DNA of 64,000 bases from an uncultured virus (IMG/VR IMGVR_UViG_3300014203_000013). Taxonomy: Duplodnaviria > Heunggongvirae > Uroviricota > Caudoviricetes. The notes under the pieces were generated by a model. The model was not told where the DNA came from, made no database searches, and saw only the letters and a list, made by a program, of their open reading frames with translations. The stretch lies in the IMG/VR virus record IMGVR_UViG_3300014203_000013, one strand, 5' to 3'. Shown one piece after another: positions 1-64,000 of this stretch; position 1 is the first letter of the stretch; every line of letters starts with the position of its first letter. A program made the position numbers and the translations under genes.

Positions 1-1012
1 ACCTTGAGAGTCCCTTGCCCGAACATATCCTTGAACAATAACGGGAAATCGCTGGTTTACCACAAATTTCACATTTATTAAGTCTTTTATTGTATGGTTT
101 CCCATCATACATCTTTATAAAATCAGTTCCATATTTTCCTATTACATAAGAAATTACAGGACAAAGGTCTTCTTTATAAAGAACCTTGATGTTTGGAAAT
201 GCTATCATTTTTGCCTTTGTTTTTTCATCACAATCCATTTCACATTTACGCCCTTTTATTTCAATTATTGTTCCATCTTCCATTTTGAAGTCTGGATAGT
301 ACTTGTGTTCTTTTCCATCGAAGATATAAGATAGTGGTTCAACGTCTTTCGAAAAGCGGATATTATGATCTTCATTATAAATGATCCAAGCTAATTCCCA
401 ACTACTATCACAATGAAATCCATGATACCATCCTGATTTACCATAACCAGAACCTCGTCTATATCCGCCACGTGCACTTCTCCTAAATTTGTGTTCATTG
501 TCTTTAAAATAGCATTCCCGACAACAGTATGTTTTATGTCTAGAAGGATAGTATGTGAATTCTGAACCGCAAAGAGGACATTTTCCATTCTTTTTAAGAT
601 TCAAAATGCCATATTTCCTCAAATTTACGGTTTTTGAATTTTCTGACAAAGTTTTTTGTCCTTCTTCTGAACTTGCCCATTTCTTTTGATTCGTTGTCTT
701 TTGTTCTTTGTTTACATTTGAGCTGTATTTATTAGCACAGGTTCTACAACAAAAATTTTTGTCTGATTTTTCAGAACTTAATTTCCTTTTGGGAAAAATT
801 TTACCACAGACAAAGCAAGTAGTTTCAATCATTGGATTTTTATATTCGAAAGGACATTTCTTTGAACAAAAATTCCCTCCACCGTCTTTAACATCAATGA
901 GAATGTAATGTTTCTTTTTGTAGAAGGTCTTTCCGCAATTTTTACATTTCAGCGGCAACAAATCTCTTGATTTTGCTTTATTGAATTCTTCTTCCGTGTA
1001 AAGTGGAATCAT
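1..1012 (-). CDS. Free-standing putative homing endonuclease: multiple CxxC zinc fingers plus PD-(D/E)xK nuclease domain (runs off left edge; missing from the ORF track)
   Basis: Manual translation from ATG at 1012 (RBS AGGAGGA at 1021-1027): MIPLYTEEEF...CKNCGK...FCSKKC...DSSWELAW...KYYPDFKMEDGTIIEIKG; no stop before position 1. Confidence 0.75.
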   Translation of the reverse strand, partial: MIPLYTEEEFNKAKSRDLLPLKCKNCGKTFYKKKHYILIDVKDGGGNFCSKKCPFEYKNPMIETTCFVCGKIFPKRKLSSEKSDKNFCCRTCANKYSSNVNKEQKTTNQKKWASSEEGQKTLSENSKTVNLRKYGILNLKKNGKCPLCGSEFTYYPSRHKTYCCRECYFKDNEHKFRRSARGGYRRGSGYGKSGWYHGFHCDSSWELAWIIYNEDHNIRFSKDVEPLSYIFDGKEHKYYPDFKMEDGTIIEIKGRKCEMDCDEKTKAKMIAFPNIKVLYKEDLCPVISYVIGKYGTDFIKMYDGKPYNKRLNKCEICGKPAISRYCSRICSGKGLSR

Positions 1013-1053
1013 TTTTTGAATCCTCCTATACAGGATGTGGATATTGAATAAAA

Positions 1054-1145
1054 TGGCGGTTCTGACAAGATTCGAACTGACATTATCAGAATCAATTCTA
1101 ATTCTGGGATGAAAACCCGAGAACCTAACCATTTTCCATAGACCC
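1054..1145 (-). pseudogene. Degenerate tRNA-Glu(UUC) with long variable arm
   Basis: GGG-TTTTCAT-CCC anticodon arm, TTCGAAT T-loop, GCCA end; mismatched acceptor, D and T stems; variable hairpin TTAGAAT-TG-ATTCTGA. Confidence 0.65.
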
Positions 1146-1183
1146 AAAGACAAAATTGTCTGTCCGATATTCGCATCGAAAGA

Positions 1184-1272
1184 TGGCAAGGGTAGCGGGA
1201 TTCGAACCCGCACAAGCGCAGTGCGTTTCCAGGATGAAAACCTGGCGAGTTAACCAATTACTCCATACCCTC
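1184..1272 (-). tRNA. tRNA-Glu(UUC) with 17-nt variable region
   Basis: GAGGGTA/TACCCTT acceptor, GAGT/ACTC D-stem, CCAGG-TTTTCAT-CCTGG anticodon arm, GCGGG-TTCGAAT-CCCGC T-arm, G73, CCA. Confidence 0.85.
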
Positions 1273-1278
1273 AAGATT

Positions 1279-1730
1279 TGGCGTTCAGCGGTGTTTCAGT
1301 AAACTGTTTTCATCTCCATCGGACCTTGTGGAATCCGGTTTCTTAGACTAACACCTTTCAAACCTTCAGTACACTCCAATGTGGAAGCGCAATCCAGATT
1401 GAACACAAAACTAACGCCCGAGTCCTTTCACCGTACTATTAAATACGGTCAGGTAGACACCACCTGTTTTTAAGAAACTTTTTGATTGACTTCAAACGAT
1501 TCCTGTTCCCGTATAGGGCTGGAACCATGTATCCATCAACCAGTCCCTGTTTTTTAAGACAGGGCGATAAGTCTCACTTAATTCCGGGCGGATTTTAAAC
1601 CTATCCATTTCCTGAGCTTTTCATTCAGGCCGGTCTCGTAGAGACTTTTACAAATCGTATTCAGTTTTCAATTATACCCCAGCTCATTTCTGAACTTTTC
1701 AGCAGGGCGCGGTGTCAAACCGCTTTCGCC
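1279..1730 (-). ncRNA. Large structured ncRNA, ROOL/GOLLD-class candidate
   Basis: ORF-free 450 nt between a promoter and tRNA-Glu; many hairpins, long-range pair CGCCCGGA/ACTCGGGCG, possible pseudoknot GATAGG/CTTATC. Confidence 0.6.
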
Positions 1731-1750
1731 TTTTTTCTTCAACACCGTAG

Positions 1751-1779
1751 ACTTTAGCAAAATCGCCGCCGTCTGTCAA
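1751..1779 (-). promoter_or_regulatory. sigma70-type promoter for the large ncRNA and tRNA-Glu
   Basis: TTGACA-N17-TAAAGT. Confidence 0.75.
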
Positions 1780-1806
1780 GTGCCTATAGAAATTTTTTCT
1801 GATTTT

Positions 1807-1896
1807 TTCTAAATCACGGAATCGAACCGTGTCTGGTCGCGTTTTAGCCATGAGGTTGCCACCTTCATAGCATCGCTTCCTTCTGACCTATTCAGA
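1807..1896 (-). ncRNA. tRNA-like RNA (acceptor stem and T-arm; one long arm replaces the D and anticodon arms)
   Basis: TCTGAAT/ATTTAGA stem, CACGG-TTCGATT-CCGTG T-arm, GGTC/GACC, GCG/CGC, GCTATGAAGGT-GGCA-ACCTCATGGC hairpin. Confidence 0.6.
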
Positions 1897-1910
1897 AAAA
1901 TCAATTCATT

Positions 1911-1922
1911 TCTCAAAGAACA
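1911..1922 (-). promoter_or_regulatory. boxA-like antitermination element
   Basis: TGTTCTTTGAGA between promoter and RNA gene. Confidence 0.55.
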
Positions 1923-1973
1923 TTTATCGTCAGGATTTTTGGGGTTTCCCTACTTATCCTTTCAACGCCGCAC

Positions 1974-2002
1974 ATCTTACTAAATACATTGCATGTTGTC
2001 AA
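1974..2002 (-). promoter_or_regulatory. sigma70-type promoter
   Basis: TTGACA-N17-TAAGAT. Confidence 0.75.
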
Positions 2003-2048
2003 TAGGGTCTTCAAAGAATTTTTCATTTTCTTTTAACCCGTTCAAAAA

Positions 2049-2125
2049 TGGTCAGCGCGACTGGATTTGAACCAGCAAATTCTTGAACCCGAATCAAGCG
2101 GTCTACCAAGTTGACCCACGCGCTG
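2049..2125 (-). tRNA. tRNA-Pro(CGG)
   Basis: CAGCGCG/CGCGCTG acceptor, CTTGA-TTCGGGT-TCAAG anticodon arm, TTCAAAT T-loop, ACCA end. Confidence 0.92.
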
Positions 2126-2133
2126 TTTAAAAA

Positions 2134-2232
2134 TGGCAGTAGAAGCAGGATTCGAACCTGCACACACAATCGGTTAAGATTGTCTTGGGTTGAGTAACAG
2201 TCAACTGCCCTACCAATTTGGCCTATTCTACT
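2134..2232 (-). tRNA. tRNA-Asn(GUU) with 27-nt variable region
   Basis: AGTAGAA/TTCTACT acceptor, GTTGA-CTGTTAC-TCAAC anticodon arm, variable hairpin ACAATC-TTAACC-GATTGT, GCAGG-TTCGAAT-CCTGC, GCCA. Confidence 0.82.
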
Positions 2233-2251
2233 ATACTTCTAAACAGAAGTA

Positions 2252-2263
2252 TTTCAAAGAACA
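2252..2263 (-). promoter_or_regulatory. boxA-like element upstream of tRNA-Asn
   Basis: TGTTCTTTGAAA. Confidence 0.55.
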
Positions 2264-2376
2264 AACTTGTAGACCTTACTTGAAGATAATACAAGATATT
2301 CTATTATTGAAGCTTTCGAGAGTCACTTATGACTCTACACCATAAACCACGAGAAGGTACTCCAATATGATACAGC

Positions 2377-2469
2377 AAGAGGGTGTCAGATTCGAACTGA
2401 CAGAACCGGGTGTTAGCCGATTCAGATGTTTTCGAGACATCCGGGTTCAACCAATTCCCCCAACCCTCC
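2377..2469 (-). tRNA. tRNA-Ser(CGA), CCA not encoded
   Basis: GGAGGGT/ACCCTCT acceptor, GATGT-CTCGAAA-ACATC anticodon arm, long variable arm, GTCAG-TTCGAAT-CTGAC. Confidence 0.88.
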
Positions 2470-2490
2470 TTAATATCAAATTTCAAAAAC

Positions 2491-2580
2491 TGGAGGAGAG
2501 TGAGGGGTTCGAACCCTCGTGGGTTTTTGATTCCCGCAGGCTTTCCAGGCCCGCGCATTTACCAATTCTACCAACTCTCC
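2491..2580 (-). tRNA. tRNA-Ser(GGA)
   Basis: GGAGAGT/ACTCTCC acceptor, CGGGC-CTGGAAA-GCCTG anticodon arm, long variable arm, TCCA end. Confidence 0.92.
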
Positions 2581-2613
2581 AAAACCAACTTCTTCTCGTA
2601 GAAAACAAAAGAC

Positions 2614-2642
2614 ACTTTAACAGTTTTTTTACCTCCCGTCAA
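2614..2642 (-). promoter_or_regulatory. sigma70-type promoter of the tRNA-Ser operon
   Basis: TTGACG-N17-TAAAGT. Confidence 0.7.
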
Positions 2643-2897
2643 GTGCCCTTCCCTTAAAAATCTTAAACTTTTTCTTAACGGTTAGTTTTTCTTACCTCCA
2701 TTAGACAAAAAACGACTATATGATTTTCGCCCTGGAAGCAATTTTATCCTATTTGTCGTTTCTTTCATTCCTTCTCCTAACACATTATAGATTCTTCACG
2801 CAAACATTTTACAAATATCAAAATAAATTCATCCTATCTTTAAATATTCTGTAAATAATTTTCTGTCAACTCAAAGTTCCACCAATACAAATTCGTT

Positions 2898-3161
2898 TCA
2901 TTTTAACTTCCAAAAATTTTTCCAACGGATTGATTTTGTCAACGGTGATTCCCTCTCATCGTCTTTATGATTTAGACATTCACGTAGTTTACGTAAAACA
3001 AGATTTGAAGCTTTACACAGCGATGGATCTCTACCGTAGGAAGCATCTTGACAAATCCTTGAAACAAGCAGAATCACGCTTTCAACATCTTTATGAGACA
3101 TTGAACGAACCAAGGCAGAAGCCTGACAACCCGTTACGTTCTTTTCACTCATTCTATTCAC
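2898..3161 (-). CDS. Hypothetical protein
   Basis: ORF coupled to upstream gene, RBS GAAGG. Confidence 0.6.
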   Translation of the reverse strand: MNRMSEKNVTGCQASALVRSMSHKDVESVILLVSRICQDASYGRDPSLCKASNLVLRKLRECLNHKDDERESPLTKSIRWKNFWKLK

Positions 3162-3414
3162 CTTCTTTTATTTCTGAAAGAGCATTGGTTGGTGTTGAAC
3201 ATCTCCTGTTCCATGCGCAGAGAGCCTCTTCAAGGTTGTAATATTCGTCAGTCCTTGCACCGCACCAACCACATTCAACATAACTACGATATGGTTCATC
3301 GTGTTCCAAGGGCCGGCTGAAACCACAAAAAGGACACCTCAACAATTCTGAGGGAATACCGGCGTATAGTCTTTTAGTCCACTGTTTTATCAATCGTTTA
3401 ATTTTTTTTATCAT
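3154..3414 (-). CDS. Lar-family restriction alleviation zinc-finger protein
   Basis: CPFCG...VECGWCGART...EEALCAWNRR signature. Confidence 0.75.
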   Translation of the reverse strand: MIKKIKRLIKQWTKRLYAGIPSELLRCPFCGFSRPLEHDEPYRSYVECGWCGARTDEYYNLEEALCAWNRRCSTPTNALSEIKEGE

Positions 3415-3516
3415 GTTCTATCTATTCCTCTTATGGAATCATAAATGCTATTTTTCTTAACTGCCAACGTAGAAATTAGCGTTGAAGCGGTTATGATAAT
3501 TTACTCTCTTGAAAAA

Positions 3517-3717
3517 TCAACTGCGACAACCCGCTAACTCCCTCTCGTAGTCAGCGACTATACTGTCATGCACAGGCTGCAAGATTTTTTCGAAGAAGTT
3601 AGTCAACTTGCCGTTGTCGATTGTCCTGTTCTTATTTGTATGATAACAAAGCACGCCAAGCTTATTTGCTGGGCTACGATGTGTGAGCTCTTGTCCTATC
3701 TGTTTGTCTGTTACCAT
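3517..3717 (-). CDS. Hypothetical protein
   Basis: ORF with AAGGAG RBS. Confidence 0.6.
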   Translation of the reverse strand: MVTDKQIGQELTHRSPANKLGVLCYHTNKNRTIDNGKLTNFFEKILQPVHDSIVADYERELAGCRS

Positions 3718-3814
3718 GATCTTTCTCCTTTAAAATGTGAACCAATAAATCATCCCACTGAACCTTTATTTCACTCGGCCGGTGGCTTCCATCACAAAAA
3801 ACCTGAATCCCGTC

Positions 3815-3988
3815 CTACGAAGAAAACACGTCCCCTAGAGAGTTCTTTAACACACGCCCTTTATAAACGATCAAGTGTGCCCGCATTTCAAGTTCAGCGG
3901 GAACAGCTCTCAACGGGCTTTCATCTTTACGTAACGTTTTGACATCCTTATCCATAATCTCCAATACCTTCACGGTTCTTATTTCCAT
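3815..3988 (-). CDS. Hypothetical protein
   Basis: ATG MEIRTV after AAGGA RBS. Confidence 0.5.
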   Translation of the reverse strand: MEIRTVKVLEIMDKDVKTLRKDESPLRAVPAELEMRAHLIVYKGRVLKNSLGDVFSS

Positions 3989-4066
3989 TTTCTCGTTCCT
4001 TTCGTTTTTTAAAAACAATTGCTAACCGCGCCAGCCAACGGTTCACCGCGCCTCATTTCCGATATT

Positions 4067-4240
4067 CTACTTGCGTTGTCGATAGATTACTCCAATAATC
4101 ATTATTACCGCAGTAAGAGGCCAAATCGGCGACCAGAAGAGACTAGCCCATGCACGATACGGAATCCCCGACTCGTACGTCTGCATGGCGTCTTTCCCCA
4201 TGTTGAATAGTGCGATTGCCAAGTAAGTTTCGAGTGTCAT
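4067..4240 (-). CDS. Small membrane protein (57 aa, not in ORF track)
   Basis: MTLETYLAIALF...WASLFWSPIWPLTAVIMIIGVIY. Confidence 0.5.
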   Translation of the reverse strand: MTLETYLAIALFNMGKDAMQTYESGIPYRAWASLFWSPIWPLTAVIMIIGVIYRQRK

Positions 4241-4245
4241 GTCTT

Positions 4246-4539
4246 TTACATCGTTTCAAGCAATGCATGAATTGCATTCAAACTGGCAATCTTATCAGCA
4301 TCAGGTGCTGGAATTAGACGCATAGCGACATCCATCTGTTCAAGTTCTTCCTTTTTATTCACACCAACCAAACCGATAAGAGCTTTTCTTAAAAGCGCAA
4401 TATCATTTTCCGCTTTTCTCATCGGGTGTTTCTGGCACACTTTAATATGTTCAGTAAGGACATCGCTTCCCCACGCTGAAGTTTCTTGCGGATATTCATG
4501 GCCGCAGTACACGCAAGTCAGGACTCTGTTTTCCATCAT
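4246..4539 (-). CDS. Zinc-finger hypothetical protein
   Basis: LTCVYCG...EHIKVCQKHP; AGGAG RBS. Confidence 0.65.
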   Translation of the reverse strand: MMENRVLTCVYCGHEYPQETSAWGSDVLTEHIKVCQKHPMRKAENDIALLRKALIGLVGVNKKEELEQMDVAMRLIPAPDADKIASLNAIHALLETM

Positions 4540-4609
4540 TATTCTCCTTTTCAAAGGTTGTGACGCAATTCTGAAAATCTCGTCCCTGTATATTTTCTTG
4601 ATCCCGTTC

Positions 4610-4783
4610 CTAAAAAGTTACATATGGATAACTTGGAACGGGATAAGGAGTTTTATTAGGATAAGCAGGAAAATTTGTTTCTTGTTCATTCGTTTTTTCG
4701 CAATAGCAAGGACAACTGCTCACCCAAGGTGCGTTTACTCTTCCGCACTTAGGACATATCCATCCCATATTTTGTTCACTCAT
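4610..4783 (-). CDS. Small zinc-ribbon protein (57 aa, not in ORF track)
   Basis: GWICPKCGRVNAPWVSSCPC; AAGGAG RBS. Confidence 0.6.
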   Translation of the reverse strand: MSEQNMGWICPKCGRVNAPWVSSCPCYCEKTNEQETNFPAYPNKTPYPVPSYPYVTF

Positions 4784-4915
4784 TTTCTTTCTCCTTTTTG
4801 AACATGTAACCGTCAGAAGGACAAAATAGATGTATATTCATTCAATTATCCCACTGATTGACTGCATCCTTCGGTAATCCACGTATGATGTTAACAATTT
4901 ATTCTTGTTTTTATT

Positions 4916-5977
4916 CTACCATTTTTTCATTTCCCAATCTGATGAAATCAAGATTTCATTCAGTTGTTCTTGTGTCGAAGAATAGATTAGGAATCCGTGA
5001 TTTTTAAGATTTACAACACCGTATTCCGATCCTTCCGGTATTGCTTTCAAAATCAAATCTTTTTCCCTATAGTCTCCGCAAAACCGATATTCATTGGTTT
5101 CAGAAACATCAAAAGAATAACTTCCCGGTTTTAGAAATGCATGTCCGTGAATCATATATTTGATCTTCGTCAAATGAACATAAAGGGAAATCTGTATCGG
5201 CGCATCAACACTTGGTTTCATCTGCCCTCCATAATAAACCAAATCGTTTTCAAGATAACAGGGAACCATATCTTCAGCCGTTAAACCTGTTTTATCACAA
5301 TTTCTCGGACTGACAAAAACAACACCGGTACCCGAACAGCTTGGGAAAAGATTCTGACACCTTGTGCTTATATTTCCGAAAAAACGGTTTCCACAGCTTT
5401 CCATAATCTTTTCTTTAATCATATTGTTTGCTTTTATAAGATATCGGATGCTTTCTTTATCTCTGGTATAGCCGTCAAGGCCGTTTAGATGCGTTGAGCC
5501 GAGTCTTACGCTTTCCCTTGTCTGTTTATATAGGTCATTGATAGCCTTGCACAGAACGCTGATTTCGGAGGTATTGCACCAAATGTTTCCCAAGGCATCA
5601 ATCAATTCAAATTTAAAAGGGTTTTTGTCTTTGTAAATACAGATAACGGCATTCCCTTGCATTTTGAAAATGCGACTTACGGCATCAAATCGCGTATAGT
5701 CTTCCCGCATGACCTTGGAACAAATCAAAACATCCCCAATCTTCTTGACAGGATAATGTTTGGGTTCTTCATTTCTGATATCCGGCATCCAAATCATGGT
5801 GTCTATCCATTTATTTGAATTGTATAAATCCTGTATGAATGATGGTGTATTCAAAGAATGTCCATTCATCGATATTCCGCTACCGTAATTCAATAATTCG
5901 GTTTTGATTTTATCGACAATGCCAGAAACCCTGCTGTTTTTTCCGTCAATCGTTCCACCGTAGATGAAAAAATTCAT
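4916..5977 (-). CDS. Class II aldolase/adducin-domain protein with unknown N-terminal domain
   Basis: GNISTR, KPSVDA, MIHGH, LKNHGF metal-binding motifs. Confidence 0.7.
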   Translation of the reverse strand: MNFFIYGGTIDGKNSRVSGIVDKIKTELLNYGSGISMNGHSLNTPSFIQDLYNSNKWIDTMIWMPDIRNEEPKHYPVKKIGDVLICSKVMREDYTRFDAVSRIFKMQGNAVICIYKDKNPFKFELIDALGNIWCNTSEISVLCKAINDLYKQTRESVRLGSTHLNGLDGYTRDKESIRYLIKANNMIKEKIMESCGNRFFGNISTRCQNLFPSCSGTGVVFVSPRNCDKTGLTAEDMVPCYLENDLVYYGGQMKPSVDAPIQISLYVHLTKIKYMIHGHAFLKPGSYSFDVSETNEYRFCGDYREKDLILKAIPEGSEYGVVNLKNHGFLIYSSTQEQLNEILISSDWEMKKW

Positions 5978-6312
5978 TTATACCAACCTTTCTTTAACCA
6001 TTCTCCGAAATCCAAACAACTGTTTTCCCTTATAAATTTCCGATACCGCTCCTGACTTCTGGTAAGAACTTTTTTTACGGGTTCGTTCTCTCTGACAAAC
6101 TGTTTACCCTTTTCGGTCACATAAAACAAGTTGTTCCCGATAAACGCCGTTGGGGTCTTCTCCTTTGTCATATACCCTTTGGCAAGCAAACTTTCACAAA
6201 TTGAGATATCTTCTCCCGCCGGATCATAAAAATTCCTATGCCAAGTAAGATTTCCTTCCCAATCCGTTCCTAAACTGTGTCTTAAAATCTTAAGTTCATT
6301 TTCTGTTGTCAT
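5974..6312 (-). CDS. Hypothetical phage protein (possible winged helix)
   Basis: LRHSLG...RNFY...FYVTEKGK. Confidence 0.65.
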   Translation of the reverse strand: MTTENELKILRHSLGTDWEGNLTWHRNFYDPAGEDISICESLLAKGYMTKEKTPTAFIGNNLFYVTEKGKQFVRENEPVKKVLTRSQERYRKFIRENSCLDFGEWLKKGWYK

Positions 6313-6339
6313 TTCTTCCCTTTTTTGAAACATAGATAA

Positions 6340-6368
6340 AGCTTAATGCTTCCAATTTGTTTTGTCAA
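6340..6368 (-). promoter_or_regulatory. sigma70-type promoter
   Basis: TTGACA-N17-TAAGCT. Confidence 0.65.
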
Positions 6369-6382
6369 GTCCGTATGAAAAA

Positions 6383-6751
6383 TCAATACATGATAAGATT
6401 ACTGACTTTTATCTTCTTCTGTTCCTTCTTTTCTAACAAATCTTTCCTTGCTTTTCTCCAATATGTTTTTCCTTTTTTACTTGTTGTCTTTAACAAAACC
6501 GTTGGATATGGTTCTATCTGTTTGGCTATCTTTACCCATAAATTCGGAAACCACATTTGGGTTATCTTCTTAAATTCAGGTCTCCAAACACAAATTACTT
6601 CATCCCCGGACTTGAACATATCTGCATATTTCTTGAAATGTTCCGAAGTTTCTGTTCTTCCTTCTACACAAAGATTGACAATGCTTCTAGATGTGTTTCC
6701 TTCTTTCTCTCTGATTTCTAATATTTTTGCGATGACATATTCTTCGATCAT
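6383..6751 (-). CDS. Hypothetical protein
   Basis: ORF with GGAAGGAG RBS. Confidence 0.55.
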   Translation of the reverse strand: MIEEYVIAKILEIREKEGNTSRSIVNLCVEGRTETSEHFKKYADMFKSGDEVICVWRPEFKKITQMWFPNLWVKIAKQIEPYPTVLLKTTSKKGKTYWRKARKDLLEKKEQKKIKVSNLIMY

Positions 6752-7125
6752 TATCTTTTCTCCTTCCTGTATATATGTTTTATATCTTTTCCATTTCTTA
6801 TTTTTTAATCCTTTCCTACTGTATTTAAGGAATACCTAAATCAGAAGACAATAAGAAAGAAGCTTTAAAACCGATATCCCCAAAAAAGAATAAGAAATAT
6901 ATTGCCGAAAGAAAAAAAAGGAAGAGAATCATCATTTCCCAGTCTGATATTGACATTCGGCAAGCAAGGAGAAGTTGGAGAACACGGTTCCACCCCTTAT
7001 CTAAAGCAAAGATAAAGAATGAAACCCTATTTTCCTATATTCTGAAAAAACAGAATATGACACATGCTTAGATACTTAATTCGTATAAGCTTAGGGGAAG
7101 GTTTTCAACAATGTCCTATGCTAGT

Positions 7126-7586
7126 TCAGGTATTTATCCCGAAAATAAAGCAGGGATGCAGAGGTCTACTCAGTTCCGTCGTGTCACAAGCTGAATGTTG
7201 AATTTCACAACATTCCCTATTTCCCTCGTCCTCCGGCGAAACCCCGTTCGCGCCTAGACTTGGCTGACTAAAGTGGCCTGGAAATAGTCCTGACAGATCC
7301 CCACAATAGAAGTGTCTCAAATCTATCATCGCGGGCAATGCCGTATTTTTCAAACCTTTTTAGTTTCACATGTTTTATCATATGAACCACATTGCTTCAA
7401 AAATGCGTTTCTGTCAATCTTTAAGCAAGGGGGTGTTATCCACTGTCTTGCTCCGGACCTTCGCCTGTGGCTCGCCTAGACCCTGTTTAAGAGGGGTTTA
7501 CGATGTCCAGAGGGTACACTAGCCATTATGTTATCAAGGTAATAGCCTAACCTTATACTTACGTACAGTCCTGATATAGACAACCG
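7126..7586 (-). ncRNA. Candidate structured ncRNA(s) in a GC-richer intergenic block
   Basis: Pairs CTCTGGAC/GTCCGGAG, CTATTTCC/GGAAATAG, GAATGTTG/CAACATTC; motifs TCAGGACT and GTCTAGGCG each occur twice. Confidence 0.35.
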
Positions 7587-7607
7587 TTTTTAATTTTTCA
7601 GGAAACC

Positions 7608-7922
7608 TTATAGCAAATTCAAGAACTTGATCTTTTTAGCAAGATACCAAGTCCCTCCTTCGCCGATAGGCCTTTTGATTTCCGTCATGCCTTTGATTTC
7701 AACCCTACACCAAACGCGTCGTTCACCGGTCTTTAAAACCATTTTAAGATGCGGGGCATAGGGTTTATATGTGCAATGCCAACCGGGTCTTACTGCAAAT
7801 CCTTTTGTTGGGATACATTGCGAAGGCATCCACTTTCCAAATTGAATTATCTGTTTCCTATTGATGAACAGAGGACCAAAACTTCCATCTTTCCTGATTC
7901 TTATGAGTTTGTAAGCTTTCAT
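7608..7922 (-). CDS. Conserved-looking phage hypothetical protein
   Basis: MKAYKL...GPLFIN...FAVRPGWH. Confidence 0.7.
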   Translation of the reverse strand: MKAYKLIRIRKDGSFGPLFINRKQIIQFGKWMPSQCIPTKGFAVRPGWHCTYKPYAPHLKMVLKTGERRVWCRVEIKGMTEIKRPIGEGGTWYLAKKIKFLNLL

Positions 7923-7939
7923 TTATTTGAAAAGAACCT

Positions 7940-8128
7940 TTAACCTTTATAGAAATGACCTTCGAATTGACAAAGCAGATGTCCGCAAGACGGACATCTA
8001 AATGTAACAGATCCGTCTTTCCACTCTTCTTCATCTACTTCTATTTCCCCTTCTGAAAAACATTCATCTGGTTCTCCAAATAGGGGAAAAGAATCGGTGT
8101 AACATCCACAAAAATATTTCACTTTCAT
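7940..8128 (-). CDS. Small zinc-ribbon protein
   Basis: FCGC...CPSCG. Confidence 0.55.
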   Translation of the reverse strand: MKVKYFCGCYTDSFPLFGEPDECFSEGEIEVDEEEWKDGSVTFRCPSCGHLLCQFEGHFYKG

Positions 8129-8138
8129 TGTCGGCTCT

Positions 8139-8393
8139 TTAGTCCCGAAAAAAGGAATTAGTAATATCGTCGAAATGGAATATGATAATCATCTTTTTGT
8201 CTTCCCATTTGACATCGCAACTGGTTTTCCCATTGCTGTTTTGTTCCAATGTTTTAAGCGTTTGTGAAAGTGTTGAAGAAGAAACACGGTCATGATCTTT
8301 AAGGGAATTATAAGTCGTAGCAATTCCTATCCCGAAAACCACGATAAATACCATCGCCACACAGGCAAGGAACAACAAATAGAAATTTTTCAT
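8139..8393 (-). CDS. Membrane-anchored hypothetical protein
   Basis: N-terminal hydrophobic helix. Confidence 0.6.
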   Translation of the reverse strand: MKNFYLLFLACVAMVFIVVFGIGIATTYNSLKDHDRVSSSTLSQTLKTLEQNSNGKTSCDVKWEDKKMIIIFHFDDITNSFFRD

Positions 8394-8405
8394 TTACGAT
8401 TTTTC

Positions 8406-8612
8406 CTAAGTCTCGATTACAGGAAGACTACCCTTTTCGAGAATATTGCGCATCTGTCCTTTGCCATATTGCAGGTCTCCGAAAAGCTTAAGTTTTTCAT
8501 TAACCAGCCATTTGACAGCACATTCAAGTTCAATGATACGACCGATTAAAACATCATTATCCAATTTCTTTACTTCATCAACTTTCATTTTATTCTCCAA
8601 AAGATTAACCAA
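8406..8612 (-). CDS. Hypothetical protein (start probably MKVDE)
   Basis: ORF, GGAG RBS before internal ATG. Confidence 0.55.
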   Translation of the reverse strand: MVNLLENKMKVDEVKKLDNDVLIGRIIELECAVKWLVNEKLKLFGDLQYGKGQMRNILEKGSLPVIET

Positions 8613-8674
8613 AGTTCTTCTGTCCTTATATCTGACGCTTCATATATTTAGGACCGAATACCTGCATCAACAGC

Positions 8675-8917
8675 TTATAAACGGACATATGATTCCGGAT
8701 CATATTTTGACAAATCGAGGTCAGACAATTTTGCCCATTCTTTTACTTCTGGCAACCAATCTATTTCGAATGTTGAACCTGAAGAATCAAATTCTGTGCA
8801 TTCCGCTTTGATTCTTGTCGTCGATAATATTGCTTGTCGAAGTGCTTTCTTAATTTGTTCTTCTGATGTTGTTTCTTTATTCCTGTTATTTAATAACAGT
8901 TTGAACTTTTTCCACAT
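8675..8917 (-). CDS. Hypothetical protein
   Basis: ATG MWKK after AAGGA RBS. Confidence 0.55.
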   Translation of the reverse strand: MWKKFKLLLNNRNKETTSEEQIKKALRQAILSTTRIKAECTEFDSSGSTFEIDWLPEVKEWAKLSDLDLSKYDPESYVRL

Positions 8918-9395
8918 CGTATTCCTTTTTGTATTCACTACCCCAAATTGGAAGCTTTGCCCATTCAATATGTGCTTTTACAAAATCAACACATTTATTG
9001 AAATCTTCGCGAGAGATGTGCTCAGAATGAAGTTCAATTTCTTCAAAAGTATCCCAATATTTGACACATATTGATTCAAGTCTTTCTACTTCCCTAAGTG
9101 TAATTCCCTTTCGCTTTCCATAAGAAAAATGAATATGAAAACATTCACTGAACATATCATCTGAAACTTTTCTCCAAAGACATACCTCTGTACAACCACG
9201 AGGATCACAGTGAGGACAACCATAATTAGATTCCATGATAACCTTCTTTGCAATATCATCAGGAATCTCTTTGCCATTTCCAACATATGGCTTAAGAAGC
9301 ATAAGCTTTTTAAGAAGTTCAGAATTTCGCCCTAAAATTTGCTTTGCATATGTTTTAGGGCTTATTTTTGCGAGCTTAACGAGAATTGGATTCAT
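8886..9395 (-). CDS. Cys-rich hypothetical protein
   Basis: CPHC..C..C; AAGGA RBS. Confidence 0.6.
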   Translation of the reverse strand: MNPILVKLAKISPKTYAKQILGRNSELLKKLMLLKPYVGNGKEIPDDIAKKVIMESNYGCPHCDPRGCTEVCLWRKVSDDMFSECFHIHFSYGKRKGITLREVERLESICVKYWDTFEEIELHSEHISREDFNKCVDFVKAHIEWAKLPIWGSEYKKEYDVEKVQTVIK

Positions 9396-9422
9396 TTTGT
9401 TCCTTGTATTCGAATTCGATTG

Positions 9423-9686
9423 TTACTCATTAGTAACAGTGATTGTTGCAGAAGTATTTGTTGGCATATATGTGAATGCTGATGAACGCCAATCTGTTCT
9501 TACCTCTCCTTCTTTTAAAACATTAGTATCAGCTTTTATAACAATTCCTACGGTGTCAGTAATAAACATTACTATACGTTTACCACTATTACTTATAAGT
9601 ACACCTATACATGGAAATTTGTTTTTATCTTCAACAGTAATATTCTCATCATCTTGAACATTCGTCTTAACACTAATCATTTTCAT
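9423..9686 (-). CDS. Hypothetical protein, paralog of 9692..9943
   Basis: FPCIG...GIV...VRTDW...TITVTNE. Confidence 0.65.
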   Translation of the reverse strand: MKMISVKTNVQDDENITVEDKNKFPCIGVLISNSGKRIVMFITDTVGIVIKADTNVLKEGEVRTDWRSSAFTYMPTNTSATITVTNE

Positions 9687-9691
9687 TCTCC

Positions 9692-9943
9692 TTATTCGTT
9701 TGTAATAGTAAGATTTAATGATGTTCCAGAATTCATGTATCTAAAATATCCTGGAAGCCAATCAGTACGAACATCTCCGACATGGAAAATTAAATCATTG
9801 CCTAATTGAACAACAATTCCATTGCTTTCGCTAAAAAAAGCGACAATAGCTCCTGTAATAATATTTTGTCCAAGACAAGGAAACCGATTAACAGTTTTAA
9901 CTAGACGAGTTTCTACTACTTTATCGAATTTAATATTTAGCAT
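9692..9943 (-). CDS. Hypothetical protein, paralog of 9423..9686
   Basis: FPCLG...GIV...VRTDW...LTITNE. Confidence 0.65.
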   Translation of the reverse strand: MLNIKFDKVVETRLVKTVNRFPCLGQNIITGAIVAFFSESNGIVVQLGNDLIFHVGDVRTDWLPGYFRYMNSGTSLNLTITNE

Positions 9944-9994
9944 TATTATTCCTTTTATTCGTGATTTCCGCCATTGTGAATATGAATCGGATTT

Positions 9995-10372
9995 TTACAA
10001 TTCCCTTTCAATAAATGACTTTAAAATATCATTTGTGGTTTTCTTATTATCGTGGATGTCATTAGTCACGGAATCAATTTCCCACTGAAGACGCTCTTCT
10101 GTCTCTTGAGCGTGATCAAGACGAAAAATTACCGCCTTTACTTTCTCTTCACCATTAAGGCTTGTCTTTACCCAGTTTCCAGTATCGACTTGCCCGTCTT
10201 TGATAAACAGTGCAAATTCTTCTCCGCTAGTGTAGCGTTCAAAAATGATCTTAAGGTCTTCCTTTTCTTTACAAAGGATTCCGTATCGAAACGCCCGTTT
10301 TGCAGGAAGGGCGGAAGTAATAAAATAATCTCCAATGTCAATATCTGAAACGTTCATATTTTTATCCATCAA
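9995..10372 (-). CDS. Hypothetical protein
   Basis: ORF in operon. Confidence 0.55.
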   Translation of the reverse strand: MMDKNMNVSDIDIGDYFITSALPAKRAFRYGILCKEKEDLKIIFERYTSGEEFALFIKDGQVDTGNWVKTSLNGEEKVKAVIFRLDHAQETEERLQWEIDSVTNDIHDNKKTTNDILKSFIEREL

Positions 10373-10386
10373 AGTGTATTATACTG

Positions 10387-10620
10387 TTAGTTATTCTTTT
10401 CTTCATATAAACCACAGGACAAACCAGAAACCGCGAGATCCTGAACAATGTCAACGATTGCTGAAATCGACAATCCGTATTTTTTAGAGACTTTCACAAT
10501 ATTCATTTCCTGAACCGTAGAACCGCCAGTCTTAAAGGAGATGACTTCTTTGCAAATGGTTTGCATCCCTATTTTTTTAATTTCTTGGATGGCGTTTACA
10601 ACCTTCTCATAATAGTCCAT
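10387..10620 (-). CDS. Hypothetical protein
   Basis: ATG MDYYEK after AAGGA RBS. Confidence 0.55.
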   Translation of the reverse strand: MDYYEKVVNAIQEIKKIGMQTICKEVISFKTGGSTVQEMNIVKVSKKYGLSISAIVDIVQDLAVSGLSCGLYEEKNN

Positions 10621-10657
10621 GTCAAAAATTCCTTTCGTTGCTTTCAATACTGATACA

Positions 10658-11227
10658 TTACCAAAATTTTTGAATCTTGTCAAGAGAGTTGGAATAATAC
10701 CAAGACAGAAAAGATTCAAAGACAAGATTTTCGAATTCAACAAAAGCATCGCCATGATCTCCCCTTGCATGTTCACACCTTTCAATATGGTGGGTAAGTT
10801 CATGAATAATTGTCGTCAGACAGGCGTTACAATCCTTGACATGGATTTCACCCCTAAAATAATGGGCACTTGCACTCTGGTCTACATCCGGGCTTCTAAA
10901 AACAAGTTTCTTAATACCTCTGACAAACAGTGTTTTACAGACATATTGGCAGATGTCAAAATATTCAGGCTTTTCGAAATAAAGAGGAATCCGTTCTTTC
11001 TTCATTTTCCGACGAATAATCTTTTCATTTTCTCTCGCTTTGGAATAAATCTCGGAAACACGTTCTTCTGCTTCTTTTTTGGCATAATGACCAAGAGGCA
11101 AATCAAGCGTTGCTGTAAGTGTCCTGATGACTTGGTAGCTTGTTTTCATGTTTCCAATATACCTAACTACTCCGTCATTGTCCATCCCCTTTAGGCAAAA
11201 AACGGAACCCATAGAACATGATAGCAT
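10658..11227 (-). CDS. SprT-like zinc metalloprotease
   Basis: TIIHELTHH...HGDAF (HExxH plus HG..F). Confidence 0.7.
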   Translation of the reverse strand: MLSCSMGSVFCLKGMDNDGVVRYIGNMKTSYQVIRTLTATLDLPLGHYAKKEAEERVSEIYSKARENEKIIRRKMKKERIPLYFEKPEYFDICQYVCKTLFVRGIKKLVFRSPDVDQSASAHYFRGEIHVKDCNACLTTIIHELTHHIERCEHARGDHGDAFVEFENLVFESFLSWYYSNSLDKIQKFW

Positions 11228-11375
11228 CTTCTACTTCAGAAAGGATTTTCTTCTCTTCTTCAATTTCCTTTTCTGAAAATTTTCCACATTCCTTCATGAT
11301 TTCAAAAAAGCTTAAGGCTTCTTGATAATGTTCCATAAGTTTCTGACAACAATAGATGGAATCTGTCTTTAGCAA
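11175..11375 (-). CDS. Hypothetical protein
   Basis: ORF with GAGGA RBS. Confidence 0.5.
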   Translation of the reverse strand: MLKTDSIYCCQKLMEHYQEALSFFEIMKECGKFSEKEIEEEKKILSEVEDAIMFYGFRFLPKGDGQ

Positions 11376-11445
11376 TTCCTCGTCTTTTTTTGTGCCTCGA
11401 CGCTTCGGAGAACCTCTTGAAGTTTTTCTTTTGTCATACTGTCCT

Positions 11446-13065
11446 TTATGCAGTTAGGAGAGGAAGGGTCTTGATTTGGATATTTGTCAAGAACAGGGAT
11501 TCTGCTTCTTCTTCGTCAATTCTCATTTCTTCACTTGCTTGTTTCGAAGATTTCAACCAGCCCAAAAGCCTACCGGCCTCAATATTCATAGCTTTCATGA
11601 ACTTCTGATTGAATTTCAAATGAATATTTCCGTTCTTATAAATTCGGATGGTGCAGAAAACTTCTTGTTTGAAGTCTTTGTCTTTTTTTTCTGTTTTGAA
11701 ATAAAAGGTTTCAAGCTGCCCATATTCCCAATCCCGTTCGTAACTATCGTTGATAACATCGAAACCAAGATTATTTGCAATCGTGAAGATGTCATTGATC
11801 ATACCGGCGGTACGAGTGGAAAGACGCCTCTGATGGCTATAACTTTCAAGTGCGCTCCAATGACAAAGAACAATGCGGTAATCAAGACTATAATGAGACG
11901 CCCTTTCGTCGCCACTGCGGCAATAACGCCAAGTGTCTTTGGTCATATGAACATTGCTTTTATAAGCCTGTGCATTCTCTTCCCGTGTCATATCCTTATA
12001 AACATCGAGAAGCTGAGAATCAATATACTTGTTGGCGTTTTTAAGAGCCCACATGACAATAGCATAAACGTTTTCTGTCGTGAAATCGATGCCGGTATAC
12101 TGATTCATTTTATAGAGCATTTCATTGCGGGTCTTGGAAGTCAAACGCTTTGTGACAGATTCCAAACGGGAAAAAAGTTCCTCCCAGTAATGTTTCTTCA
12201 AACCGTTAACTTTTTCTTTCAGTGCTATTTTGACATTGGAAACATTAACTCCGATTTCTCGAAGAATTTCAGGATCGATCTTGCTGACATTCTGATAATT
12301 TTCAATAAGCTTTGACAACCCATTCAGATAGAGTTCAACCAGAACTTCGATTTGATTCCTACCTCCTACGAGTTCGTCTTTCTTGTCTTTTTTCTTTTCT
12401 TCTTTGATGACTTCGGGGGTAGAAAATTTAAATGTTTCGTTAAACCAAAGATCAAAAGGGTCAACATGATCCCTAGATTTTCCCCCGTTCAGGTTAATGT
12501 AAAGAATATCGATATTTGCGCGAGCCTTTCTTTCTGCGTCCTGAAAATCTCCGCTAAAAAGAATTTCCGCTTCTGAATTTCTCTTTTCAAGAGCCAACTT
12601 AATTTTAACACTGTCTTTCCATCTCTGGGGAATAATAAGAAAGATATTGTTACAATTTGATTCTAGAATGATACGGCTCGCCCATGACTCAAATTCGCTA
12701 TACGGAGGATTCGAAAAAATGACATCAACATTTTTGTCGATCAGCGTCTGATTATTAAATTCAGTTCCCAATATAATCACGTCTTCCGGTAGGTTCTGAA
12801 GCAGAACGGATGACTTTTCAATCGCGAATTTCTGGCTGATTCCGTAATACCCTTTTGAATACTCTTCATAATCCCGAATAAATTCTTCATGTATTTTAGA
12901 CAATACACGTCCATCGCCAGCCCCGACATCAAGGCATGAAAATTTGCTGTGGTCATAAATTTCACACAGCTTTTTAGCCACGACCGAAATCATTTCATCC
13001 GTTGTAGGATACCACTCAAAATCCTGCCCGCTGGTCTTAACTTCTTCAAGTAAATTCACAAACAA
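11446..13065 (-). CDS. SAM-dependent adenine DNA methyltransferase with DUF4942-like C-terminal domain
   Basis: EWYPTT, LDVGAGDG, NPPY; C-terminal IRIYKNGNIHLKF. Confidence 0.8.
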   Translation of the reverse strand: MFVNLLEEVKTSGQDFEWYPTTDEMISVVAKKLCEIYDHSKFSCLDVGAGDGRVLSKIHEEFIRDYEEYSKGYYGISQKFAIEKSSVLLQNLPEDVIILGTEFNNQTLIDKNVDVIFSNPPYSEFESWASRIILESNCNNIFLIIPQRWKDSVKIKLALEKRNSEAEILFSGDFQDAERKARANIDILYINLNGGKSRDHVDPFDLWFNETFKFSTPEVIKEEKKKDKKDELVGGRNQIEVLVELYLNGLSKLIENYQNVSKIDPEILREIGVNVSNVKIALKEKVNGLKKHYWEELFSRLESVTKRLTSKTRNEMLYKMNQYTGIDFTTENVYAIVMWALKNANKYIDSQLLDVYKDMTREENAQAYKSNVHMTKDTWRYCRSGDERASHYSLDYRIVLCHWSALESYSHQRRLSTRTAGMINDIFTIANNLGFDVINDSYERDWEYGQLETFYFKTEKKDKDFKQEVFCTIRIYKNGNIHLKFNQKFMKAMNIEAGRLLGWLKSSKQASEEMRIDEEEAESLFLTNIQIKTLPLLTA

Positions 13066-13071
13066 ACTTCC

Positions 13072-14082
13072 TTACTTAACCGTTTTGACAACATCATACC
13101 AACAGGATTCCCATTTGTCAATATTATCTACAATTGTATCTGCAAAATCTTCCATATTAAATAAGAAAGAACTTTCACCCAAATGGTGTTCATAGGAGTA
13201 TCCATAGGGGTGTCTTCCATAGGAATATTGATTTCTTCTCTCTTCATAAGAAGAAAGAGTTAAAGAACTACACGTCCAGATATTTTTACGGCATTTCGTC
13301 AAGAAAATTTCAGGAATCTTTAGAATTCCCAAATCTTTTGTAAGAGCAGAAGATTTTTTAATAGAAAGTCTCCACCAATCACAAAGGTTCAAGTCTTGTT
13401 GACGGTCTTTATCTTCACGACAGTAATAAAGGCGATAAAAAACCAAACCATTCTTATAGCGAACGGTTTTCCCTTTATTAAAATTCACTGCATCGTAGTA
13501 TCCGACAAAGACCTGATTGATTTCACCTTTCGCGTCTGTATATACATGTCCGACTTCAAATTCCTTTACCTTGGGCACTTTCATATCGGATGTATAGTCT
13601 AAGATTCTTTGGTGAAGACTTGAACCTTTGCGAATAAGCTTCATTTGAGAACCGACAGTTGCCCAAAGAAGATCCGCCTTGATAATTCCGTTTTCAACAC
13701 CGGCATTTTGAAGGATATCCAGCAAAACATCCTCTCGGAGATCGAATAGATTGCCTCTGGAATCTAAGACTTTCCAAGCCCGTCCACCTTCACAACGCTT
13801 TTCAAGACCGACAAGACGATATCCGCAAGTCGGGACATTCTTCTGGTTCAGTATCCGATTTTCATTCAATGCCTTCTGATATTCCTCGTTATCGAAAGAC
13901 CATCCGAAAGCCCAGCTTCTTGCCGTCCCTTCGGTCTTTTTATTCCCCGTTTCAAAAACGAAACCAGGCATAGAAAAAACCATTTGAACTTCGTCTTCAC
14001 TTACGGCTTGGGAAACTTCTTCTTTCACTTTAAGATATATCGTAATGTCTTCTGGAATCTTTCCAGTGATGTGTTTATTCAT
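13072..14082 (-). CDS. Hypothetical phage protein
   Basis: 336-aa ORF, GGRAWKV...FDLREDVL. Confidence 0.7.
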   Translation of the reverse strand: MNKHITGKIPEDITIYLKVKEEVSQAVSEDEVQMVFSMPGFVFETGNKKTEGTARSWAFGWSFDNEEYQKALNENRILNQKNVPTCGYRLVGLEKRCEGGRAWKVLDSRGNLFDLREDVLLDILQNAGVENGIIKADLLWATVGSQMKLIRKGSSLHQRILDYTSDMKVPKVKEFEVGHVYTDAKGEINQVFVGYYDAVNFNKGKTVRYKNGLVFYRLYYCREDKDRQQDLNLCDWWRLSIKKSSALTKDLGILKIPEIFLTKCRKNIWTCSSLTLSSYEERRNQYSYGRHPYGYSYEHHLGESSFLFNMEDFADTIVDNIDKWESCWYDVVKTVK

Positions 14083-14091
14083 ATTTTCCTT

Positions 14092-14391
14092 TTAGATGAT
14101 ATCCCTTAAACAGTAAAATTTATAAACTTCTTCTACTGTTAAATTTTCCCCATTATGTCCAGCTAGATTCGTTTTTAAAGTTTCTTCCGCACAATTGTGA
14201 TAAAGAGATGACGTTCCTTTTTGGTCAACACGTTTCATCCTGCTGGAGAAGTTTTCCATACCGGATTTTCCATATTCATTTCTATAGTATGCTTCGAATT
14301 CATCCCTTTTCATTCCATAAGTGACTGGAGCATCTACTATTGTAGAATATTCAAAGTAATAGTCTTTTAGTTTAACAATAATTCTAGACAT
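14092..14391 (-). CDS. Hypothetical protein
   Basis: YSTIVDAP...RVDQKGTS. Confidence 0.65.
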   Translation of the reverse strand: MSRIIVKLKDYYFEYSTIVDAPVTYGMKRDEFEAYYRNEYGKSGMENFSSRMKRVDQKGTSSLYHNCAEETLKTNLAGHNGENLTVEEVYKFYCLRDII

Positions 14392-14404
14392 TTGTCATCA
14401 CCCG

Positions 14405-14593
14405 TTACAGACTAGGAACATAAAGACACCAGCCTTCATTTCCAGATTCCATTATTTTATAGTCGCTGAAATTGATCCACCATTTCAGGCAGATATCAGT
14501 AATTTCCTGATTACTGATATCGATTTCACAAGTAATGCCTTTCTTAAGGGCATCCCGCAATTCTCCGCGAGTCTTAGGTCGAAGGTATTCCAT
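14405..14593 (-). CDS. Hypothetical protein
   Basis: ORF with AAGGA RBS. Confidence 0.55.
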   Translation of the reverse strand: MEYLRPKTRGELRDALKKGITCEIDISNQEITDICLKWWINFSDYKIMESGNEGWCLYVPSL

Positions 14594-14611
14594 AAAACAA
14601 TTTTCCTTTCT

Positions 14612-14773
14612 TTAATACATCACACAGGGGACAACGATAATTTGAACAGTTCCACACGCTTCACAAATCCATTCGTGTTCACCTGGAGTCAAATAGATAT
14701 GTGTCGGCGGATTGTGAGTAGGCGACATGCAGGTCTTTTTATATTCTTTTTGATCTTCTTTTTTGTTGAACAT
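14612..14773 (-). CDS. Small Zn-binding protein (53 aa, not in ORF track)
   Basis: CMSPTHNPPTHIYLTPGEHEWICEACG; GAGGA RBS. Confidence 0.55.
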   Translation of the reverse strand: MFNKKEDQKEYKKTCMSPTHNPPTHIYLTPGEHEWICEACGTVQIIVVPCVMY

Positions 14774-14793
14774 ATTTTCCTCTTTAATCATTT

Positions 14794-14964
14794 TCAGATA
14801 CCTTTCGTGATGATGTGAAGTTCATTACACATTGCCTTTAGCTGGTTCTTAGACTTGAACACTAAGGAAAACCACATGTCGCCTGTGACAGGAACACCGT
14901 TGGCGCGAATCGCGATCATAATCTGATGCCGCATCAACGTACACTCTTTGTCTTCATGGTTCAT
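14794..14964 (-). CDS. Hypothetical protein
   Basis: ATG MNHED after AAGGA RBS. Confidence 0.55.
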   Translation of the reverse strand: MNHEDKECTLMRHQIMIAIRANGVPVTGDMWFSLVFKSKNQLKAMCNELHIITKGI

Positions 14965-14996
14965 AGTCTTTTCCTTTGATTGCTTTGAATGAAGAC

Positions 14997-15025
14997 AATA
15001 TACCACAGAGAACATAATCTGTCAA
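14997..15025 (-). promoter_or_regulatory. sigma70-type promoter
   Basis: TTGACA-N17-TATATT with extended TG. Confidence 0.7.
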
Positions 15026-15043
15026 TATCCCGACTGACTTTTG

Positions 15044-15556
15044 TTAAGAAAACCAAGAAGGGAATTGTGAAATAAAGTTATCAACAAGGAACTTTGTCTT
15101 CATGTCATTAAATGGATACTCAGTAATGTCCTTCGGACTCATAGGGACAATGACAAGAAATTCATCGCCATCAAGATGTTGACCCAAATCGGTTTCTCCG
15201 ACAGCCGCACAGAAAAGGTGCATCTTCTCCGTCGTATAACCCGGACTCAGGAAAAATTCCCCAACCTTTCGAATCATCACAACCTTTCGTCCGGTTTCTT
15301 CTTCGACTTCCCGAACGGCGGCTTTCATCGGTTCTTCATTACCATCAATGCACCCTGCCGGGACTTCAAGCGTTTCTGCATTGGATCCGATACGGAATTG
15401 TTTGGTAAACAAAAACTTATCAGTTGCGGGGCAATAACAAAGAACGGCTACTGCATCCCTAACTCTGACAACTTCCCTCTTAATGAGTTTCCCGTCGCCC
15501 AAATCAACGTCAACACGATCAACCTTCACATATCCGTCATAAACTCTCTCTGTCAT
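15044..15556 (-). CDS. NUDIX hydrolase (ADP-ribose pyrophosphatase-like)
   Basis: EVPAGCIDGNEEPMKAAVREVEEETG Nudix box, QFR, SPGYTTE. Confidence 0.88.
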   Translation of the reverse strand: MTERVYDGYVKVDRVDVDLGDGKLIKREVVRVRDAVAVLCYCPATDKFLFTKQFRIGSNAETLEVPAGCIDGNEEPMKAAVREVEEETGRKVVMIRKVGEFFLSPGYTTEKMHLFCAAVGETDLGQHLDGDEFLVIVPMSPKDITEYPFNDMKTKFLVDNFISQFPSWFS

Positions 15557-15574
15557 TATTTTATTCCTTTCCTT

Positions 15575-15805
15575 CTAATTAATATCCGTTCTGATATCAC
15601 GCAACAAACCACAGGAAACAGCAGAAATAACATAATTCACAATTTTATATTCGGCTTCGAGTACCGTCAAATTAAAACTCCGCATCATGGTTGCAACAAG
15701 ACCTTCCAAAGGAAGGGTTCCGTTAATATGGAGGCAAGAAAGTTCTGAACAAATGCTTTTCAGATCAGCCTTTTCAAGATACTTGATAATTTCTACGGGA
15801 TTCAT
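15575..15805 (-). CDS. Hypothetical protein
   Basis: ORF in operon. Confidence 0.5.
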   Translation of the reverse strand: MNPVEIIKYLEKADLKSICSELSCLHINGTLPLEGLVATMMRSFNLTVLEAEYKIVNYVISAVSCGLLRDIRTDIN

Positions 15806-15809
15806 TGTT

Positions 15810-16025
15810 TTACTTCTTTTCAATTGGGTTTTCAAAGGCTAAGGACAGCGCATCTTTAATCGCCTTTTCGGCGACCAGCTTCGCTTTTTCAATTCCTTCA
15901 TTTACCGGACAAAGGACCAACGTATATTTGTGGTAATTAATCCAAGGGATGTCAATCTTATAACAATCTTCTCCCAAGTGGGAATAATATTCAACATAAA
16001 TCGGATTCTTCAATCCTTCATTCAT
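15810..16025 (-). CDS. Hypothetical protein
   Basis: ORF with AAGGA RBS. Confidence 0.55.
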   Translation of the reverse strand: MNEGLKNPIYVEYYSHLGEDCYKIDIPWINYHKYTLVLCPVNEGIEKAKLVAEKAIKDALSLAFENPIEKK

Positions 16026-16051
16026 TTTCTTTTTTCCTTTTCCTTATCAGT

Positions 16052-16540
16052 TTAACAATATTCATCTGCCTTTTGATGAAGTTCGTCTATCTTCATTCCG
16101 TCCAATGCTTTAATTTCAGAGACGACTAAGTCTTCCGAACTTGTAACATTAAGTCTGGCCCCCATCCACTCTACGAATGAAAGTTTACTACCGCTTGAAA
16201 GATATTTATCAAGAAGTCCGTCAACGAGTTCACAAGAAATCTCACCGTCTTTTTCCAAATAGATTTCTTCTTGAACCCGATTCATCGACATCAGACTCGC
16301 TTCAAAAGCGGTTCCGAGACCATTTGCAATGTAATAATTTCGCGGTTGGAGCGGGAGATCATTATCTAAATAGCGTTGGTAATCGAAAACAAATCTGCAA
16401 CCGTCTTTTTTGTCAATACATTGGATGACATCCGCAAGCATGCCTTTCTGTCCCCAAGATTCATCCAAAAGCTTATCCGTCAGTCGGACAGTGACTTTCC
16501 CGCATCCCTGAACCACCTGTTTCAACGTTTGAATTTTCAT
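16052..16540 (-). CDS. Hypothetical protein
   Basis: ORF with AAGGA RBS and upstream TTTACA-N17-TACTAT promoter. Confidence 0.65.
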   Translation of the reverse strand: MKIQTLKQVVQGCGKVTVRLTDKLLDESWGQKGMLADVIQCIDKKDGCRFVFDYQRYLDNDLPLQPRNYYIANGLGTAFEASLMSMNRVQEEIYLEKDGEISCELVDGLLDKYLSSGSKLSFVEWMGARLNVTSSEDLVVSEIKALDGMKIDELHQKADEYC

Positions 16541-16713
16541 GTAGAATTCCTTTCTTCAATAAAACCATTTGTGGTTTTGTATTGATATAGTATCAAAAGC
16601 TTTCTGGTTTGTAAATGGCTATTTTAAAAAAAAAAGATAAAGGAATTGTTCAGCAACATTCTCATCATTCTCCGCACAGACATAATCAGATCCAATTACT
16701 TTTTTGCCATCCT

Positions 16714-17217
16714 TTACTTTTTTAACATATCAGTGTTTTTTAACACCCGTGAAATTTTACGAAGTTCTTTTAGAACATTGGTATTCATACGAATAGTTGA
16801 CCCGTATCTCAAAACACCTTCGGCTCCGTCACTATCCATCAAATCCTTAAAAGATCCAAAAGAAATATCAACAGATTCTTTTGTTGCGAAGTTGTTGATC
16901 GTTAACATCGAAAATGGACCGAGATTGTTTTCAGCGAATTCAAAAACAGCATCCAAAGGGGATTGACGTGACCTGGAATCAAATTCGAAAGTCGTAGAAA
17001 TACCATGCCCGCGTACCCGCATAAGGGGATATTTGTGCATCAGCCACAACATGAACTTTTCACGATCTACACCAAGTTTAAACGGCTTGAATGCTTCCAT
17101 CTCTCTAATATTAAAACCGAGTTTCTTAAAAATGGCAGGATTCCTGATGTCTGTTTCGTGTTCATGAATTCTTACTGTTTTCCCATTCGCGTAATTAATC
17201 CAAAATCCATCATTCAT
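16714..17217 (-). CDS. Hypothetical protein, possible virion component
   Basis: GFWIN...HEHE; GGGAG RBS; upstream TTTTGATAT motif. Confidence 0.65.
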   Translation of the reverse strand: MNDGFWINYANGKTVRIHEHETDIRNPAIFKKLGFNIREMEAFKPFKLGVDREKFMLWLMHKYPLMRVRGHGISTTFEFDSRSRQSPLDAVFEFAENNLGPFSMLTINNFATKESVDISFGSFKDLMDSDGAEGVLRYGSTIRMNTNVLKELRKISRVLKNTDMLKK

Positions 17218-17255
17218 AGTTTATTTCTCCCATCCTAAATAAAATATCAAAACTT

Positions 17256-18347
17256 TTACTTTACATTTTCCATCATGATTTTTTTCAAAACGATGTCATT
17301 CCAAGGTTGTTTGATTTTACCGTCGAGCATTTGAAACATAAAGCCCGACAATTTCTTATTGTGACCAAGGATTTCCTTCGCCATTTCTTTACGGTTGGTC
17401 AGACATTTGACGTTTTGTTCAACAAATGAATAAGCCGCATCTAGCTGTTCCACCGTGCGGCGATAGGCTTCCTCAACCATCGAAGCGGACAAAGAAACAA
17501 CCTTCGCGATTTCATAATCGCTATCTTCGGTAACTTTCTTGATTAGATCCTCGGCGGTTTTACAACCATTCGCGATGAAATAGTCAACGACGTTTTCAGT
17601 ACTTCCTAGATGGCTTTTCATCCTGTGGAGAGCCAAATAGCTGATGCTTTTGACCTTCTTCAAGATTTGACCTTCACGGGTATAAACGACTACACCTTCA
17701 ATACCTCTGAAAGCTTCAACGGCGTTCACCAAATCCGAAAAGCTTTCGAAGCGGTAGGTTTTTGGACGGTTGACACCAAACCTCTTAGCCTCAATATCCA
17801 AAATCATTTGTGGCAGGTAACTATAATCCTCATGATTGATGATAGCCGTCAACCAAAGCTGGGGAGTCTCCGTTTCTGAAAGGACAATGATATTGCTAGG
17901 AGTTGTCCACTCATAGCAAATACTATATCCGTTATCCAGCCAAGCGTTGTCGAAGGCATCAGGATACTTGGCGATAAGCTCATCAATTTCTTGGCCGTTT
18001 TTCATTTGACGGGCATCAATGGTTCCTCGTGTTCTGACAATCAGTTGACCACGGAACTTGCTGACGAGAAGACAGGAACCGTCGATTTTCTGGACAGCCG
18101 TCATGCTAGGATCGTTAATATCAAACGGTTCGAAAGCAGGTGCTTCTCCGTAATTCGTGAACTTGCGGAAACCCAAGCTAACGGGATCTCCGTCAAGAGT
18201 CCAAATACTGGAACGGAAGATTTTGTTTCCTTCGTTGAACTTGGTCTTGATATCCAATGGCCCGACAAGAACGCAATCAACCCCTGCAAAAACACAAGGG
18301 GTAAGTTTAAAACCTTCTTCTGCTGTTGGGAATCTGTCAATTTTCAT
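17256..18347 (-). CDS. T4 Rnl1-like RNA ligase
   Basis: KFTNYGE, motif I QKIDGS, YEW, EGVVV, KKVKS. Confidence 0.85.
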   Translation of the reverse strand: MKIDRFPTAEEGFKLTPCVFAGVDCVLVGPLDIKTKFNEGNKIFRSSIWTLDGDPVSLGFRKFTNYGEAPAFEPFDINDPSMTAVQKIDGSCLLVSKFRGQLIVRTRGTIDARQMKNGQEIDELIAKYPDAFDNAWLDNGYSICYEWTTPSNIIVLSETETPQLWLTAIINHEDYSYLPQMILDIEAKRFGVNRPKTYRFESFSDLVNAVEAFRGIEGVVVYTREGQILKKVKSISYLALHRMKSHLGSTENVVDYFIANGCKTAEDLIKKVTEDSDYEIAKVVSLSASMVEEAYRRTVEQLDAAYSFVEQNVKCLTNRKEMAKEILGHNKKLSGFMFQMLDGKIKQPWNDIVLKKIMMENVK

Positions 18348-18375
18348 GTTGTAAGTTCTTTCTTTCAATGCCGTC

Positions 18376-18405
18376 AATATATCACAGATTAATCTTGGTT
18401 GTCAA
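18376..18405 (-). promoter_or_regulatory. sigma70-type promoter
   Basis: TTGACA-N18-TATATT with extended TG. Confidence 0.6.
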
Positions 18406-18818
18406 GTAGACAAATGCTTTTCAAGAGATTCTTTCATCTTACAATAGTATTTATTAATTACTAGAAATCCTAACTGATAGAAATAAGTTTTTTCAATGTC
18501 TTTGCACCATCTTTCAATTTTCGGGCAATATGAATATCCTTCTGGCCAACCGATTGTATGATTAAAGAAATCCTCAGTAAGATTCCAGTTTTCTCCTAAA
18601 GGAAATAAATAATTTCTAGCCCCTCCGATATCATCAGATTCGAGGAAAGGAATCAAGCCTGCGAGGAATACCCAATCTTCTTCTGTCAGATATTCCGGAG
18701 TTTCCCAAGCCGTTTTCCGACATCCCTTAGAATAAGAAAAGAAGGGGTGAAATTTTTCTTTTTTCATAAGTCCTTTAAACGAAAATTTGAGGAACTGTGG
18801 TCTTAAGAACGATTTCAT
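18402..18818 (-). CDS. Hypothetical protein
   Basis: ORF in operon. Confidence 0.55.
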   Translation of the reverse strand: MKSFLRPQFLKFSFKGLMKKEKFHPFFSYSKGCRKTAWETPEYLTEEDWVFLAGLIPFLESDDIGGARNYLFPLGENWNLTEDFFNHTIGWPEGYSYCPKIERWCKDIEKTYFYQLGFLVINKYYCKMKESLEKHLST

Positions 18819-19110
18819 ATTCTTTCAGAAATTCTTCCTTGTTTTCAATGGTTCCGAAATCCCATTCAACACTCCATTTCCCAATTCTGCGAAATAATCT
18901 CGTCGAGTTCTTCGAAGTGTGCCAATCATCAGAAATGTAAAAAAGTCCATCGTTGTAGGAAATCAAAAAAGCTTTCCGAATATCCTTTCGGACATTAACA
19001 ACATACCCCAAGACTTTTCCATGTCTTAGGACTTCAAGCGTAGCTTTTTGCAACTGATTAACAATTGATTTGGTTAGCTTGACAGTTACTTTGTAAACTT
19101 CAATTTTCAT
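18775..19110 (-). CDS. Hypothetical protein
   Basis: ATG MKIEVY overlapping upstream stop. Confidence 0.6.
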   Translation of the reverse strand: MKIEVYKVTVKLTKSIVNQLQKATLEVLRHGKVLGYVVNVRKDIRKAFLISYNDGLFYISDDWHTSKNSTRLFRRIGKWSVEWDFGTIENKEEFLKEYEIVLKTTVPQIFV

Positions 19111-19364
19111 AACTTCACCATCACAATCTTTTCGTCCTTGAATAGGATAGTTTCGTCCCAGACAGGAATCAGGCCGATGCCCTTGGGCAATCCTTGTTGA
19201 ACGCAATCTTCTGACCTGTTAGCTTCTGCGAGACGCCTGGCTTCGGTAAGTGCTTTCTTCGGAGACTTGGACATAGCAATGCCATTCCCGCTGACATAAA
19301 GATGTGCAGGCATTCCATAACTGGATCCAGTGCCTTCCGTGACTCTGACAATTGCTTTGAACAT
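19107..19364 (-). CDS. Hypothetical protein
   Basis: AAGGA RBS directly after promoter. Confidence 0.6.
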   Translation of the reverse strand: MFKAIVRVTEGTGSSYGMPAHLYVSGNGIAMSKSPKKALTEARRLAEANRSEDCVQQGLPKGIGLIPVWDETILFKDEKIVMVKL

Positions 19365-19387
19365 ATTTCCGTCCTTTCAATATTCAA

Positions 19388-19416
19388 AAGGTAACATTTC
19401 CTTCCCTGATTGTCAA
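19388..19416 (-). promoter_or_regulatory. sigma70-type promoter
   Basis: TTGACA-N17-TACCTT with extended TG. Confidence 0.65.
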
Positions 19417-19429
19417 TGCCTTTAGGGAA

Positions 19430-19756
19430 TTAAATCTTAACTTTTTGAAGAAAATAGGAAATATAGTCCGGATTGTCTATAATATTCCAAAAGTTAACTT
19501 CTTTGCCGTCCAAAACCATATCTATGCTTGCTTTGGTAATAAAATATTGGTTTTCGCCTTCTATTTTGGCTTCAGCCAAAAGAATTCTGTTTTCAGGTAA
19601 AGAACCGTTTTCTAACCAGCCGGAAATAATATCTGTAGAAATATCAAGGAGAATACCCTGTGATTTGATTCTCCCGTTAATGATGGGGATAAGCAGAAAA
19701 CCGTCAGTTTCTTTATCTTTCACCAAAATCGAATTATAGCGTACTCTTCTGCTCAT
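19430..19756 (-). CDS. Hypothetical protein
   Basis: AAAGGAG RBS. Confidence 0.65.
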   Translation of the reverse strand: MSRRVRYNSILVKDKETDGFLLIPIINGRIKSQGILLDISTDIISGWLENGSLPENRILLAEAKIEGENQYFITKASIDMVLDGKEVNFWNIIDNPDYISYFLQKVKI

Positions 19757-19824
19757 AACACGCTCCTTTCTATTGATTATTTAATCATTGAAATCTATAT
19801 CAGATAGAAAGGATATCGAACTAA

Positions 19825-20061
19825 ATGAAACAATTCATAACTAAACTTGGTGTCTGCAAAAAGAAACCGGTCGTAATTTCAATTTCAAGAATGGATGATT
19901 CTTCTAATCAAAAACTGATTTTCCATTCCTGCCTTTCCTGTTTATATAGCAGAATAATGATTGATCCTTTTTCCTGTCCTGAATTTAAAGATCAATCAAT
20001 AGAAATAATCGAATCCAAATGTCTTCCTTTCCACTGTGTCGGATTTGGCTTCAAGATATAA
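19825..20061 (+). CDS. Cys-rich hypothetical protein (rare plus-strand gene)
   Basis: AAAGGA RBS; fills the gap and ends at a bidirectional terminator. Confidence 0.45.
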   Translation: MKQFITKLGVCKKKPVVISISRMDDSSNQKLIFHSCLSCLYSRIMIDPFSCPEFKDQSIEIIESKCLPFHCVGFGFKI

Positions 20062-20091
20062 AAAAAAGGGCGGAATATTCCGCCCTTTTTT
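20061..20091. terminator. Bidirectional intrinsic terminator
   Basis: A-tract-GGGCGGAATATTCCGCCC-T-tract. Confidence 0.85.
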
Positions 20092-20115
20092 AGAAACCAC
20101 TTGGTTATTCCCAAA

Positions 20116-20337
20116 TTACTTGGTCAAGCCAAGGAACTGATCCCAACCCTTCCAATAGCGAGAATACACGGTCTTGGGGCTCTGCGGCAGGCCGTCGGGA
20201 AGGCGACCCTCGATCTTCGCCCATGAATACGCCTGATGATTCCGGAAGCCGGCCTTGCGGACGATCTTGCGCGCTTCGGCAAAGCCAACGGTCTTGGATG
20301 TTGTGATGTCAGGAATCTGAGTCTTGGTAGTCTTCAT
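20116..20337 (-). CDS. Small basic protein with a single phage integrase-repeat-like unit
   Basis: FAEARKIVRKAG...LPQSPKTVY..YWKGWDQFLG. Confidence 0.65.
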   Translation of the reverse strand: MKTTKTQIPDITTSKTVGFAEARKIVRKAGFRNHQAYSWAKIEGRLPDGLPQSPKTVYSRYWKGWDQFLGLTK

Positions 20338-20462
20338 TGTTTTGTCTTTCTGTTTTGAGAAAGGAGTGGCAGCCCCGTTACTCTGTTCTTTTTTTTGTTA
20401 TTCCTTCTGCCAAAAGAAGATGTTCCTAAATAGATTGTTTTAGGTTAATTTTCAATACCTTA

Positions 20463-20909
20463 TTACTTGATGGCATCCTTAAAATAAGCCTCGGAACGCT
20501 CCTTGAAACCTCGAATTTTCACGTAACCGCGATTGGTGCCGGAATAGCGAATGAAGTTTGCTGGAAGGATTCCATCCTTACGGGTCTTGACTTGGCTGAT
20601 CTTGACCTGAAGATTCTTGACCTTCATGAGAGCAGAAACCGAAGACGGAAACTTAGTCGTATCCATTCCACCGTCATCGAGACGTTTCATTACAAGTTCA
20701 ACGGCGGTCTTCATATCGAACTTGTCAGGATTAATACCGGAAGCCTTCTGCGCACCGGTAGGATGGGTGTTGGCGAGGGAATAGGAATAGATGATCTTTC
20801 CTTCATTGTTAAGACCTGAAGCTAAGATTCCGACAGGGGCCATTCGGCCATTCTGATCCTTTTCCTTGATATACTGCATAATGAAACGATTCTTCGGATT
20901 GATGTTCAT
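20463..20909 (-). CDS. Hypothetical phage protein
   Basis: PDKFD...FKERSEAYFK; AAGGA RBS. Confidence 0.7.
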   Translation of the reverse strand: MNINPKNRFIMQYIKEKDQNGRMAPVGILASGLNNEGKIIYSYSLANTHPTGAQKASGINPDKFDMKTAVELVMKRLDDGGMDTTKFPSSVSALMKVKNLQVKISQVKTRKDGILPANFIRYSGTNRGYVKIRGFKERSEAYFKDAIK

Positions 20910-20968
20910 ACTTCCTTATACCTTTCTGGTTTTCTTGTTTTAAAGACTTGTGTCTTTTGAATGCAAAC

Positions 20969-20997
20969 AATGTATCAAATGCCGTCATTCTTGTCAA
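20969..20997 (-). promoter_or_regulatory. sigma70-type promoter
   Basis: TTGACA-N17-TACATT with extended TG. Confidence 0.7.
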
Positions 20998-21173
20998 TGG
21001 GGTCTTTTTGTTTTTTTACATTTCTTTTTAGGAATGAAATTTTAAAGAAAGTCCAACGGATTTCCCATCCCGGATCTGACTCTTCGGGATGACTTGATTT
21101 AAAGGTTAAATGAGTAAACAGATACTTGAGAAACCTTTTCATGACTTTACCAACGAGATCCTTCTTTTGATGG

Positions 21174-21857
21174 TCATAAAGGGAGTTTCCTTTCAAAAAC
21201 CAGACTTCCCAAAATTGTTTGAGATTTTCCACACCCTTCATACCAGAACCAAGACATCGGATTGTAATTCTGAAGCAGGTTAACGAAAGAATAATTATCT
21301 TCCTGATAGCGTTGAAATTCTGTTTCCATCGCCTCTTCCACAAGTCCGTTTTTGATAAGGTTCTCTTTCATGTTCCAAGGTAAGCTAAAAATAGAATTGA
21401 AGCATATCCCGAATTTATGACTGGATCCCTGCATCGCTTGCAACGTGCTTTCAAAGACATAGAAACAATTCGGAGCCAATGCCTGAAGATCAAGACTGAT
21501 AAATCCGATCCTGTCCCTATTCTTTAGACAAAAATTTTGAATTTCATCACAGACACAAGGAATATGCCAACGGCAATCCGGTCCATAATGTAAAGCGTTC
21601 GTCTTGACAATACCGTTGCTTCCGGATTTCGATTCATTGTCAACGCCTACGAATTGGGTAGTTGAAGTGATCGCCCCTGTTTTAAGAAGCTGATAGCATG
21701 CCGTCGCCTTGACGTTCTTCGAATATTCACCCGCTGTATCCACAATGATTTTGTCTTCAGGTAAAGGACCTCCGAAGATTTCAATAATCGGATTGGCAAC
21801 ACATTCTTTTCTGAATGCGGCCTTTTTCGGACAGTAATCAAAATTTTTCTTAGACAT
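21174..21857 (-). CDS. Hypothetical protein (possible degenerate Rossmann/MTase fold)
   Basis: 227-aa ORF, FVGVD, ISLDL. Confidence 0.6.
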   Translation of the reverse strand: MSKKNFDYCPKKAAFRKECVANPIIEIFGGPLPEDKIIVDTAGEYSKNVKATACYQLLKTGAITSTTQFVGVDNESKSGSNGIVKTNALHYGPDCRWHIPCVCDEIQNFCLKNRDRIGFISLDLQALAPNCFYVFESTLQAMQGSSHKFGICFNSIFSLPWNMKENLIKNGLVEEAMETEFQRYQEDNYSFVNLLQNYNPMSWFWYEGCGKSQTILGSLVFERKLPL

Positions 21858-22098
21858 GTTTAGAAATCTCCAAGAAGCGCTTATACAGCCTTTCCGTTAC
21901 GGTCTTACGCAAACCGTTGGCAAATACCTGCTGGACTTCTGTAAGCTTTTGGAAAGCCTTATCGTCGGGTCTTGGAAGTCTTCCGTGTCTTGCCTTGAAC
22001 TGTTCCAAAACCCAGAGACTTCGATTAACGGTTTCGTTCATGGGTTTTGGAGTTTCAAAACATTTTACGGGAATACCTTTGAAACTTATTTTTTTCAT
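21850..22098 (-). CDS. Hypothetical protein
   Basis: AAGGTG RBS, coupled to next gene. Confidence 0.6.
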   Translation of the reverse strand: MKKISFKGIPVKCFETPKPMNETVNRSLWVLEQFKARHGRLPRPDDKAFQKLTEVQQVFANGLRKTVTERLYKRFLEISKHV

Positions 22099-22210
22099 TT
22101 GTTCACCTTATGACTTAAATTCAGAATCAGGCAAGACAGATAATCGGGAATAGCGTCTGTCCTCCTTTAATGTATGAACTCGCAATGGCGGTAAAAGAAC
22201 AGGTTGTGTG

Positions 22211-22249
22211 AAGACAGGGTGTCGGAATTCCGACACCCTGTCTTTTTTA
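22211..22249. terminator. Long perfect palindrome / intrinsic terminator
   Basis: AAGACAGGGTGTCGGAATTCCGACACCCTGTCTTTTTT. Confidence 0.8.
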
Positions 22250-22278
22250 TGGCTATATATATTATTTTATTGTTCTTT

Positions 22279-23133
22279 TTATACTTTCTCCGGGCAAACC
22301 GTTAAGTCTGCGATAACTTCTTCAATCTTTTCGGAAGCACGGCTAAAGACGTTTCCGAATTCCAAGATGCTGTCACGATCTCCGAGAATCTTTTGATAGA
22401 CATCAGCGATATACTTGATTTCTTCCATCTGAACAGTCTTGCCCTTGAGGCGACAAACCTGTTTCGTGACATTCTTAACGCTGTTCATCAGATATGAAAT
22501 TCTCTTAGTAAGATCGTCAAAGACACTGACGGCGGCAGTATCTTTTTCTTCTTCTCCTCCGAAAATCCGCTCGACATAGACACATGCTTCACGTTTGCCG
22601 GCGACTTCTCCAAGAACGGAATTTAAAGCATCGATCTTATTCTTGAAAACGAACGGGATCATATAGACTCCACCAGTTGGCCTCTTGCTTACACCGAAGC
22701 ATTTCCGCACGACATTCTTACAAAGAGTGCGAATGTCTTCACTATTATAGGTGCCGCGACAATTGTCAACCTTGTTAAGAACCTCATCCGCCATCGTTCC
22801 TTCCGCACTGATAGTTCCGGAATTCTTGTCAAGAACGACTTTTGTATTCTGAATGTAACTGGAATTTTCATGTTCTTTGTCAAGACTGATGCCGAGGATT
22901 CCGAAAACAGCCTTATTCTGGGTCTCGCTGATCTTTTCAACGACACGGCGCTTATAACCCCTACGGTTATGAAAACTGTCGATTCCGCGACGCACACATT
23001 CACGGTCGCTAGGGACTCGCATCATATCAGGATCAAGATTATACTTCTGTAAGATATCATGCATTTTCGTAACCCCGATATTGATATCTTCACGAACCAT
23101 CCACCAGACATTCAACAAACCAAGTTCATTCAT
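22279..23133 (-). CDS. DUF6744/DUF3150-like phage protein
   Basis: RPTGGVYMIP motif, coiled C-terminus. Confidence 0.55.
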   Translation of the reverse strand: MNELGLLNVWWMVREDINIGVTKMHDILQKYNLDPDMMRVPSDRECVRRGIDSFHNRRGYKRRVVEKISETQNKAVFGILGISLDKEHENSSYIQNTKVVLDKNSGTISAEGTMADEVLNKVDNCRGTYNSEDIRTLCKNVVRKCFGVSKRPTGGVYMIPFVFKNKIDALNSVLGEVAGKREACVYVERIFGGEEEKDTAAVSVFDDLTKRISYLMNSVKNVTKQVCRLKGKTVQMEEIKYIADVYQKILGDRDSILEFGNVFSRASEKIEEVIADLTVCPEKV

Positions 23134-23183
23134 AGTTCCAAACCTTTCTAGGGATTATCCCTATTGTTTCTTTTGATGGTGTA

Positions 23184-23213
23184 ACTATATCATACTTCTT
23201 TGGTTTTTGTCAA
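23184..23213 (-). promoter_or_regulatory. sigma70-type promoter
   Basis: TTGACA-N18-TATAGT with extended TG. Confidence 0.65.
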
Positions 23214-23223
23214 TAGTCACAGA

Positions 23224-23451
23224 TTAATCCCTTTCAAGTTCTCCGCTTTTAAGTTTTCCTTCAACTTCATCACACGTCTTTTTAATGATACAGGTGGAAA
23301 GTCTCGGGCAATCTTGACAGAAAATACAGATGCCGCAATTATCAAGACCAGCTTGGGCGAGTTCCATGATCTTATAAAAATGTGCGCGTTCCTGCGATTT
23401 CAGAAGCGTTTCATAATCTTCAAAAGATAACGTTTTCCTGTTTGTCGCCAT
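23224..23451 (-). CDS. Hypothetical Cys-rich protein
   Basis: CGICIFCQDC. Confidence 0.55.
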   Translation of the reverse strand: MATNRKTLSFEDYETLLKSQERAHFYKIMELAQAGLDNCGICIFCQDCPRLSTCIIKKTCDEVEGKLKSGELERD

Positions 23452-23454
23452 TTT

Positions 23455-23751
23455 TTAAAATTTCCATTCTATAAAAACAGTTTCCCGCACACAATTAATC
23501 ACGATGCTGAAACCTCTGGCTTCAAAATAGGTTTTAACCTTAGACATCACAAGACTGTCGGCGAAATAACGTGGAAGGACTCCTTGCTGTGTTGAAAGGA
23601 GGTAAGAAGAAATCAGGCCGTTGGAAGCATCATTTCTTACTCGTTCTTCAATTGTAAGGATGAAATTAGAAGCCTTTTGCTCCGCATCTTTTTCCCTTGA
23701 TTGTTTCGCAAGAAAGTTCATGGTTTTAGCATCAAACCCATCATTAAACAT
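23455..23751 (-). CDS. Hypothetical protein
   Basis: AAGGAG RBS. Confidence 0.65.
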   Translation of the reverse strand: MFNDGFDAKTMNFLAKQSREKDAEQKASNFILTIEERVRNDASNGLISSYLLSTQQGVLPRYFADSLVMSKVKTYFEARGFSIVINCVRETVFIEWKF

Positions 23752-23788
23752 TTTTTACTCCTTATGTCGATACGTGCATTAACATGGT

Positions 23789-24067
23789 TTAACCCTGTTG
23801 TGACAGCATGGGTGTTTCCTCTTCGATTTCGTGAAGGAAATTTAAGGACAAAACTTTGTAATTGGCTATGTCTGAAAGAGAAACCACGTATGAAAAGTGT
23901 TTTTTTTGATTAACGTTTCTGACGCAAAGGTCCCTCTGCGTGCCGATGAAACGACTATATTTTTCATCCGTATCAATCCTATAAGGTATACGAAAAAAAT
24001 TGTCCAAATGCACGATGTTACACTTGATTTCAAATTCAATACAACAATGATAACAGTAAAGTTTCAT
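23789..24067 (-). CDS. Hypothetical protein
   Basis: ATG immediately after ligase stop. Confidence 0.5.
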   Translation of the reverse strand: MKLYCYHCCIEFEIKCNIVHLDNFFRIPYRIDTDEKYSRFIGTQRDLCVRNVNQKKHFSYVVSLSDIANYKVLSLNFLHEIEEETPMLSQQG

Positions 24068-24069
24068 GC

Positions 24070-24975
24070 TTAAATCTTTGTGCAAAGTTGTTTGTAAAGT
24101 TTCACCGTCTTGTTCCCGATGGACTTGGAGATTCTTGACTTATCCGTCATGTCGATTTCGCCTTCTGCTTCTCGAAAAACGTCTTCCACCATCGCCTTGA
24201 CGACCTTACCTGTATCTTTCAAATCTCTTGGATTCCCAAGCTTATCCAAGACGTGATTAAGCCTTTCCGCTACAACCCATTCTTCGGCGATAGAATCAGC
24301 ATTTTCAATCAGTTTGGCCTTCTCAGGGTCGAAATCCTTGACATCCGGGGTGTTTTGCCGTTCCTGGAATTCCGCACGCTTATGCTTGCAAATCACACGC
24401 TTTCCCCATTTGTTGGTGAATTCATGGATGGGACGGATAACAATACCTTCCCGAACCGGAGGATTGAAACCAAACCTATCGGTATTACCCTGACACCCGT
24501 TCCTCGCCGCGATTTCAGAAGGACTATCCCTTTCAATATCCAAAGCTTCAACAGTAGCAGGAACCCGCTTAAAGGGAACGAAGTCTAAGCCAAATTCTTC
24601 CGTAACCAAACGGCAGGCATCCGGCAAATCCCAGAACCGATCAGATGAAAACACATCAAAGGCAATGAAACGCAAATTTGACCCATATGTCTTTGACATC
24701 TTCTGCTGACTGCCGCCATATGCCTCTCCGTAAATGATGGCAGGCGTTTCCCCGAAAACCTTTTGAAAAGCAGCCGTCAAAGTTTCCTTGTTGAAAAGAT
24801 TGACGAAGTTCACATGGCTTTCTCCACCCGCAAAGAAACTGACTTCTTTCCCGTTCCAAGCAACGTGTGAAGATGTTCCGTGTGCCTTCTCCATCGCGAA
24901 GACTTCTTTGAATTCAAGAACCGTCTGGTCCTTGTAAAGATTGAGAATGTGTAAATAAGAAATATCAACCTCCAT
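24070..24975 (-). CDS. Rnl2-family RNA ligase (nucleotidyltransferase)
   Basis: EKAHGT motif I, IYGEAYG, FDV, EGIVIRP, KHK. Confidence 0.82.
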   Translation of the reverse strand: MEVDISYLHILNLYKDQTVLEFKEVFAMEKAHGTSSHVAWNGKEVSFFAGGESHVNFVNLFNKETLTAAFQKVFGETPAIIYGEAYGGSQQKMSKTYGSNLRFIAFDVFSSDRFWDLPDACRLVTEEFGLDFVPFKRVPATVEALDIERDSPSEIAARNGCQGNTDRFGFNPPVREGIVIRPIHEFTNKWGKRVICKHKRAEFQERQNTPDVKDFDPEKAKLIENADSIAEEWVVAERLNHVLDKLGNPRDLKDTGKVVKAMVEDVFREAEGEIDMTDKSRISKSIGNKTVKLYKQLCTKI

Positions 24976-25618
24976 TTTTTAAATACTCGTGAATAACCAA
25001 AGCTAGTTCCGGATTATCTTGTAAAAAACCTACTGATACATTACAGTTATTACAAAGCAATCCTCTAATTTTACCCGTTTTATGATCGTGATCTACCGCG
25101 AGACACTTTCCATTTTCCGTAGTGGTTTTACCACACACAGCACATTTTCCATCTTGCTTTTCAAGCATTTCATTATACATTTCTAAAGAAATACCATACT
25201 TAATTAACAAATTTCTGTTTTTTGCCTGTTCTTTCCTTTGTTTATAGTATTCTTTGTGAGAATTTTTGTATTCTTCTTTTTCCCTTAGTTCTAGCAAAAG
25301 GTCACTACAACATTCATGACAGTGTGGAGAATTGTTCTTTTTGCCTTTGGTGTGTGAAAATTCTTCTAAAGGAAGAACCCTTTTACATCTAGGACAGTAC
25401 CTCAAACCATTTTCACGCAACTTGTTTACTTCTCTTGTTGTCAAAGTTCTTGTTCTTTGTCCATTTTCTTTTCTTTTCTTTAGACGCTGTTCATAACGAC
25501 GAAGCATTCTACACGCTTTACACATCTTTTCATAACCAGAAATGGTTTCCCAAAATTCTGATAAAGGCTTTTCCTTACCACATTCTTTACATATTTGCGT
25601 TTGCATAAATCCCTCCAC
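24965..25618 (-). CDS. Endonuclease VII-family putative homing endonuclease
   Basis: Two N-terminal zinc ribbons; KYGISL...QDGKCAVCG...VDHDHKTGKIRGLLCNNCN. Confidence 0.88.
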   Translation of the reverse strand: MEGFMQTQICKECGKEKPLSEFWETISGYEKMCKACRMLRRYEQRLKKRKENGQRTRTLTTREVNKLRENGLRYCPRCKRVLPLEEFSHTKGKKNNSPHCHECCSDLLLELREKEEYKNSHKEYYKQRKEQAKNRNLLIKYGISLEMYNEMLEKQDGKCAVCGKTTTENGKCLAVDHDHKTGKIRGLLCNNCNVSVGFLQDNPELALVIHEYLKNGG

Positions 25619-25644
25619 TTATACAAATAGGATATTTATTAAAT

Positions 25645-25676
25645 CTTGTAGATTAAGAATGTGTAAATAACCGACA
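25645..25676 (-). pseudogene. Orphaned original 5' end of the Rnl2-like ligase gene (GYLHILNL)
   Basis: TTATTTACACATTCTTAATCTACAAG matches 24931-24958 with one substitution and a 2-bp deletion; preceded by GAGGTG RBS and promoter. Confidence 0.75.
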
Positions 25677-25710
25677 ACCCACCTCTTCTTTCCTTTTAAG
25701 ATTTGAAGAT

Positions 25711-25739
25711 ACTTTAACAGATATCCCCTAATTTGTCAA
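25711..25739 (-). promoter_or_regulatory. sigma70-type promoter (original ligase promoter)
   Basis: TTGACA-N17-TAAAGT. Confidence 0.7.
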
Positions 25740-26610
25740 GTCCACAAAGAGTTTTTATCCATGACAAAAAAATAGATTCTTTATGCTTAAAGTCACGATA
25801 GTCTATAAGCAACAAAGGAATGTTGTTTTTCTTACAATATTCAGTTTTAATTTTGTCCCTTATCTGAAGTGTCTGAAATTCGTCAGCAGAAAGAGTTTTC
25901 CCCTTTTTGAAAGTAATTGGAGAAAAATGTTGCTCTCCTTGTAATTCTACAAGACACAAAAGATTAGAACCTTTAAAAATAGCGAAATCAAATTTCAATC
26001 TACGAACATAGAGGCAATCTGGAAAGCTGAATTGTGTTTGAAATGAATAACCATTTCTTTCTAAGAAAATCTTAAATTCCATTTCTGCCCTAGAAACCAA
26101 ACATCCACAAGAAAGCTTGTGACCGCTTCTTAATAGAGAAACTTCACCATATGTCGTGCATCCACAATCACATAGGCATTTCCATAAAGATTTGTTTTTC
26201 CTTTTCCCCACACTTTCGATTGCAACCAGTTTGCCGAATCTTTCTCCTGTTATGTCTAATACTTTTGAACAAGAACCGCAAGAAGTTGTATGTCCACTTC
26301 GAATATTACCAGCCTCTGCAATAAATTCGATTCCGCATTCACACATACAAGAATATAGTTGTTTATGGTTTGTAGTAGAAAACAGACCGATAACGTAAAG
26401 TTTACCAAAGCTTCTTCCTGTTAGATCCTTTCGTCTCAAACAGCCACAACTTTTGGTTCTATCAGTTACTAAAGCCTCTGTCCTTACTGTTTTAAACCGA
26501 CCACAAGAACAAAAACATTTCCAGTAAGTATGCCGATTCCTACTTTTCTCTTTTCCTAAAACCGTTAGGTTCCCGAAATGCCGCCCAGTTAAGTCTGTTC
26601 TGTTAGACAT
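25714..26610 (-). CDS. Putative homing endonuclease: three DLTG.rFG.L..WxCxCxCG..SCG repeats plus Vsr/PD-(D/E)xK-like domain
   Basis: Repeats visible; LKFDFAIF, VELQGEQHF, RDKIKTEYC. Confidence 0.8.
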   Translation of the reverse strand: MSNRTDLTGRHFGNLTVLGKEKSRNRHTYWKCFCSCGRFKTVRTEALVTDRTKSCGCLRRKDLTGRSFGKLYVIGLFSTTNHKQLYSCMCECGIEFIAEAGNIRSGHTTSCGSCSKVLDITGERFGKLVAIESVGKRKNKSLWKCLCDCGCTTYGEVSLLRSGHKLSCGCLVSRAEMEFKIFLERNGYSFQTQFSFPDCLYVRRLKFDFAIFKGSNLLCLVELQGEQHFSPITFKKGKTLSADEFQTLQIRDKIKTEYCKKNNIPLLLIDYRDFKHKESIFLSWIKTLCGLDKLGDIC

Positions 26611-27553
26611 TTTTTAATGATTTAAACGTATCAATTAATTTGTGTTTATGCAATCCTGCCATTCGCATACCTTCAATTTTCTGTACAACAACCTCGTCTT
26701 CACAAATACCAGTACGAATATATTTGTCAAGAACATCATAGGTAAAACCAAAATTATCTTCATCTGTTTTCCCGCACATTCCATCCGTAGGAACTTTTAC
26801 AACCAACGCCTCTGGCAATCCCAACTCGTATCCCAAAGCCTTGACTTCGGTAACAGTCAGATTTCCTAGAGGAGAAAAATCTCCGGCCGCATCTCCAAAT
26901 TTAGTGCTATATGAAATGAAGTTTTCACTCAAATTACAGGTGTTCGCAACCCGTCCGTTAACACAGGCGGCAATTCCGTAAAGAGTTGTCATCCGAAGCC
27001 TAGCCGGGGTGTTGTTCCAATACACTGAATTGAAATACTGTCTAACTCCGCCGTTTTCACACACCATGCCGTCAAACCCGGCATCGATTTTTTTAGTCAA
27101 TTCCTTATAGGCACTTCCGATATCCACGAGTATATGCTGGATACCCAAATGTTCTACAAGCTTGTAACTGTACTCAATATCATCCTGTTTACAGTTCGGC
27201 ATCAAAACCCCAATAACCCGATCCCGACCCAAGGCTTCCACACACAGGGCAGCTACAACACTGCTATCTTTCCCTCCGCTGATCCCGATAATAGCCTTAC
27301 ATCCGTCACCGTTTAGTTTAAACCAGTCCCCAATCCACCTGACGACAGATTCCCGAATTCTGTAGTAGGAGGTGTTATTCAGATACATTACGGCATCATT
27401 GTCAGTCTGGAAAAGAGTATTAAGTCTTCCATCACTCTTCCAATGCCAATTGCCGTCATCCGTTTTAAACCCTTCCCAATCAACTTCTGTTGTCCTAAGA
27501 CAATCCCCATTTCTGCTAACGACAACGTCTCCGACTTTAATGTTTTTGAACAT
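26603..27553 (-). CDS. nadE: NH3-dependent NAD+ synthetase with short N-terminal extension
   Basis: GISGGKDSSV, NTPARLRMTTLY, TKFGDAAGDFSPLG, KVPTDG, DEDNFG. Confidence 0.92.
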   Translation of the reverse strand: MFKNIKVGDVVVSRNGDCLRTTEVDWEGFKTDDGNWHWKSDGRLNTLFQTDNDAVMYLNNTSYYRIRESVVRWIGDWFKLNGDGCKAIIGISGGKDSSVVAALCVEALGRDRVIGVLMPNCKQDDIEYSYKLVEHLGIQHILVDIGSAYKELTKKIDAGFDGMVCENGGVRQYFNSVYWNNTPARLRMTTLYGIAACVNGRVANTCNLSENFISYSTKFGDAAGDFSPLGNLTVTEVKALGYELGLPEALVVKVPTDGMCGKTDEDNFGFTYDVLDKYIRTGICEDEVVVQKIEGMRMAGLHKHKLIDTFKSLKNV

Positions 27554-27887
27554 ATTCTTCCTTTCCCCACATAACCAGAATAGAATAATATCCTGTTTCT
27601 TGCACCTTTTCAATATCTGTAACAGATAAGGAATCGTCAAAAACGGAAACACTGTATCCGAGTCTCCGAATCCTCGGCACAATATATTTGACAGTCCTCC
27701 CGATATAACCTGCGCTTGACTTCCCGGTTTCGCCCGCTTCAACAGAACGAAAAATCTCCTTTTCAAGAAGTCTTAAGCAACTTGCGTCGATCTCCCGTTT
27801 ACGCTTGTCGGCGTCGATAATCTGTTCTTTCCATCTCGTGTAACGGGAAATAGCTTTCGCGACGAAACATGGATATAGCATTTTCAA
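27537..27887 (-). CDS. Hypothetical protein
   Basis: ORF in operon. Confidence 0.55.
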   Translation of the reverse strand: MKMLYPCFVAKAISRYTRWKEQIIDADKRKREIDASCLRLLEKEIFRSVEAGETGKSSAGYIGRTVKYIVPRIRRLGYSVSVFDDSLSVTDIEKVQETGYYSILVMWGKEEYVQKH

Positions 27888-28246
27888 CCTTCTTCTTTTC
27901 CGGAATCGTAAAGAATATCCGTAAGAACAGACTTAAGCACGTCTTCATCCCTATCCCTTTCTCCTTTGGGAAGATTTAAAGAAGTGCTTCCGTAGGAATC
28001 AAAACGCCATGTCAATACACCGTCTTCTCCTTTTATGAAAATGGTTCCGGCACCGATGGCTTTTAATCCCGCCTTGATCGTCTCTACGGATTTTACGATT
28101 TCCCGAAATCCGTAAAAATCCATATCCGACGCAAAACCCACATCTCCGTTCTCAAAAATAACGTACCTGAAAATACCCAAATCTTCTTCCCTAACGTTAT
28201 TCGGGTTCGTAAGTATCCGATAAGAATTCGTTAAAATCCCTGACAT
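27884..28246 (-). CDS. Hypothetical protein
   Basis: GGAGG RBS. Confidence 0.65.
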   Translation of the reverse strand: MSGILTNSYRILTNPNNVREEDLGIFRYVIFENGDVGFASDMDFYGFREIVKSVETIKAGLKAIGAGTIFIKGEDGVLTWRFDSYGSTSLNLPKGERDRDEDVLKSVLTDILYDSGKEEG

Positions 28247-28258
28247 AAAAACCTCCCG

Positions 28259-28627
28259 TTACCATACGTTTTTGACAGCATACCCGAATTTCTGACAACC
28301 TTCCAAGAACATCTTGACACTGTGCCGTTCCCAGTCGGTTTCTAAATTTTCTAAACAAATCGGATTGTGCTTTATCCGTTCCGTAGTAATCGGAGTTTCC
28401 GTATCGTTGATGTCGGTTCCTAACCATCTGTTCATAAGAACCCCGCAGATACGGCATTCCAGATACCCTTTGTCCAATCCGAAATCCACACTTCCACAAA
28501 TCTTCTGAACTTTATTCGAAGCCCGCGTAAACCAGTTCTTCTCTGCCCTTGTCATCGTCTCCCGACTGACACAATCTCCAAGATTCCCGTTTCTTTTAAC
28601 CCGGTAGGCAATCGCATCGTATCCCAT
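28259..28627 (-). CDS. Hypothetical protein
   Basis: AGGAG RBS; MGYDAIAY. Confidence 0.65.
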   Translation of the reverse strand: MGYDAIAYRVKRNGNLGDCVSRETMTRAEKNWFTRASNKVQKICGSVDFGLDKGYLECRICGVLMNRWLGTDINDTETPITTERIKHNPICLENLETDWERHSVKMFLEGCQKFGYAVKNVW

Positions 28628-28636
28628 AACATTCTC

Positions 28637-28843
28637 CTATCTATTGTCAGGTTGAAGCTGTTGTTCGGCGTTTTTGGCACCTTCGATAAAACCTTCAATT
28701 TCATTGCGCAGAATAAAAAATCCGTCTTCATTCAATTCTGCTTCAAAAAATGAATTAGATGTGCTATTCTCGTTTCTTTCATATTTGAAAGAATCCATCA
28801 ATTTGAGAACATCTTCAAGAATTTTTTCAACCGGTCGCTTCAT
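28637..28843 (-). CDS. Hypothetical protein
   Basis: First ORF after promoter cluster. Confidence 0.6.
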   Translation of the reverse strand: MKRPVEKILEDVLKLMDSFKYERNENSTSNSFFEAELNEDGFFILRNEIEGFIEGAKNAEQQLQPDNR

Positions 28844-28988
28844 TTTTCTTCCCTTCGTTTAATCTGTAATAAAAACACCGAACAAACACCTCTAAGATTT
28901 GAAAACAACTATAAAATACCATATGCCTTGTAATTTGTCAACTGTTCCGGATAGAAATCCTTAAAAAAAATTAATTGTCTAAAATCCC

Positions 28989-29216
28989 GGATTTTCAGCT
29001 ACAGGTATCAGAGAAATTTAATCACTGTCAAACAAAACCTGGCTTTAGCCGTCCTATTCCTTTTAACCCTTTCCTTCTGTGTCCCTCTGTCTGATTATCA
29101 GAAAATAATCCTTCCGAAATAAAAAAACCTGACTTTTGTTTTTTACGGATTTTCAGCTACATATATCTGACCCTTTTTATCACTTGTCAAGCTTTTTAAA
29201 ATTTAGCCGTCCTATT
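28989..29216 (-). repeat. Two ~70-bp imperfect direct repeats, each with a TTGACA promoter-like element
   Basis: GGATTTTCAGCTACA...TGTCAA...TTTAGCCGTCCTATT at ~28989-29058 and ~29147-29216. Confidence 0.8.
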
Positions 29217-29428
29217 TTTTATGTCTTTATACCTGTCTTGTCAACAGATAATTTCGCTTCTGAAATTATCTTTCATTGTTATAACATCATTTAATATATA
29301 TTTATATATCTCTACAGGGATTCCGATAAGGGATAAAAATCATATTTAAGGACAATGAATAAAATAGAAGTAATCTTTTTATATAGATAGGATTTCCCCG
29401 ACATACCATATTTAAGCCTAACTGTCAA

Positions 29429-29491
29429 GTTTTAACTGTCTGGTTTTAACTGTCTGGTTTTAACTGTCTGGTTTTAACTGTCTGGTTTTAA
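29429..29491. repeat. Tandem 14-bp repeat (GTTTTAACTGTCTG) x4.5, iteron-like
   Basis: Four perfect copies plus a partial copy; degenerate copy just upstream. Confidence 0.9.
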
Positions 29492-29532
29492 GAGAATTTT
29501 ATAAGTCGCGTATTTCCGACATTCAAATTCTG

Positions 29533-29665
29533 AAAATTTTTCTTGACAGAAATTTTTCTTGACAGAGGGCTGATTTATAGGATTTATGGGCAGATTTGTA
29601 GGGTTTGTAGGGTTTATAGGGGATTTATAGGGGATTTAATGGTTGTAGGAATCTGTAGGAATTTA
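29533..29665. repeat. Short direct repeats (TTTTTCTTGACAGA x2; GGATTTATAG / GGGTTTGTAG-type arrays)
   Basis: Read directly; locally G-rich on + strand. Confidence 0.7.
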
Positions 29666-29771
29666 TCTATTGAGGAAAGGGGGGTTAGAAGAGAGAAGTA
29701 TTTTTACTTTTAGGTTTTAAGTTCTATAGGCTTAGGGTAGTTTGTATTAGGCAGTTAGACACGGTTAAACA

Positions 29772-30563
29772 TTATCTTGTGCCTTTATTTTTAATAAGCT
29801 GAATGGTTCGGTCGTCATAGAGGCAGAACATATTTTTATCTTTTTCGCAACTGACGGGCAATTTTTTACCCAAGTGTTTCAGGCACCAATCCTGTATTAA
29901 GAGGATGACTTTTTGTTCTTGAGGTGATTTTTCCAAGAAAGGGAGGCTTGACACTCTGGCGGTAATAATGCGGATTTCGACGCCCATATTGATCCAGTCT
30001 TTGGCCAATTCGACAGTTTTAGGTATAGGGTTTCCTATATAAAGGGGGTCGGATTTTCCTGTGAGAGGGTCAATCGTCATTATTCTGTCATAAAAAGCGA
30101 GAGTTCCGTCAAAATCGAATCCGATCCAAGTTTTAGGATTTCCGTCCCAACTGAAGTCTGAATCGAAATTCTTTTTGGGTCGGGTGATATATTCGAGGAG
30201 TCTATCCAAGACATCGAAGCTGGAATGAGAATCCCATAGGGGAGCGTGTTCCAATTCCTTTGCCGGGCAGATATCGAAGTATCTCAAAGGGATATGGTAG
30301 CTTATTTGCTGATTGGTTCCAGGCACATTCAGGCCGGAGATAAAGGAATCTTTATACATCGGTTCTTCTTTCCCGTTTAAGGGGCTGTGACGAAGGCTTT
30401 TCCAGGCCGTATCTTGAGGGAGAGATTTAATGAAAGCCATATAGAGGAGGATACGGTGTTCATACAGTTCTCCAAAACTATGGTTGCCGTCTTCCACGTC
30501 TTTCGCCTCTCCTGTTGTCAAAGTAAGGGGTGTGCCGTCTGGCAATAATATTTTATTTCCCAT
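29772..30563 (-). CDS. Fusion of a WDGH-like phage domain and a HAD-family phosphatase
   Basis: DGNHSFGELYEHR...QISYH...WDSH; then IGFDFDGTLA...TAR...DDR. Confidence 0.7.
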   Translation of the reverse strand: MGNKILLPDGTPLTLTTGEAKDVEDGNHSFGELYEHRILLYMAFIKSLPQDTAWKSLRHSPLNGKEEPMYKDSFISGLNVPGTNQQISYHIPLRYFDICPAKELEHAPLWDSHSSFDVLDRLLEYITRPKKNFDSDFSWDGNPKTWIGFDFDGTLAFYDRIMTIDPLTGKSDPLYIGNPIPKTVELAKDWINMGVEIRIITARVSSLPFLEKSPQEQKVILLIQDWCLKHLGKKLPVSCEKDKNMFCLYDDRTIQLIKNKGTR

Positions 30564-30596
30564 TTTATTTACCTTTGTTTTTCTTTTTTTTTGAAA

Positions 30597-31448
30597 TTAA
30601 GACATTAGTTTAAAGACGGATTCGCGTGTTTGAAAACCTGCGGCTGCGCTGTGGCCTCCGCCTCCGTAGAAACGGTGGCAGAATTCCGCGCAATCGTTAG
30701 TGAGGCTATAGACGCCGTATATCCAGCATTGGGGGGTAAATTTAAAGCTTATGCAGAAGTCATAATCTTTAAGTTGTTCGCCGAAAACCATACTTCCTTT
30801 TTCCTGAGAATTAACAGCCAAGACGCGATATCCGAAGAGTTCTGTTTCGAATCCTTGGGTTTTGAGTATTTCCTTATTTTGAATCAAGTTTCTTTTATAT
30901 GCCACCCACCCCATATCCGCATATTTCAGGAGTTCGTCTTCGTCGGATAAAGATACCCAATATTCCCATTCTTGACTTTCCGGAGGAAGTTCTCGACTTT
31001 GCAGATAGTATTCCAACCCTATGATTTCTTTTCTATCTCCATGTTTCCAACAATCGAACAATCCTATTCTTTCCACGGTTTTGGGCAAAGGGGTTGACGG
31101 ATACAGATATTTGAAAGTCAGCATGCAAGCGCTTTCTTCTTTTGTACGCAATCCCTGCAAATTCAAATCCTGAAACAGTTGGATAGACTTTTGATGATGG
31201 TCTATCCATGTAAAGGAAGAGGAATTGTCTTTTATTTTTTTCATTACCCCTTCTTTTTCGAAACAAAAGTCAAGGAGAAAAACAGGGTTACCGTTAATTT
31301 CATCAAGTCTGTCATACGGTTCGCTTCCGTAGTCGCAGGGTAAAAGGAGATATTTTCTATTTTGTTTATCAAGCCAATTCCTTAAAAGGAAAGCGCTTAA
31401 ACATCCGTCATGGTCTGATTTGTGATAAAAGATATAAGTTGTATTCAT
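30597..31448 (-). CDS. DHH/DHHA1 phosphoesterase
   Basis: YHKSDHDG, LDF, IDHH, GGGHSAAAGF. Confidence 0.88.
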   Translation of the reverse strand: MNTTYIFYHKSDHDGCLSAFLLRNWLDKQNRKYLLLPCDYGSEPYDRLDEINGNPVFLLDFCFEKEGVMKKIKDNSSSFTWIDHHQKSIQLFQDLNLQGLRTKEESACMLTFKYLYPSTPLPKTVERIGLFDCWKHGDRKEIIGLEYYLQSRELPPESQEWEYWVSLSDEDELLKYADMGWVAYKRNLIQNKEILKTQGFETELFGYRVLAVNSQEKGSMVFGEQLKDYDFCISFKFTPQCWIYGVYSLTNDCAEFCHRFYGGGGHSAAAGFQTRESVFKLMS

Positions 31449-31471
31449 TTTATTCCTTGTATTCCTTGTAT

Positions 31472-32143
31472 TTACGCTCTTTTTATTTTTGATTCGTTTA
31501 CCATTTTATCGATAACATTACGTGTTTTGATATTTTTAGAAACAAGACGAGAATAAAGGTCTGACGGTTTGGTGATGAGATGGTCGCAAATTCCGTATTT
31601 AATGACTTCTTCCGGGGACATATAAGCGTCCCTGGACATCAATCTTGAGAGTTCGTTTTTCTTTATTTTTGAATGTTTCAAAATGATTTTTTCGAACCTT
31701 TTCATTAGATTCTGTACCATTTGGACATGGTTTTCCATTTCTGAAATTTTACCGATGGTTCCGGAACTTATCTGATGCATCATGACGTTTGAATTTTCGG
31801 TGATAAAGCGTTTACCTTTGGTTCCGGACATCAGGAGCATTTGACCGCAAGACATCGCTCGGCCAAGGCATACGGTAGCGACATCGCAATGGATAAGCTT
31901 GGTGATGGAATCATAAATGGCGAAAAAAGAGTAGACATCTCCACCGTTGCTGTCGATAAGCAATGTTATGTCGTCGTGAATGCTTTCGGCATCCATAATT
32001 AAAAGCCTTTCGATACAAGATCTTGCGCTTGTCTGATTGAATTCTGTGTTGAAATAGATAATTCTGGATCTTGTTAAATAATCTGATTGGGGCAAAACGA
32101 ACTGAGGCATAATGATTTCTTCTTCCTCTTCTTCTTTAGGCAT
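31472..32143 (-). CDS. clpP: ClpP-type protease proteolytic subunit
   Basis: IDSNGGDV, AMSCG (Ser), MMHQ (His), RDAYMSPEE (Asp). Confidence 0.9.
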   Translation of the reverse strand: MPKEEEEEEIIMPQFVLPQSDYLTRSRIIYFNTEFNQTSARSCIERLLIMDAESIHDDITLLIDSNGGDVYSFFAIYDSITKLIHCDVATVCLGRAMSCGQMLLMSGTKGKRFITENSNVMMHQISSGTIGKISEMENHVQMVQNLMKRFEKIILKHSKIKKNELSRLMSRDAYMSPEEVIKYGICDHLITKPSDLYSRLVSKNIKTRNVIDKMVNESKIKRA

Positions 32144-32690
32144 GGGTGATTCCTTTCATAAAATAAGGTTTGACGACGGAGTCTATTATATCCTGTAATA
32201 GGAACGGGCAATAATCATTTCGTTCCACAGACACGTTAAACTGATTAGGAAACAAAGATTTCTTTTCGTGTATATGCCCGTGGATATTAAACCAATCAGT
32301 ATCCGGGTTTTGAATCGGTTTATGGGTGAAGATGATTTTTATATCGGGCAGGATAATTTCTTTTTTTTCTATTCTTTCGAATCCGAGTCTGTAAAGTCTT
32401 TCTTTGGTAAGTTTGGAATGACAATCATGATTCCCCAATATCAGGGAAATTCTTCCGTTTAAGCGTTTGAAAACGGCTTGCAACTGATCGTAATAACGAC
32501 ATAGGGCGAAGTCTCCGACATGTATAACTTCATCGTTTTCCCCGACATGCTGATTCCAACAAGATATCATATATTCGTTCATTTCTTCAGAATCAAAGAA
32601 CCTTTCTTTCCTGTTTTTCGGGTGTCTGTCACAAAGGGCAATTATTCTTTCATGGTAGAAATGAGTATCTCCTATCACATGTCTCTTCAT
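32136..32690 (-). CDS. Calcineurin-like metallophosphoesterase
   Basis: GDTHF, HVGDF, GNHD, THKP, NIHGHIH. Confidence 0.88.
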   Translation of the reverse strand: MKRHVIGDTHFYHERIIALCDRHPKNRKERFFDSEEMNEYMISCWNQHVGENDEVIHVGDFALCRYYDQLQAVFKRLNGRISLILGNHDCHSKLTKERLYRLGFERIEKKEIILPDIKIIFTHKPIQNPDTDWFNIHGHIHEKKSLFPNQFNVSVERNDYCPFLLQDIIDSVVKPYFMKGITHA

Positions 32691-32691
32691 G

Positions 32692-33033
32692 TTAACCCCC
32701 TACCGATATTTTTTTAAAAAACAGTTTGGAGAAAATCACGATATAGTAAGAAATTATAAAGATATTCGTAACGGTTCTATATTGTGGATTTACAAACGCT
32801 ATTAGCGAGATTGACGGTATAGCATCAAGAAGAAACATCGCCATGTCTGAGAACCGCATTTTTATGTTTCTGAGGCAAGCCATCCTCATTAGCATCCCTA
32901 ACCAGCAATATAAGAGCATAGGTATAAAAAAGAACCCAGAAACCTTATTCCCCGACTTAAGAAATGAGAACATTAACAGGACGAATATAGATCGTGTCAG
33001 AAACCAATATATGATATCTTTCACTTCCTTCAT
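32692..33033 (-). CDS. Multi-pass membrane protein
   Basis: About four hydrophobic segments. Confidence 0.65.
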   Translation of the reverse strand: MKEVKDIIYWFLTRSIFVLLMFSFLKSGNKVSGFFFIPMLLYCWLGMLMRMACLRNIKMRFSDMAMFLLDAIPSISLIAFVNPQYRTVTNIFIISYYIVIFSKLFFKKISVGG

Positions 33034-33530
33034 AATCCGTTTTCTTTCAGGATTCCATATAGACGATTAATTAGGGAATAAACTTCTCCCTTCTTATCGG
33101 CCAAAGAATTCATCACTTCAAGCACCCTGTCGCTTTCTTTGGCTTTTTTTCTGAGGATAAAGTTTGACGAGAAGTCTGCGTTCCTAAACAAGATTCTAGA
33201 CAATTCCTTAATTCGATTGACATTTGTAGGGCTTGCTTTGAGGATAAGTCCGTTTACGATTGCTTTGAATTCGGGAGTGATTCTTATCAACACTCTATCT
33301 TTCGACGTTTTACAAGACACTAAATTATTTCCAAGGTCTTTGATAACTGCAAGGATTTCCGTTGCGCTGATTTCATCAGGTGAAATGATCTTGTTGTATT
33401 TTGATTTTAACACTTCTGATTTCATCAAGTCGGCCATTTTTTCCAGATTTCTGAAAGCGATGTTTTCAGGAAGGAAAAAGAAAAGCATTGTCAACACATT
33501 GTGCAGGTTAAGATTCTTTTTAGTATTCAT
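33030..33530 (-). CDS. Hypothetical protein
   Basis: Coupled ORF. Confidence 0.65.
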   Translation of the reverse strand: MNTKKNLNLHNVLTMLFFFLPENIAFRNLEKMADLMKSEVLKSKYNKIISPDEISATEILAVIKDLGNNLVSCKTSKDRVLIRITPEFKAIVNGLILKASPTNVNRIKELSRILFRNADFSSNFILRKKAKESDRVLEVMNSLADKKGEVYSLINRLYGILKENGL

Positions 33531-33861
33531 ATCCGTTTTCTTGATTTAAGTCGTCATATCGACTATATTGTTTGTCTTCAAAACCATCTTCTTCGTTAAA
33601 GTCTTCAAAATCTTCAAAATCATCTTTCGTCACGATTTCATTCGACAATGCCGTTTCTTTAAGAACTTCCTTATCATAAACGAAATTAGGAAGAAAGGTA
33701 TCCGCGACGAAAATCTTTGCGGATTCTATAATGATTTCTGTTTCTTCATCCGTTAATTCTCTCCCGAGCATTTCGGTCATCAACTTAAATAAGTCCTGTC
33801 CGATTACTTTTTTGATTCTTGTCTGTGCTTGTTCTTCTTTTATATTCTTGCGTTTTGCCAT
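33520..33861 (-). CDS. Acidic hypothetical protein
   Basis: D/E-rich C-terminus; AAGGA RBS. Confidence 0.65.
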   Translation of the reverse strand: MAKRKNIKEEQAQTRIKKVIGQDLFKLMTEMLGRELTDEETEIIIESAKIFVADTFLPNFVYDKEVLKETALSNEIVTKDDFEDFEDFNEEDGFEDKQYSRYDDLNQENGYEY

Positions 33862-33886
33862 TATTTATAAGTCCTTTATAGATGTT

Positions 33887-34615
33887 CTATGCTGTCGGGA
33901 AAGACCATCCGTCATGTTTGGCCTGTTCAAAATTGAAACCTTTATCAAAATGCATCAAAACAACTCGTTTTCTTTCTTCTGGATCGGTTATGATTTGACA
34001 AAGTTTTTTGTATGAAAGATGAATGTTATCAGGATAGTCAAGCCAACTGCAATCATGATAGATTTTCTTTACCTGATTTAAACGGAAAAGAGAAAGGATG
34101 TTTGTGTTAAATCCTTTAGAATCCCCGCTGTAATAAAAACAATCTCCTAAGCTGTCGGCAAACAAAAAACCAAAAGATTCCAGTTTTTCCGCATGACTTT
34201 CTTTTATGGGGAAAACAGAAATATTCACGAGTCCAGAAGGGCTGAGCATATCTGTTTGAAAGACTTTCTTTTTACAAGCTTCCAACACGTTCTTCTCATA
34301 TATCTCATCTAGCGTCCCCTGAAGGTCAAGAATTTGAAAAACAGCCTTCGGGGCATAGACCTTCGGATGAACTTTCAAGACATAAAAGCAATAAAAAAGG
34401 AGACTTGAAAGACTTCCGCAATGATCACTGTGGCTATGTGAGACAAAAATGTTGATATTCTTGAATCCGTTCAAAAGGTCTCCGACCTGAATTTGGTGAA
34501 AAACGGATTCTCCGCAATCCAACAGAAATGCGGAATTACCAACGGGAAGACATGCTGACGTGTTCCCCAGTGTCGTGTTGAAACAACTTCCTGCTCCTAA
34601 AAATTTCAAGTCCAT
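33887..34615 (-). CDS. MBL-fold hydrolase (RNase Z-like)
   Basis: LGAGS, LDCG, SHSHSDH, SH, YSGD, MH. Confidence 0.85.
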   Translation of the reverse strand: MDLKFLGAGSCFNTTLGNTSACLPVGNSAFLLDCGESVFHQIQVGDLLNGFKNINIFVSHSHSDHCGSLSSLLFYCFYVLKVHPKVYAPKAVFQILDLQGTLDEIYEKNVLEACKKKVFQTDMLSPSGLVNISVFPIKESHAEKLESFGFLFADSLGDCFYYSGDSKGFNTNILSLFRLNQVKKIYHDCSWLDYPDNIHLSYKKLCQIITDPEERKRVVLMHFDKGFNFEQAKHDGWSFPTA

Positions 34616-34619
34616 ATTT

Positions 34620-34892
34620 TTATGCCTTTACGAATACAAACGGGAAGTCTTTAAACAAAGCCGTTTTGATTTCCTCAACCGTCGTATCAGAAAATGTTGC
34701 TGTAATGGGATTCTTCATAACAACGTCTTGGCTTTCAAAACGGATAAAGACATTTGGCTTAAACATTGAAGAAATGTTCTGTTTCATTTGTTCTACCTGT
34801 TGGAAAGCCAATTGGTTGTTTTCATTCAGGACAAAGTTAAAATCCACGGAGATGTCTCCGTTATCCAGCTTCTTGATTGTCATCGAATTCAT
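34620..34892 (-). CDS. Hypothetical protein
   Basis: ORF in operon. Confidence 0.6.
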   Translation of the reverse strand: MNSMTIKKLDNGDISVDFNFVLNENNQLAFQQVEQMKQNISSMFKPNVFIRFESQDVVMKNPITATFSDTTVEEIKTALFKDFPFVFVKA

Positions 34893-34915
34893 AGCAATTT
34901 ATTCCCTTTCCGTCT

Positions 34916-35152
34916 TTACTTTTTAAACCTTGCGTTGTGTTCGTCAAGTCTGCGTTTACAGATTTCATCAAACCGTTCAAAGGCACTTTCAATTGTCTGA
35001 ATTTCGAGTGGAAACCCGAATTCCCAATCCCATTCGCGCATATCTTGCGTCTTGACCTTTTGTTTCCCTGTAAACAGGGTTGCTTCTTGAAATTTTCGAG
35101 AAGTTATTGTTCTTCCTTCTTCATCAACATAGGTGTGTAGTTCGCTATACAT
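34916..35152 (-). CDS. Hypothetical protein
   Basis: ORF in operon. Confidence 0.6.
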   Translation of the reverse strand: MYSELHTYVDEEGRTITSRKFQEATLFTGKQKVKTQDMREWDWEFGFPLEIQTIESAFERFDEICKRRLDEHNARFKK

Positions 35153-35167
35153 GATTTCCCTTTCTTT

Positions 35168-35773
35168 TTAAAAGAATTTTGCGATTTCCCTGTCTTCTTG
35201 TTTCCAAATCTGCTGACGCATTTTAATAGATTTGGCACGCAATTCCTGCGCATCTGGTTTGTGCGGAAGACCGCGCAACTTCATACCGGATTCATGAAGG
35301 TGCTTGTCGCCCTTCTTGTGATTACAGGCGTGGCAAGACAAGACGATGTTGTCCCAATCGGTTTTACCGCCTCTGCTACGCGGATGTACGTGGTCATAAG
35401 TGAAGCTTCCCTTGCCCCAATTGAGTTTGCATCCGCAATACATACAACAACCTTCATCACGGACAAAGATATTGTATCTGCTGATTCTTGGATCTTCTGG
35501 GATGGGACGCATACCGATTCCCGCATAAAACATCAGGACGATAAATTCCGGCTTTGGGATTTGACCGGTTCCGAATCTTACGGTTTTGGTAGAGACTCCG
35601 TTTTTTATCCAATCGTTATATTCAAAAAGTTCACCTGTTTCTTTATTCAAGAACATGGCACGGCCATTCAAAACCTTTTTAATGGCTTTTGAAACGGTGA
35701 TTTTTTTAATAACTTGCCAATTTTTATTCAACATATATGGCATGATCTGATAAGCCTTTCTTTTCTCAAACAA
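35168..35773 (-). CDS. HNH endonuclease (McrA-like)
   Basis: RDEGCCMYCG...DHVHPRSRGG...NIVLSCHACNHKKG. Confidence 0.88.
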   Translation of the reverse strand: MFEKRKAYQIMPYMLNKNWQVIKKITVSKAIKKVLNGRAMFLNKETGELFEYNDWIKNGVSTKTVRFGTGQIPKPEFIVLMFYAGIGMRPIPEDPRISRYNIFVRDEGCCMYCGCKLNWGKGSFTYDHVHPRSRGGKTDWDNIVLSCHACNHKKGDKHLHESGMKLRGLPHKPDAQELRAKSIKMRQQIWKQEDREIAKFF

Positions 35774-35779
35774 TATACA

Positions 35780-36157
35780 CTATTTTCTGATCTTTGTCAA
35801 TTCACAATAGATAATTGATAGGACGACTTTCATATTGTTTCGGATTGCCGCGATATCAAATCTGAGGGTGCGTATTCCCTTGCTCCAAAGTACGGCATCC
35901 CTATGTTTGTCATATTCTTTCCTCGCCAAATGATAAGGCCCATCAACTTCTATCGCGATTCCGCGATACGGAGATCCTTCTTTATTCGCGGCGACATAAA
36001 AATCAAGAATATATCCATAACTAAGGCTTTGTCTGTAAATCGGCACATTAGGGAAAGTATGATCCAATGCTTTCCCTAGATCCATTTCAGGATGTGTCTG
36101 ATTACGTCGAAGATACTTCGCGAATGCTTTTTTTTGAGGAGAAGCTTTATTTCTCAT
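35780..36157 (-). CDS. DUF559/Vsr-like endonuclease
   Basis: LRRNQTHPE, YILDFY, IEVDGPYH, YDKHRD. Confidence 0.85.
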   Translation of the reverse strand: MRNKASPQKKAFAKYLRRNQTHPEMDLGKALDHTFPNVPIYRQSLSYGYILDFYVAANKEGSPYRGIAIEVDGPYHLARKEYDKHRDAVLWSKGIRTLRFDIAAIRNNMKVVLSIIYCELTKIRK

Positions 36158-36161
36158 ACCT

Positions 36162-36464
36162 CTATTCTTCATATCCAGCCACCTTTAGTCTTTCTTTAAG
36201 AACTTTATTTTCATTTTTAAGCTTTTCATTTTCAACCAACACTTCCGTAAGTTTCGGAGCGACTTCAAAACTCATATTCGGCCATCCAAGAAACTTACGG
36301 AATCTTCCAGCGACCAAAGCCGCTTGCACGCATGAATCGGGATTGTCACCATTCGAGATGATATATTGACCTTGTTCTGATTTTGCCCACATAACGATAT
36401 GTGTAAGGTTGAATTTCTTCCTGATCGGAGCGAGACACGCAGGCGAAATCTTTTTTAAAAGCAT
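36162..36464 (-). CDS. Hypothetical protein
   Basis: AAGGAG RBS, coiled C-terminus. Confidence 0.6.
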   Translation of the reverse strand: MLLKKISPACLAPIRKKFNLTHIVMWAKSEQGQYIISNGDNPDSCVQAALVAGRFRKFLGWPNMSFEVAPKLTEVLVENEKLKNENKVLKERLKVAGYEE

Positions 36465-36521
36465 TCTTTAGAAACTCCTTCCTTTACTGTATTCTTATAA
36501 ATAGGAAGGCAGTATAAAAAA

Positions 36522-39380
36522 TTATGCCCTTCTTGACGTTTCTGCGGATTCGGAAATTTCTTTATATGTTTTATGGAAGATTTCTTTGTCGCAGATGTAG
36601 TTTTCTCCTTCTATTCCGTGGATGAGAAAATCACCGGGTTTACCTTGGGCATAATCACCTTCAAGGCTCTTAACCCGAAAAGGTTCATCTACTTTCATTC
36701 CTTCAACAATAACAGGAAGTTTCTGGATCGGCTTAAGTCCGTCTGGGGATTCATAGGTATTGAAGACGATATCAGAAATACGCATAAAACGTTCCTGTAT
36801 GCTTGATTTTTTCGTTTCGGGAGAAAGAACCGCGATTCCATTAACAAGTTTGACGAAGTCTTCCGGATTGATTTCGTTCATGGATGTTTTAAGACCGTCA
36901 CTTCTTTCAGGGTCTGATGTTGACAGGTGATTTAAAAAGTCCGACTTAAGTTCTGTCGCTGATTTTTTCCCGAGCCAGTTTTTAAGACCTTCAGAATATA
37001 TTTCATTCTTTTCTTCATCAGAAGCTTTATGTAAAAGGTATCTTTTATATCCAAGTATATATTTAAGCCTATCATCCCCTTCTTTTATATTGTAATGGTT
37101 AAGGACTTCCCTGACTTTTGAAGCATCAGGATTTAATGATTTGCTAAGTCTTTTACCGGAATTCATATCCGTATCTTTTTCGAATTCAGAATCATAATCT
37201 TCCACACTGTCAACTCTGAATTTATCACCGACATAAGGATTTTTTCTCGCCCAGGCTTTTGCTTCTTCTTTCGTGTCGAATTCAAGACCGTGAGTCCCGT
37301 TTGCCGTCTTTGAAACAATCATGGGTTTGCCTGATTGTTCCGTATATCTCCAACCGGTGTTTCTGCTAGAAATGTCTGAAATTTCTTCTGAATCTACATC
37401 CTCTGCTATTTTCTTGTAATTCGGCATCGCTTCGAAGTTAAACGCCTTAGTCGTCTTCGGTGGAGCGGGAGCCTGATATTCCTTTATGGAATCTTCTACT
37501 TTTTTGAAAAGATCTGTTACTTCTGGCGGTGTTTTATCGTTGATTTCTCCTTTAAGGAGGCCGAGCGCTATTCTCCCTATAGCTTTTTTATATTGTGGAT
37601 AAAGTCTTACATTCCTTGAAGAAGAAATGTCTTCTAACATCCCCTGTAATGTTTTCTTAATGTCGTTGAAAACCGTCAAATCTTTCTGTACCGCCTTGTC
37701 TCCTATGGATTTCACGTTGTCTTCGATTTCTTCACCGTTAAAAGACGGAGTCGGTTCCGTCTTTTTTTCAGAAACCGTTTCTGGTTCTGTCTTTCGTTCG
37801 TCCAATATCGAATAATCAGGTTCTTCTTCTGTTTTAGGTAACTTTTCGCGAATATCTTTGAAAGGGTCTTCAATATTGATTGAAGGAAGTTCTTCCTTCG
37901 GAAGTTTATCTTTTTTATTCGCGAAGTAAAGTTCTGCAATTAATTCCTTCGGATGTTGTTTTGACATGCCATCAAGTTTCATCTTTCCGACTTCACTCAA
38001 CGGGTTATGAGGCACAAGATTGAAATTTCCTCCCTTTTCAACAATAAGATCAACACCGTTATACCGTGCCGCCGCCATATACTTAGGCAAATCATTTAGC
38101 GGTAATTTAAATCCTGAACCGTCTTTCGGAATAACCTTTTTCAAGCGGGTTGAATAGTCAAAAAGGTTTTCTTCATCCATTCCGAATTGTTTTTTATGGA
38201 TAGATGAAGACGCCTGTATTCCGTTTTCGGCGAAAGTTTCTTTAATGATGTCATTTACCGCCAAGGCATGTTTCGGATTGTCCGTCGTTACCGTTAACAT
38301 CCCCTTGTTCATCGCGATATCTTCCGCGTTCTTCCCGGTTTCCACGATTCCCTTAAACCCAAGTCCTACCAGTTTCTTCATTAAGCTGTTCATCGACTTG
38401 ACCATTTTATCAGAACTTGCTTCAGAAATAGGGATTGAAATGTCAGAAACAACGGAATCGGGGTTTTTTACATATCCGTCAATGATAAAAGAATTGCGGT
38501 TTTTGTTAGGATGATACTTGACAATATCCTTTATGCTCCAATTCAGTCTGGAAAAATTTTCTCCGTAGAGTTTATTGTCATACGCAAGCCTGTCAGCTTT
38601 TTCTTGCTCGCTTTGTGGTAGGTCTTTGAAGACTAAAGCCCGCATCGAAGGTTTACGACGAAAGGCTGAAATATAATCTTTTTCATTTGAAAGAGCTAAT
38701 GTATCAGAAAATTCAGTATCAGATTGTTTGGAAATGTCTTTTTTAGAAGATTTCGGGAGCATACCTTGAACAGTATTCGGCCTGATGTTCTTCTGAATAA
38801 TTGATCTTGTGTTTATATCAGAAACAACTTCTTCTAAAGCTCTATTTGCATGGTTATACAAATCATTAACAATTTTGGTCTGGTTTTCTTTTAAAGTCTT
38901 ATCCTGTACGGGTATAGATTCTATCTGTTTTGCCCTAACTGTAATAAACAGGGCCTGAAGGAATTTGATTTTTGATTCATGGCTTAGTTCGGGGAGTGTA
39001 GCCGGTAAACCTTTCGCCGCCTTTTCGATATAATCACGCAACAAGAGTTGCGTTTCTTCATCGATCTTTTTCTTTTCTCCATCATCTATTTTACCGTAAT
39101 ATTCTTCGACTGTTTTGGCCGCTTCTTTCGTCTTGTCTTCAACTTCTGTGCGAACATTTTCCTTTACATTATCACGTTTCGGTTTTGGAGATTCTTTTTG
39201 CTTTTGCGGTTTCTTGGTTTTAGACCATCCCTTATCTGTTTGCTTCCAGTTTGATCCTTCCGGTCGTTTTTTGTGTTCGGGGTCCCAGACGTAATCTAGT
39301 TCCTCTGTTTTCTTCATCTCGTTTGTAGAAGAAGGAATCTTCGGCACATTTTTATCTAAAGCATATCTTGGAACGTTCAT
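36522..39380 (-). CDS. Large K/E-rich multidomain protein, possible internal virion protein; C-terminal PGDYG-like domain
   Basis: YVWDPEHKKRP...KGWSK N-terminal motif; GKPGDFLIHGIEGENYICDKEIFHKTY at C-terminus. Confidence 0.65.
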   Translation of the reverse strand: MNVPRYALDKNVPKIPSSTNEMKKTEELDYVWDPEHKKRPEGSNWKQTDKGWSKTKKPQKQKESPKPKRDNVKENVRTEVEDKTKEAAKTVEEYYGKIDDGEKKKIDEETQLLLRDYIEKAAKGLPATLPELSHESKIKFLQALFITVRAKQIESIPVQDKTLKENQTKIVNDLYNHANRALEEVVSDINTRSIIQKNIRPNTVQGMLPKSSKKDISKQSDTEFSDTLALSNEKDYISAFRRKPSMRALVFKDLPQSEQEKADRLAYDNKLYGENFSRLNWSIKDIVKYHPNKNRNSFIIDGYVKNPDSVVSDISIPISEASSDKMVKSMNSLMKKLVGLGFKGIVETGKNAEDIAMNKGMLTVTTDNPKHALAVNDIIKETFAENGIQASSSIHKKQFGMDEENLFDYSTRLKKVIPKDGSGFKLPLNDLPKYMAAARYNGVDLIVEKGGNFNLVPHNPLSEVGKMKLDGMSKQHPKELIAELYFANKKDKLPKEELPSINIEDPFKDIREKLPKTEEEPDYSILDERKTEPETVSEKKTEPTPSFNGEEIEDNVKSIGDKAVQKDLTVFNDIKKTLQGMLEDISSSRNVRLYPQYKKAIGRIALGLLKGEINDKTPPEVTDLFKKVEDSIKEYQAPAPPKTTKAFNFEAMPNYKKIAEDVDSEEISDISSRNTGWRYTEQSGKPMIVSKTANGTHGLEFDTKEEAKAWARKNPYVGDKFRVDSVEDYDSEFEKDTDMNSGKRLSKSLNPDASKVREVLNHYNIKEGDDRLKYILGYKRYLLHKASDEEKNEIYSEGLKNWLGKKSATELKSDFLNHLSTSDPERSDGLKTSMNEINPEDFVKLVNGIAVLSPETKKSSIQERFMRISDIVFNTYESPDGLKPIQKLPVIVEGMKVDEPFRVKSLEGDYAQGKPGDFLIHGIEGENYICDKEIFHKTYKEISESAETSRRA

Positions 39381-39406
39381 ATTTATTGGCTTGAATATCA
39401 AAAAAA

Positions 39407-40540
39407 TCAAATAAAGGATTCTTTTTTCATTTCAACGATTGAATTTTCTATCATGTGCGGTAAAGATGTAAAATTACACGTCTTATTAAACTTAGACCAA
39501 GATATTCTGATGCTGTTACATGCATTTTCCGTTGTTTTCCCTTTCATTCCCGCAATGACGTGACTTTCCTTCCCTTCCATACATGCGCTTCCCCTACTAA
39601 TGATTATCCCGTGTTGTTTCTCCATATGCGCGATTACGTCTGAAGCAGGGATATCCGTTAGAGAAAAGTTAAAGAATAACGCCTGACAAGATGAATCTGT
39701 ATTCATAACCACATTTCCATACATTTTTAAGTCATCGATCATATTATCGCGTATATTCTTTATTTTTTCACAGAACCCATAGCTTTCCTTGAAATAATCT
39801 GTAGACATACCCATCCCGACAACAAGCGGAGTAGGGAGAGTCCCTGCTCTTCTTCCCTTTTGATGACCCCCACCCAAAAGCAAAGGGGAAATTTCTGGTG
39901 ATCCTGATTTTATTATCAAAGATCCTATTCCTTTTGGAGCGTGAACCTTATGTCCGGAAATGGTGACGTAATCAGCGTCGAGAAGATTCTTTTCTTTTCC
40001 CCAATATTGGCTCGCGTCGGTATGGAGGAACGCCCCGTATTGTTTGCAGAGTTTATAAATTGCAGATATCGGCTGTATTGCCCCTGTTTCATTGTTTACC
40101 GCATGAACGCTTACCAATCTGATTTGTTCTGTCTTTAGGGAATCTTCTAAAGCAACAATATCTATCTGTCCGTTTTCTAAAACAGGAATAATAACATTTC
40201 CCGGTATTTTCGCCGCTGGCTTCAAAATAGATTGATGTTCTGTGGCAGACACGGCAATCGTTTTTTCATTATAAGGGAAACCCAGGATAATCGTGTTGTT
40301 AGCTTCTGTACCCCCGCTAGTAAAAACGACTTCTTCCGGAAGACATTGTAGAGAAGAAGTGCCGGCTATTTTTTCTGCGGATTGATTGATTAAAGAACGG
40401 AGCTTCCGAGATTTACCGTTTGATGAATCTACGTTCGTAAACTGATCCGTAAAAAAAGGAATGATTTTCTTCAGTATCCGTTCGTCGCAAGGAGTTGTTG
40501 CCGCCGCGTCAAAGTTTTCGATATTACCTAAATATGACAT
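39407..40540 (-). CDS. iscS: Cysteine desulfurase (IscS/NifS family)
   Basis: DAAATTP, FTSGGTEANN, VNNETG, HTDASQ, SGHK (PLP Lys), GSAC. Confidence 0.9.
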   Translation of the reverse strand: MSYLGNIENFDAAATTPCDERILKKIIPFFTDQFTNVDSSNGKSRKLRSLINQSAEKIAGTSSLQCLPEEVVFTSGGTEANNTIILGFPYNEKTIAVSATEHQSILKPAAKIPGNVIIPVLENGQIDIVALEDSLKTEQIRLVSVHAVNNETGAIQPISAIYKLCKQYGAFLHTDASQYWGKEKNLLDADYVTISGHKVHAPKGIGSLIIKSGSPEISPLLLGGGHQKGRRAGTLPTPLVVGMGMSTDYFKESYGFCEKIKNIRDNMIDDLKMYGNVVMNTDSSCQALFFNFSLTDIPASDVIAHMEKQHGIIISRGSACMEGKESHVIAGMKGKTTENACNSIRISWSKFNKTCNFTSLPHMIENSIVEMKKESFI

Positions 40541-40566
40541 GTGTACCTCTTAGATGTGAATACTAT

Positions 40567-40599
40567 AAAAAAAAGAAGACCTGAAAGTCTTCTTTTTTT
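40567..40599. terminator. Bidirectional intrinsic terminator
   Basis: A-tract-GAAGAC-CTGAAA-GTCTTC-T-tract. Confidence 0.75.
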
Positions 40600-40603
40600 G
40601 TTC

Positions 40604-40888
40604 TTAGAGAGATAAGAGGAATGGCAAGATTCTTTCTGTTCCGGCCACAAAAGTTAAAGGGGGAATAACGGTTGATGCTGCCATTTTCCCCTTATAAGCA
40701 TCAGGGCCTGAATGAACGATAAACGTCGCTTCTTGCTTTTTTTCATCATAATCTATCCATTTGACAACCATTTTGCCTTGAGGGCAGATGAATGGAGAGA
40801 ACTTTCCAATCAACAGGACAGAATCCTTATCCCAAGACACGTCCTTAAAAAGATGTTCCGGAATATCCGGTAGGTCTTCTTTATTCAT
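40604..40888 (-). CDS. Hypothetical protein
   Basis: ORF in operon. Confidence 0.6.
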   Translation of the reverse strand: MNKEDLPDIPEHLFKDVSWDKDSVLLIGKFSPFICPQGKMVVKWIDYDEKKQEATFIVHSGPDAYKGKMAASTVIPPLTFVAGTERILPFLLSL

Positions 40889-40896
40889 AAATACAT

Positions 40897-41187
40897 CTAT
40901 AAAGTAGATAATTCATGCAAAGTCTGAACGGAAGCAAGAGTTGTTTTTGCGATGATTTCAATCGGCAGAATTTCATTGATTCTTACCATTCCTGATTTTT
41001 TCCCGTTGGAAGAAATGTATTTAAGACCAAAGCTAATTATTTCATTTTGTTCCCGCATCGAAACAAACTGAACTCGTGAAAACCTACCTTTATCATCTGT
41101 GATTTCTGTCCACAAATTACGAATCATGTTAAATTTCTGACGGTCATTCTTCCCGGTGAACTTCACTTGAAACCTATTTCTGTCCAT
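40897..41187 (-). CDS. Hypothetical protein
   Basis: AAGGA RBS. Confidence 0.6.
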   Translation of the reverse strand: MDRNRFQVKFTGKNDRQKFNMIRNLWTEITDDKGRFSRVQFVSMREQNEIISFGLKYISSNGKKSGMVRINEILPIEIIAKTTLASVQTLHELSTL

Positions 41188-41271
41188 TTTTTTATTCCTT
41201 CCTTTTCATCATTAAGAAACAGTCATTGTTTCCGTTGTGTTAAGACACATCATCAAATAGATATCTTCTAC

Positions 41272-41715
41272 TTATTTTTTATCGGAAGAGGTCTGTCTTC
41301 CTTTTTTTGAACTGTGCTGTCCTGATGGAACGCGTGGTTCTGATGATTTGAGGCCGAGCTTTTCTATGATGATTGAATTGACATACTGTGTCGCCATGAC
41401 ATCAACCGAACCATCTGGGAAGATGAGATGATATCCTTTTAGCCTTTCAAAAATATTGTCCGCAAGCTGTGGTTTTAAACCACTTATAACCGCCCAGCGG
41501 TCCATAGGGAATTCGATATTTTCCCACAGACGTTCCCAAAGTTCTTGATCTGAAAGACCGTCGAATTGCAACCCGCTTGACTTGAATCGGATAGGTATTG
41601 CTTTCCATGCAAGCAAAGCTTCGATAAGTACTTGATTGTTGAACAAGGCGATAATCTTGTCAGTCTGTTTCATCGATTTGAAATAAGCGAGTGCTTCACC
41701 GTAATCCATTTCCAT
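41272..41715 (-). CDS. Hypothetical protein
   Basis: AGGGG RBS; LIFPDGSV. Confidence 0.65.
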   Translation of the reverse strand: MEMDYGEALAYFKSMKQTDKIIALFNNQVLIEALLAWKAIPIRFKSSGLQFDGLSDQELWERLWENIEFPMDRWAVISGLKPQLADNIFERLKGYHLIFPDGSVDVMATQYVNSIIIEKLGLKSSEPRVPSGQHSSKKGRQTSSDKK

Positions 41716-41722
41716 TTCCCCT

Positions 41723-42622
41723 TTATAATTTCATTGCTTTATTAAAATTGTTGGCTTCTTCTGTGTTTAGAGTAACCATTTCTCCACTATATTCGTCCGA
41801 TGCAAGAATCCCGTGTTTGATTTCAAGACTGTGATCCAATGCGGGATGCATCCAGTCTCCTATCGCTTCCATCATATGTTCTACATTATCAATTTTCCAA
41901 TAAGGACGTTTGACAAACTGATACCGATCATATCTTTTTAACGGTAGAGAAGATGCCATTTCGTCGAAAAGCTTATCCGCGCCTCCCTCAAACAAAGAAC
42001 GGACCATCCAGTTTCCCCAGTATAGAAGACTTTCCCCGTTTTCTAAACAACTACGGGAGAAAGTCCCTGTTCCTATACTACACAGTTCTATTCCGTCTAG
42101 GCCAATACCGAATTCACGCATCGCCCAAGTAACTGCGACCATACTCGGATTGTTCGTAAAAATTCCACCGTCTCCGTATCCCTGCCAAGGCTTAAAATAG
42201 GTTTGTGCCGCACAGCTAGCTCTTACACAATCATTGATGAGCATAGTTCCGTCTTCTATGCTTAGACTCGAAAAGACCTTTGGCGAATGACCATTAATAG
42301 ATGATGCCGTGATATAGATAGGAATCTGCGCATCTTTAAGTCTTTCTCCCTTGAAGATTTCAGATAGTATCTTATTAAGATATGCATCACTATATTTCGA
42401 TGTCCATAATGGGTTTCGGAATACTGAAGGTTTGAAGATTTCCGGCATGTGTTCTCTGAAAAAATTAACATCTATTTTTTTTCCTGTCGCAATAAATGCC
42501 GCAATTGCTGATCCGATACTTGTCCCGCATACCAAGTCCCAATTGGAATTATCGATCTGTGAAAGAATGAGTGCCTGTCCGACACCGAAAACCCCGCCAC
42601 CGTCTAAAGACAATATTTTCAT
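41723..42622 (-). CDS. Patatin-like phospholipase
   Basis: LSLDGGG, GTSIG, DGG. Confidence 0.88.
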   Translation of the reverse strand: MKILSLDGGGVFGVGQALILSQIDNSNWDLVCGTSIGSAIAAFIATGKKIDVNFFREHMPEIFKPSVFRNPLWTSKYSDAYLNKILSEIFKGERLKDAQIPIYITASSINGHSPKVFSSLSIEDGTMLINDCVRASCAAQTYFKPWQGYGDGGIFTNNPSMVAVTWAMREFGIGLDGIELCSIGTGTFSRSCLENGESLLYWGNWMVRSLFEGGADKLFDEMASSLPLKRYDRYQFVKRPYWKIDNVEHMMEAIGDWMHPALDHSLEIKHGILASDEYSGEMVTLNTEEANNFNKAMKL

Positions 42623-42691
42623 ATCTGACAAATCCTTTGTTACATATCTATAAAAGACTTATCAATTTTGATTATAAAGATATCAAAATTT

Positions 42692-43681
42692 TCAGACAAC
42701 CTGCTTTAGAGCATCATCATAAATCTTAATTATATCTTTCGCCGTTTTCGCTTTCTTGATGACAAATTTATCTTTGTCTTTCTTCTTGTTCAATTCGTCT
42801 TCATTTCCGAGAATAGTCAACACTTTTTCTTCTGCGCCACTAGTTTCATGATTGATATCACGTCCGCATTTCAGCGTCATGATTTTTTTGCCACCTTGAA
42901 GTACGGTGATTTTCATTCCTGTGTTTCCTTTATAAAGCCAGAAATTATATTTGTTTTCAACTTCCTTTCCCCCAATCTTCTTGCTGTGGCCGATAGATTC
43001 TTTCACTTCATCATATATTGATTTCGCCATCTTTTGAATTTCGTTTTTCTGTTCTTTTTCAAGATTCTTTAAATTCTTGAAGTATTCGTCAGTCTTATCG
43101 TCTTTGTTCTGTGAATACAAATCAAACAGGCTTTTCCTGAATTCGAATTGAAGATCGCTCACATCCTGAAAATCGGATGCCTGTCGCGATGAAGCAAATC
43201 GGCTGATGAATTTCTGATTTTCTGTTTCCGAATTTGAAAGCCACCTTGTCCACAACAGGGTTGCAAATTTCCCCGAATAAGTGTTGTCAAAAGTGACTTC
43301 TTCTCTTTCAAAATTATTGGAAAGTTCGAATTTTTCTATAAGAATGAAACACTTGTGTGGATTTACTCTCTTAGACGAAAACATGATACCTATGTCAGGA
43401 TAATACCATGAAATAATGATACATGGATATTCTCTTACAAAATTTTGTTTCGTCAGAATCGGACTTTGAGACACGTTTGGATCTTCCTTAATGTTTAGTC
43501 CCAAAGAATTTGTTTTTCCGACTTTTAGACTTCTGATATAGTCTATGTGAGAAGATACCTGAATTGTCTTGCCTGTTTCTGCGTTGATAAAGAAGTGCTT
43601 AAAGCCCGCTACCTTCTTGTTGTCAGAAGATAAAAGGATTTTTGCCAAATTTTTAATTGAGGAGATTCTTATCGTCATCAC
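42692..43681 (-). CDS. Hypothetical protein, possible virion component
   Basis: 329-aa ORF coupled to upstream gene. Confidence 0.65.
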   Translation of the reverse strand: MMTIRISSIKNLAKILLSSDNKKVAGFKHFFINAETGKTIQVSSHIDYIRSLKVGKTNSLGLNIKEDPNVSQSPILTKQNFVREYPCIIISWYYPDIGIMFSSKRVNPHKCFILIEKFELSNNFEREEVTFDNTYSGKFATLLWTRWLSNSETENQKFISRFASSRQASDFQDVSDLQFEFRKSLFDLYSQNKDDKTDEYFKNLKNLEKEQKNEIQKMAKSIYDEVKESIGHSKKIGGKEVENKYNFWLYKGNTGMKITVLQGGKKIMTLKCGRDINHETSGAEEKVLTILGNEDELNKKKDKDKFVIKKAKTAKDIIKIYDDALKQVV

Positions 43682-44331
43682 GTTTTCTCTTTTAGAAGCC
43701 CATCTATCGGTTCGTGTTTGAAATAAAGGTCCATGCCTCTTCTTTGCAAGAAACCATTTCCCTGTAAGAAAGGCCGGTGATTCCGAGACCAGTTCTTTGA
43801 TCCCTCAACAGGGATTTTAAAAGAAAACGTTCCGGTTTTTTGAGGAAAGGTTTTCAAAAATGCACGCTCCTTATCTGTGTTACCAAGTTCTCTAAATTCC
43901 TTTATTTCTGATAAGGTTTTAACGATTTCGTTCCATTCCATAGAGATTTTCCCTATCTTGCAATTCGCCATATAAAAACCCCGATCATCTTCTTGAATCA
44001 TCGCCTTCCAGTTCTTTAAGAATCCTTTATCCATGAAAGCGGATGCAATCTTATCACTAGAAATGAATTTTGAAGCCTTCAGGACATCTTCTTCTGACTT
44101 AGAAATTATTGTACTTGCGATTCTCGAAGGCGTGGTTTTGGACAAGTTTTTTTCAATGGCTTCATAAAGCTTTCCGTAGTTCTGAATGCTATATTCTTTC
44201 AGCCCCCATTTGGAAAAATCCTGCTTCCCGAATCTCTTTTCAAATTCGTTTTTAAGGGACTGGTATGCAGTTTCATCCCCATAAGGCGGAAAGCGATCTG
44301 AAAAATCATCCAACATGTTGTTTTCTGACAT
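43678..44331 (-). CDS. Hypothetical protein
   Basis: ATG MSENN after CAGGAG RBS. Confidence 0.6.
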   Translation of the reverse strand: MSENNMLDDFSDRFPPYGDETAYQSLKNEFEKRFGKQDFSKWGLKEYSIQNYGKLYEAIEKNLSKTTPSRIASTIISKSEEDVLKASKFISSDKIASAFMDKGFLKNWKAMIQEDDRGFYMANCKIGKISMEWNEIVKTLSEIKEFRELGNTDKERAFLKTFPQKTGTFSFKIPVEGSKNWSRNHRPFLQGNGFLQRRGMDLYFKHEPIDGLLKEKT

Positions 44332-45013
44332 AAAATACTCCTGGTGTGGTTTTGGCAAAGACAGTCATTAATGCGTGTTGATGATTGGCATTCGCGTCTT
44401 CTATCGTGAGTCTACCTTCAAATATTAGACCTTCATATTTCTTTCTTATTTCTGAATTTATCTTGAGCAGCTTTTCCTCAGTCTGTTCGGCGCTAAGATT
44501 ATAGGAATCAAGGAAACAAAATTCATAATCATACTTTTTGCTAACGACTCTCATTCCTCTTCCTTCAAACTTTTTCAACACGACAATATCTTGTCTTGAA
44601 AAAGAACTTGACCTTGGATGGTTGTGTGTTAGCCAATGACCTTTAATCTTGTCTTTATAGTCTTCGGATATAGGTACAGAATCTTCATTTCCAGTCAAAT
44701 CAAAAATTTTGTTTCCGTCGTTGTCATAGCACACAAGAGTTTCGAAATCTTTATACCTTATCAAGTCTTCTTTTACGGAAATAACCGGGGTTAATTTGGG
44801 TGGTATCCTTGTAGAAACATGTTCTTTAGGAGTTTGATTCGTAGTGTAAATCGGGTCTCCTGATTCTTCGTTCGGGTCTCTGTATCTGTATTCATAACCG
44901 CCATCATTAAGTTTCCTTCTCCAACTTTGCCGTTTCTCTGTCGGACTTTCCCAGCCTTCAGCAGCAATTAGGATTCGATAAACGGAAACGATACTATTTC
45001 GTAACTTATTCAA
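44306..45013 (-). CDS. Protein with JAB/MPN-like THNHP..SFS..D domain
   Basis: E...LTHNHPRSSSFSRQD. Confidence 0.65.
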   Translation of the reverse strand: MNKLRNSIVSVYRILIAAEGWESPTEKRQSWRRKLNDGGYEYRYRDPNEESGDPIYTTNQTPKEHVSTRIPPKLTPVISVKEDLIRYKDFETLVCYDNDGNKIFDLTGNEDSVPISEDYKDKIKGHWLTHNHPRSSSFSRQDIVVLKKFEGRGMRVVSKKYDYEFCFLDSYNLSAEQTEEKLLKINSEIRKKYEGLIFEGRLTIEDANANHQHALMTVFAKTTPGVFYVRKQHVG

Positions 45014-45588
45014 TTACCTTCTCTCTCTGTTCTTTTTTCAAGACATGGGACGTTTTCTATTGAAATATTCTTCATTCCGACAGTCCATTTATACCCACAA
45101 CATGGGCATACGCTGTCAAAATCGGGATTTGGAAGAGATAAATCTGCGGGAGGAATAATAGGAACTTTCGGAACAAGCTTTTCAACCTCTTTTTTAAGAA
45201 CATCCATGTTCAGGCTTTGAAACATATCTTTATCTTTAATCTCAAGTTCATTGAGAAGATCTATTGTTCCTGCGGTAAAATCGCCTTGTATTTCAGGGTT
45301 GTTCATAGTTAAATTAGCGGCAAGTTCTTCTTCTTCATCCATATCCACGACAAGCATATCTATGGCGTCTGCTCCCATTTCTTTCATCGAATAAAAGCGC
45401 TGATGCCCGCCAATCAGATGTTTCGTGCGTCTGTTGTAAATCGGCAATTCTACCAATCCGAATCTTCTGATGCTGCGTTTCAATCCTTCCATGTTTTTCC
45501 CTTCTATAAACCTTTCGTTATTAGGCATCGGGATTACTTCATCAACGCATATAGATTCGACATTCCATTCTTTGATTTCTTTGTCCAT
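45010..45588 (-). CDS. ParB/Srx N-terminal domain protein
   Basis: NERFI...SIRRFGLVE...IGGHQR; C-terminal CPCCG. Confidence 0.82.
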   Translation of the reverse strand: MDKEIKEWNVESICVDEVIPMPNNERFIEGKNMEGLKRSIRRFGLVELPIYNRRTKHLIGGHQRFYSMKEMGADAIDMLVVDMDEEEELAANLTMNNPEIQGDFTAGTIDLLNELEIKDKDMFQSLNMDVLKKEVEKLVPKVPIIPPADLSLPNPDFDSVCPCCGYKWTVGMKNISIENVPCLEKRTEREGN

Positions 45589-45599
45589 TTCTGTTTTCC

Positions 45600-45980
45600 T
45601 TATATAGCTCTTTTGTCTTGAAGAATTTTGGCTATTTCCGCGATTTTCGTTTTGATACCGCTTAGTCTGTCATAGAGTTCTGAAAGGTCTAAAATAACAC
45701 CCTGAAGTCGTGAATTCGTTTCTGATAATTCCTGTCCTGTTCTCATATCAAGAATCTTGATAACCTTAGAAATATCGGCAAGGATTGAATACTTATTTGA
45801 CGGATATGAAGGTAGATTCTGACTGACCCTTTTAAGAATTATCGCTTCTTTCCCTTCAACGACACCAGATTGCAAGCATTTTAAAATAACCGTCTTAAAT
45901 ACGGAAACATCTTGATTCGCTTGCCTGCGGAATCCTGAAATTTTACTATCATATTCTTTCTCAAAAACTGCGTTATTCAT
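45600..45980 (-). CDS. Hypothetical protein
   Basis: GAGGAG RBS. Confidence 0.65.
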   Translation of the reverse strand: MNNAVFEKEYDSKISGFRRQANQDVSVFKTVILKCLQSGVVEGKEAIILKRVSQNLPSYPSNKYSILADISKVIKILDMRTGQELSETNSRLQGVILDLSELYDRLSGIKTKIAEIAKILQDKRAI

Positions 45981-46098
45981 ATCCGTGCTCCTCTAAAATT
46001 TTAAATACAAACCTATACTCCACAAATCACGTTCTTCTAGATAAGCAATATATCCGAAATTTAATATATCAGACATATTGATTGACCCAAAGATGACA

Positions 46099-46716
46099 CT
46101 AATTATCAATAGAATCTTTATCCTCTGCATCTTTATTCTCTTCGGTAACAGAAGAAGTGTCAAGTATAACCTTCTTGGAATTCATTTCCCATTTACTTCC
46201 GCAATTGGGGCAATTGATAATCGGTTCTGTCAATTCCACCTGTAAATCTATGGGATCTGCTTCTTGGTATACATCTCCGTCTTTCTTCGGCTTCTTTTCC
46301 TTTTTTTTACTTTTCTTTTCAAGGATTGAAAGTAATCCGTCGAGTTTAATTTCCTGAAACGCCTGTCCGATTCTCGCTTCAGTCATACGTAATGCGGCAA
46401 TTGCTCCTTGCGTAAAATCGCCTTGTATCTCGGGGCTGTTCAAAGCGATGTTTAAAGTTACTTCTTCTGTATCGTCCAAATCCACGACAATCACGTCTGT
46501 CTCGTCGATTCCTCTTTCCCGTAATTGCTTGTAGCGCTGATGCCCGCCGACAATATTCCCCGTTCTACGGTTCCAAACGATATTCGCAAGGATTCCGAAC
46601 CTTTCTAGGCTTTTCCCCAATCCAGAAAACGCATCTTCTGAAATCGTACGAGGATTGTACATCGCCGGTTTTAAATCCTTTAGCTTCATTCTTTCTACAT
46701 TAACGCAAAAATCCAT
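46099..46716 (-). CDS. ParB/Srx N-terminal domain protein (paralog of 45010..45588)
   Basis: YNPRTI...SLERFG...VGGHQR; PEIQGDFT shared; CPNCG. Confidence 0.85.
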   Translation of the reverse strand: MDFCVNVERMKLKDLKPAMYNPRTISEDAFSGLGKSLERFGILANIVWNRRTGNIVGGHQRYKQLRERGIDETDVIVVDLDDTEEVTLNIALNSPEIQGDFTQGAIAALRMTEARIGQAFQEIKLDGLLSILEKKSKKKEKKPKKDGDVYQEADPIDLQVELTEPIINCPNCGSKWEMNSKKVILDTSSVTEENKDAEDKDSIDN

Positions 46717-46814
46717 AACATCGAACTCCTTTCTTTTCGTGAAGATATCAAAAACTGTTTCATGTTTATAATAGATAACTCGCTAATTATCTATATTAGG
46801 AACGGGAGGATAAT

Positions 46815-47051
46815 ATGACACAGAAACAGATTAATGAGTTACATAACAACTCGAAAAAAATGTGGGATGACATGCCACAAGATATCAGATCGATAATTAT
46901 GTCAAATCAGAAATACTGCCAGAGCCTGACGCTGGTGGAAAACGGAAGATCTGAAACCAAATGGATTAAAGAAGATCGTCCCGGACAGAATAAATTCAAG
47001 ATATATAGGATCGATCCGAAGGTTCCGATATCTGTCCTGATGAATGTCTAA
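46815..47051 (+). CDS. Hypothetical protein (plus strand)
   Basis: GGGAGGA RBS; no overlap with minus-strand genes. Confidence 0.65.
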   Translation: MTQKQINELHNNSKKMWDDMPQDIRSIIMSNQKYCQSLTLVENGRSETKWIKEDRPGQNKFKIYRIDPKVPISVLMNV

Positions 47052-47076
47052 TGACAGGAAGTCCTTTCTGTAAACT

Positions 47077-47418
47077 TTAGTAAAATCTTAGTTCTCTTCC
47101 TATAGATAGAAAATCTTCCCGAGAAAGCCCTAACCTTTCAATCATACAGGAAGCAATACCTTCTCCCGGAGACACATCTTCATGAAGAATTGTTTTGTCT
47201 TGTGTCCATTTTTCATTGATTAAATAACATGTCGCGCAAACAAGAGAGACCATTTCTTCATGGTTAGAATTTGATTTTGTGACAATTGTTTGAACAATAT
47301 CTTTCCAAAATTTTTCAAAAGCGAATTCTGAACAGTTGAAAACCAACTGTTCAGAATCATCTATTTTCTTAACTAAATCTTTTGCCTCTTCGATTTTGTG
47401 TTTCCATTCAAAATTCAT
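47077..47418 (-). CDS. Hypothetical protein
   Basis: GAGGG RBS. Confidence 0.6.
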   Translation of the reverse strand: MNFEWKHKIEEAKDLVKKIDDSEQLVFNCSEFAFEKFWKDIVQTIVTKSNSNHEEMVSLVCATCYLINEKWTQDKTILHEDVSPGEGIASCMIERLGLSREDFLSIGRELRFY

Positions 47419-47498
47419 TTTTCCCTCTTCTTGTTTCAAAACGTGTTGTTGACGTTGAATAAGAAACTTCCTAACAAAATCATTTTCAGCGTAACGTG

Positions 47499-48152
47499 TT
47501 ATTCTTTGGGATTCGTAGGCTTATAGGTCTTAACCCAATAATCAAATCCTTTGTTCTGTCGTTCGATCTGAGAAACATAGTTTAATGCTTTTGTAACGAC
47601 TCCAACTGGACTTGAAGACGGGAACACAACCGATTTGTCGCCGCCGAGTTTTACTCTAAGACTTACAGTGATATCTTGTTCGTCACTTTCGTTATTGTAT
47701 GTCGTTGTGATCTGAATAGTCCCGCAACGTCCATATGGACTTTGTTTCGTCATCAACCCGTACCATGCGATCTGGTAGTAGCTGTTTGAATTTACGGCTT
47801 GCTGGGCAGGCAGTTCCTTGATCAGCTTTACGCTGTCTACTCCGTCATTCTGAAACCGCTTCTGAAGGCTTGCTATCGTCTTCTGCATAACAGGACGCAT
47901 CATTCTTTCCGCATCTCTAAGACTTGCCGCATGTCTTTCATAATATCCGGAAAGTTTTTCAACAGCAGCCACCATATCATAACTTGACTTTTTCATCATG
48001 TTTATATTGACTGCCTGAACCTGTGCAACCGCCTCCGCCTCGGTATCGTGCCCCCCTCCGTCAATTGCCGTTCCTGCGTTGTTTTTGGCAATGCTTCCGT
48101 CAGTTTCAACCACTCTCCACTTCCCGCCTTTTTCTTCTGTTCGTACTGGCAT
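47499..48152 (-). CDS. Hypothetical protein, possible virion component
   Basis: KWRVVE...GGHDTEAEAVAQVQAV motif; GGGAG RBS. Confidence 0.65.
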   Translation of the reverse strand: MPVRTEEKGGKWRVVETDGSIAKNNAGTAIDGGGHDTEAEAVAQVQAVNINMMKKSSYDMVAAVEKLSGYYERHAASLRDAERMMRPVMQKTIASLQKRFQNDGVDSVKLIKELPAQQAVNSNSYYQIAWYGLMTKQSPYGRCGTIQITTTYNNESDEQDITVSLRVKLGGDKSVVFPSSSPVGVVTKALNYVSQIERQNKGFDYWVKTYKPTNPKE

Positions 48153-48201
48153 ATTTTTTCTCCCTGTGCTTTGAAAGCTGTTTCAGATATTAAAAAATCT
48201 T

Positions 48202-50100
48202 TCAAGAAACGAATTCTTCATTCTTGAAAATCTTGTGGTAGAAGCGGAGGATATTCTCATTTTGACGGGCTTTTGAAAAACTAGTATTCTTACGCAAGTA
48301 GCCGATTATCCTTGTCGCGTGGCTTACGTTGGGACTTCCACATTTGACGCAATGATTGGAAGTGAATTTGTTGATATGCTTACAATCTTCTTCTTCACAA
48401 CAGGTAATTGCTATGTTCGTACACCAATATGGTACGCCGAGACTCGCGGCTAAACACATCAGCTTGTAATAAGCTTCCTTGTCTGGATACTCCAAAAGAT
48501 TGAGATGTACAGCAGAACCACCGTCCATCGTTTTAGATATATCTTCTTCATAAAGTCTAAACTTGTCGATGATGTTTATGTCTTGGTCTTCAACGCGATA
48601 CAAATAAGAATTATAGGCTTCACGTTTAACAACATATCCGTCCTTTTTATCCCAACCGGCGAATTTAACTCCAAGATTTTCAGCCGGAACCATTTCAAGA
48701 TTGAACATCAATTCACGGTCTTTCCATGTTTCTTTAGCCTGCTTGTTAAATGAAGAAATCGTTTCAAAAATAGCTTTGAGATATTTCTTATAATCTTCGT
48801 TATAGGAAGGTTCAATACCTAGACTTTCTGCTCCTTCCAAAACGCCGTTGACACCGACAGTTAAATACTGTTTCTTCATTGTCACGAAACCGGCATCATA
48901 AAGGGGGAGCATTTTGGCGGTCTTCAAATCATCGAATATTGTCTTTGTGGCGACTTGATATTTATGAAGTTTAAGAACCTGTTCACTAAGAACATTCTTA
49001 ATGGAATTCAATTTATCAACAAGGCAACCCTGATTGTCTTTAACGGCATTCTGAACCAAGCGGTTTATATTGATAGTAATGACGTTCATTGATCCAGTAC
49101 TGACGCCACCTGCCCCGCTACTGTTTGAAAAAGTCGTGTCTGTCATTTCATTGGAAAGCCGGCAACATGAGGAAATCGCTTGTGGATTCTTTGACATAAA
49201 CATGAAAAAGGAATTCCCTTCACTAAGTTCTTTGGCAAGAAACCTAGCGAATTCTTCATCCTTCGGTTTACCGTCAGATGTCAATACGCTTGCCGTGATA
49301 ACAGGGAAGGTAAGAAGGGCTTTGGTACGTTCTTTGTTAATCCATTTAAGAAAGAATCTCTGAAGTTTTTCTAGGCTTTCCCAATTCGTAGGAGTAAAAT
49401 CAGGAAATACAAAATCTTCAAAAATAGCTTTGAAGTAATATTTGTCGAAAACTGACCAGTTGCAAAAAATAGATTGGTATCCTCTTGCCGCCGCAGGCTG
49501 ATTGATAGCATAGACTACACTCTGAAGATGGTTTTCAATTTCCTTTGCATCATTCTTCTGCTGTTCTGTTTTCGGAACCGTAAACCAATCTGCATAATCT
49601 TCTCCGTAATCCTTTCTCGCAAAGTAATCAAAGCACATCAGTGTCTCTGGCGCACCTACCGCCCCGAGAAGCTGAGAGGAAAGGGCAAACATCAGGTTGA
49701 CGTAATTCCCGCAAAAACTCGACAAGTGTTTTGGAGCTCCGGCTTCTCCTCCGAGTCCCTTCATACCATTAAGTAAGAAAGGATAAAGGCTTGCACTACA
49801 ACAGTAGGGGGCGAGCCCAGATTCATCGTGACAATAAATCTCGTGGTCTTTAAGCTGACGAAGATATTCTTCTGACAATTCCTTTCCGAAAAGCTTTGTA
49901 ATGTTGTCTGTCACCAATTTTCGCTTAAGCTGGATATTGAAATCCTTATGCAGTTCTCCCATCAATGTGCAAATGTTCTTACTGCTTACGTTGGCATTTG
50001 AGTCTACCACCGAGGCCGTTGCCGCGTTTTCAGCCTTAATGTAATTTCCTATAAAATTTATTTTTTCTTCAATCTGTTTTTCCGTCAATTTTACAAACAT
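48202..50100 (-). CDS. nrdD: Anaerobic (class III) ribonucleoside-triphosphate reductase
   Basis: YCHDE, PYCC, TFPV, SSCCRL, PAENL, DGGS, TRIIGYL glycyl-radical loop. Confidence 0.93.
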   Translation of the reverse strand: MFVKLTEKQIEEKINFIGNYIKAENAATASVVDSNANVSSKNICTLMGELHKDFNIQLKRKLVTDNITKLFGKELSEEYLRQLKDHEIYCHDESGLAPYCCSASLYPFLLNGMKGLGGEAGAPKHLSSFCGNYVNLMFALSSQLLGAVGAPETLMCFDYFARKDYGEDYADWFTVPKTEQQKNDAKEIENHLQSVVYAINQPAAARGYQSIFCNWSVFDKYYFKAIFEDFVFPDFTPTNWESLEKLQRFFLKWINKERTKALLTFPVITASVLTSDGKPKDEEFARFLAKELSEGNSFFMFMSKNPQAISSCCRLSNEMTDTTFSNSSGAGGVSTGSMNVITININRLVQNAVKDNQGCLVDKLNSIKNVLSEQVLKLHKYQVATKTIFDDLKTAKMLPLYDAGFVTMKKQYLTVGVNGVLEGAESLGIEPSYNEDYKKYLKAIFETISSFNKQAKETWKDRELMFNLEMVPAENLGVKFAGWDKKDGYVVKREAYNSYLYRVEDQDINIIDKFRLYEEDISKTMDGGSAVHLNLLEYPDKEAYYKLMCLAASLGVPYWCTNIAITCCEEEDCKHINKFTSNHCVKCGSPNVSHATRIIGYLRKNTSFSKARQNENILRFYHKIFKNEEFVS

Positions 50101-50111
50101 CTAATCTTCTC

Positions 50112-50570
50112 CTATTTTCCGATTTGAAACTTATAAGTCAAATCCGTATTATTTTTAATATCCCAAAACCGTTGATTGCTGTTCTTCTCTGCCAACGGGA
50201 TTCCTTCCCATCTCCCATATTTGCAGTAGTCTAGATTTTTAATAATGGAAGGTTCTATTTCTCCGATATTCTTAAGTCCGGTATAGAGGCAGGTCTTATA
50301 TCCGTTTGATTTGGATCTTTCCAGATATACGGTTAATTCGTTACCTAACCAACAGCCACCCATAAACACGACGGCTGTCGCTTGATTATGATATTTCCTG
50401 AGCTCTTCTTCAAACATAGATAAGGTTAATTCAACTCTGCCGAATTTTTCTAAGCTTTTGTAGCTGCAACCCTTACATCCGTAAGGACATCCAGCGACCA
50501 TTATTCCTAGACTTATTTCTCCTGGACATTCGCTTAAGACAACGTTGATAACCGGTTTAAAAACTTCCAT
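50112..50570 (-). CDS. nrdG: Anaerobic RNR activating radical SAM protein
   Basis: ECPGEISL, CPYGCKGC, FMGG, LYTG, SNQRF; adjacent to nrdD. Confidence 0.88.
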   Translation of the reverse strand: MEVFKPVINVVLSECPGEISLGIMVAGCPYGCKGCSYKSLEKFGRVELTLSMFEEELRKYHNQATAVVFMGGCWLGNELTVYLERSKSNGYKTCLYTGLKNIGEIEPSIIKNLDYCKYGRWEGIPLAEKNSNQRFWDIKNNTDLTYKFQIGK

Positions 50571-50596
50571 TTAATATATTCTCCTAAAAAAGACCA

Positions 50597-51022
50597 TCAT
50601 TTCTTATTTGACGGTCTTCCTGTTTGTGATAATTTTTGTATCGCTTTTGAATTTAAGGGTTTAGAAAAGAAGTCTCGGTTCTTCTTTGCGATTCTGGCAT
50701 TCTGTCTTTCTTCACCAGACAACATCTGTTCTTTTACTTTTGACCCGTCCTTCTTTACGCCATTATACCATTCATGGAAATTTCCTGTTTTCATCTGAAC
50801 AGATTCTATTCCGTAATTTTCACGAAGATCTGCCATCATGTCAACAGTGGCGGAATTTGAAGAAAGGGTATGTCCTCTGTTACCTAGATAAAAGCCAGAA
50901 ACGCTTTTCTTTATCTCCAGACTTCCGCAAACCGGACATCCTTCTGAAGGAATTTCTCCGAAACGATGGAAAACTTCAAATAAAGACGCGCATTTTTTAC
51001 ATTGATAGTCGTAAGTCGGCAT
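50597..51022 (-). CDS. FmdB-family zinc-ribbon protein
   Basis: MPTYDYQCKKC..FE...CPVCGS. Confidence 0.8.
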   Translation of the reverse strand: MPTYDYQCKKCASLFEVFHRFGEIPSEGCPVCGSLEIKKSVSGFYLGNRGHTLSSNSATVDMMADLRENYGIESVQMKTGNFHEWYNGVKKDGSKVKEQMLSGEERQNARIAKKNRDFFSKPLNSKAIQKLSQTGRPSNKK

Positions 51023-51115
51023 GTTGAATTAGATGCAAAATCCGCCGAAGTTTTGCCTTCGTGCGGATGTGGTTTTTTGTTTTTGTACAGATGTTTTCTG
51101 TATCAAAAAAACATC

Positions 51116-51388
51116 TTATTTCCGATATCCTAACAGACCGATTTTCTTCAAGATTTCATTTACGTCTTTTATTTGAATGCCATCTGATGTTAATAATATC
51201 GGCGCAACATTTTCTATTCCAAGCCTTTGTGTCAGTTCTTTCGTACCTGCGCTGGAAAGAGTAAAAAATACACAAATTTTTTCTCCGTTTGATCCTTGAA
51301 ATTCATCGTTTTCCGCTTTGTTGAGGTCTAAATTAACTTTAACAGTAGAACAATCTAGACATCCTTTTTCTAATATTAATATATTCAT
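51116..51388 (-). CDS. Glutaredoxin/thioredoxin-like protein
   Basis: CLDC, cis-Pro VAP; next to nrdDG. Confidence 0.65.
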   Translation of the reverse strand: MNILILEKGCLDCSTVKVNLDLNKAENDEFQGSNGEKICVFFTLSSAGTKELTQRLGIENVAPILLTSDGIQIKDVNEILKKIGLLGYRK

Positions 51389-51594
51389 TGGTTTGTGTCC
51401 TTCTTTTTAAAACGATAGCAACTTTCGCAACAACTACAATCTTTCTTAATGCCGTCACATCGTATTACTTCATAGATTTCCTTTATGTGTTTTCCACCAC
51501 AGCAAGTCCTTGTTACCATGCTGAAGTGTTCATAGAACCGGCAATCTTTATGTTTGCTTTCTCTCCTATGAATTTCGTTCATAGTCTCTTTCAT
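51385..51594 (-). CDS. Cys-rich small protein
   Basis: CCGG...CSCCESC. Confidence 0.55.
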   Translation of the reverse strand: MKETMNEIHRRESKHKDCRFYEHFSMVTRTCCGGKHIKEIYEVIRCDGIKKDCSCCESCYRFKKKDTNQ

Positions 51595-52331
51595 GAAAGA
51601 ATCCTTTTAGTCGGTCTTTTAAAAGCCAATTCAGATTCAAGTGTGTAAACTTCCCTGTCCAAGTCATCCCTCTTTTCCCAGTCTTCTTTAACAAGAATCC
51701 CCTTATCAGAATCTTCGTCTATTTTCTTTTCTAAGGCGGATAACTGATTCTTAAGCCCTTCTAGTCGCTTAAACGAATCTGCGTGTTGCGTCGGATGTTC
51801 TTGGAAACGAAGGGAATCAATAAGTTTTGACCCTTCTTCTGTCAGCATCCCTAAGTCGATTTCCTGATCTGGATAATTCTGCTGTAGCTTTTTCAAAAGA
51901 AGCGTTCCGTACCCCTTCCTTCTTTCTTCTGGGTTGACGTTTAGGAATTTAACCTTTGGCTTGCCTGCATATTCTGAATAGTCAATTTTGCCTACTGGGA
52001 CATGATCCCTATGAAGACTCAAAGTAAGATCCTTCTGCCCACCGCTATACCCAGTCAGTTCTTCATTGAACTTGTGCCTGACGTGATGATTCGTTCTATC
52101 GGCATTCGGATGGATCTTTAGGTATTCCTGCATTTCTTCTTCTGTATCAAATTCCATTGCTGTTCTAGGGAAAGGATCGTGCCTTTCATAAAGACTTTCT
52201 ATGTCCGTGCCTGCCCTTTCTGCTAATTTGTCAAGCAATGATTCTCCCGCTCCGTAGTCTGGCTGGCTTCTTAACGGTTGTTGAAAGCCACTCGCTAAAA
52301 TTTTAGCCAAAGCTTGTAGTTCTTTTTTCAT
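51591..52331 (-). CDS. GNAT acetyltransferase-domain protein, possibly virion-packaged
   Basis: VNPEERRKGYGTLLL acetyl-CoA motif; N-terminal MEFDTEEEMQEYLKIHPNAD motif. Confidence 0.7.
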   Translation of the reverse strand: MKKELQALAKILASGFQQPLRSQPDYGAGESLLDKLAERAGTDIESLYERHDPFPRTAMEFDTEEEMQEYLKIHPNADRTNHHVRHKFNEELTGYSGGQKDLTLSLHRDHVPVGKIDYSEYAGKPKVKFLNVNPEERRKGYGTLLLKKLQQNYPDQEIDLGMLTEEGSKLIDSLRFQEHPTQHADSFKRLEGLKNQLSALEKKIDEDSDKGILVKEDWEKRDDLDREVYTLESELAFKRPTKRILS

Positions 52332-52350
52332 GCTAATGTTGCGGGTATCA

Positions 52351-52391
52351 AAAAAAGAAGGGAACCTGATTTTATTCTAGTTCCCTCTTTA
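52351..52391. terminator. Putative terminator hairpin
   Basis: AAGAAGGGAAC...GTTCCCTCTTT. Confidence 0.5.
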
Positions 52392-52413
52392 TTTTAATAT
52401 CTACTTATTGACT

Positions 52414-53685
52414 TTAGTATGTTTCACCTTCGTTAAGCCAGAATTCGGTATAGTCAAATTCATACTTTCCGCTGACGAAGAATGATGTTATGCATGCCGG
52501 TGTGTGACGGGCGGCTGACATATCGAATCCCGTGCTGGATACCAAGCAACCGGCAATTCCCAAATCAGGCGTATTGCAAGGCGCGTGGTAATGACCCATT
52601 AGAATCTTGTCAAAATGCATGTCTTCTGACATATTCATTCTGAGGTGGCTTTCACGCCAAAGCTTTCTTGTAATACCCGTCATCGGGAACAAAGCACCTC
52701 CACCGCCCCTTACGCAGTTCCCGTGCATGATAAGATAACGTCTGTCATGAATCCTGATAATCTGCTGTAGTTGAGGATAAATGTTAAATTCAATATTATC
52801 GTGTTTCGAAACCAACGCTTTTGTAAGGTGTCCGACCAAGTAATTGTAACTGTTGGTTCCGTCTGCGAATTCTATCTTTTGAGTAACACGGCTATGATTA
52901 TCCGGGACGATAAATTCTATCCTGACTTTCTTGAAATGAGGGGCTAGGCTTGCGAATAGGCTAGACAGTAATTCTGAAGCCTTCTTGACCTGTTCCGGGC
53001 AACTGAATTCATTTGATCTTATCAGTTCATCATGGATATCTCCGCTTATCATATCTCCGAGGCAACAAATGCATATTTCATCTATGACATAGCTGTTCCG
53101 ATGAAGTTCACACCAATCAAGAACTTTCTTTAAATATATTTCTACCCTTCTGCAAGCAATGCAATAATCAAACTTATTGAAACCGGGGATGTATTCCTTT
53201 GCTCCGATGTGAAAGTCCGCCAAGAGGGATACAAGTGTCGCCTGTTTTTTATCTGACTGCTTCTGTGGGCGATAGAGTATCGGGAAAGGCTTGATGGTAT
53301 TGATGTCTCCAGTAAGTCTTTCCAGGTTGAGTTCTTCATTACCCTTGTTTTGTAGAAGTCTTTTTAACTGCCTTTTAAGCTTGGAATTTTCAGAAATTAA
53401 GGCGTGTTTAACCGGATCTTCAATTTCATCTGGGACCTCTGGTTCCCATCCATCCGGCGCTTCCGGAACTGTTTCTGAATTTACATCGCTGAAATCGTTT
53501 TCCCAGGTTTTCGGAATTCCTTTTATTGGTTTCCATTTTCCGTCTTCAGTCATAAGTTGACCGAGCTTGCGAACCACCGCCTTTCTTGTCGCTCCAGTTT
53601 CTGAGACGATCTGCTGAATCAATTCTTCCTTTTCGTCGATATCCTGAAACATTTGAAACGCTTCTGCAATCGTTGTTTTGTTCAT
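52414..53685 (-). CDS. Calcineurin-like phosphoesterase with N-terminal coiled region
   Basis: ADFHIG, LGDMISG, DNHSR, MHGN, MGHYH. Confidence 0.8.
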   Translation of the reverse strand: MNKTTIAEAFQMFQDIDEKEELIQQIVSETGATRKAVVRKLGQLMTEDGKWKPIKGIPKTWENDFSDVNSETVPEAPDGWEPEVPDEIEDPVKHALISENSKLKRQLKRLLQNKGNEELNLERLTGDINTIKPFPILYRPQKQSDKKQATLVSLLADFHIGAKEYIPGFNKFDYCIACRRVEIYLKKVLDWCELHRNSYVIDEICICCLGDMISGDIHDELIRSNEFSCPEQVKKASELLSSLFASLAPHFKKVRIEFIVPDNHSRVTQKIEFADGTNSYNYLVGHLTKALVSKHDNIEFNIYPQLQQIIRIHDRRYLIMHGNCVRGGGGALFPMTGITRKLWRESHLRMNMSEDMHFDKILMGHYHAPCNTPDLGIAGCLVSSTGFDMSAARHTPACITSFFVSGKYEFDYTEFWLNEGETY

Positions 53686-54999
53686 TCCTGTCCTTTGGTT
53701 TGGTTTTCTATTCTAGCTTTGGCTATCTGGAAATATTCATCTTCCTTTTCAATTCCAATAAAATCGAATCCTTCAAGTAAGGCGGCTTTACCTGTAGTTC
53801 CGCTTCCCATAAATGGATCTAGAACTGTTCCATTTTCAGGTGTTACAAGTCGGCATAAATAGCGCATCAATGTCAACGGCTTAACTGTAGGATGGATATT
53901 CTTTTGCCCTTCTTTGGGTAAGTCTTCGTTCCGTTCTCTGACTGAAGCCTTCGCACAGTAGAAGAATCGAGCCGAAGAACCAGAATCATTTCTAGGAATT
54001 AGTTTCCCTCTTCTTAGAGGAATATTTTTACCTTCTTTTCCGATTTCCGCATTGCCGTTTGATTTTCCACTTTTAGCATCTGGAAACAATTCAAGAACTT
54101 CTTCGCTCCCGTCGTGAATTAAATTAGCTGGCCAACGACCAAGTTTTTCGCTACGAGCCACGGACTGGCGCGAACGCTCTACATTTGCCGCAACCGATTC
54201 AGGGTTGTTCATCCAAGGGCGCTTCCATCCACCGTTCATTTGTTGACCAGCGCTTGAGTGCCCTCCTCCAAGTTTGTCTTCCGTCACAACCCTGCACCCT
54301 TCAATGTTTATAGCCCCTGTGCCGTGTTCCAATCCGTTTTGAGCAACTGTACCTTCAAAAGGCTTCCGAGCTAAAATAATGGGCTCTAGCGCTGGTTTTA
54401 AACCTGTTCCCCAGCCCTGCCACTTCTTAGCCTCTTCTGTTGCCGGAACATCATAAATAATTCTCTGTTTCGTCTTTTCATTTTCGTCGTCTTTTATTAT
54501 CCCTCCGACTCTTTCCCCTCCGCTCCACACCCTAGCCCCTTCGGTTCTTTCTTTCCCTGCTGCTTTATCAAGAGCTTTGCTTACATCCATGCTTTTCGGG
54601 AAACCCTGAGCATACACCCATGCCACTGTATCTCTGATTTCGAATCCGGCAAATCGCAAAGACATCGCCATCCAATCTTGTGTGCGGGTTCCTGCAAAAA
54701 GAAAGCAGATGCCCGCCCGGTTTCAACACGCGTAGACATCCCTTCCAAAGGTTTGGCTGAGGAACAAAAGCATCCCATTCTTTACCCATGAAACCCTTTC
54801 CAGTGATTTCATGATAACCCTTTTCCACCCAATCTTTCATGACTTCAATCGGGTCTGGTTGTTTACCTAGCCCGTACGGGGGATCGCAACATATTGACGA
54901 GACAGAACTAGAAGGAATATTTTTGAGTTTTTGTAAGCTATCTCCACAAACAATTTCAAACCTATCTGTTTCAAACGAATCCTTCCAAATTTTATCCAT
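53682..54999 (-). pseudogene. N6/N4 DNA methyltransferase (beta class) split by a +1 frameshift at 54696-54700
   Basis: DPPY and RVLKPGGHLLSF in 54568..54999; AGTRTQDW...HPTVKP...VLDPFMGSGTT in the other frame; removing one T from the T5 run joins them. Confidence 0.85.
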
Positions 55000-55192
55000 T
55001 TTTTATATTCTCCATTAAACTACTGATAGTTTCTGATAAGTTTAGATTTATATCATATTCCCAAAGCTCAATAAGTTTAATGTTTAAAGACTTAAGTAGA
55101 GAAACCTTTTTGTTGTATGCAATTAAAGTTTTCTTTTGTGCAAGAGAAATTGAACCATTTGGGTAAAATCTAGGATCGCATTGAACGAATAA
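54992..55192 (-). pseudogene. C-terminal remnant of a Vsr-like endonuclease
   Basis: CDPRFYPNG...KKVSLLKSLNIKLIELWEYDI...IKNG*; no start codon; stop overlaps MTase ATG. Confidence 0.6.
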
Positions 55193-55289
55193 TAACGGAA
55201 GTTCTAGGGGGATATATCACGATGGAATTTACGCTATTATCAGCAAGTTCTTTAATGGTTTCATTGCTATTTCCCAAGTACAAGTTCAT
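55170..55289 (-). pseudogene. Orphaned original 5' end of the DNA methyltransferase gene
   Basis: MNLYLGNSNETIKELADNSVNSIVIYPP (motif IV damaged); ATG overlaps upstream TAA. Confidence 0.7.
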
Positions 55290-55570
55290 TATTTCCAAAA
55301 ACCTTCAATTAATCGGCATGCCGATTCCATTTCTTCCATCATTTTTCTTGTCTTCTCCACCTTCTTAATATCTTTAATTCTTACAGCATTAATCCATTTC
55401 CGGATTTCAGGTTCTGTGATTCTACTGGAACACTTTTCTGCAATTAAATACTTATTGTCAACAATCAAATAATGTCTACCCTGTTTCTTTACACTGTAAC
55501 GTCCTTCCCGAAACACTTCAATACTGTTTTCTAAATAACTAACGTCTCTTGGTTCTGCTAAATACCACAT
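55289..55570 (-). CDS. Hypothetical protein
   Basis: ATG MWYL after AAAGGA RBS. Confidence 0.55.
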   Translation of the reverse strand: MWYLAEPRDVSYLENSIEVFREGRYSVKKQGRHYLIVDNKYLIAEKCSSRITEPEIRKWINAVRIKDIKKVEKTRKMMEEMESACRLIEGFWK

Positions 55571-55572
55571 TT

Positions 55573-55794
55573 TTATCCTTTCGTTTTTCTTAAAGTCCAA
55601 CGCAAATAGAATCTGGTTCCAAGTATACGTATCCACAGAACACGCCATGAGTTCCATGCTTTAATTTCAGGAAATTCATAACCGCACCATCCTTTGAATT
55701 TCCCCTTGAATCCACCACAATAGCTACAAGTACAATTTAGATGCTTTTCAAGAAGTATTGTATTCCCGAACCTACGGATATCTAAGATATTCAT
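55573..55794 (-). CDS. Hypothetical protein
   Basis: ATG overlaps resolvase TGA. Confidence 0.5.
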   Translation of the reverse strand: MNILDIRRFGNTILLEKHLNCTCSYCGGFKGKFKGWCGYEFPEIKAWNSWRVLWIRILGTRFYLRWTLRKTKG

Positions 55795-56378
55795 TGTTGG
55801 TCCCCGATTTTCTTGTTTTCTCTTTCCTTCCAAGTAACGGCAATCGCCATTGCGCTCCACGCGTCTTTTGCGAACCCATAGAAGAAACCGGGATTTTTCT
55901 TTGTTCCGACTTCACCGAATCTGTCGATAAGAGCCTGCCTGATATTCCCGTCTTTGGCCTTGCTTGTATTACAGAGACACATTTTCTCTTCCATGCGTGC
56001 CACCATATCAACTCTTAGACCATTGTCCAAGGCCCGTTGAATGAAACGTCCATTCCACTGGATGCTGTCAATGGTAGATTGTCCTATCGCCATGCCATAG
56101 CTTTTAAACTGTTCCAATACCACAACGTCTTTATCTGAAAGGGTATTGATTATGTCTAGAACTTCTTCATTCCCTATCTTTCCGAACTTATATGGTTTCA
56201 GAGTGTCGAAACCGACAATACAATATCCTGTTTCTACAGTTCCTGCATCAATCGCAAGAATTTTATTTTCCGTCTTCTTTAACAGATTGCCCAAACCGTC
56301 AAACATTTCTTCAAAATCTATCTTTCCTTCTTCCCCGTCTGGAAAGACTGCCTTTAAATTATGTGTTTTTATTTCCAT
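55791..56378 (-). CDS. RuvC-like Holliday junction resolvase
   Basis: ILAIDAGT.ETGYC, VVLE, KDAWSAMAIA. Confidence 0.8.
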   Translation of the reverse strand: MEIKTHNLKAVFPDGEEGKIDFEEMFDGLGNLLKKTENKILAIDAGTVETGYCIVGFDTLKPYKFGKIGNEEVLDIINTLSDKDVVVLEQFKSYGMAIGQSTIDSIQWNGRFIQRALDNGLRVDMVARMEEKMCLCNTSKAKDGNIRQALIDRFGEVGTKKNPGFFYGFAKDAWSAMAIAVTWKERENKKIGDQQ

Positions 56379-56989
56379 ACGTTTTCCATTTGTTCTTTCA
56401 TCAGTCTATCATGTAATTCCATGAATAGATTACGTAGGCCTTCATCTTCAATCGACTTCATGAACATCAGACCGAACATGCGGATTTCACTTTTTTCCCG
56501 ATTAACGAATCCGAATTGTCTGGTTTTAGGATTATCACAGAGATTGTGCCAAGACTTGTCATTGATACATTCAAGTAGTTCTGCTGTATCCGTTGAATTC
56601 TTTACATTCTGAATCCTTCCGTATTTCTGAAACACAAATTGAATGTTGCTTTCCTGTTTTTTTATTTCATCTTCATACCACACGACACAACCTTTTTTAC
56701 CTTCCAAAATATCTTCATATGGAATGACGTGAATCTGCCAGTCTTCTTCCTTTTCAGTAAATGAAAAAAGTTGTTTTATTTTCAGAAGGTCTCCTTCTGA
56801 ACCAACAAATATTTCTTCTGAATCTTTATTCGTATTGATGACACGGAAAAGATAATTTCCGACTGTCAAGGAATCTCCTTTGATTTCGATATCCGAAATT
56901 CCTTCTTTTAGCATTATGGCAGACATGAAGTAATAAAAACGTTTCTGCCCGTCCATGCTCGTGTTGATTCTGATCTCTTGAATTTTCAT
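56369..56989 (-). CDS. Hypothetical protein
   Basis: Coupled ORF. Confidence 0.65.
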   Translation of the reverse strand: MKIQEIRINTSMDGQKRFYYFMSAIMLKEGISDIEIKGDSLTVGNYLFRVINTNKDSEEIFVGSEGDLLKIKQLFSFTEKEEDWQIHVIPYEDILEGKKGCVVWYEDEIKKQESNIQFVFQKYGRIQNVKNSTDTAELLECINDKSWHNLCDNPKTRQFGFVNREKSEIRMFGLMFMKSIEDEGLRNLFMELHDRLMKEQMENVWK

Positions 56990-57232
56990 CTATTTATTCT
57001 CTTTTGGTTTTGTGTCATAGCACATTTTACAATAGCAATGTGATTCTACTAATTTTCCGTCTCTATATGTTTCTTCCGTTGTCCAAGTATGAGGTTTCGG
57101 TTCCACATAACTTTCGTCTGAAAGCTTTAGCATGGTTGTCCCGCAGATCTGACAGACTTGGCAAGGCTTAGGCGATTCCCCGCTTCCCCAAAACTTCTTT
57201 TCACCGCATTTACAAGTAAAGTATTTCATCAT
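56990..57232 (-). CDS. Zinc-binding small protein
   Basis: CKCG...CQVCQICG...CKMC; GGAGG RBS. Confidence 0.6.
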   Translation of the reverse strand: MMKYFTCKCGEKKFWGSGESPKPCQVCQICGTTMLKLSDESYVEPKPHTWTTEETYRDGKLVESHCYCKMCYDTKPKENK

Positions 57233-57244
57233 TATTCCTCCGTT

Positions 57245-58099
57245 TTAAAACATCGATATATCATCGTCTTGAAGAGTCGTTTTTGTTTCTTTATCCATCT
57301 GCCCTTTAATACGTTTAAGCATAGCCTTGATATCCTTTACGGAAGAAGATTCCTCTTTCTTCTGAAAACTGTTAATCTTTATAACTGAACGATTCTTACA
57401 ATCTGGCGAAGCACAAAACCTGCATAAGCCGCTAGGACGACATTCCTGACCATCGCTATTAAGAATTTCCACAGTCTTTTTATCCAACGAATCCAAGACG
57501 GAATCAAACGCCATGACATTTATTTTGGTGTTCTGTATCTTATGTCTGACAATCCAGAAATTGACATTAACGTCGCCATCAATAAATGGATTGTCATTAA
57601 CGGCACCGAGAAAATATATTTTAGCTTGCCAATTGTTTCCCAGTTCTTCTTTGGTAAAGACATTCTTCTGCGTCTTCAAATCAATGATATCGGCTTTCCA
57701 GTTCCTGTCTATGTCAAGTCTGTCAATATAACCGATAACAGGGATGCCGCAAGGCAGGTTGAATTTAATTTCCTTTTCAAAACCTACGGCATCAGAAATG
57801 TTCATATAGCCCCATTCCAAACAGTTCCGAGTTAATTGATCTAGGATCGGCAAGTCTTCCTCCAGCACCTTGTTTTCAGAAATAGCCTGTTCCCTATAAT
57901 AAAACGGATCTTGTTTCTCCAATTCCTTTCCTTGTGTTTTTGCTTTACATGCAAGTTCAAACATCGAATGAAATGCTTTCCCTAGTCTTGCTGATGGATT
58001 CGCATCAGGACGTATTTTTAATATATATTCTGTATAAAATTTATGTTTACACACTTCGAAAGTTTTTATCCCGCTTGCAGAAACCGACTTAATATCCAT
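57245..58099 (-). CDS. PD-(D/E)xK RecB/Cas4-like exonuclease
   Basis: SAS...C, G..FH, GYIDRLD, IDLKT, QAKIY, CRFC...C. Confidence 0.88.
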   Translation of the reverse strand: MDIKSVSASGIKTFEVCKHKFYTEYILKIRPDANPSARLGKAFHSMFELACKAKTQGKELEKQDPFYYREQAISENKVLEEDLPILDQLTRNCLEWGYMNISDAVGFEKEIKFNLPCGIPVIGYIDRLDIDRNWKADIIDLKTQKNVFTKEELGNNWQAKIYFLGAVNDNPFIDGDVNVNFWIVRHKIQNTKINVMAFDSVLDSLDKKTVEILNSDGQECRPSGLCRFCASPDCKNRSVIKINSFQKKEESSSVKDIKAMLKRIKGQMDKETKTTLQDDDISMF

Positions 58100-59285
58100 T
58101 TTTTATCCTTTTAATAAAATCTCTTACAACAACCTGTTCTGTTTTCCCGAATTTATTCAAAATCCATACCTTTAATATACTCCCAGCCTTTAAATTTTCA
58201 GGCTTTAAAGTGTTTTTTGTAAAATCCCAAAGTTCGATAAATCTACGAATTGAAGCCACAGAGTCTTTGAATTCGGGTAAAACCCCACTACAATATGGAC
58301 ATCCACCTTTATTAAACTTTCTGCTGTTTGGAGAGGCCTTAAATTCAAAATTATGTTTTAAACAATACCATAAATATTTAACATGTGAAGTCGAAGAAAT
58401 CATTTCAGGATTTTGTAGATTATTTAAACTCCATTCTTTAGCATATTCCATATCTGAAACTTTTTCGTTTATCTTTCCGGCACAAACAGGACATCCATTC
58501 CCTCCACATGCCCTAGAGTCAATCCTTGCGGACCATTCATGTCCTCTTTTACATTTCCAAAAGGCAGAATATTCCGAACCACGAGAAAAGTTTTCTGGTA
58601 ATAATGGGTAATTCTTTTCACTCCATTCTAAACAAAGTTCAGGAAAGTTATTTCTAAGATTGTTTTCTGGATTTACTCTGCGATATTTAATCAACAGTTC
58701 TTTATAAAGCTGTCGGCCCTTTATTTCAGTAAGTCCGATTTTGCCTAGTAAAGTTTTTATCACATCTTCTTGTGATTCTTTTTTATCATAACAAACATCT
58801 TCATCCCCGATTCTTTCAAGGTTTTGTCTCAGACGTATCATTCTGATTCCACTTAGAATTGCCTTGTTGTTTTTCTTAACATCTTTTGCTCGGTCCTTGT
58901 GCCAAAAAGACCCATCAACTTCTATGCCTAATTTCAATGATGGGACAAAAACATCAATTTCATATCCTAAACTTTTATCACAAGATTTAGTATCTTCGAA
59001 ATGCGACTTCATTTCCGCAAAAACTCTTAATTCCATTTTAGAAACGCGACGGCCCTTGCTACATTCAGGACATCCACACCCAGATCTAGTTCTCACCCGA
59101 ACTTCTGTTTCCCAAAGGAAACCACACTTATTACATTCCCACCATACCTTTTTCGCACTTCCACAGAAAAAGGCATCAATTGGTAAAGCATTTTTAGAAG
59201 ACCATTCCGAGACCAAGTGAGGGAACGTTTTAGAAATCAGTTCTGTTTTTGGGGTTCTATGCCATTTGGGGTTTTCTGTATTCAT
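58089..59285 (-). CDS. Putative homing endonuclease: treble-clef zinc-ribbon repeats (DUF4379-like) plus Vsr-like nuclease domain
   Basis: EWS.KN...GS.KKVWW.C...GCP.C repeats; EIDVFVP..IEVDGSFWH; more AT-rich than flanks. Confidence 0.82.
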   Translation of the reverse strand: MNTENPKWHRTPKTELISKTFPHLVSEWSSKNALPIDAFFCGSAKKVWWECNKCGFLWETEVRVRTRSGCGCPECSKGRRVSKMELRVFAEMKSHFEDTKSCDKSLGYEIDVFVPSLKLGIEVDGSFWHKDRAKDVKKNNKAILSGIRMIRLRQNLERIGDEDVCYDKKESQEDVIKTLLGKIGLTEIKGRQLYKELLIKYRRVNPENNLRNNFPELCLEWSEKNYPLLPENFSRGSEYSAFWKCKRGHEWSARIDSRACGGNGCPVCAGKINEKVSDMEYAKEWSLNNLQNPEMISSTSHVKYLWYCLKHNFEFKASPNSRKFNKGGCPYCSGVLPEFKDSVASIRRFIELWDFTKNTLKPENLKAGSILKVWILNKFGKTEQVVVRDFIKRIKNGY

Positions 59286-59308
59286 ACTTTAAGTACGAAT
59301 ATCAAAAT

Positions 59309-59440
59309 TTATGCAATGCGGCCCATTAAGGCGGAAGGATGGGTCGGAGGCTTAATTTTCAAGACATATTCAGTATAGCACTTTTTCGGGCATGTTTCGT
59401 AAGTCTTGATACAAGAAGCCGATATTTTAGTAAGCTTCAT
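59309..59440 (-). pseudogene. Orphaned original 5' end of the exonuclease gene (43 aa)
   Basis: MKLTKISASCIKTYETCPKKCYTEYVLKIKPPTHPSALMG; 22/40 identical, ungapped, to the N-terminus of 57245..58099; ATG overlaps upstream TGA. Confidence 0.85.
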
Positions 59441-59679
59441 TTGTTGAACAATTTCCTTAGAATTTCTAAACGTTCCTGAATCTTTTCATCATATTCTTTA
59501 ATCATTTTCGGAAAATCTGTTATTTGATTCCCAGTTTCTTCAAGAGCTTGTTTTTCCAAATCATGCTGTTGCTTGAGCAGACTTTCCTTTTCTCCTTCCA
59601 TTCTGCTTTTCAGTTGTTTTAAAGCGTCAAATTGTTTTTGAAACGATTCGATTTCTTTGAGTATTGCTTGTGCATCCAT
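59437..59679 (-). CDS. Small coiled-coil protein
   Basis: Heptad-rich; AAGGA RBS. Confidence 0.7.
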   Translation of the reverse strand: MDAQAILKEIESFQKQFDALKQLKSRMEGEKESLLKQQHDLEKQALEETGNQITDFPKMIKEYDEKIQERLEILRKLFNK

Positions 59680-59696
59680 TTTTTATTCCTTAAGTT

Positions 59697-61139
59697 TCAT
59701 TTCCTGACTAAACTGCACGTATTCCCTATTGGTATTTTAGTTACTGGACATATCTCAATATTGAGATAGATTTCATGAAGTTTGTTTTCCGTATTATCCA
59801 AATCTTCTTTCGTTTTGGATAAATTTTCAATGACTGATTCTAGTTTGTCTGTGATAACCCGCCATGAATCAAAATAAGAATAAATCTTTTGTCTGTCACT
59901 GATAATATTCAGACAATGGATATTTTCTTCTGCTTCTTCAATGATATCTAACGAAAGAAGTCTTGTATTTACGTCATCTAGTTTTAATAATAAGGCTTCA
60001 TGTTTTCGAAAATATTCAACTAGTTTAACAGAAGAAAGAACATCCTCCTTAATTGTCCAGTCTTCCATTTTTTGTAAATCAGGGATATCTAACAGCTTAT
60101 AAGAAACTGTCTTTACTTTTTCATTGACTTCTGTATATTTTTCCCAAATAGAAGAAAACAGTATTCGCTGAAGCGTCAAATCTTTAAGACCTTCTAAGGA
60201 AATATCATCTGTTTTTTGCAAACTTAAAACAGACGCATTCAATTTTTCTATTTTGTATGTGGATTGCAGATATCTGTCCCATAAAGATTCCATTTTCTGA
60301 TAGACAGATATGTCTTCTATTGCCTTTGACGACAAAAATTCAAGATCTTCAATTATAGGAATATTATTAATATCCATTGATATCGTTGATATTTCTTTCA
60401 GTTTTTCTTCATGAGAAGCAAATAATTGATTCATGAAAGAAATGTTTGATTCACACGTCTTAATTTCATCTTCTGTTTTTTTTACACGGGAAAGAAGGAT
60501 CTGATCCCGATAGATATCTGCTTCACTATACATCTTCCCTTCGAGTTCTTTAATTCTGTTTTCTGCTTCTGTGATTTCTCTCGTCAAACGATATTGATCA
60601 AGGCTTATCACTCTTATCATTTCTTCCGCCCCGTTAAGTCCGCAGATTTCATCAATAATTTCTGCTCTGCTTGATCCGGTGGTTTTCTTGTCTCCTATGC
60701 CGTCAATAAAAAAATGTCTTTCCAATTGATCCATTATATTGATAGGTACTTCTGTTTCTCCCAACGTGATAACCTTCATTCCAAGCACTTCGCAAGCTTG
60801 TTTAACTTCCGCCTTCCCGACTTTATCAAGCTTGATTTCACCTAGTGTATCATTTCTCTTTATAATCCATAAATTGACATCCGGACCCTTCCGGACTTCA
60901 ACTGAACCTATATTCGTTGTTATTTTGACCCGACAAAACGAAGCGCCTGTCCTAACCATTTTCTGATCAAATTGATTATACGCACATAGCTTCACTGCCC
61001 TTATGACGCTTGACTTACCGACATCTGAAAGCCCTGCTATACAATTGAATCCTGGAGAAAAATCACGGAGGAAAGTATGTTCGTGACTTTCAAAATTTTC
61101 TATTTCTATTTCTACAATATAAATCCTAGTCTTTGGCAT
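59697..61139 (-). CDS. SbcC/Rad50 (gp46-like) ATPase, N-terminal half
   Basis: IENFESH, Walker A GLSDVGKSS, Q-loop, coiled coil ending at CPVT; no Walker B. Confidence 0.8.
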   Translation of the reverse strand: MPKTRIYIVEIEIENFESHEHTFLRDFSPGFNCIAGLSDVGKSSVIRAVKLCAYNQFDQKMVRTGASFCRVKITTNIGSVEVRKGPDVNLWIIKRNDTLGEIKLDKVGKAEVKQACEVLGMKVITLGETEVPINIMDQLERHFFIDGIGDKKTTGSSRAEIIDEICGLNGAEEMIRVISLDQYRLTREITEAENRIKELEGKMYSEADIYRDQILLSRVKKTEDEIKTCESNISFMNQLFASHEEKLKEISTISMDINNIPIIEDLEFLSSKAIEDISVYQKMESLWDRYLQSTYKIEKLNASVLSLQKTDDISLEGLKDLTLQRILFSSIWEKYTEVNEKVKTVSYKLLDIPDLQKMEDWTIKEDVLSSVKLVEYFRKHEALLLKLDDVNTRLLSLDIIEEAEENIHCLNIISDRQKIYSYFDSWRVITDKLESVIENLSKTKEDLDNTENKLHEIYLNIEICPVTKIPIGNTCSLVRK

Positions 61140-64000
61140 CTTCTTTCCTTTTTAATACAAATCCACCTTCTCTGTCGTCATAGAATCTAAATGTTTTATC
61201 TTCGGAATCCTGTCCGAAATTACGCAACGGAAGGACGGCGATATCACCTTCTATGAAACGGTCTTTGAAAAGCATGACGGCACTTGAGAATACAAGAAAA
61301 TTCATTTCTTTGTTCCCGTCACTGATATAGACCCTCAAACCCTGATTCCCTGATTTAAAATTAATTTCTTTGATTCCCATGATTTCTCCCAGAACTTTAA
61401 TTCTGGTTTTTTCTGTTTCTAGTTTGGCTGTCGTATAACTGCATAGCCCCTTAACTTCCCTTGTCTGTTGACGGTATCGAGCATAGATATTGTCTGAAAA
61501 CCTGACGCTAAGCATCTCCTTTTCCATATCATCTAATGTCTTCTGATCTAATGCAGGAAGATCGATATATTTAGGTTTACTGTCAAAATTCAACACTCTG
61601 ACACTTTCTATCTCTTGGCCGATAACAACTGATTTCGCTTTGCGGATTTTACAAAGATTTTTTGACAAATTGGAAGAACTGATTTCCATGCCGTCTTGAA
61701 TCGATTCCATATGTTCGATACCGGACTTGAGATAAGGATGGGCTTTCGGTAATTTCCATTTTTCCACCCTGTCAGTTAATTCATAGAAGTGCTTGAAAAC
61801 GACTTCTCTGTCTCCGAAACAATCAAAGGCTCCTGCATAAATCAGACTTTCTACAACTCTTGTATTCGGTCTTCTTGTTTTACCTTCCGTCCCGATTTCA
61901 ACCGTACAGCGATCATAGAAGTCTTCCAGACTTGCATAAGGTTGATTTTTCACAATGGCCCCAGCGCTGTTGCTGACATTTTTTACATGTCCAAGGGCAT
62001 ACCAAAGATCATTCCCTTCAAGACGGAATTCAACACGGGATTCATTAATGCTTGGCTTGTGGACAATCATCCCCTTGTCTATCGCGAATTTAACATACTT
62101 GTCAAAGATCGTGGTGCCGAATTTTTCCTTCTTCGGGTCACTGTTCTGAAGCAAAGCTGTCATGTATTCATAGAAGTAATGATACCTTAGCCATAGTTCT
62201 GTAGTCGTAATTGCTGAATAACAAATTGCGTGACTATTAGAAGTTACATATCCGTTAGCGAAAAAAAGGTGTTCTGGAGAGTCTACTGTAATATCCATTG
62301 TTTCCATTTCTCCCATACCGAGAAGAGAAATAACTTCTAGACTTTCTCCGTTTTCCATGCAGATTCTGTAACCATTTCTAAAGATAGCATCCAAACTACA
62401 TACATTATAACCGTAATCAGTGTGGCACATAAACTTGTGGTTTAGCGTACAAACGATTTTATGCAATCCATCTTTCCCTTCCAACGAAAGCTTAACGCAA
62501 GACTTCCTTCCTGTCTTGATAATGTCCGTTACCTTGACGTATTTTTCTCCTGAAGTTTTATCAAAACCTAAAATCATGTCTCCGATTTTAAGAGAAGACA
62601 TCTTGACAACAGATCCATTTTCTTTTTTTACCTTTGTATCGGGAGATAAACATTTATTGAAGCTGTAAGACGCTGTAGATTCTATCTGATTCCAGATTTC
62701 GTTTACTTGCGCTTCTGTCATTAAACCTTTTTTGACGCATTTTTCAATTGAACCGTTGATGAATTTTGGTTTCATTTCATCCATGATGTCTTTTTTCTTC
62801 TTGCTAGCTCCCTTACGGAGACGATTTCCTTCAAGCGGTGACATTCCTGCCATTTCTACGGCAAGTTTCATTAAACCTTCCTGATAGGCTAGGATTCCGT
62901 ATGTATCTCCCAGAACATTTTCCAGAATCTGGTTTTTCTCATATTTCTTGCCGTTCTTACGTTCCGCATATTCCACATCAAGACCCACATCTTTAGGTCC
63001 AGGGCGAATAAGAGAAGTGATTGCTGCGATATCTCCTAGACAGTCGCAACCGACCTTATCCGCAATTTTCTTGGTATACGGGTTTTCAAATTGGAATATT
63101 CCCAGAAGTTCCCCGCGTGTTCCCATTTTGATAGATTCGTGATCGTCCACAGGAATATCTTTCCTATGCAGTTCAATACCCCTATTTTCCTTAACTAGCT
63201 TGATACATTTATCGATAATAGGCAAATTATTCAACGATAAAATGTCAAATTTTATATATCCCTGGCTGGACAATTCCTGCTTTTCTCCACTTTCTGACCA
63301 AGAACTCACGACACGGCCTTCTTTATCTTTGTACACCGGTATCTTTTCAGTAAGGTTAAGATTGGAAATAATGACGCCACCGGCATGTGTCCCGAAATTC
63401 TTAGCCTGATTCCTTAAAATTTCCGCGTGTTCCTTCACTTCAGGATATTTTTCAAAGTAATTGGCAAGTTCCGGCTGTGCCTTGCAGATTTCCTCAAACC
63501 CTGCTTTGTCAAGCTTCGTGTCTTCGTCACCGTCTTCTTCTCCTCCGATTTCCGCATCAAGATTCTTCGTGACTTCCATCGCTTCTTTAACGTCCAATCC
63601 AAGCGCCCTAGCAACGTCCAGGATAACGTTCTTCGTCTTGTAGGTGCCTACGGTGCCGACACTACAGACGCGTTCCTGCCCGAATTTTTCCACAAGGAAA
63701 GCTTTGACTTCATTCCTGACATCCGGCATCAAGTCCATGTCTATATCAGGAGGATCTGCTTTCCCGAATTTTTTAAAGTCAGGAGTTATCCCGTTTTTTA
63801 CCGGGTCTAAACCGCTGATTCCTAAAAGCCAGAGGATGACACTTCCAGACTTGTTATTTTCCGAAGGTTGGTTACCCCTCCTTTCGAGGATTTCTTTGGC
63901 TTTATCTGTCTGAACAAACAAAACCCACTTTTTCAAGTCTCTAATTTCATCATTATATCTTTGCCTATAGTCATTTCCTAATTTTGAAACCAACGGATCG
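61126..64000 (-). CDS. dnaE: DNA polymerase III alpha-type (family C) polymerase; open at right edge; contains an intein
   Basis: PDIDMD, GTHAGG, KFDIL, FQFE, RPGP, YQE, FNK|SHA, OB fold. Confidence 0.93.
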   Translation of the reverse strand, partial: DPLVSKLGNDYRQRYNDEIRDLKKWVLFVQTDKAKEILERRGNQPSENNKSGSVILWLLGISGLDPVKNGITPDFKKFGKADPPDIDMDLMPDVRNEVKAFLVEKFGQERVCSVGTVGTYKTKNVILDVARALGLDVKEAMEVTKNLDAEIGGEEDGDEDTKLDKAGFEEICKAQPELANYFEKYPEVKEHAEILRNQAKNFGTHAGGVIISNLNLTEKIPVYKDKEGRVVSSWSESGEKQELSSQGYIKFDILSLNNLPIIDKCIKLVKENRGIELHRKDIPVDDHESIKMGTRGELLGIFQFENPYTKKIADKVGCDCLGDIAAITSLIRPGPKDVGLDVEYAERKNGKKYEKNQILENVLGDTYGILAYQEGLMKLAVEMAGMSPLEGNRLRKGASKKKKDIMDEMKPKFINGSIEKCVKKGLMTEAQVNEIWNQIESTASYSFNKCLSPDTKVKKENGSVVKMSSLKIGDMILGFDKTSGEKYVKVTDIIKTGRKSCVKLSLEGKDGLHKIVCTLNHKFMCHTDYGYNVCSLDAIFRNGYRICMENGESLEVISLLGMGEMETMDITVDSPEHLFFANGYVTSNSHAICYSAITTTELWLRYHYFYEYMTALLQNSDPKKEKFGTTIFDKYVKFAIDKGMIVHKPSINESRVEFRLEGNDLWYALGHVKNVSNSAGAIVKNQPYASLEDFYDRCTVEIGTEGKTRRPNTRVVESLIYAGAFDCFGDREVVFKHFYELTDRVEKWKLPKAHPYLKSGIEHMESIQDGMEISSSNLSKNLCKIRKAKSVVIGQEIESVRVLNFDSKPKYIDLPALDQKTLDDMEKEMLSVRFSDNIYARYRQQTREVKGLCSYTTAKLETEKTRIKVLGEIMGIKEINFKSGNQGLRVYISDGNKEMNFLVFSSAVMLFKDRFIEGDIAVLPLRNFGQDSEDKTFRFYDDREGGFVLKRKEDAKD
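62236..62652 (-). mobile_element. Mini-intein (139 aa) in DnaE
   Basis: YSFNK|CLSPDT...CTLNHKF...DITVD..HLFFANGYVTSN|SHA; no endonuclease domain. Confidence 0.9.

Follow-up and report, generated by a model that had tools for sequence, protein, structure and literature searches.

Some phages encode large RNAs (GOLLD, ROOL) beside their tRNA genes, and the locus described here asks whether an interval between a promoter and a tRNA-Glu gene holds another such RNA and, if so, whether it belongs to a known family. An earlier note, made from the 64,000 nt of DNA analysed here (the window), had read the interval as a structured ncRNA of about 450 nt with its own promoter, either a compact ROOL/GOLLD variant or a new class.

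The phage and its tRNA cluster

The window corresponds to positions 1-64000 of the 124-kb contig C1 in the MAG G000, and its gene content is phage-like (a split DNA polymerase III alpha, NrdD, two RNA ligases, methylases). An aldolase-like protein encoded nearby had one relative among viral contigs, in the 304-kb record IMGVR_UViG_3300025858_000009 (hereafter G001), and long collinear protein matches connected G001 to the MAG contigs C1, C2, C4, C19, C20, C38, C194 and C324. This collinearity marks the window as part of a jumbo phage that was binned together with a bacterium; as judged from the contigs, a near-whole phage of ~300 kb is present inside the bacterial MAG. Its phage contigs are those just listed together with C257 and C336, which duplicate each other in part and perhaps represent two strains. 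The capsid protein of the phage has 56% identity to LR745208.1 and 36% to gp27 of Bacillus phage G. More than half of the words of region 1000-2700 were present in three runs, each from a different study labelled as landfill metagenome, and one of these runs may be the source; an activated-sludge run contained the G001-type variant of the RNA on a contig of 205 kb.

The minus strand carries, one after another, tRNA-Ser, tRNA-Ser, tRNA-Asn, tRNA-Pro, a promoter (2002-1974), a tRNA-like element, a second promoter (1779-1751), the RNA, tRNA-Glu (1272-1184) and a second tRNA-Glu-like gene. The tRNA-Glu(UUC) directly downstream of the RNA (1184..1272, minus strand) has a long variable arm and is also its neighbour in G001; the second, degenerate tRNA-Glu(UUC)-like gene (1054..1145, minus) was called by ARAGORN, is absent from the Rfam matches and folds poorly. 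The tRNA-like RNA upstream (1809..1896, minus) is a separate gene, with the first of the two promoters as its own.

Promoter and probable leader

The sigma-70-type promoter TTGACA-N17-(TG)-TAAAGT (1751..1779, minus) was borne out as the earlier note had read it, with 10 of 12 consensus positions and an extended TG, and both hexamers are kept in G001; transcription would start near 1744-1746. The idea that this promoter is special to the RNA did not hold: there are 72 such sites in 8 phage contigs, 24 of them in C1 as compared with 5-17 in five shuffles. Past many sites of this promoter family the sequence continues with a similar short stretch; the first transcript bases therefore belong to the family and are not specific to this RNA.

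The first ~100 nt (1648..1746, minus; 89 of 99 positions identical in G001) probably form a leader, made up of a small hairpin (1723-1709), a GAAA-capped hairpin (1708-1676) and a recurrent motif (1671-1652), with both hairpins maintained in G001 through two wobble-type changes. The 20-nt motif TTGAAAACTGAATACGATTT (1652..1671, minus) recurs after promoters ahead of tRNA-like genes: C257 holds an identical copy, and variants occur at C1 position 1916 and in C324. tRNA-like sequence begins a few bases from the motif at 1916, in C257 and at G001 198756, and a GAAA-capped hairpin stands ahead of it at 1916, 1671 and G001 192637. In G001, three of the five matches to the motif core fall inside the 19-kb tRNA cluster (P ~3e-4, for a pattern picked after the sites had been seen). 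Because the 20-mer recurs before other stable-RNA genes of the phage, we read the first ~100 nt as a leader, probably a shared one, which would bring the RNA body nearer to 370 than to 450 nt. Thus the ~450-nt unit proposed earlier survives as an ncRNA, with its boundaries corrected to a likely leader of ~100 nt plus a body of ~370 nt.

In its letters the motif at 1671-1652 may resemble a boxA antiterminator. The phage leader is like an rrn leader in having a hairpin and then a linear motif just past a stable-RNA promoter; rRNA leaders show the order boxB-boxA (PMC10250234, PMC8632103). The common leader hints that the phage transcribes its stable RNAs as bacteria do rRNA. A literature search for the leader motif found no paper. 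A search with the leader-motif pattern gave seven loci, one of them a further fragment of this phage lineage with the motif present and the RNA absent. In 4 genomes of the MAG's order, none of 11 motif matches lay before a 16S start; the MAG contains no 16S.

The RNA body and its homolog

The multi-domain RNA body of ~370 nt would extend over 1279..1647 (minus), both ends being predicted, and is identical to the G001 copy at 273 of 356 positions. It would end in CCA, 6 nt ahead of tRNA-Glu; the span from promoter to tRNA is at most 474 nt and contains no terminator-like site on the minus strand. Sense-strand ORFs reach only 26-38 aa and none is common to G001, and 10 of the 12 alignment gaps against G001 are not multiples of 3. 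Frame-breaking indels and the lack of a common ORF thus show that the locus is not protein-coding, in agreement with the earlier note, which had seen no credible ORF.

The dense minus-strand pairing that the earlier note had described was also recovered. The minus-strand fold has an energy of -137.5 kcal/mol, z -3.73 relative to dinucleotide shuffles and z -3.46 in a repeat with 70 shuffles (a small 25-shuffle run gave only -2.13), as compared with z -0.5±0.9 (lowest -2.21) for 12 control stretches of the window and z -2.38 for the plus strand. The G001 homolog folds at -158.4, with z -6.50 in the sense and -2.59 in the antisense direction. Among the listed sequencing runs that contain the region, none was an RNA run. 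Two runs were uninformative on transcription: X7, merely guessed to be RNA, extends over the tRNA-Glu pair (1059-1265) and leaves the RNA gene uncovered, and X8, probably DNA, covers 1352-1511.

The homolog collection that had been proposed gained one member, with conserved folding, and no further one. This sole homolog (G001 193437-193921; 80% identical, 368/461 aligned positions) keeps the neighbourhood of tRNA-Pro, promoter, RNA and tRNA-Glu. BLAST against INPHARED phages gave no match for the window copy and two chance-level matches for the homolog copy, and PLSDB gave one short match only. Exact patterns matched 0, 7 (six by chance plus G001) and 1 time in viral contigs; in GTDB contigs 44 pattern matches were found, none extending past the pattern, and the two matches in metagenome contigs were copies of the two known sequences. 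The four short matches in 400 genomes of the MAG's order (E ~1e-3 to 1e-4) were taken as chance. BLAST of 24 capsid-related records gave no new member, and two covariance models (~170 positions at most) found only G001 in 46 records (42 of the 80 capsid loci and 4 others). The RNA was absent from the tRNA clusters of five more distant relatives in profile and covariance-model searches. A pattern for the long-arm tRNA-Glu matched six loci, among them two other true tRNA clusters, with no RNA in the 1.2 kb upstream. The literature yielded no such RNA, the supplementary files of one relevant survey (PMC10690425) being only partly searchable; that IMG/VR survey lists only motifs of 30-151 nt.

Tests for selection on the fold

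When window and G001 copies were folded independently, 80 of the 134 window pairs returned in G001, as compared with 21±10 (maximum 49) in 70 neutral simulations in which the same changes were placed at random, and the ratio of consensus to single energy was 0.74 versus 0.55±0.04. A stricter null fixed the change sites and redrew the letters: the G001 energy of -158 was reached by none of 50 runs (-134±5), and shared pairs (45±17, maximum 94) and energy ratio (0.68±0.05) were not clearly exceeded. In the structure predicted from the window only, 7 pairs were compensatory where 2.3 were expected (P 0.006). In the machine alignment 26 of the 41 changed pairs of the window MFE fold were broken, with kept versus broken pairs at chance (P 0.50); many of these broken pairs are register slips. 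A hand-built model of the body with 103 pairs gave 86 unchanged, 7 one-sided, 10 compensatory and no broken pairs, a tally biased favourably because the alignment was made by hand from both sequences.

The plus strand showed 10 double changes, as many as the sense strand, so covariation leaves the strand undecided; what assigns the RNA to the minus strand is its promoter, together with the tRNAs and the folding energies. From the comparison of two distinct sequences we conclude that a real RNA structure is very probably under selection here. The claim of a large structured ncRNA with a promoter in a phage tRNA cluster is thus upheld by a syntenic homolog and by conserved folding.

Structural model

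The 5' domain (1569..1647, minus) consists of a helix, 1647-1641/1575-1569, around hairpins 1629-1611 and 1606-1590, the latter with two compensatory pairs; the domain is present in both full-length folds and absent from the body-only fold of the window. It is followed by a central row of four hairpins (1430..1564, minus) at 1564-1545, 1542-1483, 1466-1450 and 1449-1430, with 2, 0 (two wobble changes), 1 and 1 compensatory pairs, respectively. The 3' domain (1280..1418, minus) has a closing helix, 1418-1410/1289-1280, which is seen in both body-only centroids yet is invariant, and two arms, 1403-1357 and 1355-1290, the second with an inner hairpin (1337-1320) and a length-variable hairpin near 1306-1297. 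The inner arms of this domain carry one compensatory and three wobble changes. A 15-nt insertion in the G001 copy folds as its own hairpin.

A search of all helices kept in both copies gave two candidate pseudoknots, non-nested helices with double changes, and both fit free strands of the nested model. Candidate A (1338..1478, minus) pairs 1478-1472 with 1344-1338 and has two double changes (G-C>A-U, U-A>G-U); candidate B (1326..1408, minus) pairs 1408-1404 with the hairpin loop 1330-1326 and has one (U-A>C-G). For helices of at least 8 bp, one carrying two double changes would arise by chance with a probability of 0.07-0.10, and three carrying at least one with a probability of 0.02-0.14. We regard A and B as likely to be present, each being borderline when taken alone (P ~0.02-0.14).

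For segment 1421-1413 there are three candidate partners, all of them invariant, which leaves the global fold ambiguous; GGUGU is present in three copies and has three complementary sites. It is speculation, from these competing partners, that the global fold may switch or that strands may swap between molecules. No palindrome of more than 4 nt common to both copies hinted at self-pairing, and the best end-to-end helix of the RNA is 6 bp.

The nine pairings named in the earlier note can all be read in the sequence, with uneven support in G001. CCCTGT/ACAGGG, CAGGT/ACCTG and ACCGTA/TACGGT are kept by compensatory changes and GCGGT/ACCGC through wobble, and GTCTC/GAGAC keeps four of its five pairs and loses one. 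CCTGA/TCAGG, CGCCCGG/TCGGGCG and GTGTTCA/TGAACGC are readable and invariant, hence uninformative, and the last is in doubt since it is incompatible with pseudoknot B and with two further helices. The proposed pseudoknot GATAGG/CTTATC fails, with three of its six pairs broken in G001 and the same bases used in the covarying hairpin 1606-1590.

Comparison with ROOL and GOLLD

Rfam at gathering score returned only tRNAs, a search at E<=10 of 1000-2700 and 1270-1750 gave nothing credible, and the whole of G001 at gathering score held no family other than tRNA. The ROOL model RF03087 (cut-off 99.1 bits) matched neither G000 nor G001 at E<=10 and recovered the control, pMP118 of L. salivarius, at 130.4 bits; the reverse search, with models of this RNA against true ROOL, gave nothing. 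The GOLLD model RF02032 (cut-off 150 bits) found nothing at the locus and reached at best 9.1 bits elsewhere in G001, in a search with no true GOLLD as control. The Rfam check that the earlier note had suggested (ROOL, GOLLD, tmRNA, RNase P) thus leaves novelty standing: as far as these models can tell, the RNA is uncatalogued, of ~370 nt, and neither ROOL nor GOLLD. The suggestion of a compact ROOL/GOLLD variant was not sustained, and that of a new class was the better of the two, resting on two sequences.

Hallmarks of ROOL are a nested P4-P6 core, a length of ~550-660 nt and several pseudoknots and multistem junctions, and a hallmark of GOLLD is expression that goes up at lysis. Our RNA is like ROOL (RF03087) in lying beside phage tRNAs, in its likely co-transcription, in variable peripheral hairpins and, as modelled with two candidate pseudoknots, possibly in a multi-junction fold; it differs in being ~370 nt long, a row of domains with another helix order and without a long end-closing helix. 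ROOL has a mean length of 581 nt (PMC5737381) and, between 1-17 and 642-659, a 17-bp end-closing helix with long nested stems (PMC12286853). ROOL and GOLLD both sit by phage tRNAs (PMC5737381, PMC12286853). With GOLLD (RF02032), also an RNA of phage tRNA islands, our RNA shares loop-linker pairings (here candidates) and the approximate size of the conserved 3' domain (375 nt in PMC12990946), whereas it has no 5' domain and its helix order is unlike the first 52 listed GOLLD pairs.

These likenesses leave room for a diverged, shortened relative of ROOL or GOLLD beyond the reach of the Rfam models, which we consider improbable. Such a relative would explain the same setting, the match in size to the GOLLD 3' domain, an 11-mer (window 1575-1565) that also occurs in ROOL env-120 (rough chance estimate 0.1) and brief resemblances to the Rfam ROOL consensus (a hairpin bulged on its 5' side, and a GGUGAAA that follows a hairpin). 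It is opposed by the negative searches in both directions, with the true ROOL recovered by its own model, by the different topology, and by the 11-mer itself, whose pairing partner lies downstream in ROOL and upstream in this RNA. The occurrence of an unrelated fold in a setting of this type suggests that phages reached this kind of RNA more than once. A similar setting is also known in Staphylococcus phage K, whose lnc001 and lnc002 are described as large, abundant RNAs at tRNA genes, from an early or tRNA promoter (PMC9241854); our RNA had no BLAST match to any INPHARED phage and, unlike those, is known from sequence alone.

Proposed mechanism and alternatives

On balance we favour, by analogy, a stable ncRNA gene of a new family that lies in a jumbo-phage tRNA island and acts like GOLLD and ROOL. 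Host RNA polymerase would start at the sigma-70-type promoter near 1745, and the ~100-nt leader, with its recurrent and presumably rRNA-type antitermination signal, would probably allow read-through into the tRNA-Glu genes. The 6-nt spacer before tRNA-Glu suggests that host RNase P, whose cut at the 5' ends of tRNAs is an established step of their processing, would release the 3' end of the RNA, the leader being trimmed or remaining loose. The ~370-nt body would fold into three domains, with hairpins marked by covariation, tied by two likely pseudoknots. It would then act in trans as an abundant structural RNA, a scaffold or decoy supporting phage translation, as proposed for GOLLD and ROOL; by that analogy, we lean slightly towards such a role.

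ROOL and GOLLD form protein-free cages (10.1101/2024.12.08.627333, PMC12990946). A cage-like multimer of our RNA, with some loop-linker pairings made between molecules, is conceivable by analogy and rather unlikely. The idea is directly testable, since 370 nt and two natural variants make for an RNA that is easy to transcribe, probe and image. Slightly more doubtful still is a third, compact (~370 nt) class of tRNA-island RNA that combines protein-free self-assembly, an antiterminated precursor and release by tRNA processing; if it were true, no known cage-former of this kind would be smaller, and the RNA would offer a convenient model for the role of its class.

A cis-acting structured leader, controlling or timing tRNA-Glu expression and processing without any free RNA, is as improbable as the ROOL/GOLLD relative. 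The position between promoter and tRNA-Glu, the 6-nt spacer in both copies and the competing, switch-like helices at several segments would suit it. Nonetheless the minus strand has no terminator-like site, no T-box or riboswitch matched, the RNA is missing from the 1.2 kb upstream of the long-arm tRNA-Glu in the two other phages that have one, and 370 nt with pseudoknots is large for such a role.

A shade less probable is that the body is two or three smaller RNAs in tandem. The cluster is rich in small tRNA-like genes, the supported helices are mostly local and the body has a CCA end; against division into parts, no T-arm or internal promoter was found, and pseudoknot A, with its two double changes, spans 130 nt from the central to the 3' part.

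We think it very unlikely that the RNA is a ribozyme substituting for RNase P. The relatives G002 and G025 carry RNase P RNAs of ~200 nt among their tRNAs, none occurs in G001 or in the window's phage contigs, and the size fits. Yet the models RF00010/RF00011, which gave 238 bits for the control host RNA and 25-26 bits for the minimal phage RNAs, found nothing here, and the bulged P4 helix and flanking conserved regions could not be placed by eye. Phage-borne RNase P RNA and tmRNA are of similar size and lie in the tRNA clusters of relatives; their defining motifs are absent here. Least probable of all, to the point of being implausible, is a degenerate tmRNA, intron remnant, CRISPR-related RNA or small-protein gene: there is a tmRNA in the relative G002 and there are type I-C-like repeats in this phage, but our RNA has no T-arm, tag frame or tmRNA match (ARAGORN and RF00023 were negative here and positive in G002 and the MAG), no Rfam match to group I/II introns and no interrupted exon, as it starts at a promoter, a best CRISPR repeat match of 19/32, and no ORF common to G001.

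Other features of the cluster and the phage

The two minimal RNase P RNAs of ~200 nt in jumbo-phage tRNA clusters, at G025:11695-11909 (L180) and G002:124609-124802 (L181), score far under the Rfam cut-off at their 25-26 bits.

The tRNA-like RNA at 1809-1896 combines a 7-bp acceptor-like stem, read by hand and missing from some predicted folds, with a T-arm and a long GNRA-capped arm that replaces the anticodon loop. It is conserved (also at L002 12968-13055) and unseen by ARAGORN and Rfam; with no G3-U70 pair and no encoded CCA, it is no obvious mini-tmRNA. We rejected a permuted tmRNA that would join this element to the RNA downstream, as the two ends of the element pair with each other and the two genes are separated by a promoter.

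Long variable arms occur in both tRNA-Glu(UUC) genes (1184-1272, 1054-1145) and in tRNA-Asn(GUU) (2134-2232), and G73 in the tRNA-Glu at 1184-1272 and in tRNA-Asn. A long arm and G73 are SerRS identity elements (PMC7609411), so that a mischarging or decoy role of these tRNAs is possible. A long-arm tRNA-Glu is also found at loci L184 and L185. Many more odd tRNA-like genes lie at G001 194474-205182, with enlarged or extra arms and CCA ends and negative by ARAGORN; a tRNA-like gene at C324 2718-2838 in G000 reaches 24 bits on the tmRNA model, and the cluster of another relative (G003; L165 19384-19823, L166 11047-11350) has tRNA-like elements with long inserted arms.

The type I-C-like CRISPR repeats of G001 occur singly between tRNA genes (192579, 194342, 199004, 202025) and in an array near 256056-256452; they are also found in C257, C194, C336, C4 and C20 of G000, with none inside the RNA studied here. 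A CRISPR repeat or guide role of the RNA was rejected on that 19/32 repeat match and a best spacer match of 10-12 nt.

Right behind the tRNA-Glu pair lies an endonuclease-like ORF (2-1012, minus) with a weak Phage_endo_I match, related copies of which occur elsewhere in the G001 tRNA cluster and on other contigs in a pattern like that of a mobile endonuclease. Farther into the window, the minus strand encodes an NAD synthase (26606-27766) and a protein of the metallo-beta-lactamase fold (33890-34615) with a sub-threshold match to Apyc1 (anti-Pycsar).

Follow-up and report, generated by a model that had tools for sequence, protein, structure and literature searches.

In an uncultured giant phage, nuclease genes probably lie inside the first codons of other genes: a substitute beginning keeps each gene whole, and the original beginning is stranded upstream. 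In the window that we analysed (the whole 64,000-nucleotide stretch of DNA), the same layout occurs at three sites: a 5' remnant, an intervening ORF, and a complete gene. All of the coding in these cassettes is on the minus strand, and the junction AAAAATGGA is common to all three, including the methyltransferase's spacer. The layout is real at 3 of 3 sites, but the support is unequal: it is strong for a RecB-like exonuclease and partial for an RNA ligase and a DNA methyltransferase. An earlier note had described nuclease cassettes at all three; the layout is indeed there, but nuclease ancestry is not detectable in the methyltransferase spacer. We think it likely that homing-endonuclease cassettes can occupy in-gene sites near the start of a gene without needing an intron or an intein.

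The comparisons rest on one relative, a 304-kb genome that is ~78% identical, with 73–86% nucleotide identity across the window. Further relatives were not found by scanning metagenome contigs (with the exonuclease alignment) or genome contigs, and a second search of metagenome contigs, using a DNA pattern, returned nothing beyond the relative's own phage, from a different assembly.

The exonuclease cassette begins with the gene's stranded native 5' end (nucleotides 1–119, at 59322..59440). This remnant retains the native ATG, which overlaps the stop codon of the upstream 80-amino-acid gene; its ORF (59309–59440) has 43 codons and stops at 59309, and it matches positions 2–39 of the PDDEXK_1 profile from Pfam. 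Next is a decayed copy of exonuclease nucleotides ~120–150 (59286..59321, by alignment to L004), which has lost 2 bp and gained 5 bp and probably travels with the cassette. Directly downstream is the ATG of a free-standing homing-endonuclease-like gene of 398 amino acids (58089..59285). The nuclease has three DUF4379 zinc fingers (Pfam E = 2.3e-43) and a Vsr-like PD-(D/E)XK region (weakly similar to MTES_1575, E = 0.0064, under the Pfam cut-off), and it matches PHROGs 559 and 3339, which are annotated as HNH or homing endonuclease. Its stop codon overlaps the exonuclease ATG (58099) by 11 nt. The substitute 5' segment (nucleotides 1–119, at 57981..58099) then runs into the native body (57245..57980). 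The whole gene (57245–58099) matches positions 2–242 of the 247 in PDDEXK_1 (Pfam E = 1.8e-21).

In the relative, the exonuclease is uninterrupted and directly follows the 80-amino-acid gene. Across nucleotides 1–119, the remnant is identical to the relative at 104/119 positions, versus 71/119 for the working gene; after nucleotide 119, the working gene is identical at 583/661. At the protein level, the matches to the relative are 38/40 for the remnant, 23/40 for the working 5' end, and 190/210 for the body. By these alignments, the 5' end of the working gene really is a diverged allele, with a sharp switch at nucleotide 119/120. The similarity between the cassette's flanks scores 122, versus a mean of 29.9 and a maximum of 46 from 200 shuffles. 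The earlier note had placed the break in the remnant at a conserved motif, and it does fall after G40, immediately ahead of the nearly invariant H44. The apparent 2-bp deletion that it reported near the junction is also present, at nucleotide 119/120 relative to the relative phage.

We also considered that the gene start was copied in tandem within the lineage, possibly when a nuclease cut was repaired imprecisely, and that the copies diverged without any foreign import. We found no donor lineage for the substitute segment (the best of 13 homologues matches it at 27/40 amino acids), as would be expected if nothing was imported. But local duplication seems inconsistent with the pattern of divergence: the untranslated remnant has stayed at 87% identity to the relative while the copy that is translated and under selection is at 60%. 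Furthermore, the translated copy keeps 8/8 of the family-invariant residues within amino acids 1–40, and its identity jumps to 88% at nucleotide 120. The same native-versus-foreign asymmetry is seen in cassettes at LigA and RtcB elsewhere in this phage. Overall, local duplication seems unlikely.

Population data (Logan contigs from runs X2, X3, and X4) support mobility of the cassette. In the landfill run X3, a single low-depth contig (depth 4.9) joins 58031 to 59373, skipping 1341 bp and with it the nuclease gene, which is missing from the relative as well. In this run the nuclease is covered at a depth of 0–1.2 and its flanks at about 5. The protein predicted from the contig is identical to P0001, a hybrid with amino acids 1–25 of the remnant followed by amino acids 26–284 of the window's gene; the body of P0001 is identical to that of the window exonuclease (210/210). 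Conversely, in run X4 (also a single low-depth contig, depth 2.7), the nuclease has 0 differences from the window over 58064–58586 and 58659–59115, while the flanks are under 88% identical. The X4 contig has 15 differences; the 11 that are listed are at third-codon positions of the remnant, from 59327 to 59372, and none of those listed is within 59223–59326. Thus a nuclease-free hybrid allele, and an identical nuclease beside a different remnant, both occur in other metagenomes, which supports the idea that the cassettes spread and swap alleles.

Alternatively, the nucleases could be inactive or domesticated, in which case the layouts would be neutral remains of ancient one-sided insertions, with no present spread or protective role. 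This would explain why the methyltransferase spacer has no recognisable nuclease and why the ligase remnant lacks a start codon. However, the 398-amino-acid ORF and the ligase's 213-amino-acid nuclease are both intact, the former has no differences in a run whose flanks differ by over 12%, and presence or absence varies among near-identical genomes. We consider it quite improbable that these are dead elements rather than mobile ones.

At the second site, the Rnl2-like RNA ligase (24070..24975; Pfam RNA_ligase, PF09414) has six new codons at its start (MEVDIS), and its alignment to L006 starts at 24957. Its ATG overlaps by 11 nt the stop codon of an Endonuclease VII-type (His-Me finger) homing-endonuclease-like gene of 213 amino acids (24965..25606). 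The ORF of this nuclease spans 24965–25618, with a likely ATG at 25606, and it matches PF02945 (E = 2.5e-23) and PHROG 2633. The relative lacks the nuclease, and its ligase begins 62 nt after NAD synthase. So, for both the exonuclease and the ligase, the relative has the empty allele that the earlier note predicted, with the remnant and the body fused in frame. The ligase remnant (25645..25670) is a 26-nt direct repeat of codons ~7–15; it lacks a start codon and has lost 2 bp. Aligned to 24931–24958, it is identical in 26/28 columns with a 2-nt gap, and 0 of 1,000 shuffles reached this score, although the similarity of the flanks at the protein level was not significant (score 40, shuffle maximum 55). 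A second comparison gave 19/21 nt. The copies are nearly identical, so the diverged recoding proposed in the earlier note is not supported here, and divergence cannot protect the ligase gene. Both copies encode the lineage-specific YLHILNL where the relative has YMHINQL; this and their near-identity are what a local duplication would give. From the sequences, the ligase duplication is too short for a foreign origin to be shown. Another homing-endonuclease-like ORF, of 298 amino acids (25714..26610; PHROGs 374, 559, and 9084), directly follows NAD synthase and is also missing from the relative. It has zinc-ribbon repeats and a PD-(D/E)XK-like C-terminus, and tests for duplication of its flanks were negative.

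At the third site, the N6/N4 DNA methyltransferase (53682..54999; Pfam N6_N4_Mtase, PHROG 67) has its own full N-terminus, with DPPY at 54868–54891. In the window, a single additional T at 54696 (T5 versus T4) splits the gene, but in a contig that is 99.9% identical (L003), the ORF is intact, with 438 amino acids. The stranded remnant has 28 codons (55206..55289) and ends with IVIYPP; its ORF runs on out of register to about 55170. It resembles the N-terminal motif up to YPP and has no match in Pfam, and the flanks score 44 versus a maximum of 41 from 200 shuffles. We did not find an uninterrupted methyltransferase allele: the relative has a deletion scar there, in which the same ATGAA start is retained and joined to the final ~20 codons of the methyltransferase. 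This scar shows that the remnant occupies the native start position. The 207-nt spacer contains a 69-codon ORF (54992..55204) that ends with IKNG, and its stop codon overlaps the methyltransferase ATG by 8 nt. The earlier note had called this ORF a Vsr-like remnant, but 54995–55204 matched nothing in Pfam (E ≤ 5), PHROGs, a search of 5.8 billion proteins, or the phage's own genome, nor any of seven nucleases in a local BLASTP comparison. By sequence comparison, then, derivation of the spacer from a nuclease cannot be shown.

If the remnants were true first exons, then the inserts might be removed as introns or inteins. This phage does have inteins in DnaE and, on contig C4 of the same assembly, in LigA, and the terminase of phage ICP1 has short N-terminal exons beside nuclease genes (in the available text of PMC10448857). 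But at the gathering threshold, Rfam identified only 4 tRNAs in the window and no intron family at the three sites, and Pfam identified no Hint (intein) domain at these loci. The remnants end in frameshifts or stop codons. Also, the downstream genes all have complete N-termini, which makes splicing unnecessary; it would duplicate the N-terminus. We consider splicing very unlikely. An assembly artefact that joined strain variants is still harder to credit. The sequence does come from a 381-contig metagenome bin, but the junctions recur in independent assemblies, in contigs L003, L005, and from X2 (57591–58117, 58091–58788, and 58851–61000). Furthermore, no run of similar bases common to the two exonuclease copies is longer than about 14, which is too few to mislead a 31-mer assembler.

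We propose that each cassette comprises a free-standing nuclease gene and its own copy of the short coding stretch that runs from the start of the gene to the point of insertion. This substitute would be fused in frame to the resident body, so that the gene remains whole and the original start becomes a short dead ORF upstream. The recognition site presumably straddles the insertion point, in which case neither copy carries an intact site: the left half-site alone would remain in the remnant, impaired by a small deletion, and the right half alone in the working gene, beside foreign sequence. To spread, the nuclease would cut the uninterrupted allele of a co-infecting phage, and double-strand-break repair would follow, with the remnant as one homology arm and the gene body as the other. 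Our proposal supposes that the nucleases are active, that they cut at the presumed location, and that both copies resist cleavage. The first insertion may have occurred by one-sided illegitimate repair, and the remnant ORF and overlapping stop and start codons may couple the translation of the remnant, the nuclease, and the gene.

The design recurs outside the window, at CoaB, RtcB, and LigA on contigs C1–C4 of the same assembly, and the relative is empty at all three. The CoaB cassette is of the N-terminal type, with a remnant that matches the relative at 42/45 nt. Its substitute start matches at 28/45 nt and its body at 382/552 nt; with so little extra divergence at the start, the entire gene may have been exchanged. 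The RtcB and LigA cassettes, with GIY-YIG/NUMOD3 and DUF4379 nucleases respectively, are of the C-terminal type, so the design, which the earlier note had described for N-termini, is not specific to that end. As controls, we examined 344 ORFs from 17 unrelated loci, with 0 convincing cassettes, and the relative's syntenic 74 kb, also with 0. Flank duplication is missing at 3 of the 6 nuclease-like genes in the window (ZnR-Vsr, HNH, and DUF559).

In the published literature that we searched, we found no phage description of such cassettes. In the mobA/gene 60 cassette of T4 and the mobE-interrupted nrdA of Aeh1 ("genes-in-pieces"), a nuclease gene lies in an essential coding region. There, function is preserved and the target site eliminated by translational bypass or by splitting the product into two polypeptides. 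Our cassettes use a duplicated terminal segment instead. The proposed spread shares its steps with the intronless homing of the T4 seg/mob genes (SegF, SegB, MobE): a free-standing nuclease gene, a cut in the nuclease-free relative, repair that carries the nuclease gene and neighbouring markers across, and localized marker exclusion (PMC2988022, PMC2790892). However, as far as the available texts describe them, the T4 elements are intergenic or divide one gene into two functional parts (PMC2988022, PMC2790892), while our elements lie in a reading frame that a duplicate segment restores. The strings "duplicat", "pseudogene", and "truncat" do not occur in the available part of the T4 review. Fractured genes with split inteins, from environmental phage-like DNA, also have a free-standing nuclease gene interrupting a conserved gene, but they need protein trans-splicing, and our sites have no intein domain (available text of PMC2677866). 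In mitochondria of Tremella fuciformis, a gene has a partly foreign start and a leftover duplicate N-terminus, but a mobile intron drove that duplication (available text of PMC8393795), and we found no intron at the phage sites.

The nearest known parallel is the "gene hybrid" that mobile endonuclease ORFs (mORFs) make in fungal mitochondria, in atp6 of Allomyces macrogynus and in atp6, atp9, cox2, and nad3 of Glomus (PMC3630166, which cites Paquin et al. 1994). This precedent works alike: an endonuclease ORF in the coding region near the gene's end brings a diverged, probably foreign terminal segment that the gene puts to use, and the native segment, closer to relatives, is stranded beyond the ORF (PMC3630166). 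The values for native versus substitute segments are 91–98% versus 64–81% in Glomus (PMC3630166) and 87% versus 60% for the phage exonuclease. Unlike the mORFs, which encode LAGLIDADG nucleases in phase with the gene (PMC3630166), the phage nucleases are of the Endonuclease VII, DUF4379/Vsr-like, and GIY-YIG families and have ORFs of their own, linked to the gene by a stop-start overlap. The host is also different, a phage, so spread would be in co-infections. The three cases in the window are mirror images of the mORFs, with the start replaced rather than the end, and the RtcB and LigA cassettes have exactly the mORFs' C-terminal orientation (PMC3630166).

The same minus-strand layout had been described in an earlier note at three genes: a stranded native 5′ end (the remnant), an intervening ORF, and a complete copy of the gene (the working gene). 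The layout is real at all three, and it is unusually well documented at the exonuclease. The window lies at the beginning of the 124-kb contig C1, of which it covers 64 kb; C1 is part of a metagenome bin. Nearly all of its genes are on the minus strand, and its gene content is of the jumbo-phage type (DnaE with a Hint module, NrdD and its activase, ClpP, a patatin, NAD synthase, two RNA ligases, an SbcC-like ATPase, a RecB-like exonuclease, and several nuclease genes). For all three sites, our comparison genome was G001, a 304-kb IMG/VR contig (loci L004, L006, and L029–L032) that is collinear with the entire window, with 67–93% nucleotide identity per block; L003, L005, and L007 are near-identical fragments from other assemblies. 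As for further relatives, megablast of 57000–60000 against 50,697 phage records gave no match, tblastn with the exonuclease and the ligase gave distant matches only (under 60% identity), and scanning metagenome contigs and genome contigs with the exonuclease alignment found no relative in either.

At the exonuclease site (57245–59440, minus strand), a remnant ORF of 43 codons (59440–59309), which over residues 1–40 matches PDDEXK nucleases at their N-terminus (PDDEXK_1), is followed by a nuclease ORF of 398 amino acids (59285–58089), which has three DUF4379 zinc fingers (E = 2.3e-43) and a weak Vsr-like match (MTES_1575). Next is a complete exonuclease of 284 amino acids (58099–57245), which covers positions 2–242 of the 247 in PDDEXK_1 and whose ATG overlaps the nuclease's stop by 11 nt. 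The relative has no nuclease here: its exonuclease lies directly after the upstream gene (80 amino acids). Over the first 119 nt, the remnant agrees with the relative at 104/119 nucleotides (87%) and 38/40 amino acids, versus 71/119 nucleotides (60%) and 23/40 amino acids for the working gene. Past nt 119, the working gene agrees with the relative at 583/661 nucleotides and 190/210 amino acids. The remnant has an apparent 2-bp deletion precisely at nt 119/120, followed by about 30 nt of decayed similarity up to the nuclease's ribosome site. Because the remnant is native-like up to nt 119/120 and the gene body is native-like beyond it, each copy retains one side of this point. The point falls within the codons of the conserved G40...H44 motif; as had been noted from the sequence, the remnants break at conserved motifs, both here and at the methyltransferase (up to DPPY). 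The working copy keeps all eight family-invariant residues of amino acids 1–40. The similarity score of the two flanks of the nuclease is 122, versus a maximum of 46 for shuffled sequences. Among 13 homologues, none is close enough to be the donor of the substitute start.

Metagenomes show other alleles of this site. We placed Logan contigs from four landfill or groundwater runs (X2–X5) on 52000–61000. The X2 contigs have the window's arrangement. In X3, one contig joins 58031 to 59373 (with 5 ambiguous bases at the joint) and omits 1341 bp, and the depth across the nuclease is 0–1.2 versus about 5 in the flanks. The joint predicts codons 1–23 of the remnant followed by the working gene from codon 24, which is the sequence of P0001, a homologous exonuclease of 284 amino acids from a separate JGI assembly whose body is identical to the window's (210/210). 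The simplest reading is that the two copies recombined where they are best conserved, at TATACNGAATAT, and that the nuclease was thereby lost. Alternatively, the gene was repaired from the working copy without copying the nuclease. On either route, the hybrid descends from a cassette-bearing genome, because the foreign codons 26–40 are present. As for the context of P0001, 0 viral contigs matched an exact 33-nt pattern from the remnant, and a degenerate remnant pattern matched, among metagenome contigs, only the relative's own phage in another assembly.

X4 has the nuclease with 0 differences over 58064–58586 and 58659–59115, and almost no flanking phage sequence at 88% identity or above. A single X4 contig (depth 2.7) has no listed difference over 59223–59326; of its 15 differences, 11 are listed, and these are all at third-codon positions within 59327–59372. 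Although this is one contig at depth 2.7, it is the pattern that would be expected if the cassette had moved into another phage, with the remnant coming from the recipient. Two observations bear on co-conversion of flanking markers: the sharp identity switch at nt 119/120, and this same shallow contig, whose listed differences all lie upstream of 59326. We also noticed that an X5 contig matches the window to 58030 and an X3 contig to 55006, each followed by unrelated sequence. These ends may mark additional variants, one in the region of the exonuclease insertion and the other upstream of where the methyltransferase begins.

At the ligase site (24070–25670, minus strand), the relative has NAD synthase, a promoter-like spacer of 62 nt, and the ligase. 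The region spans 1751 bp in the window versus 186 bp in the relative. The window's insert encodes a zinc-ribbon/PD-(D/E)XK-like ORF of 298 amino acids, directly after NAD synthase (PHROG 374/559/9084), and an Endonuclease VII-type ORF of 213 amino acids (Endonuclease_7, E = 2.5e-23), whose stop overlaps the ligase's ATG by 11 nt. The remnant repeats 26 nt of the ligase (codons ~7–15) with a 2-bp deletion; it agrees with the ligase at 26/28 columns, a score that was reached by 0/1000 shuffles. The downstream ligase covers positions 1–167 of the 171 in the RNA_ligase profile. This confirms both the layout and the empty allele. Two predictions or observations of the earlier note hold at both the exonuclease and the ligase: G001 is an endonuclease-free relative with an uninterrupted gene, and the remnant has an apparent 2-bp deletion near the junction. 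A third claim, that the working gene has a diverged 5′ end, is borne out at the exonuclease (71/119 versus 104/119). At the ligase, we found no support for a foreign or recoded start: the remnant is 19/21 identical to the window's own ligase and 12/21 to the relative's, and the ligase's 5′ end (14/21 to the relative) is no more diverged than its body (437/579). Only the first six codons of the ligase are new sequence.

The methyltransferase (MTase) site (53682–55289, minus strand) is less clear. The relative lacks the MTase gene: its native ATGAA, overlapping the upstream gene's stop, runs straight into the final ~20 MTase codons (L004 8810–8880), a clean deletion of the whole gene. This scar implies that the MTase is ancestral at this position and that the window's remnant is at the native start. 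The remnant (28 codons, 55289–55206) resembles the motif up to DPPY, with a flank score of 44 versus a maximum of 41 in 200 shuffles. Beyond it are 207 nt and then a complete MTase with a different, longer N-terminus and with the DPPY motif. We found no relative with an uninterrupted MTase. The 207-nt spacer has 69 codons, ending in IKNG and a stop that overlaps the MTase's ATG. It had been described as a Vsr-like remnant, but we found no match to it in Pfam (E ≤ 5), PHROGs, a protein database (searched for longer proteins), or the same genome, and local BLASTP against seven nucleases was negative. In these searches, the spacer has no recognisable nuclease family, unlike free-standing homing endonuclease genes. 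Since it has no match of any kind, we infer its putative nuclease origin by analogy. The window's MTase is also frameshifted by a run of five Ts at 54696 (four in L003, X3, and X5; X2 matches the window), which makes it a true pseudogene variant or else an error in the homopolymer.

We also considered that the inserts might be spliced out. However, the only matches to Rfam in the window, at gathering thresholds, are four tRNAs, and none of the 22 ORFs that we scanned around the sites has a Hint/intein domain. Furthermore, the remnants terminate in stops, and the downstream genes are complete from the first profile positions. The host genes are complete without splicing, as judged by profile coverage, the DPPY motif, and the absence of Rfam or Hint matches, so these elements are very unlikely to be borne by introns or inteins, in agreement with the earlier note.

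Similar cassettes are present elsewhere in this assembly. For every ORF of at least 80 amino acids in contigs C1–C4, we compared the 260 nt before it to the 210 nt after it. This unbiased scan recovered the exonuclease and three more cases, RtcB (score 116), LigA (77), and CoaB (56), all of which we checked against Pfam and the relative; the ligase and MTase cases are below the scan's protein threshold. RtcB (C2 68855–70282, with the cassette extending to 71620) and LigA (C4 24700–27972) are C-terminal cases, with the native C-termini stranded downstream (L041 and L042). The RtcB cassette has a GIY-YIG/NUMOD3 gene and a native C-terminal fragment of 106 amino acids that is ~88% identical to the relative at the nucleotide level, and the C-terminus within the gene is too diverged to align with the relative. 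The LigA cassette has a DUF4379 nuclease and a native C-terminal remnant, with the switch at GEDAG. CoaB (DFP; C2 63888–64619, with the cassette starting at 62294; L041 2294–4619) is an N-terminal case, with a remnant of 15 codons (42/45 nucleotides identical to the relative) and an ORF of 474 amino acids with no assigned family (PHROG 22677). Of 106 homologues of this ORF, 4 distant ones have DUF559 or MTES_1575 matches, and it may represent an unrecognised nuclease family. The relative is empty at all three sites. At the exonuclease, RtcB, and LigA, the working copy is diverged and the stranded copy is native-like. C1 and C2 lie on one 208-kb contig in another assembly, and C4 likely belongs to the same phage as C1.

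The scan also gave false positives: three tandem paralogous C5 cytosine methyltransferase-like genes (C1 70014–73219), paralogous C-termini (C1 121419–123983), and low-complexity antisense matches on C3. We found no convincing cassettes among 344 ORFs from 17 unrelated loci. Within the window, the ZnR-Vsr, HNH, and DUF559 nuclease-like genes have no flank duplication. (A tandem pair at 35168–36172 on the minus strand, with an HNH protein of 201 amino acids and a DUF559/Vsr-like protein of 130, is also in the relative; both appear to be conventional intergenic nuclease genes.) Within the syntenic 74 kb, the relative has insertions of its own, namely an intergenic DUF723/DUF4379 ORF and, elsewhere, an intein, with duplication at neither. 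The former (G001 143657–145432; L029 17658–19433) encodes 591 amino acids and separates NrdD from the following gene as a clean insertion; it is absent from this position in the window. Pairwise BLASTP among the nucleases gave nothing significant.

All three junctions between nuclease and gene in the window (24979, 55003, and 58103) read AAAAATGGA, with the upstream ORF ending in KNG(G/Y) and the gene starting with ATGGA. This 9-mer has 8 occurrences on the coding strand. Of these, 5 coincide with start codons, including those of two ordinary genes (59679 and 41187), and a preference for this context at starts, not shared descent, may explain it. The native start codon is retained by the remnant in three of the four N-terminal cases. 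The exonuclease and CoaB remnants stop ~24–27 nt before the nuclease's ATG (~70 nt before the new ATG for the MTase). The start codons and the spacing suggest possible translational coupling.

In the well-resolved cases (the exonuclease, RtcB, LigA, and the CoaB remnant), a single point in the gene separates a side on which the stranded copy resembles the native sequence from a side on which the working gene does, with a foreign segment and a nuclease gene in between. This geometry would fit an element at its own recognition site, as for introns and inteins, with a duplicate terminal segment that repairs the gene instead of splicing. During homing, the remnant and the gene body could serve as homology arms. 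The first insertion was plausibly by one-sided, illegitimate repair of a double-strand break, a process described for T4 (PMC2988022).

On balance, we lean slightly towards a general, splicing-free way for homing endonucleases to reside in essential phage genes. The element would bring a spare copy of the nearer gene end (N or C), and would split its own target site and swap terminal alleles. A stranded N-terminal start would become a leader ORF that passes the gene's expression signals to the nuclease, with the gene beginning anew at the nuclease's stop, which overlaps it. Later, the copies would recombine, so that the nuclease is deleted and hybrid, perhaps immune, alleles remain, such as the one in X3. 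The interpretation in the earlier note was similar, and right in outline, but it was over-stated for the ligase and is unproven for the MTase. Its design, in which the N-terminus is replaced, fits the window's sites but is narrower than the phenomenon, given the C-terminal versions at RtcB and LigA.

Like free-standing homing endonuclease genes, the ligase and exonuclease cassettes have their own nuclease ORFs (Endonuclease_7 and DUF4379, with PHROGs annotated as endonuclease VII or homing endonuclease), and close relatives differ in their presence at the same site (the relative is empty at both, and X3 skips the 1341 bp). T4-type intronless homing has the same nuclease logic, but not the position within a gene together with a duplicate. 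The closest match is a mobile endonuclease ORF (mORF) of fungal mitochondria, which brings a foreign C-terminus and leaves the native one stranded (PMC3630166); the examples are atp6 of Allomyces and atp6, atp9, cox2, and nad3 of Glomus. As in mORFs, the endonuclease ORF lies between two copies of a terminal segment in a coding region (as shown by the flank scores and the ligase's DNA repeat). The phage RtcB and LigA cassettes, which are outside the window, have the same design, with the C-terminus replaced and the ORF after it. In contrast, the three cases in the window are its mirror image: the N-terminus is replaced and the nuclease precedes the gene. We found no description of such cassettes in phages in open-access full text or bioRxiv, and a review of T4 mobile elements has no occurrence of "duplicat", "pseudogene", or "truncat". 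The mitochondrial mORFs make the phenomenon less unprecedented than the earlier note had suggested.

Our proposal would give selfish nucleases, besides introns and inteins, a third means of residing in conserved phage coding sequence, and would carry over to viruses, and to the starts of genes, a phenomenon known from mitochondria. It would account for short orphan ORFs that resemble gene starts or ends and lie beside nuclease genes. It is also a warning that the outermost tens of codons, at either end of a phage gene, may not share the history of the remainder, with consequences for trees and recombination maps; if such cassettes are common, mosaic gene ends and short "hypothetical" ORFs would have in them an overlooked source across phage genomes. 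For uncharacterised families (DUF4379/Vsr-like and Endonuclease VII-type), the place of the sharp identity switch is a candidate recognition site, and a signature based on position can flag new nuclease candidates, such as the 474-amino-acid ORF at CoaB.

We also noticed several other features. LigA has an intein with a DUF7487 ORF, which is absent from the relative. The window's Rnl1-type RNA ligase (17256–18377) is uninterrupted, unlike the copy in G001, which is interrupted by ~1.4 kb with Hint/intein matches and a DUF7487 ORF of 300 amino acids (175219–176594; L031 9220–10595). Near the window's cluster of four tRNA genes (1187–2580), G001 has ~5 kb extra (194043–199129), with frames that resemble more tRNA genes. 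A metallo-beta-lactamase-fold protein (33887–34615, minus strand) has a sub-threshold match to the anti-Pycsar protein Apyc1 (40.5 bits; the cut-off is 50). Finally, the DnaE ORF (61126–63993, minus strand) has 429 bp (62220–62650) that are absent from the relative, with a Hint-module match at residues 439–493; this resembles a mini-intein that lacks a nuclease domain.
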